Positions 1 through 64,000 of a stretch of DNA of 64,000 nt are shown here, piece by piece; positions within the stretch are counted from its first letter, which is position 1; every line of letters begins with the position of its first letter. The translations under genes and the position numbers were made by a program. The notes under the pieces are model-generated. The model was not told where the DNA came from. It ran no database searches and saw nothing but the letters and a program-made list of their open reading frames with translations. The DNA is from Euprymna scolopes. Lineage: Eukaryota. The DNA is taken from the NCBI GenBank assembly GCA_053919585.1, contig CM132804.1. One strand, 5' to 3'.

Positions 1-400
1 TTTCTCCATGTTCCATATCTCCAGAATAATCCCAGGATCATAATTATTCTTTTTATTTCGGTAAATGCTCATATTTTTTCCTTTTCCGCTTTTTGCACGT
101 TTCGCAATCCGTAACGAAAATATTACCTTTGGTTTCATAGGCGACTCTCCAAAGACAATCCTTTAATAATTATAAATCAGGCGTAAAGGAAAAATATTGA
201 CATTTGTCGACAAAAAAAATGAATAAATACATATTATGATTGTGGATTGATTCGTTCTTTGCAACTAATATGTACATATGCTCTGAAGACGGAAATATAA
301 CATCATTGGGCTTGTTTTTAAAAAATTTGGACGATATTAATTAAGAGATATATACCATAAAACATATATGGTTTGTATTTGTATAACCTTCGTTTATATA

Positions 401-404
<4 letters not shown>

Positions 405-474
<70 letters not shown>
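405..474. repeat. (GT)n microsatellite, representative of dozens of (TA)n, (GT)n, (CT)n, (TAT)n, (TAG)n and (GATA)n runs in the window
   Basis: Directly visible. Confidence 0.98.
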
Positions 475-477
<3 letters not shown>

Positions 478-1705
478 TAGTTTGTAGCAATACTCCGGTG
501 AAAGGGCATCCCACTTCTCTGTAATTTTTGTCCAAAGTTCTTCCAGATTTGAAATGTTATCATTGCGTTGCTGTTGCTTGATGTAATGCCATACGTTTTC
601 GATATAATTTAGGTCTGAATATTGTGCAGGCCAATCCAAACACGGAATATCACTCTTTAAGGAACCGCTTGACATTGCCAGCTGTGTAAATAGGAGCATT
701 ATCCTGCATGAAGATGGGATTATCATCCAAATTCCGGCCAATGTAAGGTAGAAAATGCTCAATCAACATATTAATGTACTTGGTCGAATTAATTCGACTT
801 TGCACCAATAATGCCCCACACCAAAAATGAACTTCCACCACCTTGGAGCGTTGAAACTGTGCACCTAGGATAAAATTCTTTGTCCTTTTTTTGACGGACG
901 TACTGCTTACCATCAATGCGCAACCTATTGAACTTGCTTTCGTCGCTAAAAATCACTTTCGACCAATATGAAGAATCGTGTTCTTCATTGCATCCAACGA
1001 AGTCCAGACAGCGCCTTCTGTTGTTTACAGAAATCATTGGCTTGCGTCTTGCAGCCTTACAAATTAAATTCCTTCAATCTGTTCTTAACTGTAGAAAGAG
1101 AGCACTATTTAACAATATTACACTGTTGTTGGATTTAGGCAGCCGTTTCAAATCTTTTTCTGAGGCTGCGGATCTTAGCATTGCCTTCCTTGTAAGAAGT
1201 AACTCTAAGACCAAATTTAGGGGCAGTACGAACACTGCCGGTGTTTCGGTGCTTTTGCACAGTCATTTGTATCGTTTTCTCATCACATTTCAATCTGCGG
1301 TCGATTTCTCGATTGGATAAACCAGAAAGGTGGAGATTAATGAGCTCCTGATGATCACTAAGAGAAAGTTGAGGCGTATGGACTAAACGTTAAATTGTAT
1401 AACCCGGAACAACAAGAATTACGATTAGAGATACTTAGAGATTAGAGATGGATATTTTAAGCTGGTTTTAAGCTCATTTGTTGCTGGGGAGTTTCTTTTT
1501 ACTTCTCGATTTGAAGTTATTTTTTTAAATTGACGTGAACACAAGGATACTTCAATTAGAAGTCAAATATGAACAGATAAAATTATAGAAGGATAAAAGG
1601 CGAATCAAATGAAGTATAGGTTGTCTAAACAGTTACATCCAATTTAGCTTAAATTTGCGGTTTTTGAAAAAATGACAAGTGCGGACTTTCTTTTTGGCGC
1701 CACTA
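475..1705 (-). mobile_element. Decayed Tc1-family (DD34E) DNA transposon, frameshifted transposase, 3' end lost at a (GT)n run
   Basis: Minus-strand ORFs 789-1037, 650-916 and 394-762 give successive Tc1 motifs: VIFSDESKF, GGGSSFLVWG, IFMQDNAPIY, DWPAQYSDLNYIENVW. D-to-E spacing is about 34 across a frameshift. A TIR-like end (TA)TAGTGGCGCCAAAAAAGAAAG lies on the minus strand at ~1686-1707, close to the Tc1 CAGTG start. Confidence 0.9.
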
Positions 1706-1805
1706 TATATATATACACACACACAAAACTTAGAACTTCATAAAATGTTATACCGCAAACAAAACGTTTCTCTGATCGGGCGCTTTGTGGTTATTTGGAA
1801 CTAGC

Positions 1806-1863
<58 letters not shown>

Positions 1864-2662
1864 CCAATATATATGTATTCATTGAAATGGTGTTCTGCAT
1901 TGTACAGATATTGACGACTATCAGTCTCCATCCATCTCTTTCCCCTGAGGCATTCATGAATTCATTATTGCTCATCATTCAGAACCCGATTCACGGTGTT
2001 TCCCCAAAGCGTTGTTGATGTATTCTCACGGCTTTCTTTGTAGTTGTACAAATAGTAGATTGCAGTTTCTCTCTATCCGAGCAGTAATACTGGGCGATTA
2101 TTCTGACTATTGTATTCAAAGGACTCTTCTGCTCAGCATAAGAAATTATTATTCCGCAAACAAAAAGAATGATTTCTGATTGCTTCCACAATACATCAGT
2201 CACCTGCGTTCCATAAACTCACGTTACCCTGATCGGGGAGCTGAAGTGGGTTCTCAGCCTTACCTAAGTGTCTCTTACAGATTAGCAGAGGAAAGGAGAC
2301 ACCTTACGTTTCCTTCGACAGTAGTACAATCCCGCCACTCTCTCGCTCATATAACAGCTCATTAGTTACTTTTTATTTTTTTACCAACTAGAGATGAAAA
2401 TTAAAATAATAGAAAAAAAAATCTTTTTGAAAGCATTATTTAATTTCTTTCCTACAGCTGTTTCGCCTGGAATGTGATAATGTTTTGTGTTCAATGAGCA
2501 TGTGTTTAACTTAAACAGAATAACGTTTTCTCTAATCGCTTAATGGCCTCAAAGAGATAATAATATATTTTGTACATTAACATAAAACATTCCCATTCTA
2601 GGTGAAACAGCTGAAGGAAAGAAAAAATATTTTTAAAAATATACGGATTTACCCCCCTCTCC

Positions 2663-2715
<53 letters not shown>

Positions 2716-3581
2716 CGCCGAAATTGTGCTTTTTATTTCATTTTTATTTTTCTGTCAGAGATTCATGTGAGAAAGCTGAGACCATCGCATGCGAGCTGAA
2801 AAAAAACACCTCTCGATCTCTATTTCTCGTCATTAGCGATAGCTTTGTTGTTTTTCTTGTTTTTCTTGTTGTTTTCTTCTATTTTCTAATTGGTTAGTCT
2901 TTCCTGTAGCTGGTCCAATCAAATATGGCCGCGTACGTATTCATCGTTTATTAAAACGTGGACGTTTCCATGCATGGCGTCAGCACTTCCATTTGCCTGT
3001 GCACAAGCTTTGCTCTTCTTTCAGACAAAATATTCGCTTCTTTAAAATCGTTGAAAACCCTTTCGGTTTCACAGTTTCATTTTTAGTTGATTGAAATCTT
3101 AAAGGAAGCTTAATCTGACTTTCATTGGCCGTGTAACGTTCCCCATGTCTGTATTCAGCATTTTGTAAAAAAAAAAAAAAAAAGAGAGAAAAAAAAAGAA
3201 AAATCAATCAAAATCCATTGATAAAATTTTTTTGTCTCAAATACAACTCACGGGAGTGTACTTTTTACATCAAAAATGTCAATGTTTGCACTAATATTCA
3301 TATTCATATAAAATAACGTCGTAGTTGGCAAAGTTAAAAAACATTTGAAAGAAAATGTCTCAATCTGGAAAGTTTAAAAGAAGAAAGAAAAACGTAGTAA
3401 TTAACATAGAAAGACTAAAGGACAAAAAAAATATATGGAAATAGTGTGAAAAACTTCTTTCCAGATTCATTTTAGACGGTGGAGATTATAAGAATTACTA
3501 TTTGTTTTCTCCCTTCTTCTAAACAATCGAAATGTTTCGTCCGGCAGTTATTTTTTATATCATCTTTCACATTCTGAGAAC

Positions 3582-3657
<76 letters not shown>

Positions 3658-4772
3658 GTTGATCTTTATTATAGTGTAAAGGCCTCTTGTTTAATGACTA
3701 ATTGAAAATATACACTCCCTCATGACTCTCATATCTGCCGTCATACTAACAGTTAAAAAAATGTTCCACCTGAAATTACCTACAACGAGCAAGAATTGCT
3801 GCTCTTTGTGTTTAGACCGCAAGGGATCTATTGAATTAGAAAAAAGTATAATTCTGTCAGATTCTTGTGGGCCAATGTCCCAGACACTACACGCGCTTTC
3901 GAAGTATCCGATCATGGCAAAATTTTCACCCATCAAATACCTCTAATTGAGAAATTTGAATTCCTCATTAAGCCGATGCCATGTCTAACGTTGTTGCAAT
4001 GACGAGGGGTGAAAGAGCATGTCATTATTCTTGCACAGGGGTGACGCATGAAGATTCTATGCATCTCCAGAAACAGTGACGACAAGAGCCAATTCTTCCA
4101 ATCATTTTCCAAAACTGCTCTCTCATATCCCTATCCCCCCCTCCTCTCCAAAAATGTTTAAATCTTTACCAGATGTTTTTATTTATTCCCTGGACTTAAT
4201 TTCACTCGATTCTATTTTGCATTAAAACGTATGACGGATTATATAACAGTTTTTTTGTTTTTAATTACATTATTTTTATTTAAAGACATATTTCTGCCAA
4301 AACGAACGCTGAATAACGTTACTGTTGTTGTTATATATCAAAAGCAATAGATTACGCTAACGTGACGCATTTACCCTTACTATGATATTTATATCTCTCG
4401 CATTGCGGGATGATGCTATACAAGGGTCGGAAAATAAAATTTGAGGAGCCAGCGCCATACAAAAGGAGCATTCCGCCTCAGGCGATTAACAATAAATTAA
4501 CTTCTTCTCAAAGGATGAGAAGGCAAAGTTTGAAAGTGTGGACCGCCTAGAACTGCACAGGACTAGAGAGATATCTTAGCCAACAGAAAACATACCATCT
4601 CAACAATAGCCTAGTTTGTTGGATTTTAGTATTGTTATAGAATCGCTCTCACTTCCAAATCGGGCTTAGGTTTAGGGTTTTCAATTGTAAACTCGTTCTC
4701 AGGTCACTCCAAAATCTCATAAAACTATCCGATTGAAAACAGGAGTATTCTATAAAATTACACTATTTTTTT

Positions 4773-4811
<39 letters not shown>

Positions 4812-5282
4812 GAAGCCATTTTGCATAAAAGAGGTTTTAGCTACTGCATTGTAAAGTACCCTTTTTCTTTTGTTTTTAAATGATAGGATAATTAAGTAAG
4901 GGAAAGGTGTTTCATGAGCACAACACAGACCATGAAAACATTACATTTTTTAACTACAGTATTTTTAATTTTTTTTTTTTTTTTTTTTTTTTTGCCGATT
5001 CGACTAACAATTTTCATTCAACATATACGACGTATCCCTGCTGAATGAAAACCAGTTTTCATCTCTTTCTACATTTTTCGCTTTCCTTTCTTTGAAACTT
5101 CTATATTTACTCACGCTCAACTTATATTCGGTTTTTCTAATTAGTTTTTGTAAAGAAAAAAAAAAGAATTTAGAACGTCATTCCTGTTATAATTTTAATG
5201 GGCATTTTATGATTACTGATATTTTAAAAGATGAAGGTGGTCTGTTTCATTTTGTTTTCAAATAAAATAGACTCTTCTGCAG

Positions 5283-5428
5283 GCACGACGCGTGGAAAGG
5301 GTCAAAGATGGCGAGCAGACCGGAATGAATTACAGAATGGACGATCGCGGTGAGGCGAGACGAAAACAATGGAAACCGAAGACGATCACGGATCGCAAAG
5401 AGAATGAAAAATGGAGGGAAAAAAAGTC
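5283..5428 (+). CDS. Putative first coding exon of the large membrane-protein gene: (ARRVERVKDGEQTG)MNYRMDDRGEARRKQWKPKTITDRKENEKWREKKS
   Basis: Purine/GC-rich island with acceptor ctcttctgcag| and consensus donor TC|GTGAGT at 5429. The frame is open throughout and ends in phase 2, matching the phase-2 acceptor at 29308 (TC+C = Ser, ...WREKKS-KWLSHVQ...). Not in the ORF track; linkage across 24 kb is inferred. Confidence 0.65.
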
Positions 5429-6844
5429 GTGAGTGCCTAATACTGGGCGATTCCATTAATTAGTTTGATGCTTTTTCTTATTCAAATTCATAAGAAAACG
5501 GTTGAAATCCGTGACATTTTGTTTAATGAAATTAAAGATAAAGGTGTAAGACAGAAAATAATATTTAACGAGACGATATTGCATACATACACACAAGAAC
5601 GTGCATAGATACTTGTACATATACACAAATAACTATATGTGTATGCTTGTGTGCGCGCGATCCATCCATAAACACGATGATAACTATTTCTAAACCAGTA
5701 TAAAATAGTGCTAAGTCTTCATTGGTCATATTTAATGGACAGGAAAAAATTCGTTTGCGATTTATTGTCACTTTTCCAATATAGTTTGCGTTTAATATGA
5801 ACAATTATCGGATCTATTTAAAACTTTAAGCATAACAGACCAAACTTAACCGTAACAAACTGATGAAACTTATTTGATTTAAACTAAATGGGCTAAATTT
5901 TTTTAATAAAAAAAAGTATTGATTTCTTATATATAATTTTATGTATCCACATAAAATTTTATAAGAAGCTATATGTCTGGATTTTCAGTATTTACTTCGA
6001 CAGTGCTTAATACGTGAGTAAAGCTATATAATGAGTTATGAAAAATATATGGCAATTCAGCTACACAGAATTTTCCGCGTTTCCTTATTGTAAGGGCGCG
6101 TCAAGCTAAAATTTAACGTGACGATTCTTTATGGGGATGAAATGCTGAAAATTCTATGTAGTCTAATACCGAGATATATTTTTTATAACTTTCTATATAT
6201 ATACATATACGCACGTGGATGTGTGTGTAATTATACATTTAAATAAATAAGTATTCACTCGTTTATGAGTGCCCGATGATGATTTGGGTGGAACAAAAGG
6301 GGAAACATGCAATTTCGCTCTCATTAGTTGCTGTTTTGTCTTAAACATCACCTTTGGATAACTATGAGCAGCATTTATTTTTCTTCAAGACATACTTCAT
6401 TATACAGCACCGACGACATGTGTTTCTATATTTTCTCTTTAATACGTTCCAGAAGCCTGTTCATGTTTCAGGTAGGAAATGGTAGATGAATCTGTTGTAC
6501 TAGTTGGGTACTCTAGTACCTTCGTTTCCTTCTTATACTATCTTCTGAATATATAAAAATATGTATACATGCATATATTGTATATATACATAAGTGATAA
6601 TAATAATTATAATAATAATATAATGAGCCTCGTCAGTACGAAAATGAGTGACGATTTAGTAATTCCAGGTACTGTATGTGCTCTCCGCTCGCTTATCTCG
6701 ACATTGTTTCCAGTCGTCCTGGATTTCACTTTGCTACTGGCTTTAAGGAGAGTTGTGGTTGGAGATTGTGCAACTCCTACCTCACAATTACATGCGCAGG
6801 TATCTATCCTTACAGGGGGTAATCATTCTTACGAGACGGAACAG

Positions 6845-6899
<55 letters not shown>

Positions 6900-6907
6900 A
6901 TCTACGG

Positions 6908-6941
6908 ACAGACTGTTTCGCTGTATTACAGCTCTTCTGCT
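6908..6941 (-). ncRNA. Minimal hammerhead-like motif with one core substitution
   Basis: Minus strand: CAGAAGA-GCTGT-AAT-ACAGC-GAAAC-A-GTC-TGT. CUGA is changed to CAGA; stem II is perfect. Confidence 0.5.
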
Positions 6942-7220
6942 GCTAGACTAACAATTACGTCAAACCAACCGTTACGCTATTTGGCTGTTGCTACGGTGGG
7001 TGAAATTATAATGTTCAAACATTGCCCAAACACCTAAGCTCTATTTGTTTACACAAAGATCATTGCTTTATACGCTAGCGGCAGTTTGTTATTTCACTCC
7101 CAATATGTTCAACCTAAGTTGAAGAGCATTTTAGTAATCCCCAGACAGACTGTTTCACAGCTTTAGACTAACAACTACGTCAAGCCAGGATTGATACTCG
7201 ACCGCCTAATCGCTTAAAAA

Positions 7221-7278
<58 letters not shown>

Positions 7279-7518
7279 CAGCTCTCTGAAAACGGGAGTA
7301 ATTCTATAAAATTACATCTAGAAAGTTGACATTTTCTTGATCAGCGTTGTCCTGGATGAATAATATACATAAAATTCTTTGACTATAATCTGGCGTAGAT
7401 TTCGTTAGAAGAAGATTGTTTTCCATCTATTCGATGTATTGACTAAAGGGAAGTAATAATGATTTTAAGGAGTTATTTCCTTTGCACCGACATATTCCTT
7501 GAGTAATCTACAAAAGTG

Positions 7519-7571
<53 letters not shown>

Positions 7572-9205
7572 CACGCTTCGACAGTACATATACTAGCAAG
7601 GCACTAACACACGTGACTGGTGCTATGGGAATGTTTTTGAAATAATTAGAAATATTTGTCGTTTTCTTTCTGTTATTTAATGGTTAAGTAATGGGTTTCC
7701 GTTAATGCTATTCACTAAAATAACAAGCGTTAAACCTCCTCTCAATTATTTCGCTGGTAATGTTCAACTATTACTTTTTTGTCTCATTCTCATTTTAATG
7801 AAGTCGACACAAATTCATTTAATCGCTATGATTTTAACCGTCTTTCTGTTGCCAACAAAGCTTACAATTCTTTTGACATAAAATAATGAGCGACAAAAAG
7901 GTGTTCTATGCTCAACGGCACATCAAACCTTTTTTCGTTATTCAGTACAAAAACAAAATATCTGTTGTACTCTGCTGATTGGAACCGATTGATTAGAGAC
8001 AAGCTGATATTTCGAGCAAACTCGTTAGGAGAGGGGGGTATGTTCATTACTTTTTCGCAGATACTAATGCACGATTGAACGCATTAGATTTATTCGGATT
8101 TGAATGTGGCTTGCTGATTCCATAGTAATTGGTCGGTATTCGACCAACACAGCTCGTCAAGTAAAAGGATTAAATCTTAAATTGATCAAACATCTTGTGT
8201 AAGACTAGGTTGAAAAGTTAACAAATGTTATTAATATTGATATCATATGTTAATTTTAAAATATCGCTTTTATATCACATTATTTTAATTTATTGGGGGT
8301 TTGTTATAACTCGGGCTATGACAACAGAATATTCTTATCATTATTTTGACTCTCGAGTACATATCCGACATAGTTAGACATAGTTAATCAATCGAGAACC
8401 ACGTCACTTTGTATAACAACATATAAGATATCAACGGATATATATACTCGAAAGTCAAAACAATGAAAAGAATATGCTGTTGTCCTAGCACTAATTATGA
8501 TATTATTGGTAGGAATAGTAGCAGTAGTAATATTCTTAGCCCTCGTCATCATAGTAGTAGTAGTAGTAGTAGTAGTAGTATTCTAAATAGTACTTTCTTA
8601 CAGTAAATTTGTACGAATCAGCATGATTCGATATTTTTAGCGTGTCTATTTTGTTAGCATTTGCTTTCCCGGACCTTTCTAGAATCAGGTACTCACAGTA
8701 GAAATCATATAATGGTTGCACACATTCATAAGTGAAAGTGGTCCTATAGAACCGACTGGATTCGAACTTGTCGCACACCAATCCTTCCCATCATCCACTT
8801 GTCGACTACACGTACAGCAGTTGTTAATTATAACAACGTTAATAAAAGTAATTGCTTTACCTTGGGTAATAGTTAATTTTAATAACCTTAATGAAAAACG
8901 AATACTTTAATGAACAATTGATAAAATGACCGAGGGGGGGGGGCTAACTGTAGGGTTAAGCTGACATGAGTTCCTTCTGTACAGTCCCTACACTAGCAAT
9001 TCCAATCGATATTTGAATCTAGAATCTATTGAACATAATGGAGTGATAGGATTAGAACACTTCTTACCGGTTTTCGCCAACTGCATGATGAGATCACAAA
9101 TATTCGCAGAACTACTTCCTGAATATTTTCAGTGGCCAATGCATAAATTAGTACATTCTAACATCAATTTTTAATACCAATACTTAAACTTACATGAAAT
9201 TATTT

Positions 9206-9262
<57 letters not shown>

Positions 9263-9712
9263 ATATATATAATTACAAACATTACAAAGACAAATAAATA
9301 TTATCTTTAAACTTGGAACCTATCAAGATAATCAAAAGCTCAATATATATGCAATTAAAGAAATCGGAAAGATAGATGATGAATATAAAATTATATAAAT
9401 TACAATATTTACTGATTCGTCAAGGAATTATGATAATGAAAAATCCTTAATTCATGGATTTTCAAAGATATGCTTTTTTCATCAGAGGATAAAAATTATT
9501 ACAAAATTTTTCCACAATGCATCAGCGGTTAGCATAAATTTGAAAATATATAGAAATATAAAGAATATATATGAAGAGGATATGAAAAGAAGATATCTTT
9601 GAAAATCTATGGATTAAGGATTTCCCATTGTTATAATTCTTTTTTGAATTTAATGCATCAATAAATATTATAATTTATTCAATTTTATCTTCATTGTCTA
9701 TATTTTCCATTT

Positions 9713-9766
<54 letters not shown>

Positions 9767-9974
9767 CAAACTAGTGTTTCATTGTAAACAACTGATGATC
9801 CCTGAAATAATATTAGGACAATTTAAAATCTGAGAAAGCAAGTTAATTTAGTGATTGCAGGAGATTAAAAATAATTTTCCAACGAAGCAACCAATGAAGT
9901 TTTAACGAGGTTAATGCAAGAGTGCTCAATACTGAAGTAGGGCAAGATATTCTTATTCTTACATAGGTATTTAT

Positions 9975-10046
9975 ATATCGCTACACATTCATGAGCATGT
10001 TTCGATCGGCCAGGTACAAGTAACTAGAAAATTCTTCAGGCGATAT
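9975..10046 (-). ncRNA. Type I hammerhead-ribozyme-like motif with decayed stem II
   Basis: Minus strand: ATATCGC-CTGAAGA-[stem II]-GAAACATGCTCATGAATGTGTA-GCGATAT. Perfect 7-bp stem I, intact CUGANGA and GAAA core, GUA cleavage triplet. Confidence 0.6.
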
Positions 10047-13000
10047 TGCTTATACAAAAGTAGAGCCCGGACTTCACTTTTGTACTAGCAATATCGCCTG
10101 AAGTGGTCTCTAGTTACTTGTAACTAGCTGACCGAAACTTTTCAACACTACATTCATAATAGCTTGAAAAGAACAATCTATCACGACACAATGCTCTTAA
10201 AAAATAAACAAATTCGTATTTTAAGATTGACTTATTCTCATAATATTTAATTCATTAGTGTTCGAAAACCATGTATATATTTAGTCAATTTGAAAATACG
10301 TTTGTTGACTTTTTGTATGGCGGTATACTCTGTGTCGTGTTAAACACGTTCCTTTCAGCTGATAATATAAACAGTTTGCTGAAAATGCTCTTGGTTCACG
10401 GGAAATTTCAATGTATTGAAAGAATTTTAAAATATCAAAATTGACTCTTTTTTACAGTGACAAAAGAATTATACTCTTGCGTTATTTTGCTTCTTTTTTT
10501 TTCAACTTTATTAACAAAAGTAGAGATGAATATTTAAAAACCGGTAGAATGTTTAGTCCCATCACTGCTGAATGTGAAAATGATCATTTGACTTGTATTA
10601 CTAACCATCCTGTTTGAGCTGTGTGCTTTCGCTAACATGTTTAATTTTTTTTTTCTTGTTTTATTCTCGACTTTTTAATTACCGTTGTAAGCAACTGTAA
10701 TACAAGGGAAATAATCCTATTTATTTTCTCGTTTCTCGTCGAAAAAAAAAGTTACTTCCCTTGGCATAAAAGCGAGACAATCTTTTTTGTTATAAAAGAA
10801 TGCTTTTATTTTTCTGTTAAATTCATTTACAAATGAACAAAGGGACCTCGGACGTACGTCGATCTTGTTACTACACTAACTCTTTTCCATAGGTCTGCCC
10901 GTCTGTCAGATTCCCCCTCAACCCCGGCACCAAAAGTTAAACTGTTAAATAAGCTTTGTTTGCGTACATGTATGTGACCTAATTTAAAATCACAGCTTTC
11001 TCGGGCATTACCATTCTTTTGTCAATCAGACTATTGACATACGTCAGGAACAAAGGGATTTTTCCACTTTGTCATTACTTTTCAAAATAATTCTTCATTA
11101 TTTTGTTTTTTTATTTTGACAAGCCCGTTTACAGACGTTCCGGATTCTAGTTTGCGTCTTATCTAATAACTGCTCAGCATATAAGAGGGTTTTGTTCATC
11201 ATTTATTAATTAACATCATCTAACTAAAAACAATTTAGTATAATATATCAAAATAAGATGGCGTGACTTGTGTTTAAGCAGAAAAAAAAAACGCCATTCA
11301 CTCAAAATGATACAACTACCGAATTGTTTAAAATTGCTCGTTTATGCTGTTTTGTTTTTTTCTTGTTCTCACTCAGATTTTGATGGTGACCAGAATGGTT
11401 TCCCATGTAAGGCAGCCATTTTAGGTTGCATAATATCGAAATACGAAATTTGCTTTAAACTATTATATTGCAAAGAAGGCATCGAAACACCACTGTTACC
11501 CCATCCATAGTTTAGAAAGTGAAAAGTTCATGCCGTTTCCAACGTGACAGATCCGAATGAATTTGAATTCTGTTTGTCAATTCTAGAGTAATCATCGGTA
11601 TAATTCCGCGTGTTGTATCGTTCTCCACATAAAGTTGCAGGTGCAACAGAGGTTGGTTTCTTTTATTTTCTCAGCCAAGATTTGAATTTTGATTTTGCTT
11701 CACTTTTCAAACTTTCAATAGTGGTAGCAAAAAAACAAAAAAAAAAACAAACAAAAAAAAAACTTATTTTGGACAACAGACCATAACCGGTCTTTTAAGT
11801 CTCTTACTTTTTTATTTTTGTTCTTACAAATGATGAAGATAGGGAATCAGGGCCTCTGTGATCAAGGCCTGATGGCTAACTCTGGTTGGCCTTTGTTATG
11901 GCTGGAGTGTCACTTCCAACGACAGAAAGGTCTGAACCATTGTTTACCTCTTCTCGCCTGGTGTATAAACGGGTTGAGGGGATCTTTTATTCTGGGAGCC
12001 GGTCTGCCGGTATTTGCTTTTATTTTTCTTCATATTTTTATATATATATAATTAATAGACCTCATAGTGGACATTGAAATCGGCAATAAGTTTTAAATCT
12101 GGCCAAAGCTCTAAGATTCACTTATGTACGAATACAGGTATGAACCTTAGAATCTACTTACTATGAGCAAAATAGCAGCATATAGTCAATGAATTATTGG
12201 CTATTATGCTACGGCATTACATAATTCATCGACTTGATAAATGGGAAAGCAAAAAAAAAAGCCATTGAAATGCAATGACATTTGAGAAGCATCGAATCAT
12301 CAAAACAAGAAAAGCGAAAGAAATGAAATCACTTGTTTTAATGGCAAGACTGTTTGCTTATTAGTATTAGAATTAGTTTTATTAGTATTAGAATTAGTTT
12401 TATTAGTGTTAGAATTATTTTTGTAGCAGTAGCAATAGTAGAACTTATTTGAATTCATGCATCAGTTGTCACCAGTAAATAATCCCTTATAAAACCGGTG
12501 ACTTTCCCTGGAGTTTGAGTAACATTTCCCCCAAGATTTCAAATATTAACCATTCTATTCCACGACAATTGTAGCTTGCTTGGTGTTCTTGTACCAGTCT
12601 GTTTTTCCCTGGGATCTGCGTTACAATAAGCGTTTTCATTATTATTAGTAGTAGTAGCATTGCTATTTGCTTCTGGAATTTGGGGCTCATGGCAATAGCC
12701 TTTAAAACTAAATATTAGACCCATCTTTAAAACCTCGTTCAAGCTATTACTCCCTTTACTTACAAAAGAAGAAAGAGGAGGTGCAATTCATGCCTCATGT
12801 GTTGCGTATTCATCTCCATCATACGGAGAGGAGATGTGACACAAGGACGGGAAAGTGAGATTTGAAAAATCATCACTCTACAGGAGGAGCTCTTTGTCCT
12901 GGAAAAATAGCTTTGGTAGCCCCGCCGACATACCCGAGAGGGGCTGCCCAGTCGATTGGCAATAAATTAACCCCTTCTCAAAAAGTGAGAGTGCAAAGCA

Positions 13001-13548
13001 TGACCCCCACCCCGATCCCCAGCCTAGACCGTCGCAAAGCCCTAGAACCTTTGCCCCGCCAGATTAGACCAACCTATAAATGTTGCCTTTGAGGGGAAGG
13101 AAATAAAATATCTACTATTTTTTATTTGTTCTTCTTAAACATTTTAGACAAACTAATTCATAATAGTTTTTTGTGTGTGAATTTAAAAAAAACATTTTTA
13201 CATTTAAAAAAAAAAAAAAACCCGTTTATGTTATTTCTTTATAATTCAAGTTAAAGTTACTTGCTGTTCCTGTGTGGCTACTAAATGGTATTACCACCCT
13301 TGCCAACCTTTACCAGTCGGCAAAACGTGCTGTAATGTTACCTTCCAAGCTTTACCTGCGTTTCATCTCGGCCACTGCTGATTATTTTTTTTTTTTTTTT
13401 ACCGTTCCCCGAAACCGCTTTCAAATGTTCAGATGTTCAAATTTAAATATTAACAAACTTTTGAAGCGTGAGTTTTAGATAGTGAGTGTTAAAAGTATTA
13501 AATTATAGACATTTTAATGCAGAAATCGGCAGATATTAAAGTGATTTA

Positions 13549-15549
13549 TCATATTTTCTCGCATATAAAACGCACGTATATTTTGTTGAAATGGAGAGGT
13601 GTTTACCCTGTCTCAAATTTGATGCAATTATAGACACGTGTCTATCAAAGTTCAGAATTGTAAGTTATTATGATAAGTGATAGTTTAATCTACTACACTT
13701 TTATTCGAAGTGCAGATCCGGTAAATGTCCATAACAGTTAAGAGTTTAGAACTCGTGAGCTAAAAAAATAAAAGCAACAAATAATTTATAGAAAACCAAG
13801 TAGAATTAAATTCTCTACCGACCCCAATACTTTTAATGTGTGGAAACTTTGTAAAAAAAGTTATTTCGGAATTTTTATTTCGATGATCAACCAAAATGAA
13901 AGTCGAGGTGATGGTTTAATTTCGGTTAACTTCATGCTGAAAAGATAGTAAACAAATACTTACCATAGCATTAACCCTAAATTCGAATGAGAAGCTCTCT
14001 CCCCAAACAAAAATCTCTTGCAAAAATACACTTAATCGCCTAGTAAGATATACAATCATCGAAATAAAATTCTAAAATATGTTCAACTTCCATACATTAA
14101 AATATGCAGGTTGGTAGAGAATTCAATTTAAGGATTTTACTATTAATTATTTGTTGTTTTTATTTTGTTTGTTTACGAGTTATCGACTTTAACTATCCTA
14201 TAATTTGATCCCAGATTTACAAGGTATAAGACATTCCATCTTATGAGTTGATTTTTTTTTTACTAGTTCAGTGTTGGTAACCACTCCAATCTTATATATA
14301 AACTTTTAAAATCTCGATGAATTTCCGTGACAGACAACTATTTGTTTATTAGTTTTAAATATTGATAATATTAAAAGGTGCCACTCCTGTTTGCTATTTC
14401 TATTTTATATGACGGCTTTATAACACATACTATTTTGACGTCTCGATGCTCAGTGAACCTACTTCTCACTATTTCGAGGTTTCTCTTATTTCTGAAATTA
14501 CGAACTTGCCTTCAACTATAGTAATTTGCGTTCTAATAACCTAATCGTATTTATTTGATCATTTACAATGATATATAGGCGTTACTTTTATTGGCATAAA
14601 TAAATGGCAGTTCGTAATCATCTTGATTCTTGGGCACTAACTACATAACCGGAGCAGAAACAAGCAAGAACCGAAAATATATAGGTCAAATGTCCGGCTT
14701 TTACTCGCTTCCGCTTCGGTTATGTATTTAGTTCTTGTCCAGAATCCAAGTTGCTTCAGCAAATTATTTTCTTCGGTGACTATTTACGGTAAAATAAATT
14801 AGTTTACTACTTCTTTTAAACATTAAAACTTAGATGAAAATACGTTTCGAATAAGTATGTAAAGCAAAATAAATTGTATTTAACTAATTTACCAACTGTA
14901 GTCCTTTAAAAAGGTACTTATGTACTTATGTTACCGTATTATTTTTAATAGTGTTTTCAGGTTTTACGATATCTTTTTTATTAAATTGTTGAGTGAAAGT
15001 ACAGAATAATTGCAAAAATATCCTCCACTACCGATGTTAAGAATGGCTTTTTAAATAATAACATTATTATTTCAACACAGTAACATAAGTGCATAAGTAC
15101 ACTTCAAAATAATTGTTAATAATTATAATAGAAATAATTACGTCCGAGTCAAAATTGAATGCGCATTTCCTCGGTTAAATCGATACGAAGATTTAGTCTG
15201 TATTAAAGTTGATAACTAACAGACAATGGTCAACTAAAACATACCGGAAGTATGTTTGGCGGAAGTAAATAAAGTAAAATGTTCAATCATAGTTGATAGT
15301 AGCTCGAAGGCTCCATTTTCATTAGGTGAGATGTGGGAAAGGATGCCACTTATTTCTTAGGATTGCTCCACTTATCCTTAATCTTCATCTTATAATGTTG
15401 AATGTTTAAAGAAAGATAAAGTACCATTTTTAGGCTTTCGTACGACTCGACTACGGATTGAATCCTAGTCTTCCGGCCCATTAAAAAACACTCTAACCGT
15501 TATACGAAATGGGCGGAAGTAATCGTGCGTTTTATATGCTAGAAAATAA
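13549..15549. mobile_element. Non-autonomous TIR DNA element (pogo/Tc-like ends) with internal hairpins and a nested SINE
   Basis: ~25-bp inverted termini: tattttctcgcatataaaacgcacg (13552-13576) and cgtgcgttttatatgctagaaaata (15524-15548). Confidence 0.55.
15269..15511 (-). mobile_element. tRNA-derived SINE with 11-bp target-site duplication
   Basis: Flanked by direct repeat ggcggaagtaa (15258-15268 and 15512-15522). Homologous to 61812-62055. The minus strand shows an A/B-box-like head (gttagagtg...ggattcaatcc). Confidence 0.7.
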
Positions 15550-17979
15550 AGTCAGGGGTTTTGAGAATAGGCGCTCATATCATTTTAACCTACATCATTG
15601 AAAGCAATGCACCTTTTCTTCTTGTTTAATTTAAATTTGATTTTTTTTCTATTTACCTCTTAGTCTTCTAACAACACATTTGGAATTATGTAAGAACTGT
15701 TTCCGTTTCATATTGAAACGGTTATATTGGAGCAGATGTTTGATTTGGTTTCATTTGAATATTTCGTTCCGGTAAGACACAATGATTAAATATTTTTTGG
15801 ATGTTGAAATTGAATATTCCATTTCGTTCTTACCAAAATACCCATGAAATTATCTGTCCATGCATCGACATTATGATTCAACAAAATTCTTCGAATCTAT
15901 TTTAAATTAAAGAACTAATCTAAAATGAAAACATTTTTTCTGCATAATACAACACAATTATGCACAATGAACATATGGGGTTCAATTTTCAAGGCGTCAA
16001 TTAATATTTTGCATAATGCCATTGCGAATAAAATAAAATGCTATTGCTCTAAATTATATGAAACTGGAAGTAATGTAGAACATAGATAATGAAAAAAAAA
16101 ACAACAGTAAGAAATGGGCATTTCAGTAATATCAAATAAACAATTTGATATTAAATACAGTATGTTCGTATAAAGTTTCTTTGGAATTTATTTTGTGACT
16201 TCGCTGAGCATCCATTTTACGTGGATTCACTTAGCAGTTGTTCTTTTGTTTAAATACAAAAAATTATTGTTACTAAAATCCTCACTAAACATTGATTAAA
16301 AAATTATAATCTTGTCAAGATATCTCATCAACTATCTTCGTAATATATTTTTAATTGTAAAGAAACTATGGACGTACTGTATATGCGAGTATATTTTTCT
16401 CAAACCCAGCAAATTTAAGTGTCAAATTCAATTTGATTTTCATTTTTCTTCTATATAAATGAGAAAAAATAATCAGATTTTCGCAATTTTAAAATAATAC
16501 CGCATAAATTACACGAGTCCCTTGAATAAATTTAAAAACAAAATTCAACTTATTTTGTTATTGACGCCACTATTATACTTTATAGAACAGATGACGCCAT
16601 CTGATGCGTGCCGGCATTTTTATAAGTACCTTAAAAAATAGTTTCTAATTCGAAAAGAAATTAATTCTTCTTTATAGGCTACTCTTAATTATAGTCGGGA
16701 AAAGCCGAACTGAAAATTGAAACCTACGCCATTATCTGTAATAGCTTAACATTTACACAATCATAATTGCAAATAGTCTGAAAATACATTATCAACATAC
16801 TTACATACTGGCACAGTTTGAGTAGGTGTTAATATCAGTCTGTGACAATTACTCCAGCCTTGTTGTTGTCGGACTGTTCTGTTTATTTTTAGGAGGTCCA
16901 CCTTCCCAGGTTTTACCTTCTTTCTAAGAAGGGGTTAATTTATTGTAATCATCTCAGACGCCCCTATCGGGGAATGCCGAGGGGACATCTTATTCATTTT
17001 TGTCGGCCAGAGTGTGCTTATGCTGTTGCAACGATTTTTCACAACCATGCCTCACCTTGTGCCTAACCTCCTCTGGTGAGGAGGTAAATAAAACACTATC
17101 AACGTTATGGATGATGACTTGTTCTTACATAATTTCGATTTGAATATTAGAAGACTTATACGAACATTGAAAAGATTAAATAACATATTTACAAAGGTTA
17201 AAAAGTCAATATTAAATGATGCACATTTAAGTATTTCTTTTGAGATACGCTAGTTAATTCATTGTTTTATGTAGAAATGTTTGGAAATATGCTACACAGC
17301 CAGCCTACTATAGACAGATCCATCATATTACATAAGAGTATCGATTAAGAAGTCCCAAAATAATTTCTGCCAATTTCTGCATTTAAATCTGGTTGGACGT
17401 ACACGACATGTTCCTCGCCTCTTTTTCCTCCTCCTCCTCCTCCTCCTCTTCTAAATAAAATATTTATGATGACGATTCCATTTGCGGGAGAGAAAACTTC
17501 AGATTATTATCGACTGAGCAGCAAATTTTAAAATTGTGAAAAGAAAAAAAAAACACTTACGTATAAATGCGTTCAATCTTTTGCGGGTTATTCAGTTTCG
17601 CATATAAATTTAACAATACGTTTGATTTTTCAACAGGTAATAATTAGTATTGCCATATAAAATAAAATAATCAACAATAACGCTTGCAAACGAAAATTTG
17701 GAATTTCGAATATAGGAATCATTTTATCTCAAACTTACACAGCTTACTGAATACACCTCGAAAGATTGAACAGGAAAGATTTTCAAAATTATATTATTTT
17801 TTATCAGAAGAAATTGATGTTTAATCGATATATCAATCTGAAGATTTGATTAAAAGTATAAAAGATGAACAATTCTTCGGGAAAATATCAACGTGGATCA
17901 TTTTATACTAAACTTCCGAATTGGAATTTGAACACGTCTGTTTTTATTTGTTTTTTGTTTTTTCAATATGTGTGCGTGC

Positions 17980-18031
<52 letters not shown>

Positions 18032-18974
18032 AAATTTGCTACTTAATAGATAATAATAATAAAAAATATTAAGATCGGGAAGGTGGTTCAGAAACATGTC
18101 GTCTACGTCCAACTGATTTTTTTCATATGATTTGTTATATTTTATTTGTTATCTTTGGTTTTATCTTTCGTACACTCACCGCTTGAAGCCTGAAGTCATT
18201 TATCGAATGGTTCTTGTAAACAAGAATCTATTCAATAGGTCATATGAAACTATTACTAGCAATTGACACATTTAGCTTACATCTAACGTTTTGAAGTAAT
18301 AGTGTTCCTTACGCGAAGTTGTTCCAGTATTTTTGAGTAAATTCGACGGTATGAATTAAAAATTAAAATGCGGAAGACAAAAACTTAACGTTTCGCCAAC
18401 TGTTGCGCGATCTTTATAAAGAGTTTTAAAAAAAAACTAAAAATGACACAGGACGAGATCTGTAATTTTTGGAGATGTATGTATTGTTATGATCTATAAA
18501 GATTTAAATTAAGTTTTTAGGTCTTCCACATTTCTTTTTTTAATTCACACTCACACACATACACACACACATACATATATAACATGAAATATAAATTTCT
18601 CAAAATCGGAACAAAGCAACTGATTTTGCACACACACGCACACATACACACGCGCACACGCACACGCACACACACACGTACAATAAGCTCGTTATCTTTT
18701 TAGATAAAGGGTGGAAATCATAAAAATAATTAAAACGGTCTTAACATTTTACTGCACCTTTATAGTAGATCCGCTCGCCAAAAACTATTGTTTATCTGTA
18801 TACCTTGGAATCAAATTCAAAGCATACACTTCTGAGACGATCGAGTCTGTCTTGGTTTGCAGTAAAGTAATAAGATAAGCACCTTTTAATTATTACTGCC
18901 ATATATAATAAAATAGGTGCACATCTATATGCATTTATTTAATTATATCTATATGCATTATAAATGTTTCAAAG

Positions 18975-19050
<76 letters not shown>

Positions 19051-19782
19051 CTTTTAAACATGAATTTATAAACACTTTACAACAGTGTCATGGATCGCTC
19101 GAGGCGGACTAATACACTTATTAACCCCTTTATACGGTTAAGTAAAACCAGGACGATTGGACGTTTCATGAAACTGCAGTAACGTGTTAAGATAAAGCCA
19201 TATTTTTTTAATTTGATGATACTTAGAACATGGCACAATCTGATAGGATATACATCCCTGTGTATAACTAGGATCCGTTGTCTTGATTCGTCTCTGAAAA
19301 CTGAAGCAGGGCCGAATTAAGAAAGCAGATCTTGGACAAATAACGGTTATGTATTAAAACAGATAAGGTTATATCAATTATAAATAATAATGAATTTCAT
19401 TTAGTTTAACATTTTACTCAGATGCAGTAAAATCTACGAAGTTCAGTTAAAAAATACAATGATGTAATGTGTTTATTTTATTACATTACTGAATCATTGG
19501 ATGTTCCATATCTTTGGGTTTCCTTCGTAGTTGCAATTGAGAGGCAGCGTTGAATTTTTCTCGATAAATAAGTCGTTCGCGTTTGAAGAAGTTTTGCTGT
19601 CTCTTAATTGCGACTGACCAAGCAGCCCGAAATAGATGGAACATCCAATTATTCAATAATGTATAATACCGTAATAATTAAAAAAAAAAAAAAAAAAAAA
19701 AAAACATCGCACAAAGGTTTACGACTAGGGTTTTTTATTTAACATGATATAAGCCTAGTTCATTCAAAAATTATCTTATTTC

Positions 19783-21736
19783 AAAACAATAGGATCAAAT
19801 AAAGAATATATACCCTGTAGCAGACGACGCCGCCTGGCGGCGACCGGTGCACATTTCAACGAACACCGGTGATTCGACCTTGACATTGGCACAAGCACAT
19901 GGCGTCGGTTGTTTGTAAACACGTCAAATAGCAAACATGCTCGAATATTCGCCAACATTTTTTTTTTTAAATATATTTGCAAAACTTTGGAAGATTTAAA
20001 CGAAAAAATATATATTTACAAAACATATTTTTTAAGTAAGTAACAAAACAAACCTATTTAAATAAAAGATATTTAAATAAATGTGTGTCTTTCTGTTTCG
20101 GATTTTTTGCGACCAAAATGTACCGTGTTTTTTTGTTTTTTTTTTGGGGGGGGGGTTCTGTGTGCGTTTTTAAGACCAATCAATATTTATTTAATTATTC
20201 TTTAAAACATTAACTTCACCAACAATTAATATATTTTTAAAATAATATTTTTAAATATCAGATTTTGATGAATATTCGCGAGCAAGATTTTTTTTTAAAT
20301 AAAAAATATTTAAATAAATGGGTGTCTTTCTGAGTGCGTTTTTAATATATTTACAGAACTTTTTAATAACTGTTTTATTCTTTTTATCAAGCAAAAATAA
20401 AACTTTTATAATGACATATATATTATGGACTGTTTTTCAAACATCGAAATTTTAAAATTAAAGTTAGTTTTATTAAAAAAAAAAGACGAGGTGTTTTTTT
20501 TCAATTAAATTATAAACTTTATTTGAACTTTCAACAAACTTTTACAGACATAAAAAATAGACTTTATAGATATTTTATAATAATTTTTAAAAAATATATT
20601 TAACGAAAAGTTTTTTTAATCATTTCATTGTCGAATAAAATTTCAAAGTGATAAATGGCGAAAAAAATTATATCGAAAAGAAAAAATACCTCGTCTTTTT
20701 TTATTTTAATGAAACTTTAATTTTAAAATTTCGATGTTTGAAAAACAGGCCATAATATATATTTCATTATAAAAGTTCTATTTTTGTTTGAAAAAAAGAA
20801 TAAAACAGTTAATAAATACAAAAAACAAAACAGAAAAAAACAAAAAAAAACAGTCTATTAAGTTCAATTAAAGACTCTTTGAATAAAACTTATTAAAAAA
20901 AAGGTTCATTCTATACGGTTTGGGCCATTTTTTTTCTGTGTACGTTTTTAATACAATTCTATATTTATTTAAAGTGCGATGTATGTCGGTGGTCAGTGAA
21001 GGAGAAATCCTCTAGGCCGAGGCAATTTTTATGCATAATAAAATCACAAGTATCGAGATTTAAAAAATATATTATTTTATTCACATATCTTTTTATAACT
21101 TTTATTTTTATAAAGATGAAATGTAGTATCACAAGATAGAAATCTTTTTATAATTTTTATTTCTATTAAAAAAAAACGCACTCAGAAAGACACCCATTTA
21201 TTTAAATATCTTTTATTTAAAAAAAATCTTGCTCGCGAATATTCGTCAAAATTTAATATTTAAAAATATTATTTTAAAAATATATTAATTGTCGCTGAAG
21301 TTAATGTTTTAAAGAATAATTAAATAAATATTGAATGGTCTTAAAAATGCACACAGAACCCCCCCCCCCAAAAAAAAAAAACACAGTACATAAAAATCAA
21401 TCTTGGTCGCAAAAATCCGAAACAGAAAGACACCCATTTATTTAAATATCTTTTATTTAACTACGTTCGTTTTGTTACTTACATATAAAAATGTTTTGTA
21501 AATATATATATTTTTCTTTTAAATCTCCAAAAGTTTTTTAAATATATTTAAAAAAAAAATTACTGGCGAATATTCGAGCATGTTTGCTATTTGACGTGTT
21601 TACAAACAACCGACGCCATGTGCTTGTGCCAATGTCAAGGTCGAATCATCGGTGTTCGTTGAAATGTGCACCGGTCGCCGCCAGGCGGCGTCGTCTGCTA
21701 CGGGGTGTGTATTCTTTACTTGATCCCAATAGTTTT
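19783..21736. mobile_element. Foldback-type element with ~560-bp inverted arms and a nested inner inverted repeat
   Basis: 19783-20343 is the reverse complement of 21170-21736; ORFs 19776-19982(-) and 21584-21817(+) share the same peptide. Inner IR 20367-20502 / 20681-20815. Confidence 0.85.
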
Positions 21737-22047
21737 ATGTCCATTTTTTGTAACTATACCCATTTGTGGTATACAAAATTCACCAAACATTACCGAATAG
21801 GCCTTACCAGTGCATAACAGATCACAGTTCGGCTGAAACAAAAACAAAATGCGTTCAATATTCATTTAACTGATAAAAATATATTTAATTTTATATTCGT
21901 TTTTTTTTTTTTCATTTCCTTTGTATCACTTAAATCTTACTGTGGTATGTTACTTTGACTGTGATCTGTTATGCACTAATAAAGCTTTTTTGTGAATGTT
22001 TGGTAAATTCTGTATACCATAAATATGTATATTTACCTAAGCGGCCA

Positions 22048-22726
22048 NNNNNNNNNNNNNNNNNNNNNNNNNNNNNNNNNNNNNNNNNNNNNNNNNNNNN
22101 NNNNNNNNNNNNNNNNNNNNNNNNNNNNNNNNNNNNNNNNNNNNNNNNNNNNNNNNNNNNNNNNNNNNNNNNNNNNNNNNNNNNNNNNNNNNNNNNNNNN
22201 NNNNNNNNNNNNNNNNNNNNNNNNNNNNNNNNNNNNNNNNNNNNNNNNNNNNNNNNNNNNNNNNNNNNNNNNNNNNNNNNNNNNNNNNNNNNNNNNNNNN
22301 NNNNNNNNNNNNNNNNNNNNNNNNNNNNNNNNNNNNNNNNNNNNNNNNNNNNNNNNNNNNNNNNNNNNNNNNNNNNNNNNNNNNNNNNNNNNNNNNNNNN
22401 NNNNNNNNNNNNNNNNNNNNNNNNNNNNNNNNNNNNNNNNNNNNNNNNNNNNNNNNNNNNNNNNNNNNNNNNNNNNNNNNNNNNNNNNNNNNNNNNNNNN
22501 NNNNNNNNNNNNNNNNNNNNNTTTAATCACAAACAATTCTTTTGGCCGCTTAGGTAAATTTACATATTATATTAGAACTATNNNNNNNNNNNNNNNNNNN
22601 NNNNNNNNNNNNNNNNNNNNNNNNNNNNNNNNNNNNNNNNNNNNNNNNNNNNNNNNNNNNNNNNNNNNNNNNNNNNNNNNNNNNNNNNNNNNNNNNNNNN
22701 NNNNNNNNNNNNNNNNNNNNNNNNNN
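22048..22726. other. Assembly gaps (N runs); others near 26547, 28692, 29001, 32350, 37106, 43212 and 47482
   Basis: N runs; they could hide additional exons. Confidence 0.99.
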
Positions 22727-23042
22727 TAAATTATATATTATTCTAGGATTATGTCATGTTATATATATTCCTTCATGCTAAAATGTCTACATCTTTCCAG
22801 TACACACGAATCATGCCTACAAGAAATAATTTCACATATAATACGCAAAACGCATCATTATAGTTTCAAATGTGTATGCCGTGTCCAAAGTGTTGAAATT
22901 TGTATAAGCTTTTCCTATTTTCCTACCTTAAAAATTCCTAAACAAAACACTTCCAACTTTTTTTTATTTCTCCCTTGAAATTTTTGTTCGCCGCTGTCTT
23001 CCTATCGTGGGTTCGGATGTGGGTGGTACGAATAGCATTTTT

Positions 23043-23095
<53 letters not shown>

Positions 23096-24239
23096 AAAAA
23101 TAGCATACATGAAAAAGGAAACATTTTTTATATAAACTATATTTTATTTAATCTTATGGGATTTGGTTCAGAATGATCACAAAATTACTAAACCCCTTAT
23201 CTAGCAGAACCATACATTATTATGCTTTATCTTTATAACGATAGGCTGTAATCTCGAAGAATTACAGACGACATCGAAGTTGCAAATGAAAATACTGTTC
23301 ATGTATTTGTTCTGAAAAGAGGATTAAACAGCTAATAGTCAGTATATAAACTCCGGCATAAAATCAATTTTTAGGTTAGCATGTTTTGTTTTAAGTTCTT
23401 CTCCAGAGAAGAGAAGACAACTACCGCTACAAAAATATCTATCTTTTTATTTTAGAAAATATACCTGCCCCCCCCCTTATTCTGGGCTACATCGCCACTT
23501 TGGGTTGACTCTCCCTTCTTCTGGGCTGCACCCCATCCCCTGGAGCTGAGTAATGGTAATACCCCAGTTACATTGTCCGCTTCTGGTCCCCTGCATTATT
23601 CCTCCATCGTGTAATGCCCTTTCCTATTGCATGTTTTACCGGCCATACATTTTACACCAAACGGAATAGAAGTAACTCATTTTACTTTTTGATAATCCGA
23701 ATATTTGCTTCGTCTTATATTTCATCATAACAAACTTTCCAGATTGGAAATCCAATCGTTCTAATAAATCGTTCAATGAAATCTAAGATTATTCCTCGTA
23801 TCCATACACAATTTTTTAGAGTCACCCAAAGGGAAGTTGATATTTCATTGGACTTGATGTGTTCCTTTCCAATTATTTTACCAATTCTTTTTTATACCAT
23901 TCATAGAACTGCAATTACTAATGTCCCTAGTGTTAACTTGTGTCTCATAATTGTCTTTCTTTAGTTCTGGTTAGTTAGTTCTGGCACTCTAGACCCACTT
24001 TAGTTCCTCAACCGGAAGTGAAAAAAAACTACACATTGAACGGTTTAGACCCATATCCGGTCTGCTTGCATGCATTGTGTGATCTATTCTTAATCTCAAC
24101 GTCTGATAGTAAACTATGCATTTATTAAGACAGCTTATCATGTTAAAAATACCACATCTTCATTACAAACATATACATTTTCTTATTTTTTCTAGCTGGG
24201 GATGGAGTACTTTATCGAATGCTAGAAATTCGCCCGCTT

Positions 24240-24600
24240 TCTAACACATTCCAACCGAGTGAACTTCTTTTAAGATTCTGACCGCCCCTTTAAGTGTAAT
24301 TGCTTGTATCTTTGTTAACCGCGTATATTTGCCAAGTAGTATTTGACATTCTTTTCCATGAGTTCGGTTGCTCCTATAATTGCTGGAATGATAGAGAAAT
24401 TCCTAAGATTTCAGTTTATTTTCACTTCGTGCATAAGACTTTGGTATTTCATTATCTTTTCCCTTTCAGCTCTATTTAACACAGCATCATTGGGGACACT
24501 AACTTCTACTAAGGTGTCCTCTTTCTCCTTCTTGTCCCATATCACTATTGCAGGTTTAATAGCTCCATTTTTTCTAGTTTTTAATAGCTGTAGGAATTGA
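24240..24600 (-). mobile_element. 3' fragment of an RLE-type non-LTR retrotransposon (R4/NeSL-like restriction-like endonuclease)
   Basis: Minus-strand translation KPAIVIWDKKEKEDTLVEVSVPNDAVLNRAEREKIMKYQSLMHEVK*...IIPAIIGAT matches the RPD...D/ExxVP...EKxxKYxxL...PxxIGAxG pattern. Confidence 0.75.
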
Positions 24601-24622
24601 AATGTGTGTATGTGTGTATGTT

Positions 24623-24690
<68 letters not shown>

Positions 24691-25250
24691 CGTGTGTGAC
24701 AAAAAGAAGGTTAGCTCACCAACGAGGTGGACCCTCTCTGCTAGAATTACGCTAAGGTATAAATACTACTGCAATGAATAAACGCTCAAGAATTGGACTG
24801 AGTGTGAATGCTGATCGGTCCCCATTTTAGATACAATTAAGGGTTTAGTATCTGTCTTGTCTTCTGTCAGTGGGGAAATCCTTCTGGATTGAGGTCATTT
24901 GTATTTTTGTCTTAATCCAAACTGCTCCTTTTAAAGGGAGCTGGAATTTTTTCCACATTAAAAACCTACCTTGTGTCTAACTCTGCACTCGTGGAGAGAC
25001 AAGTAAATAGGGCTCTTTTAGAGCAACCGGAGAGTTGGGAAAGAAGTGGGTTAAGAAATAATGTATTACGAATTTGAGAATGAGAAAAAATGAATCATAT
25101 TCAATTTTATTTGAATTGTGGAAAGGGTAGTTCTTTTAGGCTGTTATTCTATACTAGCAGGCTTCGAACGGTCGCTATCGATTCGCAATTTGATTCTTAT
25201 TCATTATTTGAACTCAATGAAATGAAACTAATCGATACGAAAAGAACCCC

Positions 25251-25309
<59 letters not shown>

Positions 25310-26271
25310 TATAGATTGTTTGTAAATATGGGATAGAAAAAAGAATATAATTTGACAGATTTGACTAGTCTTCTAAATGTGGCAGTTACCCACTTTTTCC
25401 TTATTTTTTTCACAATATGCATCTGCAATCTCTATGTCTCTTATTCCGTCCACTTTATTTTCATAATTCAATTTTTGCCATTAATTTTAAACTCAGTGAT
25501 TTTAGATTTGACGGATAGTTTAGCAGCATGCGTTCCTATTGTCCGGTAGAGAATGATGGAGTGATTAACGCTCCCACCTTCTTTAAGTGTTGCTCCTTAT
25601 GAAGAATTTGCTGATTTTTCTAATCGTTTTGAACGAATGTAATTGGCAGCATTTATGAGTTGTCCTCGTTTAACGCAATGTAATATAAAGTCGTTTGACC
25701 AGGGTAATGCCAGCTCCTCTCAGTGTAAAAATAGGAGAGAATAAACCCATAGATATTCTTCAGTAGGGGTGCTTCAGGCAACTGACAATTAAGCCCCTTC
25801 TGAAACATAGGAAAATGCCTGTAAGGATGAACCTCCTTGGTCTGATCTGAACCATACATTATTCGACAAGAAAGGAAGCTGGAGTTATGTCGGTCAGACA
25901 CCTAAATGCCAAAACGATGCCAAGGTGAACTTCAGCTGATATGAACACCCAACGTATAATCGAATACTACACTATTGCTCATTGACGAATTAAAGTTTTT
26001 ATAATTAAGGTTAATTTAAACAAAAATGTATTTTACAAACAATAGTAATAGTTTAAGTACTGATAGTGATGGGTATCATATTGCTTAGTGAACAGCTAGA
26101 TACGCGATAAAGCATAAGTAAACAGTTTTCTGTCACGCATTACGCATACACATCTTAATAGAGTATTTACTTTACTTACCCATGTTTGTGAATATTTTGA
26201 AACAAAACCAACTTACCTACAACGTTTATCATTGAATTTACGTAAAAAAACGTTTCCGTCTTTTTTTTTTT

Positions 26272-26327
<56 letters not shown>

Positions 26328-28233
26328 TACTACTACTACTACTACTACAAGGAGCTTTCACACAGACCATCAAAGATCTCTCCTTGGAGACAACCTATGG
26401 TGTTTCCTGGAAGCTGAGTAATAAAAAGTCTCCTAAGATTCCAGTACTCTCCGCTGTTTTCGATAACATTTGCAAATAAGTTTACATTATCACAACAGCC
26501 TCTCACCATTGCTGACTGATCGCAATGGAATTAGACGCCATTGGAANNNNNNNNNNNNNNNNNNNNNNNNNNNNNNNNNNNNNNNNNNNNNNNNNNNNNN
26601 NNNNNNNNNNNNNNNNNNNNNNNNNNNNNNNNNNNNNNNNNNNNNNNNNNNNNNNNNNNNNNNNNNNNNNNNNNNNNTTTTTCACTTCAATATGCATTGG
26701 ATTATCTCCTTTAGTCTTACATGCAAATGACTAGATGACTTGCTATCTCTATTTATATAAAATTAGGTATCTGCATATGTTTATGTTTATATATTTGTAT
26801 GTACAGGATTCACTCTTAAACTAATTAAAATATCATTAGAAAATTTTAAACATAGCTGCTGGGCGTAAGGGATCGTAGTGTTGGCTATATTTGGTTTAAT
26901 TTAGTTAATGGAAGTGAAAATGTGGATTCAGATTTTTATGAAATTCTAACAATATGTATTAGACTAAAAATATTAAATATTTCTTAAATTTCAGTTTCTT
27001 TCAAGTATTTTAAAGAGATTTGGGGGGACACAATATGGCCATCATCTCACATTTTAAAATTCAAATGTTTCAGATTTGCATTGAATTTCCAGCAAATAAT
27101 CAAGATTCCTTGAATTTCAATTCCTTGTTAAGGCATTTTAGAGAATTTCTGGAATCAAAATCATGTAATTTTGATCAAAATCGAAATAAGGGTTCTAGAC
27201 ATTAAGTATTGCATCATTATACCTCGATTTTAATCTTCGTAAGACGATAAAACTGTTCTGTTCGAGAAATTAATTTTACTTGTCCTGAAACGATTAAACA
27301 GAGAGCTAACGCTTGTTATGATATTAGCTACAAAAGCTCTCTGGCCTTATATGCTCAGATGGAAACCATCACGCCTATTCGATATTATGGCTCCTGAATT
27401 ATTTGTTTTATATCTTTTCTTTTTTTTAATTTCTTTATTCAAACTTTCGAATAAATCTTAGTAAAATCGAATGATTTGTATAACGGGCAGATGTAATAAT
27501 TGTTTATAGTTGCAACTAAAAACATAGAATCACTTTCCTAACACAGATCAATAATTGGATGATATATAACGTTATTGCAATCAAATATACCCAGTGCCCA
27601 ACTGACCGTTTCTGTCCAATCTCGTGATAATGTTGCAATAGCAATAGTATAATCATTCCATACCCTGTTAAACAACATCAAAATACCTTTCTATTAATGT
27701 ATTAAAGTATAAAATGTCTCTCCATATTTAAAAAAAAAATTGAATCACTAATTTAAATGATGAATGTAGATGCTAGTAACAGTTCTGTGAAGTATCTGGA
27801 ATCATTTTTTTTATATGCCATAATGTTTTTAGCAATAACAAACGAGTTTCCCTTATTTCGGTCCATCTTTTTTTCCATATTTATTTCTACATTTTTAATT
27901 TGGATTTTTTTTTATTTTTTACATTTGAAATTATAAAAATAACTTAAAAACCAAAGGCGGCCACGTTATGATGATCTACAAAAGTGTTTGCAATGTTGTA
28001 ACAATGACATATGTGCTATCTAAGAGGCAGAAAAATATATTATTATGATGATGCTTGTTAAGATGATAGTTAGATCTCAAGATCGAGCTGGAAACGAACC
28101 CTGGATAAGTCATTTCATACATTCCATAGGATATATTTTTTCTTCTTTTTTTAACTATTGGACACGGCTTACATATTTCGAAAACATTGATTTAAAGAAG
28201 ACGCTTTATGTGTGTACGTGGATGAGTTATAGA

Positions 28234-28301
<68 letters not shown>

Positions 28302-28550
28302 AATGTTTATCATATGGAATAGAGGATAAGGAAGAACAAATTAATAAATATAATAACACTGAGATATCTCTAAAGCTATTCGATATTTCGATAGTGTCAA
28401 ACAAGATCAATTTTGATCGTTCGATCAAAACAAAATATCGGTTAGCTATACAGGTGCGCCCATGTTATTTTTTAATTAATGTGTTTACATGCTTTTCCAT
28501 ATACAAAACATTCCATTTTGTGTGTAATTAAATTTAATGCTTTAAATTCA

Positions 28551-28613
<63 letters not shown>

Positions 28614-28899
28614 GTAATCGTGACACTTTGCACTGATTATTCTCGAAAGGATGAAACACTAGTGCCTGTAGATATTTTTAAAAAGTTATTATNNNNNNNN
28701 NNNNNNNNNNNNNNNNNNNNNNNNNNNNNNNNNNNNNNNNNNNNNNNNNNNNNNNNNNNNNNNNNNNNNNNNNNNNNNNNNNNNNNNNNNNNNNNNNNNN
28801 NNNNNNNNNNNNNNNNNNNNNNNNNNNNNNNNNNNNNNNNNNNNNNNNNNNNNNNNNNNNNNNNNNNNNNACGTTTATATTTCCTTCCCTAAGACTAAA

Positions 28900-28962
<63 letters not shown>

Positions 28963-29307
28963 TATAAATAACTGCACAAAACCGCAAACTTAAATATACT
29001 NNNNNNNNNNNNNNNNNNNNNNNNNNNNNNNNNNNNNNNNNNNNNNNNNNNNNNNNNNNNNNNNNNNNNNNNNNNNNNNNNNNNNNNNNNNNNNNNNNNN
29101 NNNNNNNNNNNNNNNNNNNNNNNNNNNNNNNNNNNNNNNNNNNNNNNNNNNNNNNNNNNNNAAGTATTCATAATTTTTCCAAATAAATCTCCCAAAATCA
29201 CAAAAACCGTCGATTTTTTTAAAGCCATTCTGAATTTAACCGACTATAAATAAACCTTAATTAATTTGCTTTGATTTGTGCCTGTATGTTTCATATCCCC
29301 TTTGTAG

Positions 29308-32300
29308 CAAGTGGTTGAGCCATGTTCAAGAGACGGCTAATGAGGAATCACAGCCGGCCATGAATTTTGCCCCAGTTGAGGCCAGTCATTTTCGAAGTAA
29401 CTCACGTCAGTCGGCACCCGTAGCAAAGCCACCAACCGTTCAGCCTATACCATCAAAGGGCTCCGGGCCAACCACCCGTAATCTCCCTTTTACTCCAGTT
29501 TCGTTTAAGCCTAAGGAAATACCCATTCCAAAAGTGCTTCAAGTTATGCCACCACCAGTAAATATCCCCGTATTATCCCAGACAGAATTCCAACCCCCAC
29601 TACCAAGACCCAACTATGCCCAACCACCAAGATCCTTCTCTCCCCAACCACCAAGACCTTTATCTCCCCAAAGACCTTTCTCTCCCCAACCAAAAGCTCA
29701 GGTTCATCCTTCTGGTTTCGTAAACAAGCAATGGTCCCCTGTAGAATCCCCCAAATTTAATTTCTTGAAATCAAAAGTCCCGCACCCTGCCCCAGCACCA
29801 AGACGTGAAGCACCCCCGGCACCAGAACCAGAACCCGAGCCTGCTTATCGGCCTTGGGGGTCAGTAACCGCCGTACCACCACCATCTCTAAAGCTAGCAA
29901 AAGAACCTGAACCTGCGCCAAGCAATGTAAGAACGCCTGACGCAGACCGTGATCGAGTCTTTCAAGAACTTACATCAGCATTACAATGTTCCAAAACTTT
30001 TCCACGTGGTTCTTATGCGGCTAAGGAAAAACTGGGAGGTGGTGGTTCATTTTCACCTGCTGTCGCTCCTATGAGCCCTAGAGTCTCACGTACCATCCCA
30101 GCATACACAACTCCTACATATGCTCGTGTCACCCCACAAGCACCTGCACCTGTTGCGCCTGTCCCACCTGTTCAACCTGTACACCAGGCAATGCCACCAC
30201 CACAAATTACAGGATATTCCCATGTAAGCGCTCCTGGTTCTCAACCTAATTATTATGCGCAGTCACAAACTCCTGCGCCTGTCCCTGTCCGCTCAGCAAC
30301 TGTCTTATCCCCTGCCCATGTCAGTTCTCCAACGAAAACTTTTAAATTTGGACATGTAAGCCCACCAGTTGCTACCTATCAAACTCCAGTGTCTTACACG
30401 CAAGCAGAACAGGAAACAGATCAAGATGCAGAAGACGAATATGTATCTGCATCCGAACTAGAACCAGAATATTATATTGCACCAAAACCTAAAGCAAAAA
30501 CTTCTGAAACCAAACCAGTTTCTGCACCAAAACTGATATTTTCAGCTCAAGCAATACCTGCACGAAAACCAGTTTCAGCACCAGAAACAATTCCTGGGTC
30601 AGAAGTCTTTTTTGTGCCAAAACGGGTTTCTGAACCAGAACCTGTTATTTTATCAGAACCAGTTTATCAACGAAAACCGGTTTATGAACCCGAGCCGGTT
30701 TCTCAGCCAGAGCCGGTTTCTCAGCCAAAGCCGGTTTCTCAACCAGAACCAGTGTCTCAACCTGAGCCGATGTCTAAACCTGAGCAGACGTCTCAATCTG
30801 AGCCATTGGCTGAACCAGAATCAGTTTCTGAGCCCAAACCAGTTTCTGTAATAGAAATGGTTTCTGAGGTAAAACCAGATTTGGAGCCAGAGCCTGTTTC
30901 TGTTCCTGAACCAGCTTCTGAACCAGAACCAGTAACCGTTCCTCAATCTGAAACTGTTTCTGAACCAGAACCAAAATCTGAATCCACCTCTGTCGCAGAA
31001 CAGGAAGTTGAATCTCATCCAACCCCAGAAGAAAAAGTGGAACCATCAAGTACAGAAACTAAAACTGTTTCTGTACAAGAAGAAAAAGCTGAACCGGATT
31101 CTGTACCAAAACCAGAAGCAGAATCTGCTCCTGAACATGAATTGAAATCTGGACCGATTTCAGCATCAGAGGTAGAAATGGAATCAACCCCCATACAAGA
31201 AGTGGTTCCTGAACAAGAAACTGAAAAAGAATCAGTTCCTGTAACAGAATCGGTCTCTGAATCAGAACCAGTAGCTGCTATTGTACCTAAAACGGAAACA
31301 GAACTTGTCCCTGTGTCAAAACCAGAGGCAGAATCCGTTTCTGTATCAGAACCAGAACCCGCATCAGTAGTAGAACCAGAATCCGCGTCTGCACCAGAAG
31401 CAGAACCCATCCCTGTAGCAGAACTGGAATCTGTGCCAATCACAGAAGCGGAACATGTTCCTGTACCAGAAACAGAACACGTGTCTGTGCCAGAAGCAGA
31501 ACAAGTGTCAGTGCCAGAAGCAGAACAAGTTTCTGTGTCAGAAGCAGAACAAGTGTCTGTGCCAGAAGTAGAACAGGTGTCTGTGCCAGAAGCAGAACAG
31601 GTGTCTGTGCCAGAAGTAGAACAGGTGTCTGTGCCAGAAGCAGAACAGGTATATGTGCCAGAAGCAGAACAAGTTTCTGTGTCAGAAGCAGAACAAGTTT
31701 CTGGATCAACAACAGAAACCGTTACTGTATCAGAATCGGAAACTGTTACTGCATCAGAATCAGAAACTGTTACTGTATCAGAATCGGAAACCGTTACTGT
31801 ATCAGAATCAGAAACCATTACTGTATCAGAATCAGAAACTGTTTCAATATCTACCTCAGGAGAAGCTGTTTCTCTGCCCGATGCAGAATCAATTTCTGTG
31901 ACACTTGCAGAACAGGTTTCTGTTTCAGAGTCGAATGCAGAAGCTGCTTTAACACTGCAAGTGGAAACGGAAACTGCAGATTCCCAAACGGAATCAGAAC
32001 ACGTGTTAGTTATCGAGCAAACAGATTCTGGTCCCCAGCCCGAGTCCCAATCTGAATCCATTAGTGAATCTTTTAGTGTGACAGAACTTGAACCGATATC
32101 AATTCCCGAGCCGGAGCTGGAAGCCTGTATTGAGTTACAAGCCGATGTAGAGTGCGTTGTTGTTGAGCCAGAGGCCTCCAATTTACAGACGTCACCGGAA
32201 ACTGCCGCACCTGCTGCTGATAATGAAACAGATTCTGCTACAATTGTGGAGACCCTTCCGGAGGGCACGACCACTCAGTTAACTTCCAATGTTGAGGAGA

Positions 32301-32310
32301 GCGATTCCAG
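29308..32310 (+). CDS. 3003-nt coding exon: Pro-rich segment followed by Glu/Pro/Val/Ser (PEVK-like) tandem repeats
   Basis: Lies within the 1013-aa ORF 29276-32317. Acceptor cccctttgtag|C and donor TCCAG|GTATTA; phase 2-2; coding-like composition. Confidence 0.9.
30686..30850 (+). repeat. Coding 18-bp tandem repeat (EPVSQP)
   Basis: Repeated gagccggtttctcagcca units. Confidence 0.85.
31395..31845 (+). repeat. Coding 24-bp tandem repeats (EAEQVSVP ~10 copies, then ETVTVSES ~5-6 copies)
   Basis: Direct periodicity, e.g. gtgtctgtgccagaagcagaacag and actgttactgtatcagaatcagaa. Confidence 0.9.
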
Positions 32311-32650
32311 GTATTAACTATCAACATAATATTAGTATACATTAATGCANNNNNNNNNNNNNNNNNNNNNNNNNNNNNNNNNNNNNNNNNNNNNNNNNNN
32401 NNNNNNNNNNNNNNNNNNNNNNNNNNNNNNNNNNNNNNNNNNNNNNNNNNNNNNNNNNNNNNNNNNNNNNNNNNNNNNNNNNNNNNNNNNNNNNNNNNAA
32501 CTTAAAATAAATCACGGAAAAATATTTTTTATTATACAAATATGTGGTTTATTCCAAAGATTAATTTGTGCAATTTATAACAGATACTTGCCAAATTTGG
32601 AACTAACTAAAATAGAGTCTTCAATTTAAAATTCGACGCCACTAAAAATC

Positions 32651-32721
<71 letters not shown>

Positions 32722-33199
32722 TTGAAGAAAAATTTATTAATTACAGTGATAAGGTCTAATATATCTATTAAATCAGATATTCGCATAATGGATTTTGTTA
32801 AACATACGGCTTCAGTCCGATATATATACATTACAAGAATTGCCATTCTATTCGTTTAAATGTGCATAAATATTTAGAAAATTCAGGATGTTGTTTCATG
32901 TGTTTTAATAGTTATAGTTTCGTGAATGATCAAATATGATTATTTTCATGAAAATGCCAGTTTCTGTTCGGCCTCATTGTTTGATTGGACGAAACTTGTT
33001 TTCTAATGTCTTTTTGATGATGAAGACCTTACATTTCTTATCCGTTTTTTCTAGGTGTAAAGTAATAATCTGCTTTCTTTTTCATATAATTGTAAAATTA
33101 GATTTTTAACAATGCATTTCATTTCCTTATTGCAAAAGACAATGCTGTTGTTAGCTTTATTTTATTTGAAAGCTTATTTTGTTTCGGAATTTTTAGATG

Positions 33200-33590
33200 A
33201 GGATTGATTATTACGATTTTTCGATTATTCGAATTCTTGTCTTTATCTTGGATGTTATTCTTACAAGTTTTTGGCCAATGTAATCTTCGACCTTCTTCGG
33301 GTATCTCTTGTCAAACCCGGGAGTCTTTGTATCGAATTAGTAAATTCCTTGTGAATTTCGAACGAAACTCTTTAGTTAATCCACTGGCTCGCTTGCTCTT
33401 GTTCTGTCAGCAATAACCGGATTACTTCTAACCAGTCATGACGCGACTAGAGCAAGCTACCTCTACACATAAAATGGAATGCGTACAAATTCACGAGTTG
33501 GGTAGAAAAATTCCCGAGTTTAACAGATTACACCTAAAGACGGCCAGTGGTTACATTAGCTGTATATCCAAGATGAGAACAGTAGTTGTG
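33200..33590. repeat. Inverted pair of Penelope-terminus-like repeats with a decayed hammerhead core
   Basis: 33200-33360(-) and 33487-33590(+) are homologous to each other and to 44015-44380, 49850-50000 and 58970-59050. Confidence 0.6.
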
Positions 33591-34901
33591 CTACATCATT
33601 CTTGTAATTAGTCAGGATTTATAAAATCATTTTTATAAAGGCATATAAACCATTCTGTTAAAAGAAGAATGTCTGCTCAATTCTTGTAATAAAACTACAG
33701 GAAGATTATGTTGCTTCGTCCATACATTGGTAACTATTTATAGACTGACAAGTTTTCATCCTGTTGTTTGACGGTGTATTTATAACGAAACAATTTGATT
33801 GGTTTTTCATGTTGTGCTTTTTAAAACAGAATTTTGAATAGTTGACCATTTTCTGTCAATCTATGTCGACCTATGTGAGTCATTTAATAATGGAAGGTTT
33901 ATTTGGAAGTTTATTTAAACTGTTTTATACGTTGATGTCTTCACATTTCAGTAATTGTAAGCTTAATCTCTCTCTCAAAAGCAATTTGTCGCAGTTTAAA
34001 AAGTCGTTTCGAATTGTTGCTAAGAGTGGATTCCACTCGACTGAACACCAACGCTTCCTTAGCTAGATCGCCGAAAAGGTACGTGACAGACATTTTGTCG
34101 CTTCTTGCTTCAAAGATTCAGCTTGTTTTTCGTTTGTGCTGTTTCGGTTTTGTTTTCGTTTTTGTTAGGTCGTTTCCTTATTATCATGACTGTGTTGTTG
34201 TTTTCTCCAAGTATTTTGAAGCACAGGAAAATGTAGACAAGTAGGAGTTGCTCTCAGATTTTTTAATACATTTCGTAATGTTAATTTGAAAATATTAGAA
34301 AATCAGAAAATGATATGAAATGTTTTATTAAATGATTAAAATCATTTTTCTGATACTCTCGGTGTAATACACTATTTTTTCAAATAAGACTGTTAGTTAT
34401 TTAGATTTCTTTTCCTTTTGTTATCTTCATTTTACTGGTTGGATTAACCTTAAGGGTCGTGAAGATAAAGAGAAAAAAAGAAAAATAAATAACCTTCTTT
34501 GAAAAAGGGGTATTACGCCGAATGTCTTAGAAAAAAATAATATTAATAATTTAATAAAATATTTCATAATATTCTTTTGATTTTCTAATCTCTTTAAATT
34601 AAAATATGGATATTTTGTAGCCTTTCTCGGTATAACATCTTTTTTGTATTCAAATTGTTTTCCGGCGAACATAATTCTGTTTATTTAAAATTTTCGTTTT
34701 CACTTTTTTATTATCCGTTAAAAACAAAGCAGATTTTATTTGCTTAATTATCCAGCTTTTATTTGGTCAAGTGAAATTAAGATATTGATTTTATTTATTT
34801 GAGAAGTTACAGAAGTTACAGACTTGAAATCAATTCTATTGTTATTATCTCGAGTATTCCCAGAATAGGCATCACACACACGTATATAGACACACACACT
34901 C

Positions 34902-34954
<53 letters not shown>

Positions 34955-35189
34955 AAAATGAAGAATTGAAGGATAAAATAAAAATTTAAGTTTATTTGTT
35001 TTATTTGTAACTATACCAAATCTGTTTCATTAACATTTCTTACATTATTTTTGTTAAGTGAATTTTTTTCAAATGAAATCATTTACATTCATTAAAGAAC
35101 AATATCTTTTCCTCAGTTTACGTTTTAATTTAAAATCTGAAACACAATACCGAAATAAACTAGCAATAAAGCATTGTTTTACATTTTGA

Positions 35190-35290
35190 AAATAATAACT
35201 AGTTGACAAAATAAATAGTGATTTAGAGCATAATAAAAATAATAACTAGTTGATAAAATAAATAGTGATTTAGAGCATAATAAAAATAAA
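35190..35290. repeat. 47-bp tandem duplication
   Basis: aataataactagttga(c/t)aaaataaatagtgatttagagcataataaa occurs twice. Confidence 0.85.
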
Positions 35291-37431
35291 TAATGCATTT
35301 AGAACATAATAAAAAAAAACAGAGCTGGACATATTGCACTTCACAAAAAAGTTAAACTTATCGGAAAACGGCAAATTATTGACGAACGAAGCGTCTCAGA
35401 GTGGTAAATTTAAAGAATGCAAACAATCAGGATTGTACAAAAATGCCTATCTTGTGAATACTCGAAATGATCAGAGAAGAAATTAAATACGTTACTTCGT
35501 TTTCGAATATTGAATATGCTTCGTTTGTTAATCGTTATTTATACATTGAGGTTTTAATAAGCAATTTCGGTCACATAGGTCTATAGATTTCAACTTATAG
35601 AATGGCATTCTTTGTAAATATTACGCTCTAAATTAATTGAGCAAATTGAAATCGTCAATGATCAATATTCTAGCAATGGTTGTTTATTATCAACATCTGA
35701 ATTTGATTTTTAAATTATAAATTATCAATTGTTTGAGTAAATATATACATAAGCACACCGTTGAGTTAAAATAGTACGACCGTTTTAAAAGAAGTGAGGC
35801 CCCGCACGCCCCTGAGTCCATCTCATCGTTTCTACTTCCGGCGATCACTACTTGGATTACTATTCTATCACAAACCGTCATTTCCACCTCACTTGACTCC
35901 AAAGTAATATTATTTATTCAGACGATATTATCATTAGTAGTAGTATTAGTAGTGTAGTAGCAGTAGTAACAGTACCCGTGTTTATTGTCCTCGTTATTAA
36001 GCTTCAATTAAATTGTTGCAGATTTATGATTTAAGTATTGCCCTGTGCATACAAATGAGTTCTGCTTAATACATCTGAGTTCGATTTTACCATTAAACTG
36101 TTTAATAAACTGCAATATCTGTTGATAAAATTATTTTATTTTATTTTTTTTTCTTGGACAATCTCGTCTATTTTGACTATTACTTTTTAATAAATAAAAA
36201 AACGTAACAACAATATAAATTTAATCGGAAAATAAATTCAAATACATTGCTGTCTACTTTTATTATAGTTATCTCGCCTAAAGCAAACAAACAAAAAATA
36301 ATTTTAATTTAAGAAAAACAAAAGCAAAAAAAGTTTTTCTCTTTATCTTTCACGCATCATACTGGATTTTCAATACGACAAATAAAGTATTTTTCAGCAA
36401 ACAAACAATGGATATTAAAAATGAGATTATAAAATATATGTAAACTTTATCTAATAAATACATAATTTAACATTTGATAAACTATGAAGATTCAAATTTA
36501 AAAGTTCATAAAAATCTTTTTCAACCAGCAAATTTTCAAAGACTATATTCAGGACATCAGTGAGTTTTATTGGATATCTTACTGGCTTAGCAGGCTGAGA
36601 GCAGGTTCAAGGTGTACCCTTGAATAATGAAAATGGAGAAGACCGGTGTATTTTGATTGCTTGTGCTTCTCTATTTACGGTGTTACGTGACTAGAGTTTG
36701 TTGCAAATCCCGTGACGACTTGCTAGTAGTATAGTATACTTTAAGAATATGCTTATGTTTTTGCTACTGCTAAAATCTTTTTGTAATGAACAACGCACTT
36801 GCTTTCAATATTCTATTAATCTCTTAGTCTTCAATATAGCTTTCATCAAAACTGCCTTATTTACCCCATTTGTATGTGTTCAACATTCAAATGTTAGAAG
36901 TGTTCATAATTATTCGCTTGTTTCTCATTCAAACAATGCACTTGTTGTGAGACAGTGGCAGACAATCCAGCGAGGACAAATGACTGGTCGTAATATTTTA
37001 GCTCATCAGTGCTAATAGAAACATAAAATCATTTTTTATAAAACTATGAAATAAATATTGAAAATTAATTACGAAGTTAAACTTATCTTATTCATCTATT
37101 TTTATNNNNNNNNNNNNNNNNNNNNNNNNNNNNNNNNNNNNNNNNNNNNNNNNNNNNNNNNNNNNNNNNNNNNNNNNNNNNNNNNNNNNNNNNNNNNNNN
37201 NNNNNNNNNNNNNNNNNNNNNNNNNNNNNNNNNNNNNNNNNNNNNNNNNNNNNNNNNNNNNNNNNNNNNNNNNNNNNNNNNNNNNNNNNNNNNNNNNNNN
37301 NNNNNNNNNNNNNNNNNNNNNNNNNNNNNNNNNNNNNNNNNNNNNNNNNNNNNNNNNNNNNNNNNNNNNNNNNNNNNNNNNNNNNNNNNNNNNNNNNNNN
37401 NNNNNNNNNNNNNNNNNNNNNATATATATAG

Positions 37432-37483
<52 letters not shown>

Positions 37484-38184
37484 CATATATATATTACATA
37501 TATATTTTACATATATGACACATTTATATATATATTTTATATATGCATAAATGCAATAATTATATATGTAAATATAAATGCATTTATATGTATAAATTAA
37601 TCATATTTCATGAACACACTCTTACATAACGCTTTCTATGTACTTTGGATGTGTGCGTGTGTGTATGTGTGTGTGTGTGTGTGCGTGATAAAGTATCGTT
37701 AACGAACCGTTAACATAAGACGTGTTCATCAAATATGGCGACGATGTTATTTGCATTTTTACAATTAAATTTTTTATTCGTATTTTTATTTTATTTTATT
37801 TTTTTTTTTTTTTTGACAAATAAAACGTCGTGAAAAATGTCGTGAAAAAAAACAGTAAAAAATGAGGAAACTGATTTGTTTTGTATTGATTGTACGGACA
37901 ATTCTTCTCATCTTGGGCGTTATTGGCACAAAGTTTTGATCGATGAACTCTCCGACCGTTATCAGGCGTAAACTCCATGTTTTTTTTTTCTTCATCTAAG
38001 GAAAAAAGAGTTAGCTCTGTATAGCAAGAAATCGGACTTTGGGTTTGAGGGTGTGTCCGAAAATTATATAAAAAAGGTCAATTTTCAGGGGTCACTAGGG
38101 TACTTTTTAAGACTTTCCTATATTTCAATTTTTAACTGAATCCTTCTGTTAATTGTCACTATTAGTGAAAAAGTATTTTACAAA

Positions 38185-39165
38185 ACCGTGGATAGAAATC
38201 TTACGTGTGTTTTCGTTTTTCCTAAGTTTTCAAACCCTCCATCTTTCTTCAATATCTAGTATTTTAACATCATCCCATATTGGGGAATGGGTGCCTTTTT
38301 TTCTCTACATATATGGTCTGGTAGGGCTAATTTTTCAATTTCTATGATAGCTTTTCGCTGTTCTTCTAGTTTTACTTTGAGGAGGCGGCTTGGTTCCCTT
38401 TGTAGAGTTTTCCACATTTACATTACATCTCATAAACGCAGTTTTTTGTCATGAGTTTTTCGTTTCGGTCGGGGGTTTTACTCGTACAAGATGTTTTCGG
38501 AGAGTTGAGTTGCTCCTGACTACTGTCCTAATATCATACCGACTGCATTTTTTTTTTTAATTTTTCGGGTAGGCTTTTCGAGTATGGTATGCAGACTGTG
38601 GTGGGTTTTATGTGAATTTTATGTTTTTGGTGTTTGGGCTAGATTTTCTGGAGCTGATGTCATGCTCTCTGGGTATTTATTTCAGTGGAGGATTATTCTT
38701 AGATTGGCCATCTCTTTTGATATGCAATGTTGTTATTACATATTGTCCTATTGTAGGCATTGGACTACGTCTTTCTTTACAGCAAATGAATGGTGCGAGT
38801 TAAACTTAAGGTACTGTCCTGTGAAGATTAGCTTTCGATATACGAATGACACAAAACTCTGATCAGTGCGGGTTATCAATACATCCAGAAAAGATAGTTT
38901 GTTGCCATGTTCCTTTTCCATAGTGAGCAGAATGGATGAGTGAATTGAGTTCACATGTTCCAGTAGTACTTGAACGTCCTCATGGTGGGGCCAGAGTATG
39001 AAAGTATTATTCACATATCGTAGCCACATTGTTGGTTTTTGTGGGACTGATCTTATTGCCAGTTCCTCGAAGTGCTCCATATATATGTTGGTTAGCACTG
39101 GCGATAATAGCGATCTCATAGCTAGGCCTTCTTCCTTTTGGTATATAAACGTTGTGCCAATAACA
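38185..39165 (-). mobile_element. Penelope-like retroelement relic: RT C-terminal half, thumb and GIY-YIG endonuclease
   Basis: ORF 38748-39170 contains GLAMRSLLSPVLTNIYME, WLRYVNNTF (decayed YVDD), LSFLDVLI, VYRK and YLKFNSHH. Downstream minus-strand reads KNCVYEM*CKCGKLYKG and WDDVKILDIEERW, typical of the PLE endonuclease. Confidence 0.9.
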
Positions 39166-40314
39166 TCCAAAAATGAGAATTATTGTCTGAACAATCAAAA
39201 CGCTACAAGCATTCATATCTCATCTACAAAATTCAGAACTGAATTGTTTTTAATGGACATTTTATTTTCTCGAATCTTCAATAAACAGAAACGTTTCTAA
39301 TCTTCCGACATTTTTCATTTGCTGTTTTATATAAATATTTGTTTTAAAGTATAGGGTCGGTTTGGGGTGGTGGATATTCATGTTAAATCTGTTTGCACCT
39401 TTTTAGTGCTAATACAAAATTCACCCAATATTTAAAAAATAATAAAATAAACTCCATATGATATACGTACCTGTGACGGTAAGAAAATATCAGTGACGTG
39501 CAGAGAACTTTTTCAGGACAGGTACTCAAGTGAAAAACAAAACGGCAATAATATAGTAATAAACGTGTCTTGGTGGGGCACACGTCTATAATACATTCCT
39601 CTGAAAAGGGCACTTTTAAAACAGAAGTAAAAAAGGCAAGGTTTCTGCACGTCCCTGAAAAATATCATATTCCATAACTGTTTAATTTTTTTATTCATCT
39701 AAAAACTTCAGTGAGATTTTAAAAATCAATATGGCTTTTGTTTTTGTCTTTACTTTTGATTTTTTTTAAACACAAATGTTCTGTTTCAAATGACATCATT
39801 CATACTCAGCGTCTCCGAATAGCAACATTTTTGAAAAATGTAAGTTGTTGTTTTATTATTATTTTATCTCACAACACAATTTAATACATGTTTCTACACA
39901 ACCTCCATCCAATGCTACCCGCCATTTTAATTACCTAACACAACAACCCCGTGCCGCTTCAACGCCAATTTTACCTCAACTATACAACCGCGCGCCGCTT
40001 TCTCTCCATAAGACCGCAAGCGTTTCTTATAATTTCTTTTTTATTATTATTATTATCTAATAAGCGCATATATTGAAAACAATGGAGAGGACCTTCTTCT
40101 CCTCCTTCCCCTCCCGCGATGATTTTTTTTTTCATTTTGATTTTTTTCCTTTTTATGGTGGCTTTGTGTGACGCGTGTAATTGCAATAACAACTTATGCT
40201 TTTAACCAAAACCCTTCAATGTTGAAACGTATCGTCTGATTAAATATTGTTGTATATTCTATGCTGATAACACTATCAAAGCTTTTAGTGTGATGATATT
40301 GAATTGCCCACGTA

Positions 40315-40358
<44 letters not shown>

Positions 40359-40829
40359 CATCATCATCATTTGATTTAAAATGACAAATAAGAGCATTGC
40401 AATTCCTAGACTGAGCCATTTAGAAAATATACTACCGCCATTCTATATTAAGTGACCACATTTGAAAATGCTGAATTGGTCACTTATTGTAGAGGGGAGA
40501 TAGTAAATTTGATGTATATACATATATGAAATACACAATTGTTTCCGCCTGTGCAAATATTAAAGTTTTTTATGCTAAAATCCATCAAATAGAACATAAT
40601 GAATATACTTATAAAATGTTCTTTCTGACAGAAATTAGGTTCTCAATATTTACCATTATTAATAACTTACAAAAATTACATAATTTACAAAAATCATACA
40701 TATATTAACCAAGACAATGTGATATAATGTAATATATGTGCAAGATTTTAATACTACATACAAGAAGCGTAAAATAAAGAATGATTATTTTGATAAATTA
40801 GTATGAAGAAAACGTTAATCAAATATATT

Positions 40830-40896
<67 letters not shown>

Positions 40897-40970
40897 GAGA
40901 ATCTTGATGTTGTGTTGTTCAATTCCATGTGTATATTTTAATAACTGTGTATGTCCTTATATTCGTCCAG

Positions 40971-41618
40971 CCAAAGGCGACGAAGGCCCCAAATTGCGTC
41001 TTTTCTACCGAGTCCTTCAGATATGAAAGCATTTGAGCCGGAGGCTGGTGTGCCACCAAAGACAGCACCAACACCGGCACCTAAACCGGCGCCCAAACCG
41101 GCGACTAAACCCGCACAAAAACCGGTACCTGAATGGAAAGCAAAGACGGCGATGGTACCCGAGTCGGTATCTGAGCCGGAACCTAAACCGGTATCTGAGC
41201 CAGTACCTGAACCGGTATCTGAGGCGATACCGGAACCAGTAACCGAGTCGGTACCTAAACCGATATTCGAGCCAGTTCCTGAGCCTATATCCAAGCCATT
41301 ACATAAGCCGGTATCCGAGTTGGTGCCTGAGCAGATATCCGAGCCAGTAGCTGAGCCGGTATCCAAGCCTTTATCAAAGTCGATACCTGAGCCTGTATCT
41401 GAACCGGCCCCTGTGTATGTTTCCAAAACGAATATACAAGAATCCACCAAGGAACAAGTAATCGTTTCGAAAGAATCTGCTGCACCAGAACGAAAAGTCC
41501 CTAGACGCAGGCGGCGTGACTTGAAGGAAGTGTCTTCTCCGACGCCTGACCAGGTTTCTGCGACTATAACTAAACCCTCGGAATCCGTTCCGAAAACAAT
41601 CGAGAAACCAGTTTCCAG
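40971..41618 (+). CDS. 648-nt coding exon with PAPKP/EPVS repeats and two Arg clusters
   Basis: Lies within ORF 40951-41664. Acceptor attcgtccag|C and donor TCCAG|GTATCT; phase 2-2; in frame with the flanking exons. Confidence 0.88.
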
Positions 41619-43782
41619 GTATCTATCACTAATATATACAAATAGCCAATTAAAATTTACATAGGGATGCACAGCCAACAACCCTTTTTAGAAACAGATA
41701 ACACTCTTGTACAAAAAAAACTATTCTGTTTTCCTATATAAGTGAGCTTTTATAACTCATTTATTTGAATTCAGAAAAAAGGTTTTTGCTTGAATAATGC
41801 TGGGCGACAAATGATACTAACAAGTAACTGCGTTATATTATTAGTTGTATGAAATTCTGAGCATATCAATCATTTATTCTTTCTTAAATACAAAAAAGAA
41901 ACATTAGTTCAGACTATTATTTTAATAACATAATTACAAGCGGCTGATGTAGTTAGTAAAACATGAGATTGATATAAAGGAGAACACATCCGTTTTGGGT
42001 GATATTGTAAATAAAAAATAGAAAGATTGAATTAAATGTTGTAAGTAAAATAATAATCATAATGTATACAAGAAAAAGGAACTGTCCCAAGGTTTCTTTT
42101 AATTTTATTTTTAATTAAAAATACATAATCTTGCAACTCATATGGAGAGGAAGCAATGTTGTATATAGCTCAATCCTTTCACTATACTCTTTTAGTAACA
42201 CCAGTACATTTTCCATCATGCTCTATTTAATACAACCGTTTAAAAAAATTGACGCAAGTAAAAAAAAAATGATGAAATTCGGCACAACAACCTAGTGGGT
42301 CCTTTCAAGATGAATTGTTATTTACCTATATCTGAAAAACAAATCCATACATTCATATTTAAATTAGAAATAAATTGGGACGTGGTAAATAGCAGAAATT
42401 TAACTTGTTTTTATGTTTTTTTTATTAGTTGTCATTTACCAATTAGCTGTCTTTCATTAAAAAAATTGGATTATAAAATTTATTTTATTTAACCATATGA
42501 ATGCAATTGAAAGCGAATCATAAAATTAGTTTCATAAAAATTAGTTTCGTAAAATTAGTTTCGTAAAAATTAGTTTATTAGTTAAAAATTAGCCCATACC
42601 AAGAACATCTGTGTTCGTTTTCATAGTTTATTTTCTATGAAAATTGTTAGTCATTAAATTCAACAAAATAATGTGGAACTATTAATTTATTTGATTTTTA
42701 TATTTTAAGACGTTATTTATTTTTCGTTCTGTGATGGCCATTATAAAGGAAATAATATACTTTGGTCAATTATTAAATCGAATAAAAAAATATGACCGCC
42801 ATCAATAGACGGTAATGTGGATTTCAACGAAAAAGTCACAATTACACAAGATGCGGTGCATTCTATTTTAAATGGTGTTCAATTGCTTTACTTTCTATTT
42901 ATCAGATCTACAGAACACCGTCACATGACAATTAAAGAATCCTAAACCTGAATCAATCAAACCGAAAATACAAATTATAGTCAAATTCCATACTGTCACA
43001 GATAAAATAATTTTGCAGACAAAATTGTGTACTACAGTTAAATTAGTATAATTAGATTTTCGGTACATATTTCAGATATGTATTATGGTTTCATTGACCT
43101 TTCACTGCTCAGAAAAGGTCGTTACAATCCATCCAAAATTCCTCAGCGACTCACGACATGAAGACAAATCGATTTGTTTTCTATTTCGTGAATTTTATTG
43201 ATTTCTTCTCANNNNNNNNNNNNNNNNNNNNNNNNNNNNNNNNNNNNNNNNNNNNNNNNNNNNNNNNNNNNNNNNNNNNNNNNNNNNNNNNNNNNNNNNN
43301 NNNNNNNNNNNNNNNNNNNNNNNNNNNNNNNNNNNNNNNNNNNNNNNTTATATATCGGAATACTTTCCTTCTCGTCAGAGGGGAGGAATTAATAAAATGT
43401 AGAAAGAAATTTTGCCTGTAAAGTATTCAAAGAAACTAAGTATGAAAAGAATCATACTAGCATGAAAGTAAGATGTAGAATAATGAAACAGAGTGGAATG
43501 AAAAAAGAAAAAATGGTTTCACACGAGAGTGTGTTCCCATGGTGGTCGAGACCAAAATCAGGTATATCAGAGAAAGTGGTAGTAATAAAATATCCATGTT
43601 TATAGTATTCCGAGAGCATGTTGCTGGAGATTATAAATGGTTCAAAGAATAATGATTGATGACAGAATTTTAGGGGAAAATTGTTCCACTGTCTAAATAC
43701 GTTCATAAATGAACAGGTTATACTGAAGAACTTGTAGGAGGCATTTTCAGAACTGTTTTTTTTTTCGTCATTATCCCGCATA

Positions 43783-43880
43783 TAGCGCCTGGTATTTACA
43801 AATAGTCACTCATTTCACACTGGCCAGGCTCGACGTCTCTTAATTTCTGTGATTAACGAAAACCAGTGTGTCGACGTATT
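43783..43880 (-). pseudogene. Decayed 5S rRNA-derived copy (intronic)
   Basis: Reverse complement: gtcgacacactggttttcgttaatcacagaaattaagagacgtcgagcctggcc...gagtgact...aataccaggcgct. Confidence 0.75.
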
Positions 43881-45394
43881 CGATGTATATATCTAGAAAA
43901 CATCTATTCGTTTTAATCAATAAACAATATTATTATAGTCGATCCAGCATAGATTAGAAAGCAAAGCATTAAGACTTTTTCGATTTTTTTTATAAGGATT
44001 GATAATTTGGATAATTGGATTATTCCAATTACTATTCTCATTTTCGTTGTTATATTCACAATGTTTCCGCCGATGTAACCTCCAACATTCATTGGATATC
44101 TTCTAGATTAACTCGGAAACCAGCACGAAATTTTGAACTGGCCTTTTATTTAATCCATGGAAGTAGAGTCTTCTTATTCCGTCAGCCATGTCCGGGTAGA
44201 AGTGTTAATTTTATGTTATTTTAGGTTAGTATCGTCTGAATGTTTCACTTAGAACTGGACCAATGTCATAATTAATTAACAGTCACTTAATAAGAAATCT
44301 AAAGAGTAGAACGGCTGAAACGTTGTGAAGATGGCAAAAACTAAATGAAAAACACGGTCCTAAACAAAGTAAATATCAGAGAAAAATAGTCAAAAATATA
44401 TGTTATTCTGTCTTGTTGGCTGTGCCCTACTGTAAATAATCAGTAACAGATAGACATCATTTTAGAAGACTTTATTAACAATCTTGTGTGAACACGTTCG
44501 ATTTTTAATGAAATTAATATATTTTTTATATAGTTATCTTAATAATTATATAATTAATTCAAATTAATATAAAAGCATTCTGAAATTAAACGTGTTAAAA
44601 ATACCTTGTAAATTTCATTTTACCCAAATAGTAAAAGTATATTTATGTTTTAATTGTGTAAATTTTCTATCAAATCATTCAGTAGGATTATCTCCCTTGG
44701 GAAGTATCCACATTCGTATTTCTTTCAGACATATTTCGTTTACTAAAATGGACATTCTGCGTCTATCAGATCTGTTGATCGTTTTTATTTCATTTTATTC
44801 TATTTTTTCTAACGATCGTTCGCAAATCAGGGTTTAAGGTAAATAAACAAATTCAAAACCCATGTTGTCTGTAACGTTCTTCAATTTTTTCAGGTTTCGA
44901 CTCAAATATATCCTCCAATCCAAATATTCTTTTCCATCCAACTTTGACAAGATATCTTGTCTTTGTTATTTGGCTAGAAATTCGTCAGATAGATGACTTA
45001 AAGTTAATTGGAATCTCAATAAATGAATACATAACTAATGTTTACACAACATGGCGTTTTGGAAAATGTTTTATCTACAACGACCTTGGCTGCGGACGTT
45101 TGTTAAGATTTGAGAACGAATAATTAATAGACACAGAATGCCCTTATTTTACCGCTTTATCAAATTTAGACACAAAGTCGGTTTTACTTGTAGATGTTAT
45201 CCAGCTCCCCAGAAAGGGGCGCTTTGTCACCGAAACATGTTTGAAAGAATGAATGCTGCCCAACCAAGTCATATTAAAATTCCTGTAGTAAAATTTCCCA
45301 ATTCATTTCACACCAGTTTCTTCTCAAGTTCTAATCTTAAAAAATGTTGTTGGCGTGACAGTATTTTCTCATAGAATTTCGTAATTCTCCGCAG

Positions 45395-45794
45395 ATCACC
45401 TCCTTCTCCAGCAGGCCCTGCCCAAACAAAGGAAAGGAGCGCGGAGGACAAAGGGTCCAAGGATAACGGCCTGCCACGTTGGCTCATTCCTCTCACCCTG
45501 CTCGTCCTCCTTGGCGCTGCCGTCGCTGCCTTGTTCATGTACCGTGAATCGCTCCAGGAAAAGTACCCGACGCTTTACACTTTGCTCGATGTGATAGCGG
45601 TGCGTGGAAGGCAGATTGAACCTTCAACTCAAACTGAGGATGTCGCTGAAGCTGCCGCCCAAGTGATGGAGTCAGCAATTCCAAGTGCAGAGGATCTCGC
45701 CTCCGGTGTAGAATCGGTTCTGGAACAAGGAGATTATGTTTGCACGGAGGAGGTGATTACTCCGGAAGAAGGCGTCAAAGTTGAGAACTGCTAA
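45395..45794 (+). CDS. Terminal coding exon: TM helix WLIPLTLLVLLGAAVAALFMY plus acidic tail ending VKVENC*
   Basis: Acceptor ttctccgcag|A, phase 2 (AG+A = Arg). Same frame as ORF 45531-45794; stop TAA at 45792-45794; hydrophobic stretch of ~21 aa; GC-rich island. Confidence 0.88.
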
Positions 45795-45818
45795 GTACAA
45801 GACACAACCCATCTACCT

Positions 45819-45874
<56 letters not shown>

Positions 45875-46554
45875 ATGTTTCCCATTTATAAAAATATACA
45901 TTTCCCATTTATACCAAAAATATCGGAGTATACATAAATATCCACAACTATGTCTTATATATAGAGTGTGTATGCATACTCTCCGTATATTGAAGAATGT
46001 GCTTTTTTTATTTACCAGAAAAATTCCATTTCGTCCTCGTGAGTTTTCGTACCCAAGAAGTTACATGTGTTCCGTTAAGGTGCGCTGGCATAACTGATTG
46101 TCTTATTGACTTCTTGGTGTTGTAGTCGATTTTATAGAATGCAGAGTTAACTCCCTTATATTTTTCTCAAATGGACATGATATCCGAGGCTGGATTGATA
46201 ACGCAAAACATTAAGATGCGAAATGAAACAAAATGAACGTAAAAAAAAAAAAAAATCTAACTCAGCAATAAAGACTCCACAAATCTTGATATAAATACAA
46301 AACAACAAAGAATGAATAAGTACATTATTACGTAACAAAAAACTTATCCGCCAAAGTCCACCAAAATCAACTTGACAGTAGCTTTTTATAACTAAAGAAC
46401 AAAAATCGGTGTTTGATATTTGTTTCAATTTATATACATAATTACTTTACTTACATATGTAAACTTTAAAGAATAAAAATTTATTTAACGGATCCAGATG
46501 AATCCTGGGAGTCGGGTCTAATTTCATTATTTTAAAGAATTTATTAATTATCAG

Positions 46555-46783
46555 CAGGGTTGCAGAGTCGGAGGATATAAGATCCAACCCCAACTCCGAC
46601 GCTGAGAATTTCCACAGTTCTGACACCGACTCTTAGAATTTTAAAATATTCGACTCCGACATCAACTCTTTTCATACTATCTATTGAGGATTCAAAAATC
46701 TGACCTCGACTCTTAGCATTCTTACGAATCCGACTCTGACTTCTAAAATCCCTGATTTTCTCGACTCCGACTTTACGGCCCTG
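46555..46783. mobile_element. hAT-like MITE with CGACTC subrepeats
   Basis: Imperfect TIRs cagggttgcagagtcggag / ctccgactttacggccctg; 8-bp flanks attatcag and gttaccag (6/8 match). A related fragment lies at ~60423-60485. Confidence 0.65.
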
Positions 46784-47823
46784 GTTACCAGTAGTTATTT
46801 ACGTAGTATTGCTAACAAACAAACAAAAAAACAAATGTAAATTAAAATTATGAACCTTCTTGGCGGATGCAATGATAAACACAAATAAACAAACCTGAAC
46901 TATTTATTTATGTTTGAACACAATTTCATTTTTAACTCATTTGTAACATTTTAAATTATTAAAACAAACACGTTTCTCTCTCAGAATGTTAAAGAAATGA
47001 AAAACTTTCAAAGAAATGTTTAAAAATAAGCAAACTTACAAAAGCCTCGTTTCCAGAAATCTGTTTGACTCATTTTTGTTTCATTTTACCAACGATGTAT
47101 TATTTGTACCAACTATATTAATGTGCATTAAAATGATTTCCATTCATACCTTTTTTCTGTGGGCTTTCAATATTATACATAGAATTAATTTTATGTTGTA
47201 ACTGCTACTGCATTAAGGGCTTTGTTGTTGCTTTAAACTGCAAAACCCTACAATTCTGCACTGTCTCAATGGCTTCCTGCTTGTCTTTGTGACCGTCTGC
47301 GTGCTTCTTTGCTTTTGCTTGTTTTCCTGTGTTCACGCTTATGATGATCTCGACAGAAACAACATATACATGCATGTCGTTACAAAGTTATATTTGTGGT
47401 CAAGTAATTCTGTAAACAGTAACGTTTAAATGTGTAATATATATATATATATATATATATGCATTTATATGCGTACATACANNNNNNNNNNNNNNNNNNN
47501 NNNNNNNNNNNNNNNNNNNNNNNNNNNNNNNNNNNNNNNNNNNNNNNNNNNNNNNNNNNNNNNNNNNNNNNNNNNNNNNNNNNNNNNNNNNNNNNNNNNN
47601 NNNNNNNNNNNNNNNNNNNNNNNNNNNNNNNNNNNNNNNNNNNNNNNNNNNNNNNNNNNNNNNNNNNNNNNNNNNNNNNNNNNNNNNNNNNNNNNNNNNN
47701 NNNNNNNNNNNNNNNNNNNNNNNNNNNNNNNNNNNNNNNNNNNNNNNNNNNNNNNNNNCACAGGGAACAGACACTCATTTGTGTTCGTTCAAAAAAATTT
47801 ATTTACTATATAAGTGTATAATT

Positions 47824-47871
<48 letters not shown>

Positions 47872-48316
47872 AATTATGTGAAGTTATAGTATTATTCTTT
47901 CTTTAATAGTTGAAATCCTGAGACCACAATATAGCTTACGAACTTTTATATAGCTTGCAATAATAATGTACAAACATAGACAACTATTTATAGTTATCTA
48001 TAGATCAGAGAGTTTTTATTCAAGGGAGATAATCTCCGACCAGGAGGTAACATTACTTCTGATTACAATATACATCGGAAAGCGCAGGACTGGATAAACC
48101 ATAAAACAAAATAAAAATAAGATTCGAACATCAAGTACAAAGAGGTGTCACCAACTATAGTTTGATAGATTTGCAATAAGAAATAAATCTTTTTCTGCAG
48201 AGTTTGATTTTGTCAATTGTGAGAACGATCGAATGCTATTATACTTAGTTATACAAAACTAGTGGTTTTAAAACGAAACATTAATTATTTTACAAGTAGA
48301 TAATAACGCTCTAGTC

Positions 48317-48414
48317 CAGTTGACACACCGCTTTCCGTTAGAGCACAAAAGTTAAACGATTTTGTGTCCTGGCAGTACTAAATGTATGACCATTGGGAAA
48401 TACCAGGTGCTGTA
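48317..48414 (+). pseudogene. Decayed 5S rRNA-derived copy
   Basis: gttgacacaccgctttccgtt...aagttaa...agtacta...tgaccattgggaaataccaggtgctgta. Confidence 0.7.
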
Positions 48415-51400
48415 TGTAACAAAACTCTTTTGAAATTCAACTGAATCTACAGATTACTCGTATATAAAAATGCACGATTTCGACATGACATGATTTAACG
48501 ATGGTAGATATGCCGCCAAACTCAACAACAACAAAGGGAAGCGTGCAGCTATTCTTTTTATGCTGATATATTTGATACAAAATTGATTTAATTTAGGACG
48601 TACAGTACCTTGTGACAGTCAGAGCCAGAAAATTACTTCTGTGTCTTTGGCATCTCTATCACCAGTTAAGGATGCACTATGCCCCCCCCCCCCGAATCTC
48701 CATCTCCCACAAAATACTCGTATACACGGTTATCCACAAATTCCACAAGTTTTTGTTTATTTCCGGTTTCTGCTGACCATTCTGCTTCACGATGAAATCC
48801 CTGGAAAACTTCTTTCTTATTATGTTTACCAGTTTTAAAATATTCTGTTATTATGAAAAACAGCCAAGTTCGTTTGATTATTTTAAAACTGATAAACATT
48901 AATTAGAAAGGACCTTTCCAGGGCATTTATCGTGAATCAAAACAGTCAGCAAACAAAAAAAAAAGAAAAAAATGGAAGTAAACAAAAACACACGGAACGC
49001 GGATAACCCATATACATTTTAATGGAATAGGTGAGGATCAACTATATGGAAAGTGTTTGCACTATAAAGTCGATGTCACAATTGAAAAATACTAGAATGA
49101 TCATGATTTTAAGTAAAGAATTTTGAATATTCTGTACGGTTTATTGCTATAAGTTATTCCGATCGGAAGCACTTGAATCCTTTAATAAGTACAAATGATC
49201 CAATCACAAAATATTCAATTTAAAAAATATTACCACAGTAACAAAGTGTTTGAAAACAGATTACATAACTGAAGTTATGGGTCTATAAAAAATGTTCTAT
49301 TCGATTTGGTGGTTCATCGAATGATCAAAATCTGCACCAATTTTCTTTAGTCAATTTTCTGTCCGTTCTTTATAATACAAATCTATTTCAATAACAGAGT
49401 TAGACATATCCAGCGCCTTCAAGCTCATCAGGTCGTAAAATAATTAAACGCAACCCTAAAACATCGACTGCTATGGTGAAAACTGTGAAACTAGAGCTTA
49501 GAGACGACTGAAGTTATGGTCTGAGAAAGGTTTTAATTTTGTCGAGTTGATTCCTCCAGTAGAGGTTTCAAAGAATCGTCATTTTGTTAATCGATTTAAT
49601 TGTATGGAATGGTTTAAATTTAGCTGCAATCAAAGCTGAACAAAAGTTAAGTGAGAGGTTTCATACTCTCTGGGTGACATCTTTAAATAATAATAAGCAA
49701 AAAGTAGTTATAGTCATTGATTTATTATTTATATTACTTATTTTATTCCCGAGTGTTCTAATTGATAAAAGAAGAAGACAAAAACAGTTTGATGTAAATT
49801 ACACTAAATCATATTAAATCACTACAAATTTTCATATATGTTTGTTTTTCGTGTCGAACTCGGCAATCTTTATGCCGAATTCGGGAACCTATACGGAAGA
49901 TTCCCGAGTTCGACAAGATACACCTGAAGAAGTTCGGGGGTTACATCGATCGAAATGTTAAATAAATAGCACTCAAAATAAAAACAGTAGTCTAAAGAAT
50001 CCAAATAATACAACTAATCAATCCGCATGTGAAAAAAAAAATTCTTCATATAAAATAATACATATTATTTAGAAATTCGGTTCGTACATGTCAAATAAAG
50101 GTTTAATTATCGATTTTCAATTTGTTTTAACTGCGTATAATTTCTATATGCACAAAACATTATTTGACTCAAACAAAAACTATCAAATCACGAAGAAATA
50201 TAAGTCCGGAATTTGGTTTTAAAGGCCGTGAACATCGATGACTGTCTTATAACTAAAAGTTTACAACAGAAAAACAAACAATGACAGTTATTAGTAACCA
50301 ATTCGGTCTTTGTTTGGTAATATACGAGTTATTTCTCATTATAACATCTCTCAAATTAGTGAGAATTTTTTTCGCAATGTAGTAGAGGAAGAACTACAAT
50401 AACTAGTTTAAACCACTTTCTGAGACCGATTCATCATAATGAAACACATTTGGAACATTTAATGAGTGAAATAGCTCATTTCCAACCCTCTCAGTGTTTG
50501 TCATTATCTAACTGACAATCTTATTAACTCTGATTCTCGAGCGGCTTTTGGTCTTATTAAGTGGTGACTCATTAGTATAAAAAAGGGTCATCCCTACAAA
50601 AAAATTTTCAAAGTGACAGAAACATATGGTAAAAAGTTGTGTGATCAGAGAGATTAAAGGACTCGAGTTCTTCAGCTGAAAATTCTTTTAAACTTTAAAA
50701 GAAATGAAGACTTTTTTGTCTTTTGTTTATATAAAATATAACTTAAAATTCCATTGGCTCCATCTTTCATGTATCAGCTTATTGTTCAATGTAAACGCCA
50801 ACAAGGAAAGATTGTCTCACACGTTTCCTTATGCAGAAAACTGATTGAAATAGAATACATGGAAAATAACAGCTGTCAATCAGACAGACACTCCTAATCA
50901 GCCCATGAACTCAACTGACAGCTGTCATCTCAGTAAGCGTTTGCGATTAGCCTATAAGATTGTCGTACTTTCTCACCTGATATTTCGAAACAAGGTTAAT
51001 TATTACTTTTATACGCGACAGAGGAGAGGGTGTAGTTCATCAGTTATGTATGCCTTCATAATATGTCACTGCCTTATTGGTGACGTGGAGAGGGGTCCAT
51101 ATTTGGTTCAAGGTTGAGAAAAAGAAGCATCATTTCCTGCCTTGTGTCACAATAGTAGCGTTTAATTAAAACAAGGTGTAAAGATAAGCTCAACTATTAA
51201 TTCAACGCATTTACAAGAGAAAAAGGTGAGTCAGTCTATAGAAAACAGAACAGAATATGAAGTAAATGTCAGTCAAACCTTTGTTTGAGTGAAGCACAGC
51301 CACTGACTAATGAACACTTCAACTCACAAGCAGGAATAAAAACCAATCTGATTGGTTAGCTAACTAAACTAAACACCACATGGATATATAAAAAAATAAC

Positions 51401-51607
51401 AGGTAACACGAGTTCTATGCACAGGAATAAAATAGGAGAAGATTCTGGGTAGATTAATTACCAACTTGTAAAATGTATATAGTTTATATCTATTCGTTTA
51501 AGAGTCGATTTCCAAAAGCAAAAATGGAGCTCAATATTTCATATTTAAAATTTAAAACCCAATACAGCTATTAATAAATCATATAATGATATAAGCTGGA
51601 ATTAATG

Positions 51608-51688
<81 letters not shown>

Positions 51689-51899
51689 GTTTCAATACTT
51701 ATAGAAAAGCACTAAGAGATCGATGTAAGTATTTCACAGGAGACAATCGACATTTTCGCAATCAGATATGAGGCATTTAGAAATTAAATCTTATCTTACA
51801 TGAAATCCACTTCCATTGCACGCTGCTCACATCCCTAACTGCAATGAATCGCTCATGTTGGTGAGTGGGCCAACAATTCAGCCAGATAAGTTTTTCCCT

Positions 51900-52610
51900 C
51901 GGCCCCAGAAGACGAATCTGTTTCCCTGTTGACTGTGGTATATTGCTGGTCCTGTACAGTTCTAGATCTACCTTCCAAGGCTTTGCCTGCTTTCTTTGAG
52001 TAGGAGTTAGCTTATTGCTAATCGCATGAGGTGCTTCTACCGGGAAATGCCAACAAAGCTGCCCAGGTACTTTTTTTGCAGACCAAACTGTTCCTCCTTT
52101 GGAGTGCTAGCTCTTCAATCCCACTTTGTGACCCTAGTCTCACATCTCGCTGAAGAAAGGAGATAAATGCCCATCAGTCCTTAGGCGATTAGTAAGAACT
52201 TAATCCCTTCTTCAATGCACAGGAAAGTAAAGAACTACACAGAAGCAAGAGATGGTGATCATCCTAGGCTTCTGTAAAAAAATTACCTCAGCCCGACAGA
52301 ACCAATGCCTCTTAGCCTGAAAATGGGCCAGACCCTGTTGAACTGATTTTTAGATCGAGTATAAATAGTTTTCTTTTCCAAACTGATGAACACAAAATTA
52401 CGCTTCAATAATTGATAATACAGCAGCCTCTTCCAGTAGGTTCCTTCCAAGAACTGAAAGCTTGTAAAACTCTTCTTGTTGAGTGTTTTCCTCCTACTTA
52501 TAGTTTCGGTCTTTTCAAGACTGTCTTTGTAGTAATCATCTTTAGTTCTTGTTAGCTCCTTATATTGACGGGCTCTATGCCTTGTTTGGGGCGATTTCCA
52601 TAAAAAAAAA
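51900..52610 (-). mobile_element. Possible highly decayed LINE endonuclease-region fragment
   Basis: More GC-rich block with broken minus-strand frames and a DDHHLL motif resembling the APE SDHxP motif. Weak support. Confidence 0.3.
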
Positions 52611-52879
52611 AAAGAAACAATACTTACTTCAGTTATTTTCTTCGTAAGCGCAATGGTTCCAGTGGTTGTTGCCATCGTGAAAAGTAACATAGGGAAAACG
52701 AGTCATCGTAGGTTTCATCTCAGACTGAACACAAATGAATTGCGATAAATAATTGGAATTAGTTAAACTAATATTTCAAAATGCATCATTTGTTATTTAG
52801 TGTTCTCTGTCCGACGGCATATCAGTACTTTATGGGTTATTTAATGCCGAAATACTATGTATGTATTATAAACGATTTA

Positions 52880-53300
52880 TTGTATTGAATTGTCCGCAAA
52901 GCTTTAGTCTCTGTCACATCACCGCACTGTTGCATCCCTGTGCATGTTTTACAAATATTTCCATGGAATTTGCTCCAATGAACTTTCTGCATTTGTACTC
53001 CTCACCAAAAATACCCTCGACACACCTGACTAGCATCAAAAAGCCATCCTTTCATTGTATAAGTCGTTTGATGCGGATTTTCTACTCAGTTAGCTTCTTT
53101 CCTCAGACCGCCTATCTTTGTAATTCTCTCTTTGCTTCCTATTTCTGCGACCGTACCAAAATGCAGAAATTTAATCGTAATGTAAACAAGCATCTTTCTG
53201 CTTAATTTTTCATCCAGGTTGCACCCCCCTATAAATCTGATTCCTATCAAAGTATCCCCTTACGCTTCAGTTGCAATATACCTTGTTTGGAGCAAACAAA
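52880..53300 (+). mobile_element. 3' end of a CR1/Jockey-group LINE
   Basis: SFFPQTAYLCNSLFASYF...FNRNVN matches the FFPRTxxLWNxLP...FKxxVN motif at the C-terminus of CR1/Jockey-group ORF2. Confidence 0.65.
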
Positions 53301-53759
53301 GAAAAAGAAAAACATAAGTGCACACGAGTTGATATATTATCCATAGCTGGGAGGAAGGGCTCCGAGTTTATACCTCCCCCCACCATATTAGTGCATATAT
53401 AGATTCGATCTGATTTGAAGTCTTCACAGTCGATCTCATAGTCCAATTGTCTATCCTAAGTGAGTTTTGATAAGAGGAAAACAGGATTTTGTTTGTCGTG
53501 TTTGTTTTACAGCATATCAACCCTTTTTGATCTATTTTAATATCGATACATCATGCTGATTTAAAAAGAATCTATTCTGTATTCATAGTTGAACCTTAGT
53601 TGTTATTTGACTGGAGGGAAATTCGGGGTTCATTCCTTTTCAAATTGAATGAATGACTCATTGAACATCGTATGTGCCATAGGATTCAAACTCAGCATAG
53701 CCGAAGCCATAGTCCACGATGGTATTCGAAGCCAAGAACACAGCATACCAACAGAATAA

Positions 53760-53880
53760 TTCTTACTTAAAGTTTCTTTCCTAGGATTGTCTGCCTATGG
53801 AACTCTATACAGCAAGGATGCTTTCTAGCTGACTACATCATGGTCATTTTCAAGTCTAATATAAACAAGCTCTTGATGAG
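53760..53880 (+). mobile_element. Second short LINE ORF2 3' fragment
   Basis: Translates SFFPRIVCLWNSIQQGCFLADYIMVIFKSNINK. Confidence 0.6.
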
Positions 53881-54117
53881 TCCTCTTAAATAATCAAATT
53901 TTACCCAATTTCTACCACTACCAATTACGTTCTTGTTTCACCGACCACCTGACACTCGTTGATCCTCATCCTCAAGTTGCCTTCAGTCCTTGATAAGTGG
54001 TGACTTCAGTGTAAAAAAGAAACAATCACAAATATATGAGGCGTAACTATAAAGAGAGAGGTTTATATTTCTGTGTTCATTAAGCTAAAACAACATATCA
54101 GTAATTCAATGTAGCAT

Positions 54118-54228
54118 GGCATATGACTATATCATATTGAAATATTGGCTCTTATCAGAACACCAGTTAAGCAACGTTGAGCCTCATCACTATTTAGATA
54201 GGTGACTCTTTGAGAACACCAGGTGCTA
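54118..54228 (+). pseudogene. Decayed 5S rRNA-derived copy
   Basis: cagttaagcaacgttgagcc...tagataggtgac...gagaacaccaggtgct. Confidence 0.7.
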
Positions 54229-55298
54229 AAAGTTAGAAAGTGAAATGACTGTAGGATCACATATATAAATGGATTCATTTCTTTTCTTTGCATTTTCCAC
54301 ACTTTGCATGCAATAGTCAACTCTACTTTCAAGCGTTGGTTTAGTTTAGTTTGCAACTTATTCAGAAGAAAGAAAACCCTTAAATAATGTCACCGGCGTC
54401 TTTCTCTGCTTATTGTAGTGTTTCTACTGGTAGTCCTTACCACCGGATATGGGAAATTATGGGCCCAGAATAATACGGTTGGAGATTGTATAACCATTGT
54501 TATAAACTCTGCATCATACAGATGGACATTTAGATGGCATCCATTGTCTCTCGAAGTAGGAGGAAAGTGCACCTTGGATTTACTTTCGACAGCTTCATAA
54601 CTCCCGCTTCTTTTATTTTATCTTTATTCCTCATATTCGATGAGCGGTGTTTCTAACAAATGGGGAAGTATTGATGTTTTATTGGTTAAAATCTATCCAT
54701 CTAACAATTACCATTGGCTAGTTTTTACCCCAAAGCTGTATTTTTTTAAACTCCTTAAACCAAGTGGCTTCATGCCTTGTCTGGAGCGATTTTCATTTTT
54801 TTTAAATATCAATATCAGACGGAGTTCCACAGTTTTTTCTTTTCATGGTTTCTTAGTCAGAAAATAGCAAGAAAACCGATGTCATATTATGCATAATAAG
54901 GTGCCAGTAACTTCAATCTAACTGACCTTGTGTCAAACAAGAAGATGGGTAAATACCCATAGGTGTTCTTATGAAAGTCATAAACAAATTGAGCAAACAG
55001 AAAAAAAAATGGAAGATGTTTTTACACTCATATTTTTGCAACGTGTCAAACCTTTGCTACTCAACTTTCACGATAGTGAGTTATTTAAAAGTCAATGACA
55101 CTACTGATCTGTCCAGTTCAAGTGTCGATTTAACCAGCTTCCTCCAAAGGAGAAAGTTCCTAACAAATAACAGATTCACAAGCAATATCTACTAGCATAT
55201 TCATCTCGCACAGACGAGATAATTTTATTCCATTGGATTTTGCTGTTTGTGTAAATGTGCATGCGTGTGTGTAGGGAAGTGTTGACATATCCCTACAC

Positions 55299-55398
55299 AC
55301 AGCGCCTGATATTCCAAAATAGTTACTCATCTGGTACAGACCAGGCTAAATGTCACTTAACTTCTGGGATATAATGAGAACTGGTGTGTCAACGCCAT
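55299..55398 (-). pseudogene. Decayed 5S rRNA-derived copy
   Basis: Reverse complement: gttgacacaccagttctc...agaagttaag...ggaatatcaggcgctgt. Confidence 0.7.
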
Positions 55399-55534
55399 GC
55401 TCATCACTGATTACTGCGAGCTTCAGAGGGAAAAGTTTACATGGAGAAAGCTATTCTTGAGTAAAATTCGGCATCTCATATGCTTATATCCTCATATGTC
55501 TGTAGCAGTTTCTCTGCAGATGTATGCTAATCTA

Positions 55535-56315
55535 CAGGGTGGAATAATGAATTTGTCACCTTAAAGAGAACAACACTTCAGCTTTATTTTAAAACTTTTA
55601 TTGAAAAAATCAATTCAGGTAACTTGATTATGTAGTAGAGCTGACATCTGTTCAATGTAGCTGCTTTCAACCTTAATCACCCCCTTGATATGGGTCCAGA
55701 ACTGGGAACATAGCTTTTTCACAAGCACTGGCAGGAGCTCGGCGAATACTCAGTGGATAGCAGCGATCAGGCTGGCTTTGACGTTGTGGGAGGTCATGTT
55801 GGTGATGTTCTTGGCGTATGACCTAATGAAGTAGTCTAGTGGCTTTAGATCAGAGGAGGAGGGGGACAGTGAGAGAAGGATACAAAGTCGTAGCACTCCT
55901 TCTGAAGCCAAGCCTGGGTCTCTTTGAACTTGTGGGTCGGCTCTGAGTCCTGTTGCCACACACAGGTTCTGCCAGCGGCCACTTGATTGCACCAGGGGAT
56001 CACCACATTCTGCAGCACATCCAGGTACACTTTGTGTTGACTTTCAAGCTGACTTCGATGATGTGGCATGATGTAGCACTCACTTGAAACCACACCAAAG
56101 ACCATAACTGTGGCCGGAAACTTTGTTTTCCTCACCCTGAGCACGCCCCTGTTATTTGTGGCAATTCAGAGATGCATTTTGAGGGTGCTGGCAATGGTCC
56201 TGTTGTCATAAATTGAATCGGTAGAGAACATAATTTGTACAGCAGCACATCTCCGGTCTCGCTCGTTGAACATTGTGTCACTTTCAGACATGATAAAAGG
56301 CTTCTATCACCCTTG
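55535..56315 (-). mobile_element. Internally deleted maT-type (DD37D) Tc1/mariner transposon
   Basis: ORFs 55845-56144 and 55750-55992 give TKFPATVMVFGVVSSE, VWQQDSEPTH and SSSDLKPLDY, with 37 residues between D2 and D3 across one frameshift. Terminus TA-CAGGGTG at 55533; degenerate partner ...tcacccttg at 56315. Confidence 0.85.
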
Positions 56316-58614
56316 GGATTGGTACACAACTGGCTAACTAGTAGATGGTCTGCAACAAAAAATGAAAACCGGTTTTCATAAAACGGAAATGGAATCGTAT
56401 TGTCTTTTCTAATGCGACAATTTTATCGTTCTACCCGATTAACTTAAGGATAATGATCTTAAATTCTTTTATCTTTACTGATCTAAGGTCTGATGAATAT
56501 GACTCCTTGAGCTTTTCAGAACAGCGAACTGGGAACGGTGCACACAACTGTCAGAAGATTGCAACAAGTAGTAACAAAATTTCCATTAATAGCGCTCATT
56601 AAACAGAAAAGACTTGAACAATTATTTTTATACTGGCATATTTTTTTTTATAAATCAATATAATTAAAATCAAACATGAAAGAATGTTTCCATCTTTTGA
56701 TACTTCCCGCCTTTTTCGCTTTCACTTGCTTATCTCCCCTTGATGTTGCCCCTGCTGTTTATGATTCTCCTTCCTTTTAACCTTATAACAACAAAAACAA
56801 CAACGATACAAATAAAAATGTTGAGAATAACTTCTAGTTAACGTTTTTATTCTCTAAATATTTCAGATTTTTTTCCAGAAAAAAATCAATTCATATTATC
56901 ATTTATTTCTCCTTTGTTACATTTTAAAATGTCATGTTGAAATTAGAATTCTTAAATCTTTTAAAAATTCACGTGAATTTTTTTTTTTTTTTTTTTCTTA
57001 AATCATTATCTTATGTTATGATTTTTTTATCAACTTTTTAAAGTTAGAACAACAGATAATAAAATTATCTCTGGGCTTGGTTCATAGAAAACTCCATTAG
57101 TTTCATTTTTCTCTTTTCGGGTTATTATTTTTATGTTTTTATTTATATGAACTTTGTTTACGACACACACAGGCATGCGTTTTTATTTTTATTTATTTAT
57201 TTTATTCTATTTTATTTATTTGTTTTTGTTTTGTATTGTAAGCGAAGTTTTATCACATATATATCCACAAAGATTCATTAATATTTACCATCCCGTTCCC
57301 TGTGCATTTAGTTGGGGTCAAAATGTATTTGTCGACCATTTTGTAGGAACGACTTAATAAATCCATTGGCACTTTTTATTAAAGGTTATTTTATTTTTAG
57401 CGTAGGGGTCTCAGACATGAGAAAAAAAGGTTTTCGAGTGTTTATTGTTCAATGAGACAACAGTGATATATATTTTGATAACATGGATATCCTCCACACT
57501 CAAACATGGTGATGATGATAATCTTGATAATTAAGGAGTTTTCTTTTTCAGCAGAAGATACAAAAAAAAAAAATGGAAAGTAAAAACAACTGAATTTTTT
57601 ATTTATAAAAGAAAACATTACAGATTTATTTCTTATTCGCAGCAAGCCGGGTGAAACCCGGAAGCCAGACTTAGCCGCTGAGTCAAACTAACATCCTCTT
57701 TCCACCCGGACGACACAAGGTGAGCTTGCTGGGTTACGCATCTCCTCCTACCAGCGCCACCTATTGCGTATGATAAGAAACTAAAATGAAAAAGAAAGAG
57801 AAAAAAAAAAAATGGTAGCCTTGAAGCAGTGGTTCCACATTTTTTTTTTTTTGTTTTTTTGTTTTTGCTTTATTTTCCCCACTTCGGGCGAAAAAAAAAT
57901 CGATAAACGTGGTGTATTTGTATTTATTGAAAATCATTCCAAATTTATCGTTTAAGAACATACATCACAGTAATATTAATAATTGAAAATACAAAATGTG
58001 TATGCTTACTTAGAAATTGGTTAAATGAGGCAAATTATACAGGATAAATATGTATTTGATTGATTATTTCAATGTTATTTTGTTTTCGTTTTACTGTTGA
58101 GAGTTGAAGCTCTCAGTTGAGATCAATTTGTCAAAACAAATTGCATGTAAATGTAAAAGAAAACATTTTGGTTATCGAATGCCTTTTTATGCAATTGAAC
58201 AGTTATCAATACATAACTTAGCATGATCCACGGTGATGTTGCCAACTCATTTTTTTTTATACAATTTGAGATCGATATTAATGACTTATATCTGTTGACG
58301 ATAGTTCTGACACGAGACATTATTTGTTTAATTATTCATTCCATAGTTGTAGGTTTCGGGCTATTGTTCTTACCTCGCTTATTGTTATATTCATCGTTTC
58401 GATCGTCGTACTATCAGACCTTCTTCAAAAGTCGGGAACTTCCAGTGTATTTCGGACTGGTTCCATTTTAGTCCACTGCCGTAAAATACTCTCGATCCAG
58501 GTTTCATGCCTTTCAAACATCTCGTATCTCTTTACTTTTTTTTTTATTATTCTTTTTTATTCTCTTACTTAACATGGTGGATAAAGACGTTAATTAAGGT
58601 ATGCTGATTTACCT

Positions 58615-58717
58615 TATATAAGGCATAATTAAGTTGACACACCGATTCTCGTTGGATCACCGAAGTTAAGCAACGTCGAACTTGGTCAGTACTAGATAAG
58701 TGACCATTTGGGAATAC
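58615..58717 (+). pseudogene. 5S rRNA-derived copy followed by poly(A)
   Basis: cacaccgattctcgttggatcaccgaagttaagcaacgtcga...gtactagataagtgaccatttgggaatac aligns with eukaryotic 5S rRNA, including A-box and C-box regions. An A-run follows at 58718-58743. Confidence 0.85.
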
Positions 58718-60144
58718 AAAAAAAAAAAAAAAAAAAAAAAAAACTAACGTCATCGTCTCCCCGTCTAGGGTGAATGTCGCTTGTTATTATTGTCATTGTT
58801 GTTGGTGCTGTCGATTCTGCTTGAATGTTGTGAGTGAAGGTGTGTAAGCACAAACTTAACTGATACGAGATAAGATATCTAAAAGGCAAGGAAGACATGA
58901 AAGCAAGTTTCCCTAGCAAATTAAAGAGTTCAGTTTGAAAATCATAGAAGATTATCAACTGTAGCTAAATGGATTCGAAGAAGGCTGAAGAGTGCAACGG
59001 TCGAAACGTTGTCGGACATGACAATAACCAAGATGAGATCAACAATCCAAAACCTGTAACAATATCAATGACTTTTCTATCCGTTCTGAAACTATTTTTT
59101 AACTTAATCCGACTCATTTGTGTTTAATGATGGGACATAGTTTTTTTGTTTTGTTTGTTTTGTTTTTCATTCAAGAGTTGTCGAATGTTTCTTTATTACG
59201 TTTGTGTTTTGTTCTTTTTGTTGTTTTATTCCTATATTTACATTTTAACCTTTGTCATATAATCTATTTTTGGCGTCCATATCTTATGACAATGTGCAGG
59301 ACCCGGTTTAGGGACCACTGTGTGCAGAACACCCAGGCTTTGATTCCTGTTTTCTGCGGTGAACTATTCAATGATGTCGAAGAAAACACAAACTCGTATT
59401 TATTGTTAAAACGATTATTACCGTTTGGTGTGTGCGTGCATGACAGATTTCTGACATCATTTGTATTCACTGTTAAGTAGAGGCAGTTATTGTGATGTCA
59501 TACGGCGTTCTTCTCCAAGACGTTAATTGCCAGGGTCAGCGCAATAATATTTGACATCTAGGATGCTAAATATCACAAGTGGGTTTACTCACCTCTTCAC
59601 GAAGAACAGATATTATCCTAGTAAAACAATGGAATGCCAAGCGCTTTACGACGTCTAAAGCAGTTTTTATAAAAATAAACTGCATTTGTCTTAAAAGTTC
59701 TTTAGCACGATGGAAGGATTCATATGAGACCATTTTGACTGTCCCCTCTGGATATCTTCAGATTTTATATTGCTCAATAGCAGGGCACCCGGCGTTGGCC
59801 GATCGTAAAATACATTTAAATATATTTTAATTTGTGTAGATTTTGTATTTATTATTTTGCAGCCAATTCTCTATTGATTATTATATTGTATTTAATTTCA
59901 AAAGTGATTTCAAAAGGAAAAAATATGAACTATCAGCTAAAATTGAAACCAAAACATTTTGCGCTCCAGTCTTAGTTCTTACCGTTTGAGCTATCATCAG
60001 AGGAATAATAAATAGTTAAAAATGAACCGACTTTAACGTATAAACGTATATTTGCGCATACGTACAAACATATGTTAAGTCGAGTTACTCCTGTCAAGTT
60101 CAATTTTTTTTCAATTTTGACCTTTTAGCAATTATTTTTACTGG

Positions 60145-60216
<72 letters not shown>

Positions 60217-60876
60217 TGTATTTACGGTCCACAAAAATACAATCATTGGACCTGCCTCGCGCTGCTTTGTGACCTTGCGTCTCGGAGAAGACGCAGTTTG
60301 AAAAAATGGAGACAGACATAGTGAGTTTTATAAATTAAATTAACATTAACATTCCATTCCCTTTAAGACGAAACTGACTAAAATTGTTAGATTTATTTTA
60401 TTTTCAATTGCACAAAACCAAACCAGAGTGACGAAGTCGGAAAATATAAGGTCCGACTTCGACTCTTAGGATTCCAAAAATGTGAGTATATTGTAAAAAA
60501 AGTCAAAATTGAATTTTATCGAGAACTATTTTTTCGCTGTTATTAATAAAAGAAAATAATTACAACGATAATTCATTTTGTTTTAATTTTATAAGATAAG
60601 GTAGTTAGTTAAATGTATTTTGTAAAAGTTTCATGTCATGATCTTTTTTAAGGTTTTCTTTTCATATTGACAGCGTTGTTTATTTAAGAAATATCACTTA
60701 CCGTTTTTATAGTCTTTCTGTCATTTCATCAGTTTCTGTCTAAATGAATTGTAATTCCATAATAATGCCACACCTTTTCTTTTATCAAAATGATGACGTC
60801 ATTAGAAACACCGCCTTTATTCATTATAAATTCGCCTGAAAATTCATTATAATAATGCTTCATAAAAATTCGTAAC

Positions 60877-61415
60877 CATTCGGTATAATAATACGTCATG
60901 AACATTCGGAATAATAATACGTCATAAACATTCGGTATAATAATACGTCATAAACATTCGGTATAATAACGCGTCATAAACATTCCGTATAATAACACGT
61001 CATAAACATTCGGAATAACAATACGTCATAAACATTCGGTATAATAACACGTCATAAACATTCGGTATAATAACACGTCATGAACATTCGGAATAATAAC
61101 ACGTCATAACATTCGGTATAATAATACGTCATAAACATTCGGTATAATAACGCGTCATAAACATTCGGTATAATAATACGTCATAAACATTCGGAATAAC
61201 AATACGTCATAAACATTCGGCATAATAACACGTCATAAACATTCGGTATAATAACTCGTCATAATCATTCGGTATAATAATACGTCATAAACATTCAGTA
61301 TAATAATACGTCATAAACATTCGGTATAATAACACGTTATAACCATTTGGTATGATTACACGTCATAACCATTCGGTATAATAATACGTCATAAACATTC
61401 GGTATTCACATACGT
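60877..61415. repeat. 26-bp minisatellite, ~20 copies (cattcggtataataatacgtcataaa)
   Basis: Period 26 (starts at 60903, 60929, 60955...), with few substitutions and no spacers. Confidence 0.95.
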
Positions 61416-61811
61416 CCAATAATTCGTTATCTAATAATACATAATAAAAATTCGTTATCGAAAGATAGATATAAACGGATGTTTAATTGGTTTTATAAAC
61501 TCAATTTCTGTTTATAAAACTGTTTAAAGGCGATTAAAACAAGAAAAATATATTTATATATTTCTGAAAATAAAATGATACGATTCAATAAATGCTCGGG
61601 GATAAGGGGCGGATCCTGGTATCATTCTATCGGGGATCGGAGGTCAGTTTAGAATGTTTTTGTGTAAAGTAACGGTCTCGATAAAAACATAACAATTTTC
61701 TAATCGATTAACGTAAAAATATATGTTGGATATGATTTATATTTAACGAAGAAATTTAATAATTCCTTTTTCGGATAGTCTTCATTATTTCCAACCGTAG
61801 TAAAAATGTAG

Positions 61812-62055
61812 AGTAAAGTTGCCAACCATAGTCGAGAGTGATCCGAAGGTTCCTTTTCCGTGGTTACTACACAGAGTGTAGGAGAGGACGCTACTCCTTT
61901 CTCAAGCTTATTCCACTTGACTTTGATCTTCAGATTATAATACTGAGTGTTTAAGGAAGGGGGTATCAAGTATCATGTTTTTGAGTCTTTCGTATGACCC
62001 AACCGATGATGGAACCTTAGTTCATCGATCCACTAGTGAACACTTTAAGCGTTAT
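61812..62055 (-). mobile_element. Second copy of the same tRNA-derived SINE family
   Basis: Colinear similarity with 15269-15511 (cgaagg.tcc.tttc, ccactt, ttataat..tga.tgtt, aagta.cat.ttt, ctttcgta.gac, aacact.taa). Confidence 0.7.
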
Positions 62056-62571
62056 TGACTGCTATTTGCAATAATAATACAATGTAATTTCACGGGTGTA
62101 TCTAGCAATCATAACTTTCAAATAAACTGTGACCTCCAGAGGGAAAAGAAAATTCCTTATTTTATACGGAAACTTATTTTCAGGTTTCCTTTATTTTATT
62201 TATTTATTTTTGTCGTTATTGTTCACCGAATTCCGAATGGACTGGTTAGAAACAAAATAAGAAAAGAACGTTTCATTAGACTTAAATCAAACATTTACCC
62301 TTAGAACAGATGCCGAGTGAAATCTGAAAATCCCGTAGAGGTCATAACTGACATGTTTTATTAATAGACAACCCATTAGGGTTCACCTCAGCCAGTGATG
62401 CCGGTTATTATTTCCAACTTCCATATGTTAAACCTTCATTGTGATTTCTTTGATTTCTCTTTTTTCACTGTTGGAAAATATTTATGAAAAAATTTTGGAA
62501 ATTGCCTGGAAAGGCACACATGCTACTTGGATTCTTCTTGAATCTATCCCTGGACATTTGCAATTCTCCAC

Positions 62572-62574
62572 TCT

Positions 62575-62634
<60 letters not shown>

Positions 62635-63922
62635 CAGAGATGTGTGTGCCACAGACGATTTCTGATTGGTTAATCCAATAATCACATCTCCTAAAAAAGT
62701 ATAGTTCTTACGCTCTTAACTTTACCATAAAATATTTTGGTCTTATTTATTGTCCATCTTGGAAGGGTTTAATTTTTTTCTAACTTGCGATTTACAACTT
62801 AAAAAAATACGAAACTAACTTACAATCTAACAATCGAACCTCCGACACCACGGCCGCCATTATGAAACTAAACTAAAAAAAAAAAATACGCGCGTTCACT
62901 CGTTTTTTTGTGCATTTTTTTTTGGGGGGGGGGCTAATTTAGCATAATAGTGTCCATTTAATAGTATTATCTTGAAAAAATAAAAAAATAAGGAAAATTA
63001 CCAAAAAAACAAACAAGAACAACAAAAGTGTGCCGTATTTTTAAAAGTTTTAATGCGTTATTTTTATTTGCTTTTTTTATTTCATCGGTGAAGAAAATGG
63101 CCAAACAGAAATTTTGAAGGCCAAATTTCGCGAATTTGGCCTTTTTTTTTAAGCAGTTTGGCCTTCAAAATTTCTGTTTGGCCATTTTCTTCACCGGATG
63201 AAATAAAAAAAGCAAATAAAAACAACGCAATAAAACTTTTAAAAATACGGCACACTTTTGTTGTTCTTGTTTGTTTTTTTTGGTAATTTTCCTTATTTTT
63301 TTATTTTTACAAGAAAATACTATTAAATGGACACTATTATGCCAAATTAGCCCCCCCCCCAAAAAAAAAATGCACAAAAATTCGAGATTTATGGTTTTGA
63401 CGAGATAATTTAGCGAATTGTCCGGACTATTGCGAGATAACCATCCATTAGTTTTTCCTGAAATTTTGCCACAAATTGTATTTCATTACATAGATGTGCA
63501 TAGTAACAACATTTTTTTGCCGAAAATTCCCGTTGCGTCTCCAGATTTCATCGGTGAAGAAAAAGGCCAAACAGAAATTTTGAAGGCCAAACTGCTTTAA
63601 AAAAGGGCCAAATTCGCGATTTGGTAAAATCGATGTGATAGGTTTTCGACAGAAATTTAGCGATTAAGTGGTCAATATTCAACGATTTGACCTTTGAGAA
63701 CTCTACCAAACTCCTCCTACAATTCTGGGTCTAAACAGTAAACACTTGATATTTTAGATATAGATTCCTTGGACATGGATCTAACTTATTAACTTTACTT
63801 GATCCCTAAACAATAAATGTTAAGAGGTCATAATAGGGGTCAAAGTTTTAAAAAATTGACCGTTTTTTTTTTTCTCAGCATTAACCTCAAAACACCTGGG
63901 CAACGCCGGGCACCGATTGCTA

Positions 63923-63923
<1 letters not shown>
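62572..63923 (+). mobile_element. Probable non-autonomous Helitron-like element
   Basis: 3' end has a GC-rich hairpin cctgggcaacgccggg, then ...gCTAG followed by T (63920-63924). The 5' end TCTA..(TA)n-AAAA resembles starts of invertebrate non-autonomous Helitrons; 5' boundary uncertain. Confidence 0.6.
62905..63380. repeat. Near-perfect ~220-bp inverted repeat with 31-nt spacer
   Basis: 62905-63125 is the reverse complement of 63157-63380 with few mismatches. Confidence 0.95.
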
Positions 63924-63994
<71 letters not shown>

Positions 63995-64000
63995 GGTATG

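What the first reader, a model, noticed from the sequence alone, without database searches (positions are those of the whole stretch)
5283..45794. Unrecognised ~1380-aa single-pass membrane protein with a giant PEVK-like arm and an acidic C-terminal tail
Seen: four separate exon islands, only three of them in the ORF track, splice into one frame (104+3003+648+400 = 4155 nt from ATG 5325). The product has a charged Trp-containing N-terminus (DRKENEKWREKKSKWLSHVQE), a Pro-rich block with PxxP and SP motifs, ~800 aa of E/P/V/S repeats, one TM helix and an ~85-aa acidic tail with two Cys. No signal peptide or globular domain is visible. Inference: N-cytoplasmic topology with a long disordered arm and an acidic luminal tail, as expected for an elastic ER/SR membrane tether. 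It is conceptually like junctophilin- or junctin-type proteins but has no MORN repeats or KASH peptide. The function is a hypothesis only.
Basis: partly seen in the sequence, partly recalled or inferred. Interest (0 to 1): 0.7.

Follow-up and report, generated by a model that had tools for sequence, protein, structure and literature searches.

The report
Membrane-anchored Zasp-like scaffold gene, cephalopod
This is the 3' two-thirds of a real cephalopod gene. Its protein very probably starts with a muscle Z-disc-type PDZ plus ZM module encoded outside the window, continues as a huge acidic disordered arm, and can end in a membrane anchor that a conserved 30-base stop-carrying exon switches off.

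Summary
Exons 29308-32310, 40971-41618 and 45395-45794 are real. They have canonical splice sites and one frame, and RNA-derived contigs match them at 99.9-100% identity. A cuttlefish orthologue covers all three. One strong TM helix (45480-45542) and an 83-aa acidic tail with two Cys are conserved.

Contigs from four studies join 29308 to a different exon that ends ...SAAMGGGNT(A). That is the end of the cuttlefish exon carrying the ZASP-like motif (DUF4749), and it is absent from the readable window.

The cuttlefish protein (1616/1692 aa) has a PDZ domain, a ZM motif, the same disordered arm, the TM helix and the tail. So the gene is a LIM-less ALP/Enigma-like (Zasp-like) scaffold with a C-terminal membrane anchor, not a domain-less orphan.

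Both RNA contigs that cover the 3' end include an unnoticed 30-nt exon (39810-39839) with an in-frame TAG that stops translation before the anchor. Its donor block is conserved in cuttlefish.

The direct 32310->40971 junction was not observed. It is inferred from frame, coding constraint and the orthologue. All assembly gaps lie in introns; none was filled.

A role as a tether between Z-elements and SR or sarcolemma is inference. I class it as a new variant of a known kind.

The parts
29308..32310 (+). Giant exon (3003 nt, phase 2 at both ends). The first ~380 aa are Pro-rich with blocks conserved in cuttlefish: KWLSHVQE, LPFTPVSFKPKEIPIPK, SPKFNFLK, TPDADRDRVFQELTSALQCSKTFPRGSYAAKEK. The next ~620 aa are acidic E/S/V/P repeats (net charge -113), built from 18-nt x17 and 24-nt x22 tandem arrays.
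   Evidence: sites and frame. (RNA contigs start at 29308 with a spliced loose end). (cuttlefish P0001 aa 409-1341; 42% identity by tblastn, 55% over the first 500 aa). (composition, repeats, predicted disorder).
39810..39839 (+). 30-nt cassette exon with an in-frame TAG at 39820-39822. When included, the protein ends ...ESDS-SVSE before the TM anchor.
   Evidence: Present in both Logan RNA contigs L001 and L002. Canonical cag|C ... T|gtaagt sites. Its 3' end and donor lie in a block conserved in the cuttlefish intron (85% over 39 nt, E 1e-6), collinear with two further conserved intron blocks.
40971..41618 (+). Exon 3 (648 nt, phase 2 at both ends). It starts with the conserved RRRRxQIAxFL block, followed by P/E/V/S/K-rich repeats.
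   Evidence: L001 nt 57-704 match at 100%. Aligns to cuttlefish at 50% identity. dN/dS 0.39.
45395..45794 (+). Last coding exon: juxtamembrane segment, TM helix, 83-aa acidic tail ending ...QGDYVCTEEVITPEEGVKVENC, and the stop codon at 45792-45794.
   Evidence: L001 and L002 join 41618 to 45395. 68% identity to cuttlefish, with both Cys conserved. dN/dS 0.39 with codon-position identity 2nd>1st>3rd.
45480..45542 (+). Transmembrane helix WLIPLTLLVLLGAAVAALFMY.
   Evidence: KD19 maximum 2.56; it is the only strongly hydrophobic stretch in exons 2-4. The AF2 helix at exon-4 residues 30-56 has the highest pLDDT of that model. 17 of 21 residues are identical in cuttlefish.
45795..45848 (+). 3' UTR, at least this far. 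The contigs end in the (TA)n run.
   Evidence: L001 reaches 45830 and L002 reaches 45848.
5283..5428 (+). It is not supported as the partner of 29308. At best it is a possible minor alternative first exon.
   Evidence: Against: the loose ends in four studies differ from its 3' end; cuttlefish has no counterpart. For: it is the most CpG-dense unique stretch upstream and the only ATG...GTRAGT candidate of the right phase in 29 kb. My rough estimate of such candidates by chance is about one.
30431..30475 (+). Conserved EDEYVSASELEPEYY block after an acidic run. It resembles a phospho-FFAT motif (core E-Y-V-S-A-S-E). This is a lead only.
   Evidence: Identical core EYVSASE in cuttlefish. Motif definition is from PMC7705450. 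No scoring matrix was run, and such motifs are common.

Best explanation
The window holds the 3' part of a cephalopod gene for a LIM-less ALP/Enigma-like (Zasp-like) scaffold protein.

Shown:
- Three large symmetric phase-2 exons are transcribed and spliced.
- The exon spliced onto 29308 ends exactly like the cuttlefish ZM-motif exon, in the same phase.
- The cuttlefish orthologue reads PDZ, ZM motif, about 1000 aa of acidic disordered arm, one TM helix, then an 83-96 aa acidic tail with two Cys.
- A 30-nt exon carrying a stop codon lies between exons 2 and 3. It is included in the available RNA contigs, and its donor region is conserved in cuttlefish.

Inferred:
- Two protein classes are made.
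- If the 30-nt exon is skipped, the frame runs on into exons 3 and 4. The product would then be anchored by its C-terminal TM helix, with the PDZ-ZM head and the arm in the cytosol and the acidic Cys-bearing tail in the lumen or outside the cell.
- If the exon is included, a soluble protein ends just after the arm.
- By analogy with ALP/Enigma proteins, the PDZ (with ZM) head docks on alpha-actinin at Z-elements or dense bodies.
- The anchored isoform would then tie these structures, through a long polyanionic entropic spring, to a membrane. The most likely membrane is the sarcoplasmic reticulum that runs between the dense bodies in cephalopod obliquely striated muscle. The sarcolemma is the alternative.
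- Splicing of the stop exon would set how much of the protein is membrane-bound.
For: - Splice sites and frame.
- RNA contigs from four studies start at 29308 with the loose end CAGCGCTGCAATGGGGGGCGGAAACACAGC. In frame this reads SAAMGGGNT(A)|KWLSHVQE.
- The cuttlefish protein reads ...AALGGGNTV|KWLSHIQQ.
- The cuttlefish genomic contig L006 ends that exon as ...GGGGGGAGGAAACACGGT|gtaagt, in the same phase, and its product hits PF15936.
- P0001 has DUF4749 at 34.1 bits (cut-off 28.7) and PDZ at 25.1 bits (cut-off 23.2).
- P0001 aa 409-1616 is collinear with exons 2, 3 and 4.
- The TM helix and tail are conserved.
- dN/dS is 0.39 for both exon 3 and exon 4, and the Met that opens the 331-aa contig ORF is not conserved.
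- The stop exon is in L001 and L002. Its donor block is conserved.
- PDZ-alpha-actinin binding in Zasp proteins: abstracts of PMC5081203 and PMC3591300.
- LIM-less PDZ+ZM paralogues Zasp66/67: PMC3591300 lists them as Alp/Enigma family members; that they lack LIM domains is from my own knowledge.
- SR between the dense bodies of the Z plane in cephalopod muscle: PMC4757648.
Against: - The PDZ and ZM parts were not seen in this species beyond the last 10 residues of the ZM exon. They are not in the readable window.
- The cuttlefish model has only the second half of a PDZ domain, after a hydrophobic and probably mispredicted first exon.
- That PDZ half matches SYNJ2BP and DLG PDZ domains better than PDLIM ones in the PDB.
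- The skipping isoform (32310->40971) was not observed in this species. Both available contigs carry the stop exon.
- There are no data on tissue, localisation, topology or binding.
- Only two species are known. No relative of the TM-plus-tail part was found among 1.84 billion representatives.
Confidence: 0.6

Rival explanations
1. One reading: an independent protein of about 1384 aa starting at ATG 5325, from an alternative first exon (5283/5325-5428) spliced to 29308, without PDZ or ZM.
For: - 5251-5450 is the most CpG-dense unique stretch upstream (GC 0.47, 16 CpG per 200 nt against a median of 5).
- It is the only ATG-to-GTRAGT candidate of at least 80 nt with the right phase in 29 kb.
- It is unique within the window.
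Against: - One contig in each of four runs from four studies shows a different partner for 29308.
- There is no counterpart in the cuttlefish protein.
- An upstream ATG at 5309 opens a short out-of-frame ORF.
- By my rough estimate, about one such candidate is expected by chance in 29 kb of AT-rich DNA.
- Read as a cassette after the ZM exon, it would hit a stop codon.
Confidence: 0.12
2. The main or only product is the soluble form. The stop exon is constitutive in this species, exons 3 and 4 are 3' UTR, or the stop exon is a poison exon that sends the mRNA to decay. The membrane anchor would then be a prediction artefact of the cuttlefish annotation.
For: Both RNA contigs that cover the region (L001, L002) include the 30-nt exon with the TAG. 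The direct 32310->40971 junction was not observed.
Against: - Exons 3 and 4 keep an open frame continuous with exon 2 for 348 codons.
- They show coding constraint between octopus-like and cuttlefish sequences: dN/dS 0.39 and second-position identity highest.
- The TM helix is 17/21 identical and both Cys are conserved.
- The internal Met is not conserved.
- The exon is 30 nt, a multiple of 3, so skipping it keeps the frame.
Confidence: 0.15
3. A type I mucin-like surface protein: an upstream signal peptide, the P/E/V/S/T arm outside the cell, and the acidic tail in the cytosol.
For: - The arm is Ser/Thr/Pro-rich.
- The charges flanking the TM helix are nearly balanced.
- The cuttlefish model starts with a hydrophobic stretch.
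Against: - The exon directly upstream is the ZM-motif exon of a PDZ protein, which is a cytoplasmic module.
- The hydrophobic start of the cuttlefish model replaces the first half of the PDZ domain, so it is most likely a mispredicted exon.
- Two conserved Cys in the tail fit an oxidising compartment better than the cytosol.
Confidence: 0.04
4. Two separate genes, a Zasp-like gene upstream and a TM-protein gene here, are merged by annotation or by read-through.
For: The cuttlefish proteins are automatic predictions. No protein containing exon 2 was found for this species in the length ranges searched.
Against: Spliced RNA from four independent studies joins the end of the ZM exon precisely to 29308. 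The same junction and phase are seen in cuttlefish.
Confidence: 0.04

Closest known systems
ALP/Enigma (PDLIM, ZASP/Cypher, Drosophila Zasp52) family, especially the LIM-less Drosophila paralogues Zasp66 and Zasp67
   Same: - An N-terminal PDZ followed by a ZASP-like motif (Pfam DUF4749) in the orthologue.
- No LIM domains, as in Zasp66/67 (their lack of LIM is my own knowledge).
- Many symmetric exons that allow isoforms.
- Long intrinsically disordered isoform regions, as reported for Zasp52 (PMC13521563, abstract).
   Different: - No family member is described with a transmembrane helix. The 2022 family review has no occurrence of the word 'transmembrane' (PMC9751615).
- Here the C-terminus is a TM helix plus a conserved acidic tail with two Cys.
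- The disordered arm is about 1000 aa with net charge around -110.
Synaptojanin-2-binding protein (SYNJ2BP/OMP25)
   Same: A PDZ domain at the N-terminus and a single C-terminal membrane anchor. It is the best PDB match to the cuttlefish PDZ half-domain (E 2e-4), though DLG4 scores about the same.
   Different: From my own knowledge, SYNJ2BP is about 145 aa, has no ZM motif and no long arm, and its TM lies at the very C-terminus (mitochondrial outer membrane). Here 83 aa follow the TM.
Sarcomere-to-SR tethers and junctional proteins (small ankyrin-1 with obscurin, junctophilins, junctin/triadin). These are functional analogues recalled from memory.
   Same: The concept: a membrane-anchored protein that links the SR to a defined sarcomere position, or holds membranes at a set distance.
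   Different: There is no sequence or domain relationship. Pfam finds no MORN, ankyrin or Asp-beta-hydroxylase-type segments. Junctin and triadin are anchored at the N-terminus.
KASH-domain proteins (nesprins)
   Same: A large cytoplasmic part, a C-terminal TM and a short conserved luminal peptide with a Cys.
   Different: The tail is 83 aa, not about 30, and ends ...VENC / ...IEDC rather than PPPX. There are no spectrin repeats.
Titin PEVK segment
   Same: A low-complexity, proline- and glutamate-rich, unstructured segment that could act as an entropic spring.
   Different: The composition is E/S/V/P with only 3% Lys and a strong net negative charge. There is no homology.

Membership tests
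ALP/Enigma (PDZ-ZM-LIM) family | N-terminal PDZ domain | tested here: inconclusive
   It is not in the window. The cuttlefish orthologue P0001 has PF00595 at 25.1 bits (cut-off 23.2), but only profile positions 31-80, after a probably mispredicted first exon. Its best PDB matches are SYNJ2BP and DLG rather than PDLIM PDZ domains.
ALP/Enigma (PDZ-ZM-LIM) family | ZASP-like motif (ZM; Pfam DUF4749) | tested here: met
   Cuttlefish P0001 has PF15936 at 34.1 bits (cut-off 28.7), E 5e-8. The genomic exon L006 also carries PF15936. In this species, RNA contigs show the last 10 residues of that exon (SAAMGGGNTA against AALGGGNTV) spliced to 29308 in the same phase. The motif itself was not seen in this species.
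ALP/Enigma (PDZ-ZM-LIM) family | One or three to four C-terminal LIM domains | tested here: not met
   There is no LIM hit in P0001 or in exons 2-4. No LIM-like Cys/His pattern occurs in any of the six frames of the window. The Drosophila members Zasp66/67 also lack LIM (own knowledge), so this makes it a LIM-less relative rather than excluding kinship. LIM-containing isoforms from exons outside the window cannot be excluded.
Tail-anchored membrane proteins | A single TM helix within about 30-40 residues of the C-terminus, inserted post-translationally | tested here: not met
   There is a single TM helix, but 83 residues follow it (96 in cuttlefish). It is C-terminally anchored but not a classical tail anchor. 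The insertion route was not testable.
KASH proteins | A TM followed by a luminal peptide of about 30 aa ending in PPPX | tested here: not met
   The tail is 83 aa and ends VENC, or IEDC in cuttlefish.
Junctophilins | N-terminal MORN repeats plus a C-terminal TM | tested here: not met
   No MORN hit in exons 2-4 or in P0001.

The most novel reading that the evidence does not exclude
This would be the first membrane-integral member of the Zasp/ALP-Enigma lineage. It would be a cephalopod Z-element-to-SR (or sarcolemma) spring tether whose membrane anchoring is switched on or off by a conserved 30-nt stop-codon exon. It could explain how SR tubules are held between dense bodies in obliquely striated muscle.
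Probability: 0.3. Interest if true: 0.7.

Novelty: new variant of a known kind. Interest (0 to 1): 0.5.

Why it matters
ALP/Enigma (Zasp, PDLIM) proteins are core Z-disc scaffolds and are known as soluble adaptors. A version that swaps the LIM domains for a 1000-aa polyanionic arm and a conserved membrane anchor would be a new way to couple the contractile lattice to a membrane.

Cephalopod obliquely striated muscle has SR tubules interleaved with the dense bodies of the Z plane (PMC4757648), and I know of no identified tether for them. This gene is a concrete, testable candidate.

The conserved stop-carrying micro-exon gives a simple splice switch between soluble and anchored forms.

For annotation, the locus seems to lack a correct full-length model in this species. 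The only matching protein found was a 331-aa ORF from a transcript contig.

Tried and rejected
- **Pfam on each exon translation:** only sub-threshold low-complexity hits.
- **Word-based protein search with exon 2 (region 1-400):** only the cuttlefish protein was found.
- **Same search with the first 200 aa of exon 2,** aimed at short transcript fragments that might span the upstream junction: nothing.
- **Same search with cuttlefish P0004 region 1-900,** aimed at longer orthologues (930-2961 aa): only its own cluster and an unrelated Oikopleura PDZ protein.
- **phmmer of exon 4 against 1.84 billion representatives:** only the species' own 331-aa contig ORF, plus a low-complexity match to an unrelated 2801-aa repeat protein.
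- **tblastn of the cuttlefish N-terminal 408-490 aa against the window:** nothing credible. The best hit had E 0.075, on the minus strand, with an internal stop.
- **Search for the 26-nt loose-end sequence in the window with up to 3 mismatches:** 0 hits.
- **CpG-rich islands at 19751-20000 and 21501-21800,** checked as possible hidden exons: they are two inverted copies of one repeat.
- **AlphaFold2 on exon 2 aa 1-500 and on exon 4,** each with a two-sequence alignment: low confidence apart from the TM helix, so no fold search was made.
- **Literature searches for a TM-bearing ZM protein:** none found.
- **Earlier-findings look-ups for upstream exons:** nothing useful. Only (word 'PDZ') returned a note, and it was irrelevant.
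- **Not done, by instruction:** the joined spliced model was not assembled, searched or folded. Exons were searched apart, by reference.
- **Gaps and human-like sequence:** no N gap was filled.

Full report
**What is in the sequence**

The window is AT-rich animal DNA (about 30-35% GC, many (TA)n runs, transposase and reverse-transcriptase remnants). The only close protein relative is from a cuttlefish, so the source is a cephalopod. The 42-68% protein identity to cuttlefish suggests a distant one, probably an octopod, but run and organism names were coded and I did not identify the species.

| Exon | Coordinates | Length | Acceptor | Donor |
|---|---|---|---|---|
| 2 | 29308-32310 | 3003 nt | ttgtag\|C | CAG\|gtatta |
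| 3 | 40971-41618 | 648 nt | tccag\|C | CAG\|gtatct |
| 4 | 45395-45794 | 400 nt with stop | cgcag\|A | none |

All three are in one frame with phase-2 boundaries.

- Exon 2 encodes about 380 aa of Pro-rich sequence (P 21%). This is followed by about 620 aa of E/S/V/P repeats (E 21, S 15, V 15, P 13%; net charge -113). The repeats come from 18-nt and 24-nt tandem arrays.
- Exon 4 holds the only strongly hydrophobic stretch, WLIPLTLLVLLGAAVAALFMY (KD19 2.56; 45480-45542).
- After the helix come 83 residues with 18 D+E, 5 K+R and 2 Cys.

**Assembly gaps (tested first, as asked)**

All N runs within the finding lie between supported exons. No supported exon contains an N.
- RNA-derived contigs cover 29308-30700 with no indel and at most one mismatch.
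- Contig L001 is 100% identical to 32285-32310, 39810-39839, 40971-41618 and 45395-45830.
- So the gaps at 32350-32498, 37106-37421 and 43212-43347 are intronic and do not affect the frame.
- The five gaps between 22048 and 29161 lie in the intron upstream of exon 2. They could hide an exon. I did not fill them or look their letters up.
- The repeat copy number in exon 2 beyond about 31540 is unverified.

**The orthologue**

A word-based search with the non-repetitive part of exon 2 found one protein: Acanthosepion (Sepia) pharaonis CAE1241646.1, 1616 aa, E 1e-75, with Pfam PDZ and DUF4749. An isoform of 1692 aa also exists.

tblastn places its parts collinearly:

| Cuttlefish aa | Window exon | Identity (tblastn) |
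|---|---|---|
| 409-1341 | exon 2 | 42% |
| 1362-1486 | exon 3 | 48% |
| 1486-1616 | exon 4 | 58% |

- Its first 408 aa have no counterpart anywhere in the readable window.
- hmmscan confirms DUF4749 (the ZASP-like or ZM motif, TRIMHLQYNSPLDMYSKENVAETLQGQ) at 34.1 bits against a cut-off of 28.7.
- It also confirms a half PDZ domain at 25.1 bits against 23.2.
- The half PDZ follows a hydrophobic 25-residue start that most likely comes from a mispredicted first exon.

**What RNA shows at the 5' side**

Nineteen public runs from eight studies hold the 5' part of exon 2. I laid four of them, one from each of four studies, including one recorded as poly-A RNA-seq, on 29162-30700.
- Each run has one contig of about 2260 nt. 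It covers nothing in 29162-29307 and starts 26-30 nt before 29308 with the same loose end, CAGCGCTGCAATGGGGGGCGGAAACACAGC.
- In the frame set by exon 2 this reads S-A-A-M-G-G-G-N-T-(A) followed by KWLSHVQE. The cuttlefish protein reads A-A-L-G-G-G-N-T-V followed by KWLSHIQQ.
- The cuttlefish genomic contig L006 ends this exon as ...TTGGGGGGAGGAAACACGGT|gtaagt. That is the same place and the same phase, and its product carries PF15936.
- So the exon spliced to 29308 is the homologue of the ZM-motif exon.
- The 26-nt loose end has no match in the window with up to 3 mismatches. The true upstream exon therefore lies beyond the window start or in a gap.

The stretch 5283-5428 is not worthless.
- It is the most CpG-dense unique piece of the upstream 29 kb.
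- It is the only ATG-to-GTRAGT candidate with the right phase.
- By my rough estimate, about one such candidate is expected by chance.
- It has no cuttlefish counterpart.
- I keep it as a possible minor alternative first exon, at about 12%.

**What RNA shows at the 3' side**

phmmer with exon 4 against 1.84 billion representatives found a 331-aa ORF, P0002, that is 100% identical to exon 4 over its last 132 residues. It comes from two transcript contigs, L001 and L002.
- L001 maps as 32285-32310 | 39810-39839 | 40971-41618 | 45395-45830.
- This proves the 41618->45395 junction.
- In the exon-2 frame it reads (AG)C GTC TCC GAA TAG. This isoform therefore ends ...ESDS-SVSE, upstream of the TM helix.
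- The 331-aa ORF is only what a gene caller makes of the remainder.

I still think the skipping isoform exists, for these reasons:
- The micro-exon is 30 nt, so skipping it keeps the frame.
- Exons 3 and 4 continue the exon-2 frame for 348 codons.
- Against cuttlefish cDNA they have dN/dS 0.39 and the coding signature of codon-position identity 2nd>1st>3rd.
- The TM helix is 17/21 identical, both Cys and the QGDYVCT.E..TPE.G...E.C end are conserved, and the RRRRxQIAxFL start of exon 3 is conserved.
- The Met that opens the 331-aa ORF is not conserved.

**Conservation of the stop exon**

The cuttlefish transcript contig L003 retains 1.65 kb of the intron before exon 3. Blastn between that intron and window 39600-40975 gives collinear conserved blocks:
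- one over the micro-exon's 3' end and donor (window 39829-39867; 85% over 39 nt, E 1e-6);
- one further block inside the intron and one over the start of exon 3 (both E 1.7e-10).

In the alignment ATTTTGAAAA.TGTAAGTTGT is nearly invariant. Cuttlefish has two possible acceptors:
- one gives a 45-nt exon with an in-frame TGA;
- the other gives a 26-nt exon that shifts the frame into a stop 12 codons inside exon 3.

Either way, inclusion would end the protein before the anchor. Inclusion in cuttlefish RNA was not shown.

**Structure**

AlphaFold2 used only a two-sequence alignment.
- For the first 500 aa of exon 2, mean pLDDT is 44.7. There are two short helices, at exon-2 residues 2-12 and at the conserved PDADRDRVFQELTSALQ block.
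- For exon 4, one confident helix covers the TM segment and the rest has low confidence.
- So no globular domain is encoded in the window. The globular and recognisable parts sit upstream.

**What it is**

PDZ followed by a ZM motif is the hallmark of ALP/Enigma (PDLIM, ZASP/Cypher, Zasp52) proteins. Drosophila also has Zasp66 and Zasp67 (PMC3591300), which to my knowledge have PDZ and ZM but no LIM domains.
- The cuttlefish protein has no LIM domain.
- The window has no LIM-like Cys/His pattern in any frame.
- I therefore file the gene as a LIM-less ALP/Enigma-like relative. It is not a full member by the three-part definition.
- Nothing in the family literature I could search mentions a membrane-spanning member.
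- The TM-plus-tail module has no detectable relatives outside cephalopods.
- It is not a classical tail anchor, because 83 residues follow the helix.
- It is not KASH, because the tail is long and has no PPPX end.
- It is not junctophilin-like, because there are no MORN repeats.

**How it most likely works (inference)**

In Zasp/ALP-Enigma proteins the PDZ domain binds alpha-actinin at Z-discs (PMC5081203 and PMC3591300 abstracts). I expect the same for the head of this protein.
- PDZ and ZM are cytoplasmic modules. So the N-terminal ~1700 residues should be cytosolic and the 83-aa tail luminal or extracellular.
- The two conserved Cys in the tail fit an oxidising compartment.
- The charge balance around the helix is weak (+1 against 0), but the far side is strongly acidic.
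- With 83 residues after the helix, the TM helix can leave the ribosome before termination. Late co-translational targeting is therefore possible (general knowledge).
[quoted passage not shown] Peripheral couplings sit where Z elements meet the sarcolemma (PMC4757648).
- A protein with an alpha-actinin-binding head, a ~1200-aa polyanionic unstructured arm and a membrane anchor is a natural candidate to hold these membranes at the Z plane while the striation angle changes.
- The stop exon would set the ratio of anchored to soluble protein.
- Which membrane it enters, which tissue expresses it and which partners it binds are all untested.

**Procedural notes**

Each exon was handled by reference.

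**Verdict**

Exons 2-4, the TM helix and the tail hold. Exon 1 and the 32310->40971 junction do not.

The gene is not an orphan without domains. It is a membrane-anchorable, LIM-less Zasp-like scaffold with a conserved splice switch. This is a new variant of a known kind, of moderate interest.

Noticed in passing
window 39810-39839 and the intron down to 40970: A 30-nt stop-codon cassette exon, with conserved intronic blocks shared with cuttlefish (L003 948-984, 1205-1295, 1379-1409). This pattern is typical of regulated alternative splicing.
   Followed up: yes
window 30431-30475: A conserved EDEYVSASE(L/P)E(P/A)EY block after an acidic run. It resembles a phospho-FFAT (VAP-binding) core E-Y-V-S-A-S-E. 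Such motifs are frequent in proteomes, so this is only a lead.
   Followed up: partly
window 29162-30700 (contig starts) and 32285 (start of L001): In every run the transcript contigs break 26-30 nt before a splice junction, which is about k-1 of the assembler. This would fit the ZM exon and the end of exon 2 each having more than one downstream partner, that is, further isoforms. All exons here are multiples of 3 nt, so skipping any of them keeps the frame.
   Followed up: no
window 19751-20000 (-) and 21501-21800 (+): Two CpG-rich inverted copies of the same repeat, each with a 77-aa ORF (LLFDVFTNNRRHVLVPMSRSNHRCSLKCAPVAARRRRLL...). They are not exons of this gene.
   Followed up: partly
window 54119-54234 (+): An Rfam 5S rRNA match covering the full model, 41.5 bits against a gathering score of 38. 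It could be a 5S gene, a pseudogene or a 5S-derived element.
   Followed up: no
window 394-1037 (-), 55750-56144 (-), 38748-39170 (-): Tc1/mariner-like transposase remnants and a reverse-transcriptase remnant. The RT remnant lies in the intron between exon 2 and the micro-exon.
   Followed up: no
window 5251-5450: A unique CpG-dense island (GC 0.47) in otherwise 30% GC DNA, with a short upstream ORF (ATG at 5309) and a strong GTGAGT donor at 5429. It could be an alternative promoter or first exon, or an exon of something else. No RNA evidence was obtained.
   Followed up: partly
L003 1-1650 and L004 1-170 (cuttlefish transcript contigs): The intron before exon 3 is retained while the exon 3 to exon 4 junction is spliced. 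This points to slow or regulated removal of this intron, or to an internal transcription start.
   Followed up: no
window 29521 and 29808: A>C differences between the window and contigs of some runs. These are probably polymorphisms and are not A-to-I editing.
   Followed up: no
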